Positions 1-64,000 of a stretch of DNA of 64,000 nucleotides are shown here, piece after piece. Below the pieces are notes generated by a model. It searched no databases. It was not told where the DNA came from and saw nothing but the letters and a program-made list of their open reading frames with translations. Positions within the stretch are counted from its first letter, which is position 1, and each line of letters opens with the position of its first letter. Source of the DNA: Lepidodermella squamata. Lineage: Eukaryota; Animalia; Gastrotricha. The stretch covers positions 434,001 to 498,000 of the forward strand of contig JBLDXI010000021.1 of assembly GCA_047495785.1 (NCBI GenBank). Direction: 5' to 3'. A program made the position numbers and the translations under genes.

Positions 1-953
1 CCCTCGAAGACAATTATAAAATGTATATTACAGGTCTCAACTTCACATCGACAGTTATCAGTCTCGGTAGCTCTTTCATTTGACAGCTGTTTGGTGTCAG
101 CGCCGATCTCCACCCAGCCCAGGACCCAGGGTGCAAGATGGAACATCTGGTAACTGGTACCTGGAAACATCGAAAACGCACGCAATTTAATTGCGCGCAA
201 TTTTACCATGAAAAATTGCATAAACCTATTTTTTATTGTATTATCATTGAATTAATGAAAAATTTATATGACCTTGACTGCTATTTTATGGCGCGAAAGC
301 TGGATTTTTTCGTAGCGAAGCCGGACGCATCGATCACGTGGAAGACGCTGAGTTAAGTGAGTCGCTTGGTGTGTTACCTGTTACCTGTTACCCTTTCATT
401 GGGAGTAGTAGGGGCTCGGTTCTATCAAAATTCAAGCCTGTCCTGAGTTTTGGCCTCTCAGTTTTACAGCAGATCACCTTTTCTATTTTCTAGGCGCTCA
501 GTTTCCCGATGATGATTGCTTTCGACAAAAATGACTCACATAAGAATTGCGTCAACCTTATCCTCGCGCACATGTCCGCTGGAGGGCCAACAAGTTTGAC
601 GGCAGGCTTTGGGTCTTAGGTCAATATGAGTTTTCTCTCTTATTGTCGCTGGCCTTAAACTGTGGAATGTGAATTATATTTTAGCATTTGAAGACTAGAT
701 TGCTGTCCTAAATATCCAGGCCAAAGACATGATGCCTGGTGCCTGTTGAATCTTGTTTATAGCTTTTATTTATTTTCAACACATGTCTTTCCCGTGATTA
801 TCAGCACCTTTGGGTATTAAGGAACATATTTGATCAGCAATTGTGTGATATGGCATTGCCGTAACTCACTCATCTAATGGAGTAGTCGTGTTTATATCGT
901 TTACTCTTTTTGTAGAATATTTGTTGAATTAAGATCGCTAGCCGACTGAGGAA

Positions 954-2030
954 ATGTCTGAGCGGAAAGTCCTTAACGTAAGTTATAGCCTTTCATAAAC
1001 GTCACGTCAGTAATGTTGCGTATTCTGTTATTCAGAAATACTACCCGGCTGATTATGATCCATCCAAAATACCTAGGATCAAGGGTGAACGATCGAAGCA
1101 ATTCTGTATTCGTGTCATGGCGCCCTTCAATATGAGGTACGAAATTATTATTAGATTCAAAGCTTCATATTCACTTTCTCTTACTGCTGTTTTAGATGCG
1201 AGTCATGCGGGGAATATATTTATAAAGGAAAGAAGTTCAACTCACGCATGGAGAACGTTGAAGGGGAATCATATTTGGGCATACCTATCCGTCGTTTTTA
1301 CATCAAATGTACCAGGTGTGTCTCGGAAATAACGTTTCGCACCGACCCCGAGAATGTCGACTATGCTCCCGAGCATGGTGCGACACGGCTCTTTGAAGCC
1401 CTTAGAACTGCCGAAAAACTTGCCGCCGCTGAGGAGGATAGGAAACGCGAGGAGGAAGCTGATAATCCGATGAAACAACTGGAAAAGCGTACCACTGCAA
1501 GTCAGCGTGAAATTGAAATGCTGGAAACTCTGGAGGAACTGAAAGAGCTGAACGCTCGCCACGCATCTCTAGATCATGAGCAACTGCTTGACGCAAATGT
1601 GAAGGATACGGCCGAAAGAATAGATGCCAAGTTATTAGCTGCCATCGAAGAAGAAGAGGATGAACGAATAGTACAAGAGGCATTCGGCAAGAAAGGGAAA
1701 CGTGCACATGACAGCAGTGAAAGTGAAGACGATGAAAAGGAGGACCCAGAGAAAATGAAGGAACGAGAAGCTGCGATCGCGGCCTGGAAAAAAGCGAAAC
1801 CGTCATCCTCGTCTTCGTCATCAACAGCAACTGCTGACTTTGCTGTGCCAGCAAAACCTTCAACAATAGCTCAAAAAGCTGCTTTAGTAGTTCGCCCTAA
1901 AGCACCTCTAGTTAACAAACTTGGTGTCAAACCACCAACCTCTACTGCGAGTACCGCACCGAAGCCTGCAAATACCGAGCCCATTCGTGGCTTGGCCTTG
2001 CAATATAGTTCATCAGATGATTCCGATTGA
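954..2030 (+). CDS. YJU2: Splicing factor YJU2/CCDC94 (CWC16 family), 3 exons
   Basis: Exons 954-977, 1036-1136, 1196-2030 with GT-AG introns. The spliced N-terminus [21 protein letters not shown]...[26 protein letters not shown] and the second CxxC (KCTRC...ITFRTDPEN) are the family signature. Confidence 0.95.
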
Positions 2031-2129
2031 TCCGTCTGTGATTAGCTCTTCGCTTTTTGACTTATAATCAAGTTTAATAAATTTGTTGTGTTAGTGTCGG
2101 TTTTAATATTCACATAGAGTTTAAAAACG

Positions 2130-5100
2130 ATGGATTTGAGCGCTAGAATCGCTCCTTACCTGCGATTCTCTCTATCTCGGAGATTTCTATCTCGTTCTGT
2201 GGGCTGTCACAGGGCTGCTTTGGCGCAATGCCATAAAACGAGTAATTCACCGGCTTTACTCGTTCATCAGAACCCCCGTTTGTTGTTGAATGGGGCTAGT
2301 ATGCATGCGGCTTTGCAACGGCGGTACTTCTCATCGAATCCTGAAGATAAAGATCCAAAACCAGAGGAAGAAATTGAAGGTATTACAATGCCTTTATTGA
2401 TATGTATCATCTGCTGACCTGCGGTTTTACAGAAGCTGCTGAAGAGCCGGTTGTTCCTGTAAATTTGAATCCTCAAGGCAATATTCTTCAAACAATAACC
2501 GTTCCAGATGTCTTCCCACGCGTACCTTTTATCGCCGTTTCCAGACATCCCCTCTTCCCTAAACTTATTAAAATGATTGAGGTGAGTGAAGAGTCAGCAA
2601 AATCTTGGATTTTTCATTTTATTTTCATTTTAGATCACGAACCCCTTGCTAATTGAAACTATTCGGAGGCGAATTAGACTCAATCAGCCATACGCTGGTG
2701 TTTTTCTCAAGAAGGATGACAAGTAATCTTAGTTTTCTCTTTAAATATGAGGAAATTGCAATTATGATTTTTAGTTACCAAAGCGACGTTGTGGATGACT
2801 TGGACAAAGTATATCCAATCGGAACTTTCGTTCAAATTCACGAAGCTCATGATATGGGCGACAGGTTACGCCTAATTGTTATGGGACATCGAAGAATCCG
2901 CTTGCTAAATGTTGCCGAAGACCCTGAAATTGAAGCATCATCTGCAGTATTGACCGGCAGAAGAATGCGGAGAAAGCGTGGTGAAAATCGACGTGAGAAA
3001 CCTGCCACCCAGCCGACTGAACCGATTGCTGAGAAAACCGAGCTAATACCACCCGAGGAAGCGCCTAAACCGGACGAAACAATTTCTTCCGTCGCGAAAC
3101 CGGTCGTGTTAGTTGACACTGAAAACGTGGTCAATTTTACATATGAACAAAACGAGGAGATCAAGGCGGTTACTGCCGAGATTGTTAAGACCGTTCGCGA
3201 TATCATTTCGATGAACCCTCTCTATCGTGAATCAATTGCGCAAATTTTGCAATCGGGCCAGAGATTTATCGATAACCCTGTTTATTTGGCCGATTTGGGC
3301 GCGGCGCTGACCTCATCAGAATCTGCCGAGCTTCAGAAAGTCATGGAAGAACTCGATATTCCTAAACGCCTTTTCCTATCGTTGAGTCTACTTAAGAAAG
3401 AATACGAACTCAGCAAGTTGCAACAGAAAATCGGGAAAGAAGTTGAGGAAAAAGTGAAACAGCAGCATCGTAAATACATGTTGATGGAGCAGTTGAAAGC
3501 TATTAAGAAAGAACTCGGCCTTGAAAAGGAAGACAAAGATGCGATTGGGGAAAAATTCCGAGCTCGCTTGAAGGATTTGACCGTGCCTAAACAAGTCATG
3601 GAAGTCATCGACGAGGAACTAGCCAAATTGGCGTATTTGGACAACCATTCTGCTGAATTTTCTGTCACGCGCAATTATTTGGATTGGCTGACCAGTTTGC
3701 CATGGGGTGTTAAATCTGAAGAAAATCTCGACATTGAGCGTGCTCGACAGATTTTGGACGAAGACCATTATGGAATGGATGATGTCAAAAAGCGGATATT
3801 GGTAATTTTTGCCAAATTTTCAAATGAATTTTTATCCTCTTTTTTCAGGAATTTATTGCTATCATTCAACTCAAAGGGACCACCCAAGGCAAAATTCTGT
3901 GTTTCCATGGCCCTCCTGGAGTGGGCAAGACCAGTATCGCCCGGTCGATTGCTCGAGCTCTCGGCCGCGAGTATTTCCGATTTTCAGTCGGTGGAATGAC
4001 TGACGTGGCCGAAATTAAAGGCCATCGACGAACCTATGTTGGCGCCATGCCCGGAAAAATGATTCAATGCCTGAAGAAGACGAAAACCGAAAATCCCCTC
4101 GTTTTGATCGACGAAGTTGACAAAATCGGGAAAGGATTCCAGGGCGATCCGGCTTCAGCTTTACTCGAGCTACTCGACCCGGAGCAAAATATGAATTTCC
4201 TCGACCATTATCTCGACGTTAATGTCGATTTATCAAAGGTGCTATTCATTTGCACTGCGAATGTGATCGAAACCATCCCTGAGCCGCTGAAGGATCGAAT
4301 GGAGCTCATTGAAGTCTCGGGCTACGTTGCAGAGGAGAAGCAAAGCATAGCTGAGAAGTATTTGATACCTCAAGCTCTGAAACAGTGCGGTTTGACCCAA
4401 GAAAAGGTCGATTTGGCACCGGAAGCTGTCGCTCAGCTGATTAGGGCCTATTGCCGCGAATCTGGAGTTCGAAATCTGCAAAAGCAAATCGAAAAGGTTT
4501 TCTTTTTGATGATTCTTAAATCGATTTTAATTTCCTTTAAAAATAGATTTATCGGAAAGCTGCGTTCCAAGTCGTTCAAACTAAGGTGGATAAAGTCGAC
4601 GTCAACCCAGATAATCTATCCACATTCGTGGGAAAACCTCTCTTCACGCAAGACCGGATGTATGACCGCACACCTCCTGGCGTTGCAACAGGTCTTGCCT
4701 GGACCGCAATGGGCGGCTCCGTCCTCTACATCGAAACCACCTTAAGGAAAGCGCTTGAAACCGAAAAGGTTAAAGAAAGCTCGAGCAACAATGGCGAAGG
4801 TTCAGGCCATGGTTCGATGGAAATGACTGGTCGTCTGGGCGAGACGATGCGTGAAAGTGTCCAAATTGCCTACACGTTCTCGAAATCTTTTCTCATCCAG
4901 CATTTCCCTAGCAATAACTTCCTGGCTCAAGCTCATTTGCATCTGCACGTACCTGAAGGCGCGACCCCGAAAGACGGACCCAGTGCTGGATGTACAATTA
5001 CATCCGCCTTAATGTCGCTCGCTCTGAACACCCCGCTACGATCCGATGTTGCGATGACCGGCGAAATTTCCCTGACTGGTAAAGTTCTACCAGTCGGTGG

Positions 5101-5284
5101 TATTAAGGAGAAGATTATCGCGGCAAAACGGGCTGGTCTGAAATGCGTAATTTTACCAGAGGAAAATCGCAAAGACTTCGAGGAACTACCGGCATTTGTC
5201 CAAGCTGACTTGGAATTTCATTTTGCTTCCAAGTACGAAGACGTCTTTAAAATTGTCTTCCCTAACGTGCCTTACCAGCGTTAA
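2130..5284 (+). CDS. LONP1: Mitochondrial Lon protease, 6 exons
   Basis: Exons 2130-2379, 2433-2581, 2634-2722, 2775-3801, 3849-4496, 4547-5284. Arg/Ser-rich mitochondrial presequence, Walker [10 protein letters not shown], Walker B LIDEVDK, catalytic Ser (KDGPSAG) and Lys (VGGIKEK). Confidence 0.97.
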
Positions 5285-5470
5285 AAACGAATTAGTTTCA
5301 TATTTGACCCTGAAAATATATAAAACATCAAAACGTGCCTAGGTGACTCTAAATTGTTGTGTGCTAGAGACTATAGCAAATTGAATCGTGTGATTTCATA
5401 AAAATTGAAAAATAAACCGGCTCAAATGAATTTTGCCTTTTTTAATAGCTGAAATTTGCATTTATTAATT

Positions 5471-6395
5471 ATGGAGGAATATTGGCAGTCTGTCGATGAC
5501 AGCACTTTCAATTTTGCGATGGAGCAGTCCAATTCGAATATGCCCCCGCCGCAACCATTGACGTCAACCGCAGCGCCTCCTATTGAGGCGGCGATTGAAG
5601 ACAGTTCGACTCCTGCGATTCCGGTAGACGAAGCTGATGGGGCGGATGACGGTGCCACTGGAGCGGCTATCCAGGAAGAAGCTGGAGCTGAGCCTAAACT
5701 CGGGGAAATTACGGAACGTGATAAAATTTTGTAAGATCTCGATTAATTTTAGTTGAGAAATGTTTCACCTGTATTATTATATGATCATATCAGTCTTGAA
5801 CATCAGTTGGATATTTTTCCAAAAATTTTAGAAGTCGAATTAACCAAAAATAAAAATATACGAAAATGATCTATAATTTATTCAAATTTTGATGATAGAT
5901 TGCAAATCCTCCTCAATTAGTTCATAGAGTATTCAACATTGTTTTTCGCTAAATTCATTTGCTTGATATTTCCAGATGCCTCTTGTCCCATTTCGATCGT
6001 GAACAACTGGACCGATACGAGGCTTTCCGTAGAGGTGCTTTTTCGAAAAGTGTAATTCGAATGGTGAGTTTAACAACAATGTTTTCACCCTAATTTTTAT
6101 CCTGATTTTTATTGGATAGATAATGCAAACTGTAAGTGGGAAACCAGCCAGTCAAAACGCGGTCATTGCGATGGCGGGTATCACAAAAGTTTATATCGGT
6201 GAAATCGTCGAAGAAGCGCTAAGATTCCGCGAAGAGCAGCGAAAAGCGGCTAATTTATTTAGCCTCGACGACTCTAACGAAGATAATTCGAACACCAAGC
6301 ATAAGGACGCGCTGAAACCGAGTCATATTTACGAGGCCGTGCGTCGGCTGAAGGACAAAGTCATTCAAAAGCGACCTGCTGAATTCAGACTGTGA
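5471..6395 (+). CDS. TAF11: TFIID subunit 11 (TAFII28 histone fold), 3 exons
   Basis: Exons 5471-5730, 5976-6063, 6120-6395. The spliced sequence LLSHFDREQLDRYEAFRRGAFSKSVIRMIMQTVSG...VIAMAGITKVYIGEIVEEAL...LKPSHIYEAVRRLK matches TAF11. Confidence 0.92.
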
Positions 6396-6513
6396 TTAAT
6401 TTTCATAATTGAGACGTCGGTTTTTTTTATTCTCACGAAATTGAATTATGTAATGTTGACCGAAAAAAACATCTATTTGTGGTTAGAAATTTTGTGATTA
6501 ATTGGGTTGCGGC

Positions 6514-8553
6514 ATGTTAAGGAGGTTTTTCAGTTCAACCGCGTTTCGGTCTGTCCCCCGTGCGTTGGCGCGAGCTCAACGTCCCGAAATCGCCCAACAA
6601 ACCGCAGCGGACGAATTAGATGCGGTCGATTCGGACAGTCAATTAGTCGGCAAGGATGTATCTGGTCAAATGGTGTTCGACAGCGAGCGGCCTCGGACAG
6701 CCGATCCCCGAATCGACCCGGCTAAGAAAAAGCCGAAGCGGACTGTCGATGACGTCATTCGTGAAACCAGAAAAATGCGGTCAAAGTATTTTGAAAAATC
6801 AGCTAAGGTAATAATATATAGCGTGCGACTATTGTCTTCTTTTATTAGAAACATAATTTCTTATCAGATAACCTGAAGTGTGAAAGTAAATTTTAGTCTA
6901 AATCAAATTCCGTCAAAGTGTTGCAAATAATTTTCCGAATTTTTTCTCATAAATTCATTGATCGAAACTTGGGTGGAAAGTGTTGCGGATCAAACCGAAT
7001 TTAAGTAATATTCGGATTAAATGCGAAATTTTCTGAAAAAGAGACACTCCGATAGAAACACTTTTAAACTCGCTCAATCAAAATGATTTTTATTAAGGTG
7101 GATTTTAATTCAAAGCCAAATGCTGAATTGGAAAGCGACGATTTTTTCGGAATACCAAGTTCGAACAAGGATAAAATATCAAAAATCGACGCGCCAGTAG
7201 AAAGCCAATATTTCAATGGCGAGGAACCTACAGAGGTCGTGGAGAATATCGAACATTTCGATAATTTTTCCGGTGATCGAACTGTCAAGCCTCAACGGAA
7301 GATTGAAAAGCCAGTCGAAGAGCAGAAAATCCAGCCGAAAAAATCGAATGCTGAAAAGTCAATGAAAAGTCGTCCTGGTTTTGATGACGAGGAAAAAGAA
7401 ACGTATGCTTTTGATATTGCAATGCGAGTTCGGCGTGAAATTGAAGGGAAAAATGATCGAGCGAAAGATTCGAAAGGTTTCCGGCTGATGACCGGGACTA
7501 CCCCCAGCTGGGATTCAATGACTAATCAAGAAATATTCAGCGCCATCCGAAAATCTGTGATTTATAATGCCGACGACATTTTGGCGATAAATAAACCGTA
7601 TGGCCTGGCCTGTCAAGGTGCCGGGGACCACACGATTGCTGCGAATTTTCAACAAATCGCTGACTGGCTGAAGCGGTACCATGATGGTCAGAAATCGGCT
7701 GAAGTCTCTGAAAATACCAAGGATGCCGAAGAAATATGGTGCAGATTTGTCCATCGGTTAGATCGAGATACGACTGGCGTTTTGCTCATCGCAACGAAGC
7801 AACTTGTCGCAGCTAAATTGAGGTATTGGTTCAACGAGAGGAAAGTCCAGAAAACTTATTGGGCCATCACAAAGTTTGTGCCGAAAGAAAACGAAGGAAT
7901 AATTGATATTCCGATGTACGAATGCGAAATAGCAAGTTAGTTTCCTTTTGTGTGTTCTGTTTTGGTAGTTAATTTAATTTATTTCGCTTCAGATAACGTG
8001 TATAGAATGAACTTGGTTCCTGCTGTGGAGGCTAGTCGAAAACGTGGGGCTGTTAAGGCTGTAACTCGGTATAAGGTTCTCGATGCGAATAGCTCGTCTT
8101 GCGCCTTGATCGAGCTTTATCCTGAAACTGGCGTAAAGCATCAGGTAAATTTCTCATCAATAATTTAGCTTGTAAATCTACCTCAAATAAGAAAAATTCT
8201 GAGCAAAATTAAATTGAAGGCCGGTATTTTGATCTTGGAAAATTTGAGAGTAATCAATATTTTTTAAATTTAAGCTGCGTTGTCACCTTGGCCTCGGCCT
8301 CGCTACTCCTGTCCTTGGCGATCACAAGTACTCCCATTCCGACTCGATAAAGCCGCAGCGTTTACCACCTGCAGTGCTGCAATCACTCGGCATGCGGCAA
8401 GCCAAAGTTAGATCCGTGCCACTTCATCTACATGCGACGCGCATTGTTTTGCCGGAATTCGTCGATGGGCGCACTATTGTTATTTGTGCAAAACCGCCTC
8501 AATTTTTTATTGATACTGCTCGGCGTTTAAAGCTCAAAATTCCAAATTTGTAA
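6514..8553 (+). CDS. RPUSD4: Mitochondrial RluA-family pseudouridine synthase, RPUSD4-like, 4 exons
   Basis: Exons 6514-6807, 7098-7935, 7993-8144, 8275-8553. Presequence MLRRFFSSTAFR, INKPYGL, catalytic HRLDRDTTG, TGVKHQLRCHL...PVLGDHKY and LHLHA. Confidence 0.88.
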
Positions 8554-8641
8554 AACATATTTACCGCTTTATTCTATTTTTTCAATTTTTCCGATAGATC
8601 TGACTTTTAAATAATATTTTGTTTTCGATTCATTTTCCGAA

Positions 8642-9371
8642 ATGTCAGAAGAGGTGAATGATAATGAAAACGAGAATGTTGAAGATCTCGAAAAAGAGCC
8701 TGACGTTTATTACAAACCTGTTGTCGAACTTCAGCCCGTTAAAATTATCACCTACGAGGAAGATGAAGAAGAACTGCTTCGTCTTCGTTGCAAATTGTAC
8801 CGATACGCTTACGATTCGGAAGATGTCGAGTGGAAGGAGCGAGGCATTGGTGATATCAAGCTTCTGAAGCACCCTGAAAAGGGCCGAATTCGTGTGGTTA
8901 TGCGGCGCGAGAAAGTCTTCACTGTTTGCTGCAACCATTACCGTGAGTTTTCTTACCTTACGTGAACACGTAGCAAAAATTTTCTTGGAAATGATTATTA
9001 ACTTTAATCATTGAATAATGTATCTCACCGAATCTATTTAATTATTAGTGAAGCCTGGCATGCAGTTGGCCCGAGCTGCGGGAACTACCAGCGATCGTGC
9101 GGTAGTTTGGAGCACCATGTCAGATTTCGCCGATGGCGACCCGAAACGCGAAACATTTGCCGCTCGTTTCCTCTCAGCCGATGTCGCCGATCAATTTCGC
9201 GACAAATGGAACGAAATTTTGAAAACTCTCGCCGATGATGAAGTCAAAGAATTGGCTGAGAAAGCTGAGAAAACCGACAAATCCACGGCAAAGCAAGAGA
9301 AGGAAATTACAGAAACGTTGGACAAACTCAAAATCAAGAACGAATCCTCTCAGCCGAAAGAAGAGAATTGA
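8642..9371 (+). CDS. RANBP1: Ran-binding protein 1 (single RanBD1 domain), 2 exons
   Basis: Exons 8642-8942, 9049-9371. EEDEEELLRLRCKLYRY, EWKERGIGDIKLLKH, RVVMRREK...CCNH, DFAD...FAARF and a C-terminal NES-like LDKLKI. Confidence 0.93.
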
Positions 9372-9497
9372 TAACGCTTGTTGTTGATCTTCCTTAGCAA
9401 TTTTTGAACTCTTTCATTCGTCTTGCTTCAATTATATTAGAAAGTCTGTGATCAATGTTTCGAAAACTTTATTTTCCTGTAATTTTGTAGCTTTTAA

Positions 9498-12400
9498 ATG
9501 AGCGACGTGGATCTCACTCGGCTGTTGAATACAGATCAAGAAGAGCTGTTGGCTAGTCTTGAGAATGAATTTTTACAAAGCAAATTTTGTCAGCCAGAAT
9601 TTCTGGCCTACGACGACTTTTCAAAGCTTGGAACAGATTCAATCGACCCAAAAGATGTTCTCAAGCTGCTAATCACTCCAAGTGAACGAGCCACTGAATT
9701 GACGGAAGTTTGGGATTTTGAAGGAAATGTCGTCGGCTACAAAGAGGTTCCGGTCAATCTCGACGCTTTGGGTCAAGAGAAAATGTAAATGAAAATGCAA
9801 TAAAAAATCCAGCTTAATAACTTTTTATATTAGGAGTTTGATGGACCCCTCAACCCGACCTGCAGCTGCTCATGGTTCAGATCCTTTGGTTGGGTTCGTG
9901 AAATTACCGTTTTGGCCTGGTGGTATTGAGAAAAACCCGGAAATATCCGCTGCTTTGACGGATGAAGATTGGGGTTCAGGCCCTCAGATCGAAAAGCCAA
10001 CAAAACCTAGCCCATGGGACTATCAGAGCAAATTGATAACTTCAATACCTGGTTTTACCGGGGTTAATGAGGAAGAAATGCCGGACGATGATCCGGATGG
10101 ATTTCAACTTCCAGGGAAAAATAGTTATATCGATAAAGAGGAGCTATTATTCGAACCTTTCGACTTTTTATTGCCGAAAAGTGAAGAAGAGCCGAAGAAG
10201 AAAAATGTTGTCATAAATTTGACGAAAATGAATCTACCGACCCTATCCACATCGATGGTCAGCGACTCAAATTATCGATGGGCGATGCGAGTTGATCCCC
10301 GCGAGGCTGTTTCATCGGCTGAATTCAAGAAAAGAATTCCTGAACCGGCTCGGCAGTATCCGTTCGAACTCGATGTTTTCCAGAAACAAGCTGTTCTCCG
10401 CCTCGAAGCGCATGAAAACGTGTTTGTTGCTGCTCATACGTCAGCTGGTAAAACAGTGGTAGCTGAATACGCTATTGCTATGGCTATCAAACACAAAGCT
10501 CGAGTGATTTATACTTCGCCGATCAAGGCGCTGTCGAATCAGAAGTTTCGTGATTTTAAGGAGACTTTCGGCGACGTTGGTATCATCACTGGTGATATTC
10601 AACTTCGAGCCGATGCTTCTTGTTTGATTATGACGACTGAAATTCTGCGATCGATGCTGTACAACGGATCTGATGTCATTCGCGATACAGAATGGGTCAT
10701 TTTTGACGAGGCAAGTTCGATATCTATAATATTGAAATTCGCCTCCTGGGAAATTCGAACTTTTTATGCTGAATTCAAAATTATCCACAATTTTTCTGAA
10801 GTTTCTTTGAGGATTGATTAATTTTTACATTTTATTAGGTTCACTACGTCAATGACCCTGAGCGTGGTCACGTGTGGGAAGAAGCCATGATTTTGTTGCC
10901 GGACAACGTGAACATTGTTGCTCTCTCTGCCACTGTTCCAAATGCCATGGATTTCGCTGAATGGGTACGTTCAACGATTTCTGCTAAAATTTACTCTCTG
11001 AAATATCGGATTTTTCTCCCACAGATTGGTCAAATCAAGAAGCGAAAAGTTCACGTAATTACCACATCATTTCGCCCTGTGCCTCTCGAGCACAATCTCT
11101 GCATAAATTGGGCCGTAGATCGATGGTTTCCTCTTTTGAAGCCGCATTCTGTATCCCTGGACCAAACAGTTTATCGCCTCGCTATGCAGTCGAAACCTGC
11201 CAAATCCGACTCGAAAAATTACTACCAACAACCGGGTAGCCTTGCCCCGGTTCAAGAACGGCAAGCTTACCTAGCCGTCATTCAAACGTTGCAGAAGAAA
11301 GACAATCTACCTGCCGTTGTTTTCGTATTCAGCAAGAAGAAAATCGAAGATTTGACCGATGAGCTGTACTCAAAGGTTGACCTTCTATCAGCGAAAGAAC
11401 GCGGCGTTGTTCATAGTTTCTTCACGAAATCGCTGTCGAAGCTGAAAGAAGCCGATCGGCAATTGCCGCAGATTCAAAAAGTGCTCAGCCTCCTTAAAGT
11501 TGGTATCGGCATGCACCACAGTGGCGTTTTGCCTATTTTGAAGGAAATTGTGGAAATTTTGTTTCAACGCGGTCTTGTCAAGCTGCTCTTTGCTACTGAG
11601 ACTTTCTCGATGGTAACTTTTCACGGATATACTTTCACTTATCATATTTAGATTAGGAGTGAAAGGTAATCGGTAACTTTGTACCCACAAATTCGTGCCT
11701 CGGTCATTTCGTAACGATTTTTTGTATTTTTCAACAAATAATTTCTCAGTCTACCGGTGGTCGAATTCGCCAATGTTTTCATCGCCTTAACCCTCCGAGC
11801 ACTGAAACCTAGAGTCACAATTTCGGCCGAAGGTACAAATTTTAAAAATTTTAAAGAGCGAAAATAGCCCGTAAGCGACAGCTGTAATAATTTAATGCGT
11901 GTTATTGATTTTCAATTTATTAAAATCGGTAAAACAAGTGCTTGAGACTAAGAATCATGAATACAATGACAGCAAAGAACCCGACGATGTTCGTTGCAAA
12001 TAAAATCCCCGGCAAGCTGTGCACCGGATAGATGATTATCGGGCAAGGTTCCTAGGGCAGACAACACAGCGACCCATCTTCGGCCCTTCTTCGGCAAGCC
12101 TCGGCTTCTTGGCAGGCACTTCGATATAAGGTACTTGAGAGCTTGGCGCACTTCTGGCCGCAGAGCTCGCGGGTTCGCGAGACGGCGTTCGATTTCGGGT
12201 CTGACGAGCATCTCCGCCAAGTCATTCATAAACACCCGCCGCCGATGAGCCTTTAGGAACCAGTTCGGAAACATAAGCCGCGACGCAGGCGATGTCCAGA
12301 ATGTTGAAAAAGAAGACGTTCGACCATTCGCGCGAGATTCGACGGCAGGTGTACAGCCGAACAAGATGGTCCATATTGTCGACCTGGTTTAGTAGCGTTG

Positions 12401-15400
12401 TAATCAAGCATGACCTCAGGCTTCTCCATTTTATCCTCGGCAACGGCTTATCGTCATGGTATAAGCCAATAAGGCCACCCAATCGCCAGTCTGTAATGTC
12501 ACGGGTTCTTTGGATCTACGGTAGGTAGGTACGGTACGGTAGGTACGGAGTGGTACACAAGTCACTCTATGCTTCGAATCTCGGTATAAGCTTTATTATT
12601 CAACTACTCCTTGTCTCAGGTTATAATTCTAGAAAATATCCTACAAATCTAACACAAATATTACGCACTGATTTTAACAATATATATTCGGCCCAGAGTG
12701 GCCACGATGGTAACTAGGGCGGTTACGGCTACTAGCTGTCGGTTATGCAACGCCAGAAAACAGCTGAAATCTAAAGATTTGACAAAATCTGACTTTCTGG
12801 TTTGACGGAACTTCGAAACTGCTGCTGCCTTATTTCCAGTTATTACCAAAACAGTTCCACCTAAGACAAAAATGTTGACTTCAGAAATATGCACGATAAA
12901 AGTCATACTTCGAGTTTTCATGATCCTCGACTCTTTCCCTATTATGGAGTTGGCAATATTCAACGATTTGTAATCAAATCGAATGACTAAACCTGTCTGC
13001 TCCTTGTGCGACACTGCTCTGGGGCGGCCACGAGCACGTTTCACCGGCTTCATAACAACCGCAGGTTCGAAAGCTGCTAAATCTAAATCGCTAATTTCTC
13101 ATTTCAAACGCATAAAATCCGAAAGTTCATCGATAACTTCAAAGAAAGAAACCGCTCTTCAAGCGAATAAGCTCCAATGCCTCCACCTTGTAAAGTGAAA
13201 GCAAGCTTTGTAGCTGAAATTAACGCTCGAAATGGGGATGAACCTCGAAATCGCCCTTCTTCTGCCGCTTGGGCAGATGTGCGTGGACATGAATGGACTC
13301 AGCAGCGTCGTCGTGTGGTATATGCAGCGTTGCACCTGTTGCTTCGTATGTTCTTGCCCCCCCTCCTGGCTCAAAGGTTCATGAAAAATTACAGTAACGC
13401 GTAAAACGCAAGAAATGCACAATTGAAAAAAATCGTAGCACAAGTGGGAATTTCGCAAGAAACTGTCGTAGTTACCTGTTTGAAAAGGAACTGATTGTGC
13501 ATGACATAAAAATTACAGTTATCGAATAGATTAGCCCAGTTGTGAGTAGAAATATAATAATTGAAAGCTGGAAAATCGCAATTCACGATATTGAAATTTG
13601 ATTAAATGTTGTTGAACTCAGAAGTGGCGTCCACACAGGAGTTGATTGAGGAGTTAAATCGCTGGGAATGATGAGAACCAACCCCATATTATGCTGAGGA
13701 GGGCTTTTCTTGGATTTTTTTAATGAAAAAATGACGATCGAATTTTATCGTCTCAGGTAATATTCTCTTTTCCAAATCGGAGTGTCCCGTACACGACAAA
13801 TTGTATTTGCGATTCAGCCACGTTTCTCATGCTGAAACCGCTGGAAGTTTGGCCAAGCGGCAGTGTCCTTCAAATTCCCCTGCGCCGAATTAGCCTGATA
13901 CTTACTTATTCGTCATCGTTCTGTCGCTTTCGCGGGTCATGGATGCTATTAGGGTTAGGATGGATTTCGGCAGTTTCCGAAAATCTGCTTCTTGTGCGAC
14001 ACTGCTCTGGGGCGGCCACGAGCTTTCAATAACTTGTCACATTCCGCCTTACCTTCGGAATATTGTTCGCAGACAGCGAGCCACATTTCTTTATAAGATT
14101 TCTCATCCTTGAGCAGACTGTTTGAGGTGTTGACATTCTGATTGGTCCTGTCAACCGCAAACCCTACCGCTACCTATTTCGCATGTCATGGATGCTATTA
14201 GGGTTAGGATGGATTTCGGCAGTTTCCGAAAATCGAACCGTTGTTTTGTCAAACGTATTGAAATTGATCATAACAAAATAGGGGAAAAGTTTTCAAGTTC
14301 AAGCTTCGTTTTGATCAATGCATTCTCGAGAGACTCAGGCAATCTTAACTTATAAGAAATAGAATAATAGAAATTAAAAAATCGATCCCAAGTTATCATT
14401 TAATCTATGTCTTGGAACATAATGCATATTGCATAGCTAAACTATTTTGTTACTATATTTTAGGGCGTCAACATGCCTGCTCGAACGGTCGTTTTTGACA
14501 GCATAACAAAAAACGACGGCAAACGGCGACGCGAACTCATGCCATCAGAGTACATTCAAATGGCGGGCCGAGCTGGTCGGCGCGGCATCGACACAACCGG
14601 AACCGTTGTTATCCTCTGCCGAAATGAAGTACCCGAAATTTCTATACTTGACCGCATGATGTTGGGCAAACCTGTTCATCTCGAATCCAAGTTCAGGCTG
14701 ACAACCTCGCTGGTCCTCGGAATGATGCGAGTCGAACACCTAAAGTAAAATCTTAAAAAATCGCTGAAATATTAAAAAAATATATATTTTTCAGGATGGA
14801 AGATGTTTTAAGGAGGACTTTTGCCGAATATGGCTGGTTCCGTCAAAAAGGCGACTTTGAAGCTGAATACGAGAAACTTGTCGTAGAACGTCGATCCTTA
14901 CCTAAACTCGACTGTGAGTTGTGCCGCAGCGATATCGTTCAGTACCACACCGACCTGGAGACATTTTGGAGCCAATGGGCTGATTTCATGTCGCGTCTAC
15001 TCAGCGAGCGGAGCGCTAGCAAAGTTTTCACGCCCGGTCGAATTTTATATGGATATTTTGCGATTTCGGAAAATGGCGTGAAAACCGGGTTCGAACTACG
15101 AATCATGCTTTTCCTGACTTGCTCGGCCGCTAATGGAGTTCTGAGTGTTCGCGGTCTAGTTCTAGCCCCGCCTTCTAACACCGGCCTACGAGGCGAACCG
15201 GCTAAAACTTCAACATCACCGATCTCGAGCCTTACTGAAACAATTTTGGCTTGCCCTACTGAATCTGGTGACTTCGCTCGGCCACTAGCTTCAGATCTGG
15301 CTAATGATTTAGAGTCAGGCCGGCTCAAGTTACAGCCTTTCGATTTGAAACCGATTGACATCGCGTATTTTTTCAATAATAAGCAAGTGAAGATAAACGC

Positions 15401-17041
15401 GATTCCTGGCCAAACTTTGACCGCGAATGTTATCGGCGATGTGGAGAGTGAATTGTTGAAGTTTTTACGCTCAGTAAAACCAAATGATTGGAGCGGGCTG
15501 GCCGCAACAATTGTCGATCCTTTGAAATCGGCCTCTGCGATTCAGTTCTCGAATTTGCAGCTCGCAAGTGATGCAGCTCAATTGACGGTTGTTCGCAATC
15601 AATTGGCGGCTGGGTTCGCGTGTCGCGCTTGTCCGAAATTCAACGAGCATTTCAACTTGGCGCATGAAGATCAGAAAATCCAGTCTCGTTTAGCTGTTAT
15701 TCGGCGGCATTTGAGCGCGGACAGTTTGGCACTGGGTGGCGAGTACGAAGCGCTTGTTGAAGTGCTTCACGAAATGGGCTTCATCGATAAGTAAGTACTT
15801 TTATTTGATTTACACAGGTGAGAGGAGAAATTTGGCCTGTATGAAACAGTTTCTCGAAGTTCGCGTATATCTTTTGTAGCTTATTCCTTGTTTGGGCATT
15901 TTCTACCGCGGTCTGTTCGCAAGATGCTAACCGTCCGTTGATTAAACGAAACATATTTCATAACATACTTGATTTGACCGGTCGCCTCATTTTTTGCGCC
16001 CCAGCAATCATATCCACCCATGTCGGGAAAAATCATTTAATAAAATCCAAGACAATATTGGTAGAATTCCGCAGAGTGGCCTGATTTGCGAGTATAGAGC
16101 CCTGTCAGGGTATAATTGTTAGGCCATAAGTACGAATCACGAACTAATTATGGCGTTTTCCTGGCGAATGGATAAAACTTGATGAATTCGATGAGACTCG
16201 GGGAATTTGTTGAAAATGCACCCAAAGAGGCGGAATACAGAGGTAGTTGCTAACAAGATAATAGATAATTTAAATAACCTTGAACAGAATTGCACTCGTA
16301 GGCTGCTTCCGTTCTTCAAGAAAACAGCAAACCTTAAAGAAAAATTACACGCCAATTGATGATACCAATGAAATGTTAGCACCATCCGCTGCTTCATCAT
16401 CAACCTTCTCGGAACCAGTCACAGTTGTTGCTACTTTTTGTTCCACCCATTTACTCAGCATATTCCGGTAATTTTTAGAGCAGATGAAGACGATCGAGGG
16501 CTGATATACAGATGTCGCCGACTTACTCAGCTTCCGATTGGCATTTTAGTAGTTGTCGATTGATTGGTGTTACGAACAACGCATAATAGGGCGTTTCCAC
16601 AGCATTACAACTCATAAAAGGTGAAGTTTATTCATAGCGAAAAAGTGAAAATGTATCGATTTTTTGAGCGTATAACACACCGAGAGATATGAAATGGAAT
16701 GTTGTTTGCCAGTCTTTGATGTCTCGTTCTTACATCGGTGACCAATTCTAGGGGGTCAAAAGGGCTTGCGCTTGCCGTAGTTCCTAGATTGAGTTCGTAA
16801 TCAGCCGAGAAGCGAACCAGGGATTGAAATGTTGTTATCAAAGCACCCGCGTCCCACTCGGAACCAAGCCGGCCGTCAAATTGGCGGAGAGTGAAGCGGG
16901 CGAATTCAAACGTGATCTGCTCCTATTAAAATAAAATCACAGGAAAAATCAGTAATTAGCTATCAACGGAGTGAAGCAACACGCGAAAATTAAGTAAGAA
17001 AATTTCTTACCTTTTGAGGGGAAACGGCTACAACAACCGTT

Positions 17042-17076
<35 letters not shown>

Positions 17077-18223
17077 GGAAGCGGCTCGATTTTTAAGGAA
17101 AGCCACAACGACTTCGCAAGCCTTTCGCTGGCCGAGCGAATTCGGAAACATTTCCCGAATGTTATCTTCCGTTAATCCAAGCATAACAGCCTCGTACAAC
17201 TGTTCCCCTATAATAGAAAATATTCGATATCATGTTTTATTTGGATTCCAGCCCGCGATTGTATAAAGCCATAGCAATTTGTAACAGCTAATTGTTTTTG
17301 GGTTAGTATAAGTACAATTAATTGCGCAATTGATATAAGGTGGTTAGCCATTGGTCAGTAAAACTCATGGTGAGAAGCCGCAATTTGGCGCGTTTTACCG
17401 ATCCAGAAATTTCCCACGGTAGGGTTCGAACGACTGGAAAGTCAAACCCTCGAGTTAAAGGGGAAATTTAGGAGTTTGATCTTCTACAACAGAGTTTTGT
17501 TTTCAGCAGTTTCAATTTTGGAAACCAAGTTTCTTTGTTTACCAAGTTGCTGTAGCGGAAGGTTTTACACTTTTTCCTTCCCTGTAATTCAACCCCGTAA
17601 ATTGATAAACCGCTAAAATATTTGAAGAAAATTCGATTTCCCTCTTGTACATTTTATTTTATTTTATTTCGCTTAGAGACCGAGGCGTTTTGCTGCTCAA
17701 AGGTCACGTGGCCTGTATCATCGGCCAGCAACACGACGTGCTAATCACCGAACTGCTATTCTCCGGCATATTCACAGATCTCAGCCCGAGCGAACTCGCC
17801 GGGGTGCTGTCACCCTTCGTCACCGAAGCTCGCGGGCAGGAAATGGAGGGCCCGAAAGCGTCGCCGAACCTCGAAAAGGCCGTCAAATCCGTCAAGGAAT
17901 ACGGCCTGGAATACGGCAAGAAACTGCACGCTCGCCGGCTGATTTCATCCTCCGACGCTGTGATAGCCGACGATTTACGCTGGGGCATGGTCGACGCGGT
18001 TTATCACTGGGCGAATGGCAAGACGTTCGCCGAAGTCAAGGACTTCACGCCCATTGACGAGGGCCTCATCGTCCGCTGCATCCAACGAGTCGACGAGTTG
18101 ATCCGTGATCTGCGCGATGCCGCGCGCAAAATCGGCGAGGTCAGCCTGGAGGCGAAATTGACTGAGGCGCAAAATGCGATCAAGCGAGATATTGTATTCG
18201 CTGGAAGTCTTTATTTACAATAA
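9498..18223 (+). CDS. SKIV2L: Ski2-like DExH RNA helicase (SKI complex), 7 exons
   Basis: Exons 9498-9784, 9834-10710, 10839-10964, 11025-11612, 14464-14744, 14795-15790, 17677-18223. Motifs [28 protein letters not shown] (split by an intron), [30 protein letters not shown] and the C-terminal DSHCT end [12 protein letters not shown]. Confidence 0.95.
11791..12482 (-). mobile_element. piggyBac-family transposon remnant (3' end of transposase plus one terminus) in SKIV2L intron 4
   Basis: Frameshifted minus-strand peptides [38 protein letters not shown] and [12 protein letters not shown], plus the Cys-rich tail [12 protein letters not shown], resemble a piggyBac transposase C-terminus. TTAA at 11787-11790 is followed by CCCT. 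The other end was not found. Confidence 0.75.
12996..14023 (+). repeat. 40-bp near-exact direct repeat (12996-13035 and 13984-14023)
   Basis: tctgctYcttgtgcgacactgctctggggcggccacgagc occurs twice with 1 mismatch. Confidence 0.9.
13389..13700 (-). mobile_element. Degenerate CR1/L2-like non-LTR retrotransposon fragment
   Basis: [21 protein letters not shown]...F...VSCEIP resembles the endonuclease-RT linker motif (aDF..ln..l...dW..lf) of CR1-group LINE ORF2. It is short and interrupted by stops. Confidence 0.4.
13936..14234 (+). repeat. 50-bp exact direct repeat (13936-13985 and 14185-14234)
   Basis: gtcatggatgctattagggttaggatggatttcggcagtttccgaaaatc occurs twice. Confidence 0.9.
16682..17207 (-). 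pseudogene. Antisense spliced ORF remnant with a SAM-like motif, nested in SKIV2L intron 6
   Basis: Minus-strand exon 17207-17011 ([28 protein letters not shown], then poly-Ala) splices in phase through a GT-AG intron (17010-16923) into an exon starting at 16922 ([10 protein letters not shown]...). Flanking parts are degenerate. Confidence 0.4.
17043..17072 (+). repeat. (CAG)10 microsatellite
   Basis: Ten perfect CAG units; they read as poly-Ala on the minus strand. Confidence 0.95.
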
Positions 18224-20167
18224 ATGATTCAGTATTTCTATATTTTGTGCGAAATACATATATGCTATGTTTCAAAATAAAAATAAAAATATTAGAAAAA
18301 TGTAATGATTCTTCACCTAATTTCGTCTCATAGTATGATTCAGGCGATTCAGGCTAAAATCACCTGCATAATTATTATCAATTTTGAGGCGGATTTTTTC
18401 TATTTTCTATTTTCTATTTTTTAATTTGTCGGTACTTTCATGTTGAATCGCTCTACCTTTGCTTTTCTCGGGTAAATTTTTATTCTGATGGGTTTTTATT
18501 CTGATTTAATGCCTCCTTAAAAGTATCAGTCCGACGACGAGAGCGGTAGCGGTAGTGAACAATACAAATCGCAACGGGTGTGCGAGCCCCTAATTACACA
18601 TGACGGTGCCGAACAAAGAAATAATGAAATTTGGCGGATTATTGAAACTCACCCACCCAACGATCAAAGAGAAGTCAGTTGAAAGAGGTTTGCTAATTAT
18701 TGGTTTGCGTGTATTGTCTCGTGAGTTCGAGGGTGTGCGTCTGTCTTGGAGGGAGGTGGAGGTGTCATTCCTCCAAGGCGTTTGTGTGTGCGTGTGGTGT
18801 GTGGCACGCGAACGGTACACCCTAGAAAGTAGCAGTAATTTTTCGTAATATCGTCTCGGCCGGCAGTCATGGGGTTTTGGCTCAGTATGTACTATACCAA
18901 CTAGTATCTTATTATTATTTTTAATAATTTTTCTCGATCAGTTTGACGATAGCCAAATGTAACATGGCAAGTAAGATGAGGTCCATCACGGCGCCTAACT
19001 CGTTAGCATGGAGATTACGGGCTTGCTCCGTCGAGTAGACTTGCATAGGATCAGCCCAAAGTCAAAGCCCTGTTTCGCATGGATTCAGGTGAATACGTAG
19101 AGCACACTACTCACCGGTGCTACTAGCTCGCTTAGCCTGCTCACTTAATGTATACCTACGCCTCATTTCTACGGCTGAAACGTGCAAGCGAACAACTGCG
19201 CCGTTCAATAGATACTTGCCAGCGATTCGAGCGCCGTATTGTCGTAGTCTAGCAACTTTTGCGCCTGTGAGTCGCTCGAATAGCGCTGATGCTATGCCAC
19301 GTGTTGTCAACCACATGGCGTGATCGATAGTCGGGCTTCCTCCGAAGAAGGCGATGTCGGGCTCTGATGAGCCCACTCAGGCTTGCAGTCGTCGTAGAGG
19401 CTGTCGAAGCTGGGCAAAATGTAGTAATATTGACAGATGGGTCTTATCGGCATAGATTCTCGCGTTATTGGAAGTAATATCATGGGAAAGTTGGGTTTGT
19501 GAGTCCGCAACTACCCCATCGTCCTCACTGTGGACGGTCATGCCATTTGTTGTAACCATAACTCCTTTTAGTGTTTGTTCGACACAATGGGCGAAGGCTA
19601 TCGTTGCATTGTTGCAAGTGTCGCGTCGCACTAGGGTGAGGGCGGCGACGGGCCGCCTGATTTTCGGTTGCGATATTAGATATTAGAAATAAACTATTTT
19701 AAAGTTACAAATTAGACAAATATTAATATAATCATTGCAGCCATTGCTTACGCTGTATTATTTATTGGGTCTTAGACAGGCGTCGCGCAAAACAGATAGG
19801 TGTGCGCAAATTAAAAAAGCGCGACACTTCAAATTATGTTGCGCGATATTATTTTTTCGCGCAACGTTTTGGGTTTCTCTCTTATTTATTTGATAGAAAA
19901 ATAGATATTTGTTCTGTTGTTTAGTAGAAACAGAACTGGGACAGTGCAGTCGCAATACATTCTATTTGATGATAGATTAATAGTCATTTTTGGTTGGTTT
20001 TTTGCTGCGTTTTACGCAAAAAGAACCGATTTGGGGCTAGTTGGATGTGAGTTGTTTAATGGGTATTAAGGTTCATGAGTGAATATTATAGGTTAAAAGG
20101 TAGATGATTTGCATTAATAGCAGTAGATAACGAGGGAGGGTATATCAGCGCTAACACAGGTTATCGA

Positions 20168-20494
20168 TTAGTATTCTTCGTCTTCTTTATCCTTCAGTTG
20201 AGACATACAACGTCTTAGTTCTTCGTTGACCATGATGAACTCGATAGCGTCGACAAGCAGCTCGTAGCTGAGCGTGATTTCGTTGTGAACAGATTCCGGA
20301 AAGTGGTAGTGTAGCGACTTGTCAAACGCGTATCGTAATTGGTTTATCACCACGGTCATCGCGGCTGTGTTCGGCTGCTTAGTCAGCGATATGTAATAGC
20401 TCCGCGCTAAAGGGGTTGGATGGTAGCCATATAGCATCTCCGGTTGAAAGATTGAAGCGTCTACCTCACGTGCATCTGCCGCGGCCGCATGCAC
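20168..20494 (-). other. Uncharacterised ORF remnant (~108 aa)
   Basis: Stop-free, protein-like helical sequence with an acidic C-terminus. No clear start context and no family recognised. Confidence 0.3.
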
Positions 20495-21618
20495 AAATTT
20501 CGCTGCCGAGCCGGAGCGAATTCGTCGAGAAAGTACCGAGATGGAAGGATGAAAGTTCGATAACGTGAGCTCACGTACGTGTTCAACCCCGTTACCTGCA
20601 GGGTATGTACACTGAGGGGAGAGAGGTGGGGAGAGAGTGAAAGGGGGAGATATAGCAGGGCTCCGATTTCGTTGAAGCGCCGCTTATTTGCCTATGCAGT
20701 TCAATCCTTCAACAACCTTAAAGCGTGCTACTGGGGCCGTTGACCGCTGGTTTGCAGAGGTGGTAATTTCTCGCTCAAGTGTTGGGTCAGTAGCTGTTCC
20801 ATGTTATCGAACGAAGACACATCGTCAGGTGAGTAATTCAAATTTCGCGATATTTATTTTCCTCGCAGCTTTACCAACCCTGATGATAGTTTTGCGCTGT
20901 AGAGTTTGCTTTTACAGTTATTTTCCGCCCATTAATCGAGTAGATCTTTTCTGCGTGAGTTACTCGCTCGATGCCCGTTGCGCAGGTTTACCCCAATTAA
21001 TATTTAGCGCTTTTTCCACTGTCGATCTCATCGCAGGCGTGCCTGATTTTGTCAATTTATCTGGGGTAATCACTGTGTTCTGCTGGTCGCAAAATTTTCA
21101 CGCGTTTCTTTGTCATCCACGTGCTAATATGGCAATGCCAGTAATTTAGCGATAAATGGCCGAAATGGGTCGTTACTACAGCGTGTCCCATAAGTAACGC
21201 AAACAAACAAAATCCTAAAATTCAAAATTCAACAAGAATAGGTTTTAAGCATGTCACTTGGCAAATGGGATTAAAAAATTCCAGGAAAATTTGGTGCAAA
21301 CGGGTAAAATTCCGAAAATTACCGAACCACTTACCATCGGGATATTCCGGGTTCTCTCCGGTAAATAATTCCACTCTCCCTTTACATAATATTTCAATAT
21401 AAGTTAATAATGTTTTTTTTCATTTCCTCCTAACAGGGCAGGGCGTCTCTTGGTTATAGTGGAGTCACTAGTCGTCGCGATTACGCAAAGCACTGGTCCA
21501 CATAAAAAGGTAAGGAACATGTCTGCCATGTAACTTGTTTCGTTGTTATTGCTGCCGAGTCCTCTTTCTGGTATAAGGGTTATACTTGGAGGGGTCATGA
21601 ATTCGGTAGATATTTGGG

Positions 21619-22033
21619 CAGAGCTTTGGATTTGATTTGATTTGATTTACGGCTTAAATCACGGCCCTCCTTCAATCAATCAAAATCAATCATTGTTCCA
21701 ATTTTCCAGGACTAAATCAATCAAATCAAATCATCGACAGACATGAATCGCAATAAATCGCGAAACATCTGGATTTTCAGGAAGCTGGGGGCTTCGAAGT
21801 TTCAAGAAATGAATAAAATAACGCGAATTTGAAATAACCGTCCCTCCCCGTAGCAAATTTTCATCAAAAAGGAGGAGAGATCTTGGTTCCGCGGTATCAA
21901 GTTTTTCGATTGCATCACCAAGGCTAAATCAAAATCAATCAAATCAAAATGCTTCCCCGCGTAAATCAATCATTTTAAATCTGAATCAGTGAAAATAGGG
22001 TCTAAATCAAATCAAATCAAATCCAAAGCACTG
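21619..22033. mobile_element. hAT-type MITE (415 bp) with 31-bp TIRs and an 8-bp TSD
   Basis: Left TIR cagagctttggatttgatttgatttgattta (21619-21649) matches the reverse complement of the right TIR taaatcaaatcaaatcaaatccaaagcactg (22003-22033) at 30/31 positions. Identical flanks tatttggg at 21611-21618 and 22034-22041. Internal AATCA subterminal repeats. Confidence 0.92.
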
Positions 22034-24767
22034 TATTTGGGTCAAATTTATGTTAGGAGGGTTGATGAGCTCAGAATAATACCTTAGAGACGAAATCGTC
22101 GGGCTGTTTTCGAACAGGTCCCACCCAGTAGGAAAGCGGCCACAAATTCTGAGGATTCGAATCATAGATTGAAATTCTTGATTGATTTCAAATCAAGAAG
22201 ACCACGAAGAGCACAAACAATAATCCATCGAAATTTTTTAACCATTTCTGGAAAATTCATATTGAAGGTAAAATGGGTGGTTTTGCGGGTTTCGAAAATT
22301 GTGGGAAAAGACTAAGATTTTTTCATTTTTCCTCTCCAAGTTTTAAAATGAATTGCAAGCAATTTTCGGGTTTTTTTATTTCGGGCGCTCTTCACATTTT
22401 AATTTTGATACTCAATTGTTATGCAACGTTCTGGCTAGTTTCTAGAGAGCCAAATTCGATTTTATCCAATAACTGGTCACAATATTTGTCCGCATGTCCG
22501 CAATGAGATCTTGGCCCTTCATTTTTTATTCATCGCAACATCGCAACAAAAACGAGTCGTATATTGACTGCGCGCCAATCTAGATTAGTGTATTAAATGG
22601 GGGCAGAAACAATCAGGTATTAACAGACAGACGGAGAAGTGAAAAAATTGTATTGCAAAAGACCAAAGTAATTTTTTTTACTTTTCTAAACTTTCAGATC
22701 GCCTTCGCCATAACCTGTACCGATTGCAGTTGGTCACGGCTATTTGTGAGCAGCGTCGCTGGGTTATCTCGTCGGAAGGATCGGCCTCACCCTCGACAGT
22801 TATCACGCCAGGATGGTTCATCAAGAAAAGAGCAAACCGAATAATTGGCAGAGAGGACGCATGCTTTTACTGCGGCGGCGATCCTAACGCAGCCTGATTG
22901 GGCAGCGGGTTGGTATGACCCGAAAATTCGATGCATGATTATCGGTGAATCGCGAAATTCTTCGATTCGGAGCGGGAACGTTGGCCGTGCTGGTAGCCAT
23001 GTAAGCGGCCGATGGAGCGTGACCCGAGATGATTGCGGCGAGTTAAGCGTGCCGTCGTCCTCGAATGCTGCAAATTCGCCATTGGTTGATAATGAATCGC
23101 ACGATGAAGGCTAAAATGCGCGAAAAATCGAGGCAATTACATTTATTAGATTGAATGTGTGTTTTTGTCCCCACGCATGGAGTTTTACTCACTTTTTTCA
23201 TTTCCGTCGATGAACTCTGATGATGTTTGCGATGCGGTTTTTATGAAAAGTATTTTATGAAAAGCACAGATTTTAGACGGTTTGTGTTCGTGATTCATAT
23301 TGGCGCTGTGACCAATTGTGCACTGAACACATCCTATGGCGTGCGACTCTTCTTGGCGCCACGTGCTTTTTGCACGCATTCGTTTTCCTGCGGCGCTATT
23401 TCACATGACTGAAGCGGTTTTATTGTAACACAAGGTTCGAAAATCAGAAAAATAGCGCAAATAAAAATGCTCGTTATATATTTTTTTCTTCGAATTATTT
23501 GAATAACTCCGTAACCATGAAGAATTTGTTGAACCGGTTTCAGCAGTCTAGTGTTCGGTAAACGTTCCTGAAATTTTCGTTTGAGTGGGAAGAAATGGGG
23601 GGAGGATTTTGGTGGTGAAAATGCGCTTATAGCGATTTTGATGATGGCATTTTTCAGGTTTTGAGGTTGGATGGCATCATCGTGTGAAAAGGCTTTTCCG
23701 GAACAATTGTCTTTGCAGGAATTCGAACTAATTAAGTGCCCTCATCAGGGAAATTTAATTCAACGCCCATAAACAAGTTCTCATTGCCCAACCGAGATCC
23801 GATATGGCTTTTTGAATTTTTTGAGGGATCTGTGCCAACTTAGTAAAGCCACTAGTATCAGATAAAAGTAGCCGTGTAATTTGTTTTTAGGAATCGGTGA
23901 CTTGGATTTGTCACGGAACATCCCTCATCAAACTTGAATCGTCTGGACGTAGTTATCAAAAAAAATTAGAGGCGAAAAATATTGGTCACACTTAATAACG
24001 CTGATATTTTATTTGTATTATTTTTGCCGTTTATTATTTTCGTTCGACGCTGGCTCTTTGATTATTTTACACTCCGTACGTTGATCGATGTTGATCGGTG
24101 AGCAATGCAAGACTCCGCGTAGCCATGGCGATTCGGGTATTATCGACGGCCACATACCGGAGAATAAAATGGTCGTCTCATACTACTTGTATTTTTCAAG
24201 TTTTTTCAGGAAACGAAAAATACTGCGGATTAAGCTTCAAGAAAGCAGTATTCTCAGACGCCTCATACATTTTGGGTATATTATTTGCCTGAAAGTGCCG
24301 GTTCTTCCGCGGAATAAAGTAGGCCATTATTTCGCTTGGCGCCTAGGCGGGAAAAAAATGTGATAATATTTATCCCTGCTGACGTTTTGACGCATAAATG
24401 GCATCTCGCGCCTATAGGCGTTACTCTATTCGATACACACCTAGGCGTATTGAATCTGGAATGAGACCGATTTAAGCGTCATTTCGGATTACGTATTACG
24501 CCCAAATTTCACCAACGAATACCTATTTATTTTCCTTGCAAGAAATATTGCGAAGGCCAAACGGGAGTGAATCGCGAATGTCAATGTCCGGAATTGAATT
24601 CTAATGAGGAAAGTCTTGCCTGATCAAAATTATCAAGCGTGACTTAAATTTGTGTGCACACTCTTTTTTCCATTGTTCGTTGCCAGATTATTTTTTCACG
24701 GAATTTCAACTCATGCGTATAACGTTTTCGCATGGGCTAGCTGCTAACAGGATAGGATAGCAATAAA

Positions 24768-24778
24768 TGATAAGATAA
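24768..24778 (+). promoter_or_regulatory. Tandem GATA-type motif TGATAAGATAA upstream of paralog A
   Basis: The same 11-mer occurs at 30245-30255 upstream of paralog B. Function is inferred. Confidence 0.45.
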
Positions 24779-24866
24779 CATCCTGTACTGAAAACACGAG
24801 ATAGCCATTGGGTTAAAAGGTCGGTAGTAACATTTATTCGTGCTCACCTACGTTTTTTACGACGAG

Positions 24867-27800
24867 ATGGATATTTTTGCGCTAGCTGTTATTCTCTTAG
24901 CTACGGCAGTTAATTCGGCTTTCAGCCAGAAAGTAGCATGCTCTGTCATTGATGACGCGTTATCGAATTATTATGAAGTGTTTCTAGCCAGATACATCGG
25001 TAAAAGGGATGAACACGCTGGAGTGTGGCTGCTCGCCCTATACTGTCGAACCGATAATAATCTCTGCAAGAGCTGTGCCTATGAAGATGCTGGCACGGAA
25101 ATTTTCTGTAAGAGATCGAGAGAATTTTCGATAAAGAATTTGAGCTCCAATTATCTCAGGCTCTGATGCATTCCATCATAATAATAATGGAGAGCTTGGA
25201 TGTAGGAATTTACCCGATTTGATGGTTGACGAGACATACGTTTTCTTCGTTGAGGAAGGCGCTCCTTCGAACCTACGGGAGCCAGGTTTTCTTGGACCGA
25301 TCAGTTACGACGAGTGGGAAGAGGCGTTATCGATTTGCAACATCATTTGCCTTGATGTTAATTGTGAGTTTTTTCCCGATTTTTCTAATAAAAATTGGCC
25401 GAAAATTCTCATAGTTTGCTGCAATGGGATTAACGCTAAGAATGCGACGACGAGTTCATTTCCCACCTCAACAGCAACAAATTCTATTACGGAAGAGATT
25501 ACGGCAGTGACGGAGCGGAATCAGGAGGTTTCATGTCAAGTTGTAGACGACGCGCTTTCGAAAGGGCAACATGTATTTTTGGGCAAATACATTGGTAAAC
25601 GCGAAGGCACATTACGTGATGACGGATGGTGGCTCCTAGTCGAGCCATGCTTCACTGATAATGACCAATGCCAAAGTTGCATTTACAAGGACGGCGACGA
25701 ACCGATGCAAATTTTCTGTTAGTCATCTGAATAATTAGGATAGGCTTTGATAACTTTCTTATATAGGTCCGAATGGCTATAATTCTGGAGCTGGCTGCAA
25801 GGACTTGCCTGATACAATGAATGGAGAGCAGTATATTTTCTTTGTCGCGAAATCATCCGGAATCATTTTGAGGGAGCCGGGTTTTCTTGGACCGATTAGT
25901 TACGCTGAATGGGATGAGACAATATCGACATGCGAAAATTTCAACTGCACGAATGTTTCATGTAAGAATTTTCCGATCAAGTGAAATCGAGACATTATAA
26001 GGTTATTACAGTCTGCTGCATTGGGAACAAAAACTCTACGACCACGAAAATGACGACTAGCAATCCTACAACAATTGAGACCACAACTCTATTGACTACT
26101 ACTCAAGATTTTTGCGGCGAAATCTGCGATAGCAATTGCTTTTCGGATCGGTACAACAACGCCGATGAAGTTTTCTTAGCGAAAGTTACGGGCACGAATT
26201 ACGTTGACGTGCAATGTTACATGAAAAGCCGCAACAGCAATCCTCAACAAGCGCTTGCCTTCACTATTACAGGTACTGAGTTATAATCATCGGATGAACC
26301 ATTTTCACCAATTTAATCCTAATAGGCTTTTGTGGAAATCAGACATCTTTATCTATCGGTTATACCTATCTGATTTTCGCGAAATTGGCCACTCCTAAAC
26401 CGATGTTCATCAAAATGACATCGCAGGCCATTTTGATCGAGACAACGGAAGCTTGGCATCGGGCTGAAGGTTTCTGTGGTTTTTCAGGACCAACTATAAC
26501 CAACCAACACTATCCAGTTTCACGTAATTACAAACACTTTAATGCAAACATTGAAGTCAACTTATTTTACCAACTTCATAAGCATTTTGCTGCGAGAAGC
26601 CACAGCCGGACTGCCACGGTTGGACTGTTCAGGAAATCGAACAGGCTAATCAAATAACGACTCCGGTTCCGATGACTACCCAACAACCTGACAACAGTTG
26701 CGTCGAACAATCTTGCCCGTATGAGTTTTGCGACAGCGAATGTCTCAAATTACGCATGGACAACTCCGATGCAGGTAAACTCGATCTATCGCTAAATCTT
26801 TCAGTAAAATTATGATTTCAGTAATTTGGGGCGAGCACATTGCTTTGCCAGGCTATGATGACCCGTCAATGATCAACGTTTACTGCTATTTGAAAAGGCC
26901 CACGGACGGAAAGCTCGATGATGGTACTGTTTTTGCCAATGGTATAACGTTTGATTACTCATCGTTCCGACTTGCATTGAAAATAACTGTTTGAAAAGGC
27001 CCTCCGGATGTGGGAACACGATGCACTCTTGACGAAATGTCAGTTCCATCGTCGGGGCAGTTTATGTTTTTCTTAAACGAAACCGAAAAAGGCCAACTTC
27101 GACCTTATTATCGGATGATTGCTCGGCCCATTCCAGTTTCGTCTTACGTCTCATGGCGACATCTCACGAGCTACGTTGGGGTTAACATGGAAACACCTAA
27201 CGGTTTGAAACCGCCGTATCCACCATGTAAAAGCTTCAACTTAGCGACTCGATATTGTTAATTGCTATTTTTCCGCAGTTGGCGATTGCACGAGAAATGC
27301 GTTCAACACTTTATACGACGTGAAACTTTCGAAATTGGTAGAATTGAACAGCGTACCTTGTCCTGGTGCCGCACAAAGTCTTGCTGTTAGGTTTAGCGGA
27401 GTTTCAGCCGAATCGGGCCGCATAGTTGTAAAGGCAAATTCAACGCCAAGAGGGCCGTACCAAAACTTGATCAATTTTTGCGCGATCAATCTTGATGCAC
27501 CAGGGAATCAAGGTAGTTTGGATGTACGGTTGGACAATAGCAGCTGCTTGTACAACGAAGAATTTTGGGCTGGAGATATTGCAGTTTCGCTGGATCCTGA
27601 TACGAAAACGGGTTCAAATGTTTATCTCCCGGCGAGCCAGCCGATTCAGTTTCCAAGTAACGACTCTTGGCTGGCGATAACTCAACTGTGTATTCTATCT
27701 GGATTTTCAATGTCTGGGCCCAATTGCGTGCCGTGGAACCCCTCGCCGGATCAAGGCTGCTTTATGGACTTGATGGAAGCTGAAGTTTCGACACCCGGTT

Positions 27801-30067
27801 TCAGCATTCAAGCGAAACGTATGTTCTTAATTCCCCCTTTTTGCCATGATCGATAATATCGAATAGGTCGCAATTGTCCGAGCATAAACCAAGATTCCTT
27901 TCTTCAGCGAGCTGACAAATCTTTCCGGGTTATATTTGGCAGAGTCAAGGCTATCAATTACCAGGCTCGAGATATAACTTTCATCCCGGACTGCACAATA
28001 AGATCTGAAACCCAGCCATTACTTGACGAGTTTCACGCCTACGGTACTTTGAAAAAGCTGAAAGCTGAGTTTCCCAACCTTTTGTTTCTTTCAGTTTCTG
28101 GCGATTTAGACGGATGTTTCTCATTTAACAACGATACCATTGAAAATAACAAGACTTTAATTATATTCCTCGACAAAAACAACTACATGACTCAGCGTGA
28201 GATTCTGATTGAGGATTTCAATCAACTCGGATGGTTTGCTAGTACTTGCGGCAGTCTATTGACCGGTTGCAAACCTAAGCTGGACCCTCGTGAGGGTTGC
28301 TATCCGGATCTAAGCATTTCTGAAGTCATGAAGAACCCTGTCAACCCTGCGAATCTTCCCCAGATCGTATATCCTACCTGTTGTAAAGGTCTGACTAGCA
28401 CTTTTACAGCTGAAGTGTTCACCAAAGCTGATCAAATCGTTTGGGCGACTATCGATACGATGATGACAGCGACGATGCCTAATCTAACTGCAGGAGGGAA
28501 TCGCTTGATTGGTGTCAGCTTGATAGCCAGATGTTACATGAAAAAAGTGGTGGAAACAACCCAATCCATTGCAGCGATGGGTAAAACATGAAAAAATTAC
28601 GAACAATGCGCAATGAATTTGTTCCTTTTCAGTGAACTTGACATCTCTCACTACGCCACTGCACGTTGGGATTGACTACATCTTTGTTCTAAAGCGAATT
28701 CAGAACAATCCGTGGAAGAATGTTGTTTATGAGATCATGACTACACCCTTGACGGCTTCTAAACCTGTTTGGAATCAATTATGCTCGACTTGTGGGATCA
28801 ATCCTGTTTCAAAATCCAGTGATGTTTTGTCAGGAAACGGGGATGATAACCGTTGCGGAGGAGCTTTGTCTTGCTCCAAAATCTCGTCTAGCTCTTCGAA
28901 GGATTGTTTAAAATATTTGGATCTTAGCGATGAAAAAACAGTTTGCAAGTCGAAAGACAATGACTTTGCCCAACGAATCAGAGCCGCTACAGATAATACA
29001 GCAGTTATTTTCGGGGAAATTCAAAGCGTTAATGACCAAGAGGAGGTTCCAATAGAATTGGTCGCGCGAAAAAGCTTGCTTACGGCATTCCCTTTGTCGA
29101 ACATCAGCCATCGCGCTACTCAGAGAGTTCTCTTCAGATCAATTTGCCAAATTTCAGGCCAAACGAAGCCTTCAACCAGCCTTGTTCACTTTAACTGTAA
29201 TTCTTCACAAATTGTCCGTCTTATACTTCTTTATAGCTTTTGTTTTCGAAAGATTATGAAGCTGAGTGCTTCCACGATCGAGATGTCGACTTTAAGATTG
29301 GAGATAAATTCTTGGTGTTCATCAATGCGCAAGTTGACATTCTTACATCGGCTCCGATTCCCCTGCATGACGACGGCCTTTCGATGGTAGCTAAAAGTTG
29401 CGCAATTGACCCTCCACCTTTTGCACTCTTCGAAGGGGATGGCAATGATCAATACGAAGAAGCGTGCCCACAAATAGCCCTCCCGCCAAAGCTATGTAAC
29501 AGCTCGTTACTAGTGAGAGATATCAGGATACCCCCTGTTCAACCTGATGGTTACACAGTGCAATGGTGGGGCGCGACTCTGATAGCAGTCGCTTGCTTAG
29601 TTGGTCTGATATCGGCAATTGTGATTGTCAGAAAGATGAGCAAGAGAAGGGTCATGGCTCTCAGTAACCGGAACGCAGAGGCTCGAGTTGTTCAACCATT
29701 AGGCGCTCATCTTTTTGATCAAGACTATTTATCGATAAATAGATCGGCGCCTAGTAGCGGTATGTCAATAAACACTGGTGACATAGATGAATTTGTGGGC
29801 ATGGACTCGATTCGGAGGCCTTGGTCAGCGAATGACGACGAGTCTAGTCGGGCGAGATTGATTCCAGCTGCGAGTTCTCAAACTACGGCTGCAAACAGCG
29901 AATCGCCAAGTCCCTCTAATCAACTGGAGGCGCTCGCTGGCCCGAGTGCGAAATCGACATCCTCTCGTGCGAAACGGATTAGCAAAAAACAAAGCGAACA
30001 AATGCTGAGGCAGCTGGCGGAATCACCGGGCAGTCTTGACTTCGGAACTGAAGATCTAGTCTCTTAA
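24867..30067 (+). CDS. Paralog A: type-I membrane protein with ~8 tandem Cys-rich NtA/NTR/TIMP-like modules
   Basis: Signal peptide MDIFALAVILLATAVNSAFS. Repeated module C..(S/D)...R...(a/d).V(F/I)(W/L)G.....C..K.....C.....Y(l/i)fF.....P.....W....C, with Thr-rich linkers. TM WWGATLIAVACLVGLISAIVIV followed by RKMSKRR and a disordered tail. Multi-exon gene with ~50-nt introns. Fold assignment is from pattern only. Confidence 0.85.
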
Positions 30068-30244
30068 CTGATTTTATATTCATGAACCTGATTTCATCGA
30101 AATAAACTAGTAATTTCAAGTTGTTTTGAAAATTCACAAAAATTGATATGCAGTCATAGTATTGTACAGTGGCAGGGTGTATAATGTTGTTGTAAGTGTG
30201 TACATTTAATCGTACAATTCGACCGTGACGCAGAGGTCACGCTT

Positions 30245-30255
30245 TGATAAGATAA
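30245..30255 (+). promoter_or_regulatory. Tandem GATA-type motif TGATAAGATAA upstream of paralog B
   Basis: Identical to 24768-24778 and in a similar position relative to the ATG. Confidence 0.45.
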
Positions 30256-30380
30256 AAAAACTACAGTAGGTAATGGATGCTAGTGATGGCCTCAACTGAA
30301 CCATAGATACCCCTGCGAACTTTTTGCCTGCGCAGACAATATCATTCCTGTCCAATTTTTCTATGTGATTTCACACGGAA

Positions 30381-33300
30381 ATGCTGGCGCAAAACTTGCT
30401 TTTAATATTTACTTGTTCATGCCTGGCTTCTCAAACTGCCGTACTAGCTGATCCTAATCCATATGATTGCATTACCCCGACTTGTGACGTGCTTAAAGCG
30501 GCAGCGGGAAAAGGCGAAGAGATTTACCTAGCAAAGCTACTTGGCATGCAGAAAAATGGAATTCGAGACGGAGGCTGGCATGTTACGGTTGGTAGATGTG
30601 ATCCATCGAATTGCACCGATTGCAAGTACCGGAATAATGAGACTCATTTCTGTAAAATATTTTGCTTCAACAACGTCATCGTAGCATTAAATTGATTTAT
30701 TTCCAGGCCCAGACCAGGTTTGCAAAAAACACGCACCTGAAACAGCTATTGGTAAAAACTGGGTATGGTTCATGGGTGCTGGGTTCGAGAATTACGAAAT
30801 CGTCGATTTCGGAGGTCCATGTTCGGTGCCGAAATGGCATTCAAAGCTGCTCTCAGAGTGTTCGCTTTACTGCACTGCGGGGTCATGTGAGACTATGGTA
30901 CAGGAAATTTAAATGAGGCATGTACATTTTCCCTTTTCTATACAGTTTGCTGCGCAGGGGACTCACTTCCCACGACTGAGGCTGCGACTACTACGACCCC
31001 AGTTGTCACAACCCAATATGATCCTTGTTTACATTCCGATTCTTGCAACAGCACATGTTTCCAGCAACGATTTAATGATGTTAACACCGATGAAGGTTCG
31101 ATTTGTAAAGGAATGATTGAGATACCGAAATTAAGGACCATGAAAAGTTTTTCTCGGTGAACCAAACAGCTTTTCCGGCAAAGATGTCAAAGCCTATTGT
31201 TGGCTAAAAGCTCCGACAGAGGGCTTTCAGTCTTCTACAGTCAGCATAGGTGAGTTGTAAAAAATGGCGTGCACTTGCCAAGGATTGATTCTCTGTTTGT
31301 TTGTTGTTGTTCTTGTTTGTTTCTGTTGTTTTCAGATTACGGAGAAAATTGCGGTGGAAATGTGATAAATCCTCCAACCCCTGATGGCAGTCTTTTCTTG
31401 TATTTCGTGAGACCAGACAAAGTGTTCCCAAAGCCAATCAACAAGGTGTTAACCGCTGTTCCAATACAAATCTCATCTCTAGAAGCCTGGCAACTAGCTA
31501 CAAGCTACTGCAGCGTTGAAAGATCTGTCCTAACGCAGAGCGTCATTTTGCCATGTGAGACATGACTTCTTTAATTAGCGAAGATTTCGATTAACCGTAA
31601 TTTCCCAGCGTTCTGTTGCAATTATTTTAACGGCAGCAGTTGCGCGACCAATATATCTGTTAGCGACATTGAAACAGATAATAGTTTAACGACTCCTGTA
31701 TCGCCTGATGGGCAGTGTAGCGAAGAAACATGCCCGTTTCAATCATGTGACAGTGATTGCATTGCCGCGAGGTTTGACGCTGCTACCGATGGCAAGTTAA
31801 CATTATTTCTCGATTTCACGAATTATTCTTGTTTTTCGCAGTGTTTTGGGGTGAAAATCTTAGTGATGGAGTTGAAGTTACCGTTTACTGCTGGCTAGTT
31901 CGGAGCAAGTTGAATGTTGGCGGAAAGGCCATAATAAACGGTTTTATTCGCAAAATTCGAAATCATTGAAAATAATATTTTTATTTAATGCAGGTGATCC
32001 TGTTGTTGACACGCGATGTACCAAACAGCAAATGGCGGTGCCACCGAAAGGCTCGGGCTTGTATTTGTTTTTCGTGCAGTCTACTGCTCCAAATATTTCT
32101 CCTGAATATGCAATGGTTGCGAGACCAGTTCCACTGACAAGTTTAGCAGAATTTTCGAAGATTTCAATTTATTTTAATAATTTTAGGCTACGTTGCTTGG
32201 TCTCACGTAACCCGGCTGACGAAGCTGATTTATCCGATTCCTCCCGGAACGAATCCCACTCTTCCATGTATAAGCTTTTGGAAATTTATTTGAAAAAAAT
32301 GTAATCTGACGGATTATGTTTACAGTTGGAGTTTGTGCGATGAGTACTGATAACCCCTTGGACGACATAAAAGTGGCCGACTTGGTTGCAATGAATTCAA
32401 TACCTTGCCCCGAAGTTGCCGACAGTTTAGCAATCAGATTCGGGGAGATTATGCAAAACTCCGATCGGTATGCCATAGTAGATTCAGACATCATCACTGC
32501 ATCGCGAGAGGGCAGATTCACCTTGCAAGACTACTGCGTTTTAAATCCGATAGCCGGATTGAGTGGAGGAAGCGGGCAAGTGATGGTCCTACCGCCAGAT
32601 CAGAACGCTTGCTTCAGTATGGATGAGATTCTGGATAGTACTCATTTTGTAATAGCAATTAAAAAGCCCTTCGTCAGTGGGCTGACAGCTGGGAGCCAGT
32701 CTCTGTTAAAGCCGAACGCTACAGAAGGCTGGAAAGCAATCACTAACATGTGTATGTTGCAGCGATTTTCAATCGAAGGAGACCCATGTATTACCGCACC
32801 GATTGACACATGCTTCTTCGACTTGTCGAAAAAAGATCTCGAAACTCCAGGTTTCAACTTTGAGAAAACTTGTAAGTAAACTGAACCTTTTTCAGCTTGC
32901 TTGATGTGCTTTTGATTCTAGTGGGAAAATGCAAGGACATCAAACCTGATTCCTTTGCAATGCGAGCAAAAAGTTCGTCCCATATCATTTACGGCAGGGT
33001 TACAAAAATCAACTACGCTGGTCGAAACTTTTCCTTCTCGCCAAGTTGCACATTAAAATCAGTCGATTTATCACCGATTAATGATGAAATAGTTGTGTCT
33101 GGTAAGCTTTATTCCTTAATGCCCTCATCGCCTCACGCTTGCTCATAGTTCCAGCCCATTATGATGGATGTTTCGCTATTGGCGGCAAAACAACTTCAAT
33201 CAACAGCACTTTCATTTTGTTCCTGACTCGGCAAGATCGCAATTTTGTCTTGTCTATGCAGGAAATTCATATAAATGGCTCTGAGGCATTGCAGCTTTTC

Positions 33301-35170
33301 GCTAGCAAGTGTGATACTTTGGTTAACAGTTGTAGCCAGAAAGTGGATCCTCGCGTTGGTTGCTATCCTGACCTGAGCGTGTCTTCAGTTTTAACGAATC
33401 CCGACAACCCGGGAAATCTGCCCCCATTGGAGGACCCGACATGTTGCTCTGGTATTGATCCGAAATTCTCAAAGGCATTGTTTGACCAAGCTGACCAGAT
33501 CGTTTGGGGTACTATCGATAGTATGGGCAGTCTAACTCCACCTAACGCATCCAAAAATGGAGACCGTCTTATAGCAGTGAGCCTGGAAGCTGATTGTTTC
33601 ATGAAGGACATTTCGCCATCAGATTCACAGTCTATGTCTGCATTAAGTACATTACATACTTCTTCGTAATGATAACCTTCCTGATACTTGTTGTACTTCA
33701 CAGTGAATCTCGGGTCGCTCATCCAACCGGTCCACACCGGGGTCGATTACCTATTCGCGCTCCGGCTCATCAAAAACAACCCTTGGAAGGAAATACCGTA
33801 TGAAATAATCGCCCCTCCAATTCCCGCGACACTGTTTCTCTGGCAATCGCTTTGTTCTGTCTGCGGCATCAATCCGGTAAATAAAACGTATCCAGATGGC
33901 ATGGATGGTGGCCGATGTGGTGGTCCTTTGTCTTGTTACGATTTCGCGCAATCTAATAACTGCACTATCGAGGTCGACTTACGCGACAAAAATGCATCCT
34001 GTATCGGCGCATCCGATGACTTCAGCGAACGAGTGGAAACTGTCACAGAAGGCTCCGCTGTCATTTATGGCCAGGTAACGTCTACAAGCAATGCCCTGCA
34101 ACCCGCTGATTCTCCAGAGCGTAAGGTTAAGTTACGAACAGCTTTCCCGCTCAATCAATGGATTCGCGCATCTCAAAACGTTGTTTTCGAACCGATTTGT
34201 CAAATTTCCGGTCAATCAAAGCCGTCTACTTCAACCATTTATTTTTCATGTATACCTGACTAATTTAATGAAAAATATGCTTAATTGTTATTTTCCTGCA
34301 GATTTTGCTACTGATTGCTTTTTTGATGACGAAAACCTCTTGAAAACCGGCGACAGCTACCTGATCTTCTTGAACCCACACACAAGTATTATGACGGCAG
34401 CTCCAATCTCCATCGATGACAACGGCATTACGGTAGTAGCGCAAAGTTGCGCCATTCTACCACCTCCCTTCCCAATATTTGCCATCGACAAGGCTGATTA
34501 TTACGAAAACATTTGCCCTAGTATTCCGCAATCTCCGAAAATATGCAACAACTCAATCAGTGTGGCGAGTATCACAAGAAAATCACCGGATGTAGCATCA
34601 TGGGAAATGCCCGTGTGGCTTATTGTGGTCATAGTGATTGGCGGTATTGTGTTTGTTGCAATCATAGCGTTTGCTATGCTTCGTTTTGCGTTTATGGGAC
34701 CAATTGAGCCGGCTGCCGCCGCGACGCATGGAACTATTTCAAATCAATCTAACCGGTTACCAAGTCGAAATGTCCGACATACTCCTTTGAGCATGGTTGA
34801 CATGGATGATGTTGATGTAACTCCTCGGCGCCATCGCAGGTTGAGTCACAGGAGTTTAACTGTTGCTGCAGAATTCGGTACCGATGCAACATATAGCCCG
34901 TTACCACCACCTCGCCGTCCTCGATCAGTAACAGGTGATCGTGAGGCTCTATTGGCGAAAATGAGGAACGCAGAGGAGGAAACAACGTCCTTATCGTCTC
35001 TTCCTATAAACATAGAGAGGCGTAGCTCATTGTCTGCATCGGTGTCTTCTCTACCGGTGACGAGAACGCAGCCAATCAACATTCTTGCCCAGATCGCCCA
35101 ATCACCTGACGGCGATGATGATTTCGGCGTTCTCGACCTGCTGGGTATAAATAACAGTAGCGAACGGTAG
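30381..35170 (+). CDS. Paralog B: type-I membrane protein with ~7 tandem NtA/NTR-like modules
   Basis: Signal peptide MLAQNLLLIFTCSCLASQTAVLA. Strongly similar to A (DPRxGCYPDLS, ADQIVWxTID, NNPWK, CGINPV, RCGGxLSC, ICQISGQxKPSTS). TM VWLIVVIVIGGIVFVAIIAFAML. Confidence 0.85.
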
Positions 35171-35480
35171 CAAATGTTATTTTGTGCTTCGCTAAAAATC
35201 ATTAAATTTTCATGAAGCGCTCTCTCGTGATTAAAACAGCGCGAACATAGGTCTCGCTTTTGTGAAAGGAAAGTCTTACTATAATGTGCGAACACAATTT
35301 GTGTAGAATAAATAAACAACCCACTCTATAATGCCCCGGTGTGGACAAGCCGTAAACAACAAATCACCTTGAATAGAATAAATTTGCCGCCCCTTTTTAG
35401 CAGCGAGCCATTGTTCTGTGCCCACCGCAAGCAGGCTCAAACATCAACATTTTCAATAGAGTCGCAGACTAATTTCTTAA

Positions 35481-36751
35481 ATGACGCTGAGGATGAACAA
35501 TATTTTGGCGTGTTTGGCAAGTGTGCTTTGCTTGGTATCAAGTTACCCAGTAATTTACCGCCCGAACTGCATCCCAACCGATCACTTCAGTGAGGTAAGG
35601 AAATCAAAATTCAAAAAGCTCCGTACGCGAAATGAGATGATCTTGTCTAGCTTTTAAATCGATCACACCAAGTTCGATGGATGAAGGTACTGTCTTACCA
35701 CGAGATTTCCTACCACCCGATACATTCAAGCCAGCCGCGAGTAATTCTAACAGAATGTGACAGGTCTGACTGCCTAACCTGTACTCATATCGGCGACTTG
35801 ATCGACGCATTTCCAGATCGTGAGTTTATCATAATTTGCTTTCCCACGTGATAGCTATTTTTCCATAGAATCGAAGTGCCACCATCTTGAGATAGGGAAA
35901 ACGTATTTGATTGGGACCAATTCCAATGATGACATTGTTGCACCACCGATTAACGTCGAACCGGCTCACTGGTCACAGTTGAAACAACTCTGCTACTTCA
36001 AGGACCGCAATCAATTGACACTATTCCCGCCACCATTAGCGAAAGAGCGATGTCTTGCTGCCCCTACTTCAACGCAATGCATTCCGGATGAAATACGGCT
36101 CAATTCCTTTCTACGTTCGACCCCGTTTGAAGCTGATGATGAAGGTTTGAAACTTTGCTACATATTTGGGTTTATTTGATAGGTATATTTTCTATAGAAA
36201 TAGCTTTGAAAAATTGCTTACCACAATCGGCAAGTTTCGCGAAGCGGCTTGCGTTCTCGGGCGCGGCCAGTGTGGTTCAGTTCACCGGCACCTTATGGGG
36301 CCATGGTTATCATCAAATCGGTGCACGTACTTGCAATGACGCTCAGTGTGTCGACCTTATTTCGTGGACTGTTCGTAATAATAAATGTGAGCTCAACTTT
36401 GGCAACGCATCCGACATCAAACACGACATTTTCTTGCGATGTGAGTTACTTTTTATGTGCCCCAACCTAACTGAGATTTCGTCGCAATTACTTTTAGATC
36501 CTATCACCTCCAAATGCTACAACTTTGATTGGAAAATCCAGCAAAATCAGCCGTATCTCGTTTTTCACGAGCCGATTGCGAATCCTGAAATGCCCTTTGT
36601 GTGGATGCGAGCGAATCCGGTCTTGCTCTCCCCGGAATTGTGGGATCAAATTTCAAAGACCTGCTACTTCAGCAAAGGCTGCGGCAAGGAGTCGAAGTGC
36701 TTAGAAGACGTCATCCTCATCCATCAGCAGCAAGCAAGGATGATAGCATGA
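35481..36751 (+). CDS. Paralog C: secreted 2-module NtA/NTR-like protein with no TM
   Basis: Signal peptide (MTLR)MNNILACLASVLCLVSS. The modules match the first two of paralog D (CDRSDCLTC vs CDPADCLTC; RLAFSGAAS in both; LVFHxPI...WxxAxPVLL...WxxISxxCYFS). Stop at 36751 with no hydrophobic anchor. Confidence 0.78.
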
Positions 36752-36979
36752 TTATACAAACCACTGTATCAAAACCCTTTTAAACAAAGACATTATTGTT
36801 CGTTTCATTTGAGTGCGATGACTGAATCTTTTTCAATATGTTTTTTAAATATATTTGTTGGAAAAGGGGCCCTTTAAAAATCCGTTGATTTCACAAAGAA
36901 ATTGCATTCATTTATTTGAGAATTCACCGTGAAAGCGTTACTAGAGTTGAAAGACTGATATCACATCATAAGATTGTCA

Positions 36980-37558
36980 TCAATCGATCATTCTAATGCC
37001 AGGCAGCGTTACGTTGGAGTACAGGGCGTAGTTGGTCCACTTATTTGGCTTTACCGTGGCGTACTCCATGCGAAATTTCGTTCGCTTCAAGTTGAAAGCT
37101 TTGAAAGTTTGCAACAGCAATTGTTCTTCCCGCATTAAAAAGCCAATCATCAGCTTGACGCTGGCATCACCTCGAGTAACTTTCAGCACGGCTTGGTACA
37201 ATTTCTCCATCGGGATGTAGAAGAAAGGTGGGTCGAATACAACGACCCAAAATTTATCTTCCGGTTCCATGTCGATCGGTTTCAATATGTCGAAATAGCG
37301 GTATTTTGGTAGGTAATCAAACCTAGTGTCGATGTCGAGCAGAGGTTCAGCCCGGTCATGATCGGCGTAGAAACCATGCGACAGCGAAGGCGCAGCTAGG
37401 CAGCAGATTTCGCCCTCGGGAACGATGCTTAACGCCGCAATCAACTCGTTGACTGTTTTTTTCGTCCAGAAGTACTGCTCTAAATCTCGCCGCTCGACAA
37501 AACCGTCGACAAACATGGAACGATTCTTTCTAGCGGAGCTTTTTTCCACAAGTGCCAT
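36980..37558 (-). CDS. Intronless class I SAM-dependent methyltransferase, N6-adenineMlase/EEF1AKMT1(N6AMT2)-like family
   Basis: 192-aa single ORF with EQYFW..T, CCLAAPSL, LLDIDTRF, YFD, VVFDPPFF and ALYSN, the motif order of that family. Substrate unknown. Confidence 0.8.
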   Translation of the reverse strand: MALVEKSSARKNRSMFVDGFVERRDLEQYFWTKKTVNELIAALSIVPEGEICCLAAPSLSHGFYADHDRAEPLLDIDTRFDYLPKYRYFDILKPIDMEPEDKFWVVVFDPPFFYIPMEKLYQAVLKVTRGDASVKLMIGFLMREEQLLLQTFKAFNLKRTKFRMEYATVKPNKWTNYALYSNVTLPGIRMID

Positions 37559-37710
37559 TTTAGCTGGAGTATTAATCTCGAGCTTTAAATTGGTAGTCGT
37601 ACCGACTATATTTAGACAACAAGAAAGCGTTCAACGCCTGAATTATGGGTCGAGTGGGCAAAAAAACGCGGCTTATATAGACAGCACATGCTCATTATCA
37701 ATGCGCAGCT

Positions 37711-40582
37711 ATGAATCAGCGGGTGAATCATGCTGAGCGAAGTGCGCCGTGTGTGTTTGTGCAGCTGTTGGGTGAGTCATCGTCATAGCAGATAGCGCTA
37801 TATGAAGTATTTTATTGTCTGTGTGCGGTGTTTCGCGTGAGCGTTCGTCGTCGCTGCCTTTGTTTTCCAAAGTATTATTAGTTTTGGTTCGTTGTATATT
37901 ATTTGGTTTGGCGGCCGCCTCAAAAACTGGTTGTTGTTCGCGGTTAATTTTTACAGCAAACATGTTAATAGCGTTGAGGTGTGAAATGGTGTCAACATAA
38001 GCGGTCACACTTAGCGATTTGAAATTGCAAAATATATATACCACCGCTCATTTTACTGTCATAGAAACTGAGAGAAAAATAATACCCAGCATAATAGTAA
38101 CATAAATTGAAACAAAACACCATTCACCGCCGTTTTGTAATCATCATCATCATCGCCATCTCGTGCGCCCTATATTGACAAACGTCATTCGCATAACAAG
38201 AACGAAACTTGTTTTTAAAGCCGATGAAACTAGATATAACATGCGAGTATTTTGCGGCTTATAAGTCACTCTGAGAAAAATGGCCAGGGAAAGTTTGTTA
38301 CTAATCGCTACGTTTTTTACCTGTCGCATCGATGCCCTCGTTTTTCGAGAGACGCAAAATACCAGACACGCAGCGGTGAGTGCTTGAATGCAATCGAATT
38401 TGCTCATTATGCTTCCTTCCTCATCTCACAGCCTGCCCCGCCGGTGAAATATTTTGAGAGTCCTAACTTGGCCCCTATTGAAATCAAAGAATGCGGGGTG
38501 GTGAAATCGAATCGATCAATATTGACCGGTAACGTTACCGCGGAATGGAGCGAATTTCCATGGATGGTTCGCTGATCATTCATTTGAAAATAAGAGCTCT
38601 ATATATTTTTGTTTCAAGGTTCAACTGGATGTTATCTTCAAATCGGAGGTGCAACCACGTCTTTGCGAAGCAGTACTGATAGCAGATCAGTGGCTTTTGA
38701 CGGCTGGACAATGCGTTATGAAAGACGACGAGCTCGTTACAATGTGATTTCAAACTAACCAATTAAATCCCTCTTTTTTCATTGTATGAATTATGCAGCA
38801 TTGTAGCCCACATGGGCAAGCATAATGCATCGATGAATGGCGAGCCGGGTGAGCTGGTTCAGTACGTCGAAGCAATTCTACATCCAAATTTTTCAACTGA
38901 GCGCTGGTCCCTCTTGTACGAATACGATTTCGCGCTGCTTAAGCTTCGCCGACCTGTTCCGTTTTCATCGCAAATCAGTCCTATCTGCCTGCCCGATGAC
39001 ATTTGCCAGGATGCTTCGAAGATGAGCAATTATCGAAGCTTCTGCGACGACGTGATTGCCGTTCAATGGGGTGCGGATTTATATCATTCGATAATTCGTT
39101 TCCTGCATCGTTTTATTCCAATTTAGATTTCCAAAGTCGAGTCCTTGTCAAAAGCAATATCACTGTTCAGGATGCTGACTCTTGCGATGCGGCGTTGACC
39201 GAGTATGAGATAGCTGATATCCCTCGCGACAAGATGTGTACAACCAAAACAGCGGCGGGAGGTTGTTTTCAGAACAATATCGGCGGTCCTATGATGTGTC
39301 GCAAGGGCTCAAAATACTTCACCCTCGGTATCATGTCCGGGGCGCTCGATGAAATTTGCCCAAGCACGGGCAATCCGTTGATTTACAGCCGCATTTGCCA
39401 CGCTATGGATTGGATACGAAAGGTCACGGCACCAGCTGCAACTCAAAAGCTACATCATCGCAACCATAATTCCGCTCGATATTTTGTAACAAAAATTTTG
39501 AAACTGAGAGCAATTTAGAATCATTTCTGCGCTTATTAGGGTCAAGTAATGTCCGACACTCCAATGAATACTTACAACAGCCTAGAGGACTTTCAGAATG
39601 CCCGTCTCTCGCCAGGTAACAATTGTTGGCTAAAATTCCTAGCCCCCAATTTTCTCAACAACATTTGACAGCTCTGCAACACGCTTGCACTGTTCCTTCT
39701 ATCAGCAATGGCAGGGTCTTCGCCGATGAAGAAGAAATGCTCTACAACACATTGATGCCAGTCAACTCTGTCATAACCGTCTTATGCTCGACCGATCTCG
39801 GAATATCCGTAACTGAGAGCGTATGTCTTTCGACCGGACTCTGGTTTCCTGGTCCTAAAGATTGTGACAAAGAAGGTTTCTCGAGCTATTATTCTAACTT
39901 TTCTACATCTACATTCAATTCTCTAGGAACTCGAGCTGACGTTGCAGATGAAGGAGTTTTAATTGAGGAAGCTAAGGCACCAGAGGTGACAAAGATAAGC
40001 ATTGAAAAGCCTGAGAAACCTGAGAAACCTGTGCAAATCGAGCTCGGGGGCGCAGCTGCGGCTGGTCGGCCTGCGGATGTGAAGGATTTGTTGCGAAAGG
40101 GTGGGGCTGATGTCAACGGCCGAACCTACGACGGGTCTTTATTCTGCGGTTGGGAGCGGATGAACAACGCAACAGCTTTGATCATCGCAGCAGCCTGCAA
40201 CCAGTCCGCTGAAGTCGTTCGACTTCTGCTCAGCAACGGAGCTGACCCAAATATTGAGGCGAGTGACGGCACCACAGCCCTCATCGCAGCGGCTTCCTGG
40301 GGACGAGTCGACGTTATGTACGCTCTAATGGAAAGGGGAGCTGATGTGAATCTGAAGAACAAAGTTGGCAAAACGGCGCTTATGAAGGCAGCGAGTAACG
40401 GCAACTACAACGCGGTGTCTTTGTTGCTTGAGCGAGGCGCAAATGTTGATGAAAGTGACGTAGATAACTGGACAGCTCTCTCTACTGCAGCCTTCTATGG
40501 GCATGCTCGTATTGTCCGGCTGCTGGTGGATAACGGGGCTGATAGATCGAAATGCTCATACGCTTTGTGCACGTCACTTTAA
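37711..40582 (+). CDS. Catalytically inactive trypsin-like domain + CCP/sushi + ~5 ankyrin repeats (5' exons uncertain)
   Basis: ECG...EFPWMV, LCEAVLIADQWLLTAGQC (His->Gln), YDFALLKL, SPICLP and CFQNNIGGPMMC (Ser->Ile). In-phase intron 39486-39539 leads on to the sushi domain CTVPSISNG...C...C...GLW...C, then ankyrin repeats (TALIxAA...GADxN). Start 37711 is tentative; the core is secure from ~38250. Confidence 0.72.
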
Positions 40583-40918
40583 AGCGCATCCTTTTCAACA
40601 AATTGACTGTGAAACCTATTTAGATTTGACAGTCGCTACGCATTGAAAAAGGAAAGTAGTGCTTTTTTTATTTATATTTTGGCAATCGTCTCAGCTACAC
40701 TGTCAGTTTTCACGATTCATATGTCGGGCTGTCTTATCAAGAAGTGACTAGATAAACCGATAAACCTTGACTGCACTAATGCGCAGGGGATGTCACGCTG
40801 CATAAACTTACGTGCAAATTGTATTATGACCTTTCCAACCCTGCTGCTGCTTTTACATTTGCAATAAAATGGTTGATTTTTTTCGCAATGAGGCGTTTTG
40901 AATAGAGTTTTGAATAAC

Positions 40919-43900
40919 ATGGGTAATTTCGGCTTGTTCTGGGTCTTTTTAATTTCGCTCTACACAAGCGAGGTCATTGGCAACCAGAACTGTTCAACGC
41001 AATATACTACAATGGAAGAGGTATGAATAACTCCAATCAGGTACAACCTTTTTTCATCATACTGCGTACAGTACCTACAAAGCGCAACGTCAGTATATTG
41101 GGCAAAGGTTTTGAGAATTTATGCTGAGCCTCATGACCCGAGGCCGAAAACTGATCTCCTCTCATGCGACCCAGCCGATTGCCTTACTTGCGCTTTAAAT
41201 CGCCAAATTGTTACAGTCCGTTTGCCATTAGACAGCTGGAAATCTGCTTTGAAAGTGGGATCAAATTACATCATTGCTACCAAGTCTTTCGATGGACCTG
41301 AGCCTCAGCTTATGCCGGTCTTCTGCCCTATTGAGGTGTTGCCTTATCAGTGGGCTCGGTTCAGGGCACTGTGCGATTTTCAAAAATCAGGCGTTTACAA
41401 CGGTTATCGAGTTAAGCCAAAAAATTCCACATGTCCGAAGCTTCCCGGCGAATGTGTAAGTGGTAAGACGATCGAACAGCTTTATCATGAAGCCGAAGAG
41501 TTCAAGTACCTTGGTAAGCCTTAACGCAAATTTACGGATTTTCTTATTACTACCGTTTTATCAGTCGATCAGCCAGCTCTTTCGGTCTGTGTACAATATT
41601 CGACAAGTTTTAGCGATAGGTTGGCCTTTTCCGGTGCGGCCAGTTTGATCTATGACGTTAAAAGCAAGGGTGTTGATTTGTCGGGGGAATTTCAAGAAAT
41701 CGAAGCAAAGATTTGCAACGACGAGAGATGTCCGGCTTTCAAGTATAGTAGCCAAGCAAAGGCAGAATGTAATTCAACCTTGGGAAATGCAGCGAATTTG
41801 ATACTGGAAAGTCAAGATTTTTGCTTTCAAAGTGAGTGCATTTCACAACCCTTCGAAAATGTCTCATTTTCGATACTTTGCAGAGACCAAAGACAACTCG
41901 ACATGCTTCCAATTTTTTCAAAATTGGCCGGCTAGCAACATTCTGCCGAGTGATACCTTCCTGGTTTTTCATACGCCCATTCGCTGCCCATTGAATAAAG
42001 TGTGGATCATGGCTGAACCGGTGCTTTTGAGACCATGGTCTCCTGGGTGGCTAAAAATATCTCAGTTATGTTACTTTTCCGCGAGGCAATGTGATTGCCA
42101 ACAAGATTACGACTTTTCATTGCCTTCATACCAACCAACACCACCTCCGACTACACCAAAACCCACTGAAGAAGGAGGACATAAAATCTGCGAAATCTCG
42201 GATCCATCTTGCCCCCAAAACAGTGATTGCCTATCGGAGAGGATGAAGTTATCAACTGCAGGTAAAATGATGAATAACTTAAAGCTCCAATAAGCAATTG
42301 CTACCATTTTCCCCCAAGTTTTCTTCGGTAAGGAAGCCATAGACGTCGGGGGAATCTACTCAATTCAGTCAACTTGCGTTTTTTCGGAATCATCGTCTTC
42401 GCACCAAATATCGCCAGGAGAAAATGTTTTCGTCCGATGTAAGATTGGAATATATTTTTCAATTTTATCATCCTAACACATTTCACAGATCCCGGAAACT
42501 TGAATCCAAACGTTAGTTCTTGCCTGATTGTAGCATGATGTGCATGATCTCGCAAAAAAACAGGAAAACTGTGCTGCAATCGTTCCTCCCAAAGCAAAGG
42601 GAAATTATTTACACTTCGTTACCAGGGATGAAGATGGTAATTTCACTGCGTCTGCTGCGTCCATCTCGGCAGATACAGACGATTCGTGGTCACTGATTAA
42701 ATTGCAGTGCGGATCCACGATGCAGCCTTCAGCTCTTTCTACTCCCAAGCCTTCTTCTTGTAAAAAGGCACAAGGAGTTGGCGATTGCACTGCTAGTCTC
42801 GATTCGCCAAGTAAATGCCTTGCCCATGTTTCTGCTAGCGAACTATCGGAGCTCAATTATCCACATAAATCGTGTGCGGATGGTCACTGTAATGATCCGT
42901 GGTGGAGTGATTGTTTGAGCAGTAGAATTGCTCTGTCAGAGATGGGTAGGAACGTGTGTGATTGCGTAATCTTCGTAAACTTTAGCTGCCTCATTAGTTT
43001 ATTGGGGTCATGTTAAAAGCGTGAACGGAGATAATACGATCGATATCGAGGTGACATGTATTCTCAAGGGATACCTCGCAAATAAGGATCCCCCGACACT
43101 TAAGGTGCATTTATATCCCGGTTGGTTTTTCGCAACTTTCAACAAGCAAAGCTTTAACGATTTTCACTAACAGCAACTGGCTCGCCTAATTTATGGCCTG
43201 GTACAATCAACAAAAACAGCTCCATTTACCACATGTTTTTCATCAAACGGGATGGATTTAAGGCTCAATATTTCGAATTGGCTGCGGATACGATTGAAGT
43301 GTCGCCTGGGGAAGCGTACGAGCTAGCTCTGAAACAGTGTGGCATCTCGCCTTCGCCGACTGATCTTGGATCGGGTACGGCACTCAAAGGACACAAATTT
43401 ACCATAAACATTTTTTCTTATTCAGAGCAATTGTGTGGGTTACGAAAGGCGGACCCAAATGGGCCGGGGTGTTTGTCTGACGTTTCTGTTTCCGAAATCG
43501 ATGCTATCAACAACTATCCACCAACAGCGGGTTGTGAAAACCGTCCCACGGATCCCAAGTCATGCGATAGTGACTGGCTTGCTGATAGGTTTGGAAGATC
43601 ACTGGATGGTAAGCTTTCATCTAATCTATCAAAAGATGTGCGATCATTCTTCGATTGCTAGTTTTTCTCGGCCAGCTCGCTAATCCGATGAGTATGAACG
43701 GCCCCATTCACTGTTTCTTGAAGAGAACTTTGCCTGCTAGTGGCGATCCTTTTCCTACAATACCTGACTGGTTCGACGTAACATGTATGTTAAATGGAAG
43801 CATTAATCTTGTTATGGATTCGCATTTTTCATAGATCCCTACGGAGAATGCCATAATAAAACAGTCGGCATGATCGATCCGAACAAGTTCTACATTTTCT

Positions 43901-46900
43901 TTTCCAACGAATCGATTTTCCCTTTCAAGCGTGCTGTTCGATTTAGCGCGATGCCAGTGAAAATCGAAGATGACAAGACTTGGAATTCAGTGAAGAGACT
44001 GTGCCAAATTAAACTAGAACCGACTAGTCGAGCTGGCAATATTCCATCTTTAAGTATTCGTCTCTTTACACACAAAAAACTTGAAGACATTTTTTTTTAT
44101 AACTATTGCAGTTGGAGATTGTTTGCCGATTGATCGAAAGCCATGCTTCTGCAACATTTCTGTTCCGAATCTGCCATCACTGTATGCAGATCCTACTACT
44201 ACCACTACTACAACAACTACTACTACTGTGGTACCATTAAAGAGCACCAGTATGGTATCGCCCGTGGATGGGGTAACGAGAATCGGGTGTGATAAGATGC
44301 CTGATGTATCGGACAAGTGTAACTCAGATTGGATTCTCGATAGAATGGACCTTTCGACGGAAGGTTAGTAATTAGTGCATTATTTCCTGAGACCTTCTTA
44401 CTTCTTCATGTATCATTCTCCAAGTTTTTTGGGGCACAGTTACTTCAATAGAGCAAATCACTATTCATTGCTGGCTGAAAAAAGGCTCAGACATTGATCC
44501 TGCTCAAAGCCTCGCACCCATAGTCATCGGTAAATTTCTCTCCAATCCAATAAATACATTTCGAGCTTTCCTTGTGTTACCAAGAGGCTGATGAATTCTG
44601 CGGGGCTAAGATACGCGATTTGCTCCACGTACAGTCCCATTATTTGTTCTTCTCAAAGTCTAACATTCCCGGCAAACTTGTCTACGTTCCTTCTGCTCTT
44701 CCTATTGCGATAACCGACTTCCGACAATGGGAATCTATAAAAACTATATGCGATGGCAATCTTTCAATGCCAACATCGGTAACTCCTAACGACTTCCCTT
44801 GTAAGTTGTTCAATTCGGGAATGAAATATGAAGACAAGTCTTGAAAATGAAAGGGAACGATTGCATTGCCTATGACAAGTATACTTGTCACTGCAACGTC
44901 ACTGTATCTTCTTTGACTACGGCAACGCGGACTAGGATTCGCCGCTCATCGCCACTTGCTTCACTTGCTTCAGCTTCGGAATGTGACCAGCTTTCTGACA
45001 GCTTGGCTACTAGATTCACTTTGGATGGGAAGCTGACCATGGGCGTTAACCCATCAGGACTTTTTTGGGGTGAAGCGACAGAAACGCTGCAAGATCGGTT
45101 CGAGCTATTGGTAGATTGCTCTTACGCGCAGCAAAACTATTCTGCTGGAGATCATTTAACACTCCTCGCTCCAGGTAGTATAAGTTCCTAGATCATTCTT
45201 TACCTCTGATCTTCTCTCATTCAAATTACAGCTGGCGCAGTTTGCTTCCCCTATTGCACCGTTGATCAAGTGTTGCGCTCAAGCTATAAGCAAGTGATTC
45301 TCGCTGCATTGACTGGCGATGACTTTTTACACGGATTGGCTGAGCCGCTTCTTGTGAGCTCTGAGACAGCTTGGGCTGCCATTCAAAAAATGTGCCTGTT
45401 TCGGCGATTCAGCCAAATGGGTCGCTCAAGGGACTGCCTTGGGGAAATCCCTGACGTTGATGGTTGTTTCATGGATTTGTCAGCAACCAGCCTTGGCTAC
45501 GCATCTCTCGACTTTAACTTGCTTGGTTAGGTTTAATTATCACCGGCTTATAAAATTTAAAAACTTTCCTTATAGGCCACAGATGCAAAGCCATATCACC
45601 TGATTTGCTGATTGAGCGGTTGAACCTGGCAACATACGTCGCATGGGGTTATATTTCCCGCATTGATTTCAACCGAAGGAGCTTTGTGTTTTCTCCTAAA
45701 TGCAAGCTGAAAGATCAGGATATAATCCACGTCAAAGAAACTGCTTTCGAAGTTTTAGGTAAGGCTGAAACAAAACCACCTGAAATTTAATGTTGTTATC
45801 ATCTTGAATCAGTGGACGAAAATATTGACGGATGCTTCATGATTGACGATGCCGTAGTTGATCTCAAAAAGCCGATAATTGTCTTCTTGGATTCCAATCA
45901 AAAAATGATAGCGAGAGAAATTTTCGCGGACAAATACCAGCTTTCTGTTTTCCTTGCGTCTTGTGATACCATGGTGTTCAAAACTGATAGTCCGGAGTGT
46001 AAACCACTCTTGTCCAGAGAGCAGCGTTGTTTCGCTAGTCTTAGCATATCTGCGGTTACTCAGCTAGCCGAAGGACAACAGCAGCCATTTACGCCTATTA
46101 GTATTGTGGAGCACTTCTGTGCTGACGTAGAATCGAAACTTTCCGCAGTGGCGGCTAAAGCCGATGAAATTGTCTGGGGAACAATCGAAACTATTTTCCC
46201 CGTCACTAGTCCAGACCTCGTTAATACTAGCGATCAACTGGTCGCAATTGGCTTTGTCCCTCATTGCTTCATGCTTGGAAACGTAACACAAGGTTCGACG
46301 TTCGGTATGCGATAGCTTTTATCACAATTCAGTCTTCCAATTACTAATATGATCCTATATAGTGAAAACCAGCATTCTAATGTCGACTTTGCACGTCGGT
46401 TCGGACTATATTTTTGTTTTGCGGCAAATTTTCAACTCACCGTGGCCGGTCGTCGCAAATGAAGTTATTGCACCTCCGGTTCCTGCATCTAGAAGACTTT
46501 GGCTAAAGATCAGCCAGTCAAGATTTATAACGCCATCAATAAGTGTCAGTCCCCAAACTGGTACTAGGTGTGGAGATACGGCGGCTGTGAGCAGCGCTGC
46601 TACACCCAGCAGTGACGGTGACATAGACTTTGCCTCCTTAGAAATATCTTGTCCGGGAGCATCAGATGACTTGACGGACCGCTTAAACCCTGGCGATTAT
46701 GCTACTGATACAATCTGGGGGAAAGTCGTCGAGGCCAAAATAATCTCACGGCCCTTTTCCGCGCCCAGCTTATTTTCAAAAGCAAGATTTCTGGTACCGC
46801 TCAGAGCCGCCGTTTCGAGCGTCGTTATTCAAAGAATAACACTTCTCCCGATCTGTCAAATTTCTGGGGAGGTCAGGCATCTCTTAACAAAGGATGGAAA

Positions 46901-47646
46901 CATCGAAAGCGAATGTATGGGTAGAAAAATATCGGAGTCAATGTCTATACTGATTTCTTATTTAGATTTTGAGGCGGACTGCTTCCACGAGGAAAACTTC
47001 CGGGTCGAAGAAGGACTTAAATACCTATCTTTTATAAATGTGAAAAACGATGTCATGCAAGCCTCCCCAATTCCGGTGAACGATAGTTCAATGGAGATTG
47101 TTGGCAATTCTTGCGACATAGATCCACCAGATGAAGCCAGCTTTGGAGGTACTTACCTGGATAACTATGTTTACAAATTGAAAAAAACTGCTTTTCTCAG
47201 GTCTTGATGATTTTTCATGTCCAAGGGTTCCGCCACAGCCTCCGCTATGTGAGAAATATGTTAGTGTTGCTAAAATCAAAATACCGATCGCAACTAGCTC
47301 GAGTTTGCAGTGGTGGGAAATATTGCTGATCAGTTCTGCCGTGGTAATAATGGTTGCCATCGGCTTTGTTATCCTTGTTAGGAGGAAGCGAGCGAGATAT
47401 CGCCAGGTGGAGTATTGGATGGACGAAATCGACAGAGATCCCGTGCAACAATGGGAAACTGCCGAAGAATCTCAGCCTGAGGTGACGCTAACCCAAAGGA
47501 TATTAGCGGATGCATTCCACAGTGACTCTGATGATGCCAGTCTCAATTCACCGGACCATGACAGGATGAGGACATATCGGTTACTGCCCGCGGCTGAAGG
47601 CATTCATGCTGCCACACCTACGGATGAAGGAAATCAAATCGCTTAG
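40919..47646 (+). CDS. Paralog D: type-I membrane protein with ~10 tandem NtA/NTR-like modules
   Basis: Signal peptide MGNFGLFWVFLISLYTSEVIG. Repeated C.SD(C/W)L..R...S..V(F/Y)WG...C.LK modules. The last four modules are collinear with A/B (GCFMDL, ADEIVWGTI, LHVGSDYIFVL, ICQISG, EADCFH). TM WWEILLISSAVVIMVAIGFVILV followed by RRKR. Confidence 0.85.
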
Positions 47647-49581
47647 CCGGATTTGAGGATGTTGAGACTGCTTATTACTACGGGATTTCATATTAAATGC
47701 GGCTTTTTCTCGTAAATAAATCGTAGAGAGCTTTGGTTTTCTCCGCATTTTATATCACGGAATACTAAGGCTAACTGAGGCTTCGTTGAAACGCAGTGGA
47801 ACGGTATAGTCCAGATGATCCCCTCTACCCTGCCACCAGTCACCGTCCTTGTAAACGCACGCGTTGCAATCAAAACCGAAGCATCCGGTAGGACGATCCG
47901 GGCTTTTGGTAGGTTCACACTTCTCTACGTGTCATGGCAACGAAGAATGAACCGAAGATCGGTTACTGTAAAAGATCTGCAGAGAAAACTAACATGTGGT
48001 GGAGGTGGGGAGCACCATCGCAAGTCGATTCGATTCGATTTCAAGGCGCTGATTCGGAGACCACATCTTTGAGGATGCCCAAAAACATCCTCGACTGAAT
48101 TTTCTCATGCAGCAAATAATAACTAGCAATTTTTAAGCAAGTCACCAAATGTTATTAAAATGTATTGTTACTGCAAAATATATTTTGAAAATGTCTTATG
48201 TATGAAGAATTTTTCAAATTAACCGCGCGTAAATTATCTGGCAGCAGTTTCCGGACGTCAAACTCTGACAAGTTGCAGAACATCTGTTCTAGTCTTTATT
48301 TGCTGGATGTATGCGGTAGTGTCCCACTTGCTACGTCGGTTTAACCAAAGGCTGATCATTGACCATTGCCATTTGCCATGACATCAACTGTTCTTTTAGG
48401 TGCGTGGTTCCCTTACGACAAATTAGCTGCGCTGATCGTTCCATTCCATATTCCTACTTACATTTGCCTCAGTGTGAATCAAATGATTCGAATGATCTGA
48501 AGGCTTTTTGATTGTATTTTATCGTTCATCGCCGTATGTCGAATAATCGGCAACAGGTTTTCTCTCGCATTTAACCAGGCCTATATTACCTGAATTGATG
48601 GCAGGGTCTAAGTATCCATCAATTATTTTGTTTAAGCGTTAATGTAAAATCGTCGTTTTCTTTTATATGGTCATGCCGTTATCTTTTTCTTGGACGGTTT
48701 GCCTAATCGCCTGGGTAATTGAGTGTTGAGTGAACACCTGACAGTTGTGTAGGTAATTGGTACTTGGTTTCAACCACCAATTGAGACTGACTTAGTTGTT
48801 TCTCCTTTCCTCAACTGTTCGCATTATAGATGCCCAATTTTGAATTTCATTTCAAACTTTTGATAGTTAATGGATAGCAGGGTGGTTGAAGTATTCTTAC
48901 TTGTCATGATTAACGTCGAGATTTGCTTTGATATCATCAAATAATATGCAACAGAAAAACTTACCTGGTACTGATTGGTAGGAGCTTTCTTCAGCTGTAT
49001 GTTGCCAGTTACTATTAGACCATATTATTCTTTTCGACAAATGTTGCTGGCCTGTAACTCGTTTTAGCGAAAGTGAAACTTTCAAATCTGTTAGTCGACC
49101 GGTAACTTCGAAATCTTGCTTTTTGCTTAGTAGTTCATTGAAAAATCAATGTTCCGTCCAATTTTAAGTATCAGATTGCCTAAAGACACGGGTATTTACA
49201 TTTAACAATTATTTGTTGTACAGGATTGACTGGGGCAGTTGAACTTTTGATGAATAGTGAACACGTAGTAATTTTTAAAAGCTAATACTTATAGGAAGCT
49301 CAAAACTTCGTTGATTTTTCAAGTATTTGCCGTTTACGACAAATGCCATAACGGGCATTGAGTTTTCCTTTTGTTGCTGCCTTGCGTGACAGGTGCCCGT
49401 TTAAGGGATTTAATTCGAAAATGTTTGCAACTTTCAACATATCCAGATTTTCATTTTTCTCAACTTCAAGTTATTATTGTTTATTCTTTAATGAAGAATT
49501 CTCTGGAAACATCATGCTTTTAGTGTGCTGATTTAGGGACGAATTAATTTGTTTAGACACTTCGCGGTTGTCAGCCCACAG

Positions 49582-52500
49582 ATGTCTTCGGCAAACGCTG
49601 ATTATTATTACGGCGAATACGATGACGAGTATCAAGCAGAGGAGGAAGAATGGGATCGCGAACAGCTTCTCGATCCAATGTGGGAAAAACAACAGAAGAA
49701 GGTATGTTGTTATTTTCTGGAATTGTTGATTCATCTTCAAGTGTGACCCAGTTTAATATGTTGTCTGTTTAACCTTTCGCGCATATTGCTATTATTTTTA
49801 TTTGATGTCCGCTGCTATTCAATTTCACGCGATTCCTGACAGCGATGGTATATTGCTGTCAAGTGATATATTGTTCTTCGAGATGTGTTTTTTGTTCGCT
49901 AAGGCGTGCGCATAGTCCACTTGCAACAAGTTGTAGCACTATCTATCCCAATCAAGCTGTACCCTCCACATGCACACAAGCCAATGTTCAGAAGTACGCT
50001 GCAGTACTATTCATTATGTAGTCTAGCTGCCACTAACGCTTTCTTGCTGCTCGTGTTGTGGGGACCACAGCCTCCGCACACACGTTGGTGGATACGCCAA
50101 GCATGTAGCGCGGCATCCGCTGTTTGTATAGATTTCGTTAGCGAGCCGGTATGTCGATGTTTACCACTCACCGAAAAGCGTGGCTCGGCGCTTGCGTTCA
50201 GATGTACTGGGCATGGCGCGGCTACACGGGGCCATACTATATAATATAATAGCGGTGAGGATCTATATTGGTGTAATGCATTGGCGAATAATATGATAGT
50301 ACTTGGTTTTGAAATCGCCTGAATAATAATAACTAATAATAATATTCAACCACCAGCGTTTCGACTCGCCGCTTAGCGCATTAATTCTGCATCGCAGTGA
50401 TGCTGCTACCTAGTTGAACGTGGATAGACAGTGTGCAAATTCTCGCCGCTCATTTTTCTCGCTATATGCACAAAGTACCGGGGTGTTTAGACGTACTACT
50501 GCCGCTGCAGTGGCCGGATAATAAACGCGCCTCGCCGCAAACCCTCTATCGTTGGTGATGGTGGTTGTGGTATCAAGAATCTCTTCTGGCTTGCATTGCA
50601 GCAGCGCCGGTAGGCATGCGAACAACTGGTGTACGCGAAACGCCCGACCGCGTACTGGATCTACGAAGCTTATGTGAATAAATAAATGATCGCGTGTATA
50701 AGAGTGATGTTGCTAGGTACTCCACAGATATTAGGCCCAGTGTCTCCCGCATTTGCGATGCTAATTTGTTTGGTTCTCGTTAAAACGCAAAAACGACCAC
50801 ACCGTTTTGCGCGATGAAAAATGGATGATAATTGATGATTAATTTGATTAAAATTCCTAAATTGTGATTCATCATTTTTTCTATAGACATTCACTGCTTG
50901 GTGCAACAGCCATTTACGCAAAGTCGGAACGCAGATTGACAATATTGAAGAAGATTTCAGAAATGGGTTGAAATTGATGCTTCTACTCGAAGTCATTTCA
51001 TCGGAACAACTGCCGCGACCCGATCGCGGCAAAATGCGCTTCCACAAAATTGCAAACGTGAATAAAGCCCTCGAGTTCATTGAATCAAAGGGCGTGAAAC
51101 TCGTTTCTATGGGCGCTGAAGAAATTGTCGACGGAAACGTGAAAATGACGCTAGGTCTCATCTGGACCATCATCTTGCGTTTCGCTATTCAGGACATTTC
51201 AGTCGAAGAGTTGACCGCGAAAGAGGGTCTGCTGCTGTGGTGCCAGCGTAAAACTGCCGGCTACCGCAATGTCAACGTTCAGAACTTCCACGTCAGCTGG
51301 AAGGACGGTCTTGCCTTCTGCGCCCTCATACACCGTCACCGGCCTGATCTTCTTGATTTTAACCGTTTATCTAAGGACGATCCGCTGGAAAATTTGAATT
51401 TGGCTTTCGATATTGCCGAAAAGCACTTGGACATCCCGCGTATGTTGGACCCAGAAGACATGACCTCGATCAAGCCTGACGAGCGTTCAGTCATGGCTTA
51501 CGTTTCGTGTTACTACCACGCCTTCTCGGGCGCTCAAAAGGCTGAAACTGCCGCAAATCGCATTTGCAAGGTTCTTAAAATTCATCAGGAAAATGAGCGG
51601 TTGATGGAAGAATATGAACGTTTGAGCTCAGACCTGCTCGAGTGGCTGCGTCGTCAGATTCCTCGTCTGGAGGACAGGTCGCTCGGCCCGGAGGCGAACA
51701 TGTCTGACCGGGACGCGCTGGCGTCGTGCCGTCGTCGCCTTGACGATTTCCGTCAATATCGCCTCGGCGAAAAGCCGTCGCGCTTGTCCGACAAGGCGCG
51801 GCTTGAAACCACGTTCAACACGCTTCAGACTCGTCTGCGTCTAGCTAACCGCCCGGCTTACATGCCGACGGAGGGCAGGCTGGTTTCTGACATCGCCTCA
51901 GCCTGGCGTCGCCTCGAGCAGGCGGAGCGTGGTTTCGAGGAGTGGCTTGTTGCGGAAATTGAACGCCTCGAGCGCCTCGACCAGCTGGTCAGGAAATTCG
52001 AGCACAAATGCTCGGCTCATGACGCGTGGGTGTCGAGCTGCGAGTCGGAGCTTTCCGGCCACGGCCAGGGCATCCCGACCACCCTGGCCGAAGTCCGTGC
52101 CCTGCGCCGGCGCCACGAAGCTTTAGAATCCGAACTTGGAGCGCATCAAGACCGCGTCGACCAGATCAATCGTATCGCCGATGAGCTGGTCGCCCTTCGG
52201 TACCGCGACTCAGCTGGTGTGACCAACCGGTCGCGTCGCATTGGCGAGCAGTTTGAGTCGTTTGTTGGTATCATCGCGCGTCGCCGCACTGAGTTGGACG
52301 AGGCCGAACGAACTCTTGAATCCCTGGATAAGTTGCAGCTGGAATTCGCCAAACGGGCAGCCCCATTCCACACCTGGTTAGTTCATATTTCCTTGGTGGT
52401 CTAGCTTTCAACTAGCTTACGAAAAAATCGGATCATTCTATCAGGATCAAGGCAATACTCGTTTTTCGAAGTTCAGAAAATCTTGAAACTCTTCGTTTGG

Positions 52501-54994
52501 GACACCCGAGATTATTTTTTTTTCATAATTTTTGGGATTTCTGAAGTAACATGATGACTTAATGAGTCCAGTGCTTTGCAAAAACTGACTCGGAAACGCA
52601 AACAATTTTTTGTAAACACATGCATTTTTGAACTCATTTAATTGTCCCATCAGTGATTGATAGCTCAGATGTTTTTCCAAATCGAAATTTTGTAATCGAA
52701 TTCCATCTTTTCTACTGGAAAATATTCGACATATATTCGGAAAATGTACTGGCCATTTTCCGGCATTTTATCGTTAAATATTGTCGAATTTTCCTTTAGA
52801 TTCAACATTTATTTATTTGTTTTTATTTATTTATTTTCATGAATTTTTCGGCTAGATTGAAAAAGACCACACAAATATTTAAGATTTTATTTTCACACAA
52901 AGTGCCATTTTTTACATTTTCGTCGTCGAACTCCGTGACGATACCTCATTATTTTGTAATAATTTGATTTTTTTTTTAATTTAGGGTCGAAGGTATTCGC
53001 GAGGATCTTGAGGATGAAATTATGGCCCGCTCGTTGGACGAAGTTTTGGCCCTCCAAGCCGCTCACGATACTTTCAAAGCAACGCTGGGAGACGCCGAGC
53101 GCGAGTTGAACGATCTGCTTCGCATCGAAGCCGAAGCATCGCAGCTGGTGGTTTTCGGCCAACGTCTCGTTGGCGCTCACCCGGGTGGCCTGCGCAACCC
53201 TTACACGAGCATCACGGCCACCCAGCTTTCGCAGGAATGGGCGATGGCGCGCGAGTTGGTGCCGACCCGCGAGCGCGCCCTTGGCCTCGAAGCCGCTCGC
53301 CAGCAGCAGATCGACCGTCTGCGCAAACAGTTCGCGCAGATTGCGAACCAGGTCGGGCCGTGGCTCGAACGCCAGCTCGAGCAAGTGTCGGCGATCGCCG
53401 TTGGCCGCGGCGATTCGCTCGAAGACCAGCTGCGTAAACTCAAGCAGGTCGAACAGGCGACTCACACTTTCCGCCAGCACATGGAAGAGCTGGAACGCGT
53501 CAATGAACAGTTGCAGGAGGCCCTGGTCATGCCGCTTGACCTCGCGAAACTCACCCCGTACACCACCGAGTCGCTGCGAGTGGGCTGGGAGCAACTTCTT
53601 ACCAACATCGCTCGCCATGGTAAGCTTTCATCATATTATTGTGTACCAATGGAAATTAATTAATTTGTAGTAAAATTACCATCCTTAAATTTTAATTTCC
53701 CCATCCACTCAAGTCACCTCGCTGATTTTATGCCGCATATTGTCGAGCTGTTTTTCGAAATATTATGTCCATAAATTTATGATCCGAACAGCTGTAGGTC
53801 ATTTACAGAAATAGAAATAGGAATCATTCCGCAAGTAAGCCTTATGGCGAATATAACCCTGGCATCATGCCCTTACATAATTTATAGCCAATCGATCATG
53901 GAAATTTTATTACTTTTATGGCTGGTTGTTATATTATATGATGGTTATCGGAGCCTTAGCGTTTTCTTTCGGATCACATAACTCGAAGAGCCTCGGGGTA
54001 TGTCTGGAATTTGCAGAATGGATGAAAATTATGGTCGTCACATTTTCTAACATTTTCTAGTTATTTTTGCAATTATTCGTAATTTTTATTTTGCTGTATC
54101 ATCATGAGAAGCCAGAGAAATCAAGTCAGAATCGATTAGAAAATTAAGAAAGCAATCGAAAATTGAAATAAATTCTCTAATTGGGCAAGTTGAGTGCCTC
54201 TGAAAGCTGAAGTTGAAGAATTCGAATCGTTAACTAAAAAACTAAGAAATCCTCTTTCCTTTGTAGTTTTTTGCAGCGACTTAATTCTTTCAATTAGAGA
54301 ACAGTGTTAACAGGCTGCCCTCTTGCATCCTGATTTCTTTCGAGTGCAAATATCCAAGAACCTTTCAAAAAAATTGATTACATCTTACACCAAAACTCAG
54401 ATTTAAAGTGTCAGTGTCATTCAGACTGTCTCTTGGAACTAGAATTATATGTACTATTTTGCGGAAATTTAAGGAAAGTGATTTGAATTTGTTTCTTTTT
54501 ATCTAGTCAACGCCGTCGAAAACGAGATCCTAACGCGCGATGCCAAGGGTATCTCGGCCGAGCAACTCGACGAGCTGCGCCGCTCTTTCCTGCACTTCGA
54601 CCGCACGCGGTCGCGCCGCCTCGAGCAGGCGGAACTGCGCGCGTGCCTCGTCTCGCTCGGCCAGTCGGTGCAGTCCGACGACGAGTTCCGCCGCATCCTC
54701 GCCACCATGGACCCGAACGGCCTCGGCTACGTCACCTTCGACGCCTTCCTCGACTACATGACGCGCGAAATCGCCGGCGAGGCCGACTCGGCGGAACGCA
54801 TGATCGAGTCGTTCCGCGTGCTCGCCGAGGGCCGGCCGTACATCACGGCGGAGGAGCTGCGCCGCGAGCTCCCGCCCGACCAGGCCGAGTACTGCATCCA
54901 GCGCATGCGCCAGTACCGCGGCGCCGGCGCCTCTGCGACCGCGCTCGACTACAACAGCTTCTCGATCGCGCTTTACGGTCATACAGACTTGTAA
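49582..54994 (+). CDS. ACTN: Alpha-actinin, 4 coding exons
   Basis: Exons 49582-49701, 50887-52376, 52985-53619, 54507-54994. [33 protein letters not shown], two CH domains, four spectrin repeats, EF-hands and C-terminal ALYGHTDL. Confidence 0.97.
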
Positions 54995-56645
54995 AACGCA
55001 ATCGAGCTAACATCTAACCTCTGAACAACATCAGTCACAGAAATACCAATTTTTTTGCATGTGGTGTTCTTTCTCATTTATGTTTATTGATTGTCCTAGT
55101 TGAAAAAAAATCAAATAAATACCGACGTGCTTCCCGCAGTTATTCACATCGCTCCATGTGCCTAGATGGTTTCTTATTCTTGAAGAAAAGTTAACGATAT
55201 TCTTTTAAAATCGCCGCGATCGACTCGACGTTTTTTTTCACGGGGAAAAAACGTATAAATTAATAATGCCAACTGACCTTTTGTTACTATGGTGTATATC
55301 GATCGCTATTTGACCACCGCGACGGCTTTTGTCTTGCCAAGCTCTTTTGTAATCAATTATCATTATTATTCTCTGCGATGACAAGTGTTTGTTGATTTTC
55401 GTCACTCTTCTCTTGCTTCTTTTACACGCGCGATAACAAACGTTTTTACATCGCTGTTGCCTTGCTGTAAAAATCTTGAACTATTCTATTGTGTTATCGA
55501 ACCGGCTATATTGACCAAACCGAAGCCGAATGCAGGAAACTCGAAGTAATAAAAATAACTGGTGTTTACTTATTTCACGTCTGTTTGATAGCTCGAACTC
55601 ATACTGGTCACAGCTTTGGTGTAGAGAAGGGCGGTTTTTTACTCGAAAATTTAGTTCACACTGCTGAGTTTTCACAAACCCTAAACCTGATTTTTTGCCG
55701 AATTGTTTCTCTGTCTTCTGCCTTCTGCCTCGCAACACTCAGGCTAACAAAGAGAGGAAGCTACCTGTGAATTATATTGCTCTAATTGTTTTTAAATGTC
55801 TCTACTTGGCGTTTTTCATTATAACAGCCCTATTATCACCACCCAGTCAATTATCGGTGTGATTTTCAAACAGTCGTAAACAAAAAATCGTGCGTTGACA
55901 TTTCGATAAAAAATAATATTCTATCTATTGCACTTTAATGAATATGAATGGCCAAATTTTAATCACGTCTTTTTCTAAACTATATAATATGTGCTAAATA
56001 TCGCCATGCGACATCAAAGTTTTATCTTGGAAAAATTATTGTTATACATCCTTCTCGCTGTATAGTACATGTTGGAAGCATAATATTTCGCGAAACACGC
56101 ATCCCTGTGCGCCTACGAAAGCTGTCGAGGCTTTTATCACTGTCGTTTAAATTGAGCAATTTATCGATGTTATCAACATTATTATTATTAATATTATACG
56201 ATATATTATTGGGAAATCGTGTCGCGTCTTGGTTGGTATTGTGAGCGGAAATAAAATCTTGACACCCTATGGAAGGTTCGTTTGTTACTCTTGAGTTATA
56301 AATAGCGTGAATTATCGCAGATTATTTTCCGCTTTCAACGTATTATACGGCACAATAGCTGTCGTGATTTTCGGCCGGCGCCTTAAATACGCGGTTATTT
56401 ATCAATTATTGAAGCAACTGAACCAGTAGTATTGTCTCGCCGATACAGTCTAGCATTTAACTTGAGCAAATATTAAACGTGGATCGGTCGATGGCACGAG
56501 ATTTGGTAGTGACAGTGACCATAGCCGTAATGTAGCGCGTCGCTTGCGATTATCTCTTTCGCGTAAACAACGCAGCTATAAGCGCGATTTTTTTTCACTC
56601 ACTCGGACGCAGTTATTCCATCAATCAACATCGGGTGTGAAAATC

Positions 56646-58504
56646 ATGGTGAGGCTTGTCACCAGGGCCGAAGACCCGCACCTAGTTAACAATCTACAGA
56701 TGTATGGTAAATAGCGTTATTTCGCAGCTCACAAAAAAACCGATTTTTCACCTCGTCATTTCTCCACTGATTTTTCATCCACTTTATTTTATTAAATAAA
56801 CAGGCCCGCCAATGGGTAGTACTATGGACGAAGTGTTGTCAGCGGCCCGAAACAGCGCCGACACTTTGTACATCGAAGTGGCCAATGGAGATGGCGACGT
56901 AAGTTGAAAAAAACACATGTTGAATTCCTATTGATTCAGATAAACGAATCACAGCCAATTTACACACTGCGCGTGAACAAAAAATAATAGGCACCAAAAT
57001 TACTTGCGTTTTGAACTTGTTAGTTAAACAGCCATTTTAGTCCAATAGCCTTTTTTAGCCGTTAATGCCGACCACACTCAGCCCAGACGCCGAGGAGCCA
57101 AAACTTAGTTTAGGTTGGAATGACAACCTTGGCGTTGGCATAAGCGATCGAGTTTACAAAATCAGGGTTGGTTTAGCGTGGATAAACCCTATATTGCCAC
57201 CCTAAACATCCTTTCAGTTTGTGAGTAGTTGAACTCCGATTAGTTTTTTTAGACCCAACATGTATTTTGTGCTAAATTCTCCTTTTTCAAAAATCAAACC
57301 TCAGGGCACGGTCACGTTTCAACCATCCGATGGGATGATGCCAACGGTAGGTAAATCGAAAATATTGGTAAATTTGTTGTAATTTCGCGAATTTTACCAG
57401 GAAATCGGAATCATGTACATGGTGTTGTCTACCACAGTAGTCGTTGCTTTCATTATTTTTTCATGCCTATGCGCTCGTAAAATCATGAATCTTACGTCAG
57501 ACGACGGCGGCACTCCGGAATTTTTCGCTCAAGAAGTCATGAAATTGATGACAATGCGAAAAAACGTTTTGCAACTTCAAATCGAACTTGCAACTACGAA
57601 AAATGTCCTTCAATCGAGCGCGACTGATGAGACGAAGCGAAACGAGCAGTCTCCTCTCATTCCGCTATTAGAAAGCTCGTTAGCCGGAGCTGGGCCTCAT
57701 GTGAACAAAGCGTGCGCGAAAGCTATCGCAAATGACATAGTTAAAGAAACTGCGACGTTGCTGAATACTTCGTCCCTTGAGAGGCCGAGTAAAACTCGAT
57801 CGAAACATCGTCAAGACCAATCGCCAACTCGAAATATTAACGTTGAACCTGGACGTCCAATCGCGGCTATGGAAAATGCGAGAATGGTGGTTAGCCAGCA
57901 GCAGCAGGAGGCAACCAGCGATATTGTACTGCCTACCGATTACCTCAACAGCTTGAAAAGGTCCACGCCAAATACTATGCATGAATCAATCATGTCAACA
58001 AGCGCGAAATCTTCGCCGAAAAGTCAACGTAGACAAACGGTGGTAACTATTCCTAACTCGCCTGTATTTCGAACGGCTAGTAACCCGTTGGATGAAGCTT
58101 CTTTGAGCCCGCTGAAACCTGCAAATTCTCAATGTACAGCTTCTTTGAATCGACGAGCCGCTGCCGCTGCGATTCAGCAAGCTGTCGAGGCTCAGTTAGC
58201 TCCTTGCTGTGTTGGTTCTCAACAGTTACCAACTGGCAGTTGTTTATGGATCGAACAAGTTCAAATAGTTCCGAACAGCAATGCAGCACGGAAACATTTT
58301 AGTGAAGCGAAAAGTTTCAGCGGAGGCGAGGAAAGTCAGACGGATTCACAGTCCAGCACTTGGCAAATAGATCCGAATCGGAAACCGAAGCCTTCAATGC
58401 TACGCCAATCTGCCATCAAAGATGATCGTGACCTTGAAGCTAGGAAGCTCCAGCATAACTCAGCTTCGGGAATAGCAACTATTTGCTCCGAAACTTTGAT
58501 CTGA
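56646..58504 (+). CDS. Uncharacterised single-pass membrane protein with a long disordered cytoplasmic tail
   Basis: Several small GT-AG exons from ATG 56646 splice in frame into the large exon 57401-58504. TM IMYMVLSTTVVVAFIIFSCLC followed by ARK, a short coiled coil, an S/P-rich tail and C-terminal ETLI. The 5' exon model is tentative. Confidence 0.65.
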
Positions 58505-60600
58505 TTTCTTTCCCTTTGTGGTATAAAAATAAAACAATAAATATCGCTTGGATACTTTTTATTTTCATCTTAAATACAAGCAATGACAGTGAGTGAAAAT
58601 TTTGAAAACCGGGCGGCATTTCAGGCATCTATTTTCCTATTTTTTGAACGTTCCACTCCTGGTTGCATAGAGGGCAGTTGGTTTTCGATCGAGTGTTGAT
58701 CCATTGAAAGATACAGCAGTTATGAAAAGCGTGATTGCAATCGCCCCATACGACTTCGCAGAAAAAATGTACATTTCAGGTTATTATTAAAGCGTATTTT
58801 AGCTTACCAACGCATTCGTCAACCTTTGTAGAACGACTCTGGCATTCCAGACAAGGATCTGGCAATTTAAAATGTTGTTTGCAAAAGATACTAAATCCTA
58901 AGAGTACTCACCCATCAAGCTGACTCGGCAAATGGCACAATCATCACATTGCACGTCCCAAGTCCACAAGGCTGTTAAAATTTTATTTCAGACCGGCTAA
59001 CTCACAAACTTCAAACACATACCTACTGCATTCCACCTTTTAAGCGTAAACATTTTCTCCCCTCCAGCAGGTTGAGCGTTTTCGGGAGGCACAGCCATTC
59101 TAAAAATCGTTGTTTGATGAAACTGAATTTAACAATCTATAAATATGAAAATAAAGCCCTCAATTCACTGGACTTTCGATTGGAAATTGTGGTCTCGTAA
59201 AAAATAGACTCACAAAACAGGTTAACTATGATTGACGTTCCAAAAGAGACCCCTCGAGAGTTTTCTCTGCTTAAAATAAATATCCAGACTAGTTTCTGAC
59301 TACAAATGGGGAAATTTTGAATGGCAATAACCGTATTGACATAATCGAGAAAAAACTTGCAACGGAATCAGCCGAATGCGAATTATTTTGTTTTCATCAG
59401 ATAAATAGGAATGGAAGTTAAAACTGCGACGGACGAGAACTCAAGCACGTCCCACGGTCTATTTTAGAATGAGACTTTGAGATGACAGGTAACTCCACCC
59501 AACTACCAAGGAGAACACTATCTAGCGCATGCCATGGAAAATGACACATTTAGATTGCCCACTCAGAAAATTGAAGAACCTTTTCGCTAACTGACAGAAG
59601 CGTCGAGAGGATTCACCATTCGCCAAATGCAACGTTCATGGCTGTAAATCTGAATTCAGTTGTTCAGAAGTTAAACCACTGAAACAGAGCTAGGAACAGC
59701 ATGACAAGAAAGTTCTCGAAGAAATAAAAATAGCCTAATCCATATAAATAAACCCTGTTAGAACTTCGTTTGAAGCACCCCCTAAGATCCCAATATTAAA
59801 TAGCTCGAAGCTAGTCAAAATACAAACTCCTCGCTCACGTCACCATGGCTGAAGCTCCTCGAGAAAATGGGCAACAACTGACCTTCCCGCCTTTATGGCA
59901 ACCGGATGAGCTGCGAAGGGTTGTCCAGAATGTAGTAATGCAGGCTTAGGACGTGCCGGACTTGCTATCAGTGCAATTTAGCAGTCGAATCGACATGGAG
60001 CAATTGCTTGAAGAGCTTTCGAATCTGGTGGAAACTGATCGATGACCTGGTTTGGTTGGCTGCCGTATTGGGATACATGGAGCTGAAAAGGAAATCGCTA
60101 CTTCTCATGGATATAGGAGCTGTGTCTCGCAGATGGGTTCGTAGTCCTGGCGGAGAACCGGAGCAGATGTGGTACTCAGGTGGCGGAGATAGTTTTTCGG
60201 CGCCTTAGCAAAGACTACCTATAACTCGAACCTGATTTGCGCATTTGTACCTCTAAAAATTTCACAGATACGTCGTTGTTGGTGCTCTTAAACTATCAGT
60301 CAGCTTCTGAACAAGTCGACTTCTGACGTCTGAACATGATCGCTCTTCCCCCAGCTGATCGACTTTCGCCTTCCGCACAACTTTGGCGCGGAATACTGAA
60401 CGTTTTTTTACTTTTTCCCGGCAAACATCGTTTTGTTTTCACACGCTTTTACATTGATTATATAGTTTTTACAAATGACTGATAGTTTGGTAAACGATTA
60501 TGAGGTAATAATGCAATTAACTGAGAAAAATTTGCCGCGGATGAATTTGGCGGATTTCAAAATTTTCCGAGAGGGTTGGAGGTTGGAACTTCATGTCTGT

Positions 60601-60661
60601 ATACCACCTTCGGTTCTGCTTACCTCATACCACCTTCGGTTCTGCTTACCTCATACCACCT
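60601..60661 (+). repeat. 26-bp tandem repeat x2.3
   Basis: ataccaccttcggttctgcttacctc at 60601-60626 and 60627-60652, plus a partial third copy. Confidence 0.9.
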
Positions 60662-60739
60662 CACCTTCGTTCTTCAGCTTACAATGATTAAAGGATATTA
60701 GGATACAATTAAATTACTGAATCACTGGTTTTCGCATTT

Positions 60740-61260
60740 CACATGATTTGTTCATGTGGTACCAAAAGGACCAAAAGAGCTGATCGTGATACTTGCATAA
60801 AGCAGAGTTTTTTTGAGGGGTTGCCACAGTTGACAATGTCAACACCAAAGCGGGTCGTTGTCCAGACCAAAGAGCGATCGCAGCGAGCAAGCGAACGATT
60901 TTTCCCCATAATGTCAATACCAAAACGCATGAATGTCAACCCCAACCGATTTCTTAAAAACGCACTGCATGAAGCAATAACAACCATGGCAAATGAGCAT
61001 TAAATCACGTGCTTTCTTGAAGCGAAAAAAAATCCCAAAGCCCACTCGTGATTGCGGGACCTCATGGTACAGACTTCCTGGCTTTTGAAATCCCTCTAAG
61101 AAAATACCGAAATCATGTCAGTGCGTTCAAGAACCGCGTGGAAAAATCGTGGAAAAAGCTACGACAAGATTCGCCTTATCGTAGTGTTCCCTGGTACACA
61201 ATTTCTTTTGGTCTCAAAACGGCAGAACATCAAACGGCGATTCGGCGATTCTCGGAACAT
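60740..61260 (+). mobile_element. Degenerate 3' end of a CR1/L2-like LINE ORF2
   Basis: RNHVSAFKNRVEKSWKKL resembles the terminal F.NRV...WN.L motif of CR1-group ORF2. The region is frameshifted. Confidence 0.4.
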
Positions 61261-61823
61261 AGAAAAATCAGACAAATATAAATTAAAAAAATGCAACCTC
61301 TTAATTACTTGAAGTCACTGCACTTTTTTCTCCAGTGAAAGTTAAGTTGAGATCTGACTGTAACAGCTGATGTGAAACTTGCGGAAGCTTTAACTGCCGA
61401 ATCACGATGAGTTACATTGCTAAAGGCGATGCCCCGAAATTCCCGAGGCCTCCTAAAGACTGCCTGAGAATGAGTAAGGGAAAGGCTTAATCTTTTTCCA
61501 GAGTATATGTGCGGCGTGGATAGCATCTATACGCATGTACCAGAGCGAGTGCGACTTTTTAGATGCGCGCATTTTTGTAATCGTCTCATATCGCTGTTGC
61601 AAATGTGTTATTTACCCTGAACAAACATTTAGTTTGAGCAGGTGAGAAAAAGGCGAGATACGCGCGTGAGCTTTGCTCGGTTAACAACGCTCGCTAGGTA
61701 AGTATTGTTATTTTAGTTGTTAGTTAGCAGCAACATTTTTTAAGCATTTGATGGTTCCGGTTCACAATAAAGGGCATAGCCTTTACATGACAACTGAGCA
61801 CCGGTCCAGTAAAAACTGAACAT

Positions 61824-62448
61824 ATGAAAAATCGTTCCATCTTGCCAGATGTTTGCACATTTTCGCCGTCATCAAATGAATTCTGCAACTACTTCAACTG
61901 GCTTTGTCTTATAACGCTGATAATTTCTGCTCAATTTTGGTTCAAAACTGCGATAGCTATCGTTTTTCAATGTGCTCAGTGTGAAGTATGCGACACGACA
62001 GATTTCAGCATTTTTCGTAAGCAACTTGCGTCCAAGCCACAATGATATATTTCTATTATAACTTTTTCAGCATTTGATTGTCCATGGTACAACAGCTCCT
62101 ATTATTTTAACATTCGAAACACGTCAAACAGAACCGTCAACATATATAATTATTGCAGAACCGAAATACGGCTGGTTTGTGGACCTTTGATAATTGATTT
62201 CAAAGATAACTCCGATGTATTTCTAGGGCGTTAACTACCTTAACCAGACCGCCAATATTACATCCAAGTCTTGCGCATTCACCTGTATTCCTGCTGTCAA
62301 CGTTCGGTGCTGCGACTATAATGGATGCAATCATGGAAAGAAGGCTGTCGATTCTAAAGAGGCGATAATCATCCTACCATTTATTTTGATTTTGCTGTAT
62401 TCAAGTGACATATTTAACGATTTTAATTTTATACGCAAACTATCCTGA
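61824..62448 (+). CDS. Ly6/uPAR (three-finger) protein, probably GPI-anchored
   Basis: Three exons splice to give a hydrophobic leader, CAQCEVC..DCPW..YC..SCAFTC..CCDYNGCN (10 Cys) and a hydrophobic C-terminus IIILPFILILL. Confidence 0.85.
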
Positions 62449-62792
62449 TGCTAAAAAGTCACATAAACCGTATTTTTTGTATTGGAAATCGCAGCATGGT
62501 TATATTAACCAAGCAAGGGCCTAGAAAGTTGCGCCTGCTTGTAAGCTGAGATATAAAAGTATCGAGGGGCAGTTCCCCACCTAAAAAAATAGGAAGGCGT
62601 CAATGGTCTTACGGTTTGCTTACTAAATACTCTTTGACTCGTGATTTAGGGCAGTGCATGTAGTAACATTCATGGAGGGAGATTCTAAACGTGACGTGTT
62701 TTTCTCTCGTCTTGTGCACCCAGCAGTAATAATGCACATGTTCGAGTCACTCATCGACTCTGTAATGCACTCGGAACTTGAAATCTTTCGAG

Positions 62793-63478
62793 ATGCACGA
62801 AATGGGCGCGACATCGGTTAATGTTTTTTTCATAAACATAAGGCATAGCTACTCGTCCAGATTGTTTCGCGGTGTTATTCTAGTGCTAACGATATGTTTC
62901 GGAATTTCCCAATGCCAATCTGGTCGGCAATCTCGGGCTGTTTACAGATGTGTGCAATGCGGTCCGTGCACTTCCGTAAATTTGACTTGTAAGCCGGCAG
63001 TTTTATGCAAAAACTAAAGCCATAAAGCCAGTTATTCCATCGCAGACAGTGACTGCCCTTTCTACAACACTTCTACTTGGTACTACAATGTCCGTAACGT
63101 CAGGCCATACAACATTGGAGTAAATCAATCAGAACTTAACGGCTCGGTTATCATCAATCTCTACTACTACTGCACTACTGTTGGTGTCGTAAATTTCTTA
63201 CCACTGACAAAGGTTGCGAGAAAACTTGATTCTGTACGTTATAGGGAACCGATCAGCACAATATGACATACTATCGCAGTTGCGCAGATACCTGCACGCC
63301 AAGCAGAACCGCAAGTGGTTACACCCTATGTTGCGGCTGGAATGGCTGCAATGCATTGGCTCCGCCGAAACTTCAACAAGACTCCTATTTGGCCGTGATA
63401 TCAACTTTCATTGCGCTAGTTTCTGTGATCCAGTATTGGCCAAAGATTCTTAGTAATGAGCATAGACAAATAAATTGA
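62793..63478 (+). CDS. Ly6/uPAR (three-finger) protein, probably GPI-anchored
   Basis: Same exon layout as the upstream copy: CVQCGPC..DCPFYN..YC..SCADTC..CCGWNGCN plus a hydrophobic tail LAVISTFIALVSVI. Confidence 0.85.
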
Positions 63479-63760
63479 ATTGTTCGATTGTTTTTATAAG
63501 GAAGGGATAGGTTCAAAAGCTCCGATTGGATCCGCTATCAGTAATTCATAGGTTGGCGTCAGCGAATTTCATCCTGGTGATGATAGAAGGAGATTTTTTG
63601 AGGCTGCTCTCGTTGGCAGTTTACTATTACGAGAGCTTCAAAACACTCCAACTAACAATATTAATTTGCCAACAACAGCTTACTGTCATAATATTTACTT
63701 ATCTATTGTCTAAGTATTATGTTCACTTTTTTGTCAATGTGGCATGTGACATTTCAAAGG

Positions 63761-64000
63761 ATGTTGGGCTACTTCGTTTTACTGTCAATATTCTTCGATT
63801 TTTGTAACGCAGTAGAATGCTACATGTAAGGGTTATTAAATTTCCGAGAATAAAAATCTAATTTGCAAACTTGTCCTTCAGGTGTAGGAACTGCGAACAG
63901 GTTTACGGCGATCCTTATAGTGCACCGATTGTCAAGTGCCCATGGTCAAGCGGAGGAAGTTATTGCGCCAAAGCTACCATTTACTACCCAGCCGAAAAAA
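63761..64000 (+). CDS. Third Ly6/uPAR gene, truncated by the window end
   Basis: Signal MLGYFVLLSIFFDFCNA, then VECYM|CRNCEQ...KCPW...YCAK across a GT-AG intron. In-frame upstream ATGs exist at 63719 and 63737. Confidence 0.75.

Follow-up and report, generated by a model that had tools for sequence, protein, structure and literature searches.

A tandem cluster of membrane proteins built from strings of predicted TIMP-like modules in the gastrotrich Lepidodermella squamata

Proteins of the extracellular matrix, of complement and of Wnt and axon-guidance signalling are known to carry one copy of the TIMP/NTR/NtA fold, as a module for binding or inhibition. To our knowledge this barrel module otherwise occurs once per protein, the known NTR modules being single and usually C-terminal, and we know of no model organism in which the fold is a tandem scaffold for receptors. 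Here we asked what is encoded by a cluster of four repeat-containing genes in the window (the whole 64,000-nucleotide stretch of DNA analysed) and what strings of such modules might do. The reading we favor, at a probability of roughly 0.6, is that the cluster encodes membrane-bound strings of TIMP-like modules that would act in multivalent, non-inhibitory binding, together with a secreted member, C.

Four co-oriented, intact genes, A to D, lie within positions 24867-47646 (Table 1), and these limits are exact, with 24867 being the gene A ATG and 47646 the final base of the gene D stop. All 13 introns of gene A are GT-AG and 47–59 nt long, and each joint is present in spliced contigs of the RNA-derived run X1. 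The joined exons give an uninterrupted 1507-aa open reading frame; gene A is transcribed, and its splicing agrees exactly with the model. For B, C and D the models are predictions from a splice-aware dynamic programme trained on the A introns and then curated by hand, with RNA support for single junctions confined to A. Each gives a complete open reading frame, so that the spliced models called for in the original prediction are now intact for all four genes. One intron of gene B is GC-AG, and 37% of sampled words from gene D are present in run X1. The first automatic models of B and D contained spurious long introns and skipped exons and were replaced after manual inspection. Across the four genes 47 of 50 introns are in phase 1, and an intron at the same internal position is common to eight module classes. 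An Rfam search of the window returned no match.

Table 1 Coordinates and predicted features of the module-containing genes in the window
Feature	Coordinates	Strand	Description
Gene A	24867..30067	+	1507 aa over 14 exons; 8 modules between signal peptide and membrane span; cytoplasmic tail of 145 aa
A distal modules A1-A4	24927..27225	+	Thr-rich 'FCC...' linkers between modules
A membrane-proximal modules A5-A8 (stalk)	27226..29419	+	Collinear with B4-B7 and D7-D10
A5	27281-27817	+	Confined to one exon
A transmembrane segment	29564..29629	+	Residues 1341-1362; Kyte-Doolittle scan and coordinate mapping
Gene B	30381..35170	+	1356 aa over 14 exons; 7 modules between signal peptide and membrane span; tail of 162 aa
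B parts	distal 30456-32266; stalk 32267-34468; membrane span 34607-34681	+	Predicted, curated model
Gene C	35493..36751	+	4 exons, 366 aa; signal peptide, 2 modules, without membrane span
C modules	35556-36011; 36206-36682	+	Predicted, curated model
Gene D	40919..47646	+	1865 aa over 22 exons; 10 modules between signal peptide and membrane span (47311-47379); tail of 88 aa
D tip modules D1-D2 (C-like pair)	40979..42092	+	Alignment with C, module delimitation
D modules D3-D6	42180..44757	+	Four T3/T4/Dd-class copies; Pro/Thr-rich linkers between
D membrane-proximal modules D7-D10 (stalk)	44970..47129	+	Collinear with A5-A8 and B4-B7

We delimited 27 disulfide-rich modules of about 115–185 residues (eight in A, seven in B, two in C and ten in D). 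A hydrophobicity scan places a single hydrophobic span close to the C-terminus in each of A, B and D, and the sole hydrophobic stretch of C is its N-terminal signal peptide. By blastp, A188-1506 and B34-1348 are collinear (35% identity), as are A353-1369 and D726-1785 (25%), and C14-353 matches D11-345 at 30% (E 8e-31). By this last alignment C, predicted to be secreted, is a copy of the two tip modules of D. The original prediction had described four co-oriented paralogs with about eight, seven, two and ten modules, a transmembrane segment in A, B and D, a secreted C, and four membrane-proximal modules collinear in A, B and D; the reading frames, alignments, module boundaries and hydrophobicity scan agree with it on each of these points. 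Its further description, a constant stalk with variable tips, fits the architecture, in which the stalk modules abut each other while the distal modules, with Thr/Pro-rich linkers between them, vary in number and class. It is not clear for the sequence, as A and B are 32–53% identical in the stalk and 28–43% in the distal modules. A1 and A2 are duplicates with 52% identity. Each membrane protein has 15–18 N-x-S/T sites, and the modules are mostly acidic (pI 4.2–6.7 in 22 of the 27). The cytoplasmic tails are low-complexity, with no signalling domain recognisable by Pfam. The repeat is statistically real and exceeds chance, because an iterated HMM seeded with one module class picked up 37 of 43 modules at E<1e-3, including 23 of the 27 in the window, compared to 0 of 4,300 shuffled decoys (best decoy E 0.035).

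The fold was approached through an AlphaFold model of a T4-class module (pLDDT 75, pTM 0.70). The modelled sequence is that of a related species, described below, and is 32–34% identical to A4 and B3 of the window; the alignment behind it is shallow, with 30 mostly fragmentary rows that include D3-D6 fragments. The top Foldseek matches of the model were agrin NtA, TIMP-1, PCOLCE NTR and meteorin NTR, with TM-scores of 0.41–0.50 for the TIMP-family rows. Exhaustive structural alignment against 48,161 chains gave a TIMP-like fold for all of the top 13. In a second structural alignment the 48 best PDB entries were likewise all TIMP-like (NtA, TIMP-1/2/3, meteorin, C3/C4/C5, PCOLCE, Sizzled, AceES-2 and cobra venom factor), and the next entry, an unrelated OB fold, had a Z of 4.3. 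About 100 of the 126 residues are aligned, among them the helices at both termini. N-TIMP-1 aligns with the model at Z 8.2 over 98 residues and 3.1 Å and agrin NtA at Z 8.0 with 19% identity, where Z values of 7–8 are middling in absolute terms and those below 8 can reflect a common arrangement. A TIMP-like OB fold for the T4-class module is supported by this model. NTR modules have six conserved cysteines paired 1-4, 2-5 and 3-6. In T4-class modules as many as seven Cys positions are conserved, and the residue numbering of the structural alignment puts some of them near TIMP Cys1, Cys13, Cys70 and Cys124. A shape search of the ESM Atlas with the same model gave mixed rows that were not decisive, with one agrin-like NtA cluster at TM 0.58. 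Modelling with AlphaFold and Foldseek module by module, as originally proposed, gave TIMP-like matches for the T4 class and failed for A5 (S1 class) of the window, whose six-row alignment led to an unusable model (pLDDT 36) with no Foldseek match. ESM Atlas feature searches with A5 and the T4 module gave no usable match, and the Atlas structural rows for P0004 were discarded since the Atlas model has a pLDDT of 0.27.

Ten module classes were compared by profile-profile alignment (hhalign) and are linked at about 76–99%. The modelled T3/T4/Dd class, in which Dd matches T4 at 98.7% and T3 at 98.8%, comprises A3, A4, B2, B3 and D3-D6. Links to this class are 96.5% for S2, 95.6% for S4, 94.1% for S3 and 88.3% for T1, and lower for C2 (77.8%), S1 (77.3%) and C1 (75.9%). 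The A1/A2/B1 class is the weakest link, at 88% to T3 by hhalign yet missed by the iterated HMM. Through these links, to which recruitment by the iterated HMM adds, the other classes are predicted to share the TIMP-like fold. The NtA/NTR/TIMP-like OB fold that had been claimed for the modules is thus backed by a confident model for one class of ten, and by profile links of about 76–99% for the other nine.

Sequence searches against known families gave a different result from the structural ones. In the suggested hmmscan comparison, Pfam returned no TIMP (PF00965), NTR (PF01759) or NtA (PF03146) match at E<=1 or E<=10, in a scan that covered raw exon pieces, whole single-exon modules and related-species exons, with intron-split modules (including the A1/A2/B1 class) present in pieces rather than whole. 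Profile searches of PDB sequences with two alignments found no NTR chain, and the best E was 0.5 to LysR regulators. The modules appear to resemble NTR, TIMP and NtA in fold, and as no sequence method connects them the resemblance may be one of fold rather than of descent. The cluster offers a clear example of extracellular animal proteins that sequence-based annotation misses as a family and that came to light only via structure prediction.

Agrin NtA is the best or joint-best structural match to the T4 model (Z 7.3–8.0, 18–19% identity across 96–101 residues) and provides the top Foldseek matches (1jc7, 1pxu, 1jb3; probability 1.00, E 4e-3, 124–127 aligned columns). The modelled module would share with NtA a beta-barrel with N- and C-terminal helices, a length of about 125 aa, an extracellular location and a non-inhibitory character. 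In agrin, a secreted or type II proteoglycan, NtA is a single N-terminal domain that tethers the protein to laminin, whereas here there are 2–10 tandem copies, and A, B and D are type I membrane proteins. The TIMP N-domain (3ma2, 1uea, 3cki) is alike in fold at Z 6.8–8.2 over 90–102 aligned residues, and the first cysteine of the module is at the location of TIMP Cys1, with model residue 6 aligning with TIMP residue 2. TIMP inhibition requires Cys1-X-Cys3 at the mature N-terminus, where the free alpha-amino group chelates the protease zinc. Unlike TIMP, the modules here have no free-N-terminal Cys1-X-Cys and no TIMP C-terminal subdomain, and they are internal to a long chain. The first cysteines of the four proteins are in 'ACSV', 'DCITPTC', 'NCIPT' and 'NCSTQ', 4–8 residues past the likely signal cleavage sites and with no C-x-C, and the sequence itself shows that the four mature N-termini lack a TIMP-type Cys1-X-Cys, as originally predicted. 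With no free N-terminus on the internal modules and no Cys1-X-Cys at the start of the mature chains, TIMP-type metalloprotease inhibition is not available to these proteins.

NTR and C345C domains (netrin, sFRP/Sizzled, PCOLCE, C3/C4/C5 and meteorin, with hookworm AceES-2 grouped here) are also alike in fold, at Z 5.1–7.0. Of these, meteorin NTR scores 6.7–7.0, C3/C4/C5 C345C 5.6–6.5, PCOLCE NTR 6.0 and Sizzled 5.1–5.4. The modules share with NTR modules an extracellular, disulfide-bonded character, and their central hydrophobic strand motif, Y-h-F-F, would be comparable to the 'YLLLG' of NTR. However, they are mostly acidic, while netrin NTR is basic and heparin-binding. Cadherins and Ig/FN3 adhesion molecules offer an analogy in design only: they too are type I proteins made of strings of one small beta-rich module, with module number varying between paralogues and with soluble isoforms or paralogues as well. 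Their fold is unrelated, and we claim no sequence or structural kinship.

We propose that A, B and D are type I membrane glycoproteins in which 7 to 10 disulfide-rich modules make up the entire outer part. Each module most likely adopts the TIMP-like OB barrel known from NTR/C345C modules, agrin NtA and the TIMP N-domain. The four abutting membrane-proximal modules may form a stalk and the distal modules the tips, with the Thr/Pro-rich linkers probably O-glycosylated. As for the putative binding or adhesion role, the strings most likely bind a partner outside the cell in a multivalent, non-inhibitory way, be it matrix, the surface of another cell or a soluble protein. C, as the two-module secreted equivalent of the D tip, may compete in soluble form for the D-tip partner or act as a bridge to it. 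The proteins could instead be structural, mucin-like components of a surface coat or of apical or basal matrix that tether the cell to matrix as agrin NtA does to laminin, rather than specific recognition receptors. The Thr/Pro-rich linkers, the N-x-S/T sites, the tails with no recognisable signalling domain and the position of NtA as the closest structural match by sequence identity would all fit such a coat. Even so, we consider it unlikely, as the modules have no sequence similarity to NtA by Pfam and a conserved secreted tip copy (C here, gene X3 in the related species) better suits the logic of a ligand or competitor.

It is less probable still that these are membrane-tethered metalloprotease regulators in which many modules capture or present proteases through exosites, on the model of the interactions of PCOLCE's NTR and the TIMP C-domain. 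In favor of this, TIMP N-domains rank with the closest structures (Z 8.2 and Z 6.8), and modulation of metalloproteinase activity by PCOLCE NTR domains without classical inhibition is described in the literature (PMC2871463). However, the first modules have no free N-terminal Cys or C-x-C, internal modules cannot present an N-terminus, and the cluster encodes no protease partner, its trypsin-like neighbor being a serine-protease homologue of an unrelated family. Because there is no sequence-level link to TIMP, NTR or NtA, and given the shallow alignment, the TM-scores of 0.41–0.50 and the caveat on Z below 8, the likeness could also reflect convergence or a modelling artefact in a new, unrelated cysteine-rich beta-barrel family. 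We regard this as improbable, since the best 48 entries come from several sequence families yet share a single fold, the aligned region includes both terminal helices, and a gap separates these entries from generic OB folds.

Returning to the favored reading of multivalent module strings, we determined how widely the family occurs. Among 1.84 billion representative proteins it was found in one related species only, which is known from metagenome contigs and in which the family again forms a tandem cluster, with D-like, A/B-like and secreted C-like genes. In that cluster gene X1 encodes a membrane protein with a C1-C2 tip and gene X3 a secreted C1-C2 protein. Two other matches from the representative search, P0001 and P0002, were spurious, as these are long cysteine-free repeats that score by summing 11–18 short stretches. 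Scans of JGI metagenome contigs found no relatives, word-index searches returned only proteins of the same related-species locus, and the literature searched describes no tandem arrays of TIMP/NTR/NtA modules. Novelty of the family is thus supported: the search for homologs elsewhere proposed in the original prediction ended at a single related species, and its view of an undescribed, narrowly distributed family agrees with a layout present in no paper found. In maximum-likelihood trees of concatenated stalks and of tips, comparing the window with the related species, all inner branches were unsupported and the tips very long, and we therefore make no claim on orthology or tip swapping.

A broader and more tentative idea is that TIMP-like OB modules are a general tandem scaffold for cell-surface receptors, comparable to Ig, FN3 and cadherin modules, and that the D/C pair (X1/X3 in the related species) is a receptor/soluble-decoy or receptor/bridging-ligand system of a poorly sampled animal lineage. 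If the genes of the cluster are what they seem, the fold would also serve as a repeat unit for whole receptor ectodomains, widening the set of folds that do so. The 27 diverged copies would then be a natural series for asking what the fold binds when freed from protease inhibition.

In addition to the trypsin-like gene a YJU2 gene neighbors the cluster. Its best named matches come from insects, a cnidarian and molluscs, at 38–63% identity across the aligned parts, which fits a metazoan that has no close annotated relative. The interval itself holds other genes as well, with three unrelated ones at 36983-40582.

The four co-oriented genes of module strings named in the original prediction were all recovered, A from spliced contigs and B, C and D as complete-ORF models. 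Over 24700-30200, public sequencing run X1 contains spliced copies, whose 13 joints each leave out 47-59 bases bounded by GT and AG, and run X2 contains unspliced DNA. Joining the exons of A from its ATG gives an uninterrupted reading frame, so gene A is transcribed and its structure is established. The remaining genes were modelled by a splice-aware dynamic programme with splice-site matrices and codon usage trained on A, which recovered gene A and yielded initial models of B, C and D. Models with long introns or skipped conserved sequence were corrected after inspection of the DNA; among other changes, B received a GC-AG intron and the second module of D an intron of 52 nt. Introns of the four genes span 46-86 nt, with 47 of 50 in phase 1, and each of the 37 junctions in B, C and D is a prediction. 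Since 37% of its sampled words are present in run X1, the data suggest that D is also expressed.

Genes and reading frames of the module cluster, its neighbours and the related-species locus
Feature	Position	Strand	Description
Gene A	24867-30067		1507 aa; starts at ATG 24867
Gene B	30381-35170		14 exons, 1356 aa; complete ORF, predicted model
Gene C	35493-36751		4 exons, 366 aa; complete ORF, predicted model
N6-adenine-methyltransferase-like ORF	within 36983-40582, between C and D	minus	single exon; PF10237, E 2e-19
Trypsin-like + ankyrin-repeat gene	within 36983-40582, between C and D
Gene D	40919-47646		22 exons, 1865 aa; complete ORF, predicted model
Related-species gene X1			C1-C2-T3-T4-S1-S2-S3-S4, then membrane span
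Related-species gene X2			T3-T4-S1-S2-S3-S4, then membrane span
Related-species gene X3			C1-C2, secreted

Several details of these models deserve mention. Of the 50 introns, only the predicted GC-AG intron of B (31792-31841, GCAAGT...CAG, 50 nt) has a donor other than GT; it lies at a place where homology with A calls for splicing. Intron 2 of gene A (25364-25414), removed in the transcript contigs of run X1, is 51 nt long, in frame and stop-free, and its retention would lengthen the first linker by 17 residues. Module D3 is predicted to contain a 23-nt micro-exon (42489-42511), which has good flanking splice sites and encodes PGNLNPN. In the public runs, substitution clusters fall in gene A exons at 25575-25636, 27036-27107, 27715-27745 and 28117-28185. 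About half of the depth carries the variant at the first (both runs) and second (DNA run X2 only), which suggests that there are two haplotypes or strains with differences inside modules. The third and fourth are each covered by a single contig, which carries the variant.

The window is eukaryotic, with approximately 43% G+C and very short introns, and housekeeping genes flank the cluster: a YJU2 splicing factor, a Lon protease and a Ski2-type helicase. For the YJU2 neighbour, the best named matches belong to insects, a cnidarian and molluscs and share 38-63% identity in the aligned parts, which places the source among metazoans that lack a close annotated relative. The genes between C and D are unrelated to the module family, and tblastn found no additional module copies elsewhere in the window.

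We delimited 27 modules of 113-185 residues, eight in A, seven in B, two in C and ten in D. Close to the C-terminus of A, B and D lies a single strongly hydrophobic segment, beyond which the tails measure 145, 162 and 88 residues, respectively; in C, the N-terminal signal is the only hydrophobic feature. Pairwise comparison shows A and B to be collinear over nearly their full length at 35% identity, with one more N-terminal module in A, whose first two modules are 52% identical. The alignment of A353-1369 to D726-1785, and of B149-1188 to D692-1771, shows that the four membrane-proximal stalk modules (classes S1-S4) are common to A, B and D. C, a free-standing secreted protein, is a copy of the two tip modules of D (classes C1 and C2; C14-353 matches D11-345 at 30% identity, E 8e-31). 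Stalk modules directly adjoin one another, and the linkers between distal modules start with FCC and are Thr/Pro-rich. The expected constant stalk with variable tips is apparent in module order and number and weakly so in sequence, with A and B sharing 32-53% identity in stalk modules and 28-43% in distal ones. At module junctions and in the cysteine loop beside the membrane, both this and the related species carry a short recurring motif, C-x-[DN]-[LVI]-S-[VI]-[SE]-[ED]-[IVL] (GCYPDLSISEV, GCLSDVSVSEI, CLNDISVSEI), for example at window positions 28271-28330, 33334-33390 and 43440-43500 and on related-species contig sequence L001 at 7200-7260 and 11000-11060; this motif may be a connector strand.

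The proposed profile check against NtA, NTR and TIMP came back empty: exon pieces and whole single-exon modules have no Pfam match at E<=1 or E<=10, and searching PDB sequences with module profiles likewise gave no match. As most modules are interrupted by introns, we modelled a T4-class module that occupies a single exon in the related species, residues 13-138 of ORF P0004, which shares 32-34% identity with A4 and B3; it was aligned with 29 exon fragments of T3/T4/Dd modules from A, B, D and related genes. The AlphaFold2 model (mean pLDDT 75, pTM 0.70) consists of a helix, three strands, a short helix, two strands and a helix. In a Foldseek search of the PDB, agrin NtA is the top match (1pxu, 1jc7, 1jb3; probability 1.00, E 4e-3, TM 0.47-0.49 over 124-127 columns), followed by TIMP-1, PCOLCE NTR and meteorin NTR. 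When the model was aligned exhaustively to 48,161 representative chains, a comparison that does not depend on Foldseek, the top thirteen were all TIMP-like folds, with Z scores of 7.3 for NtA, 6.8 for N-TIMP-3 and TIMP-1, 6.7 for hookworm AceES-2 and meteorin NTR, 5.8-6.5 for C3/C4/C5 C345C, 6.0 for PCOLCE and 5.4 for Sizzled; generic OB folds score <=5.0. Re-alignment of Foldseek's best 1,000 chains gave Z 8.2 for N-TIMP-1 (98 residues, 3.1 Å) and 8.0 for NtA (19% identity), with 48/48 top entries TIMP-like and the first unrelated one at 4.3. These Z scores are middling in absolute terms, and we make the fold call because the match list is exclusively TIMP-like, about 100 of 126 residues are covered and a gap separates other OB folds. 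All three methods bear out the predicted TIMP/NtA/NTR-like OB fold for the T4 class, where it is established at the level of prediction. The T3/T4/Dd group to which this class belongs comprises eight modules, A3, A4, B2, B3 and D3-D6. A model of A5 (class S1, single exon, six-row alignment) reached pLDDT 36 and is unusable, so for the remaining nine classes the fold rests on profile links to the modelled class, by which they would share it. Taken together, the architecture and the fold of the modelled class are very probably right.

The profile links were obtained by sorting modules into ten classes by collinearity and adding related-species sequences. Profile-profile comparison connects all ten, mostly over approximately 100 columns and in register: T3-T4-Dd at 98.7-99.0%, Dd-S2 at 96.5%, S2-S4 at 95.6%, T3-S3 at 94.1%, T1-T3 at 88.3%, C1-C2 at 83.5%, T4-C2 at 77.8%, T4-S1 at 77.3% and S3-C1 at 75.9%. 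An iterated HMM search seeded with the T3/T4/Dd class recovered 37 of 43 real modules at E<1e-3 and none of 4,300 shuffled ones (top decoy E 0.035). The weakest link is the A1/A2/B1 class, of which only the second half aligns to the family profile. Gene structure gives independent support for the repeat: 8/10 classes share the internal position of a phase-1 intron, immediately ahead of the Cys/aromatic residue leading into the Y-h-F-F strand. This phase and position are consistent with module duplication and exon shuffling. Within D4-D6 (42864-44757), cysteines are lost in pairs, the third N-terminal and the second-half Cys in D4 and the second and fourth N-terminal Cys in D5 and D6, which hints at which cysteines pair.

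The modules fall outside the sequence definitions of Pfam TIMP, NTR and NtA, and we regard them as a new and highly divergent family with a TIMP-like OB fold, a likeness that may reflect common descent or convergence. The hallmark Cys-X-Cys start of TIMPs, anticipated to be missing from the mature N-termini, is indeed absent from all four first modules, whose first cysteines lie in ACSV, DCITPTC, NCIPT and NCSTQ; every other module is internal to its chain. Unlike the netrin NTR domain, which is basic and heparin-binding, most modules of genes A-D are acidic. The family would combine a fold already known with a tandem, membrane-anchored architecture that has no known precedent, and it escapes sequence annotation.

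A profile from two sequences of a single-exon stalk module had four matches among 1.84 billion representative proteins, two of them spurious repeat proteins. The other two matches, the ORFs P0003 and P0004, come from ENA metagenome contigs (38% G+C) on which three family members lie in tandem, so a second species keeps D-like, A/B-like and C-like genes side by side. Per-module identity to the window is 24-50%, and orthology trees between the two gene sets were unresolved. The related-species genes (L001 2900-12704) have fewer introns, exons of 340-459 codons and whole modules in single exons, and one gene joins the C1-C2 tip to T3-T4, a combination absent from the window. Word-index searches of 5.8 billion clusters returned only proteins of this locus, and two scans of JGI metagenome contigs found no relatives. 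A word search of the open-access literature found no description of tandem NTR/TIMP-like arrays, which is not proof of absence. These results agree with an undescribed, lineage-restricted family.

A, B and D would be type I membrane glycoproteins in which abutting barrels form a rod at the membrane; the distal part beyond this rod would be glycosylated and more flexible, with modules that vary from one paralogue to another. The lack of a free N-terminal cysteine excludes inhibition of the TIMP type. Those members of the fold that are known not to inhibit serve as binding modules, and for both reasons we favour multivalent binding of an extracellular partner; C may act on the same partner as the D tip, as a soluble competitor or bridge. 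Against a structural-coat or protease-regulating role, binding or adhesion is tentative, at slightly under even odds. The original interpretation is partly supported, in that fold and novelty stand and the binding role is one we infer; we give the overall picture a probability of about 0.6. In the cytoplasmic direction, the tail ends of A (29950-30064) and B (35090-35167) are alike and acidic (SLDFGTEDLVS, DDDFGVLDLLG), YRLL lies close to the C-terminus of D, and the product of related-species gene X1 ends in HRLL; these motifs could be sorting signals.
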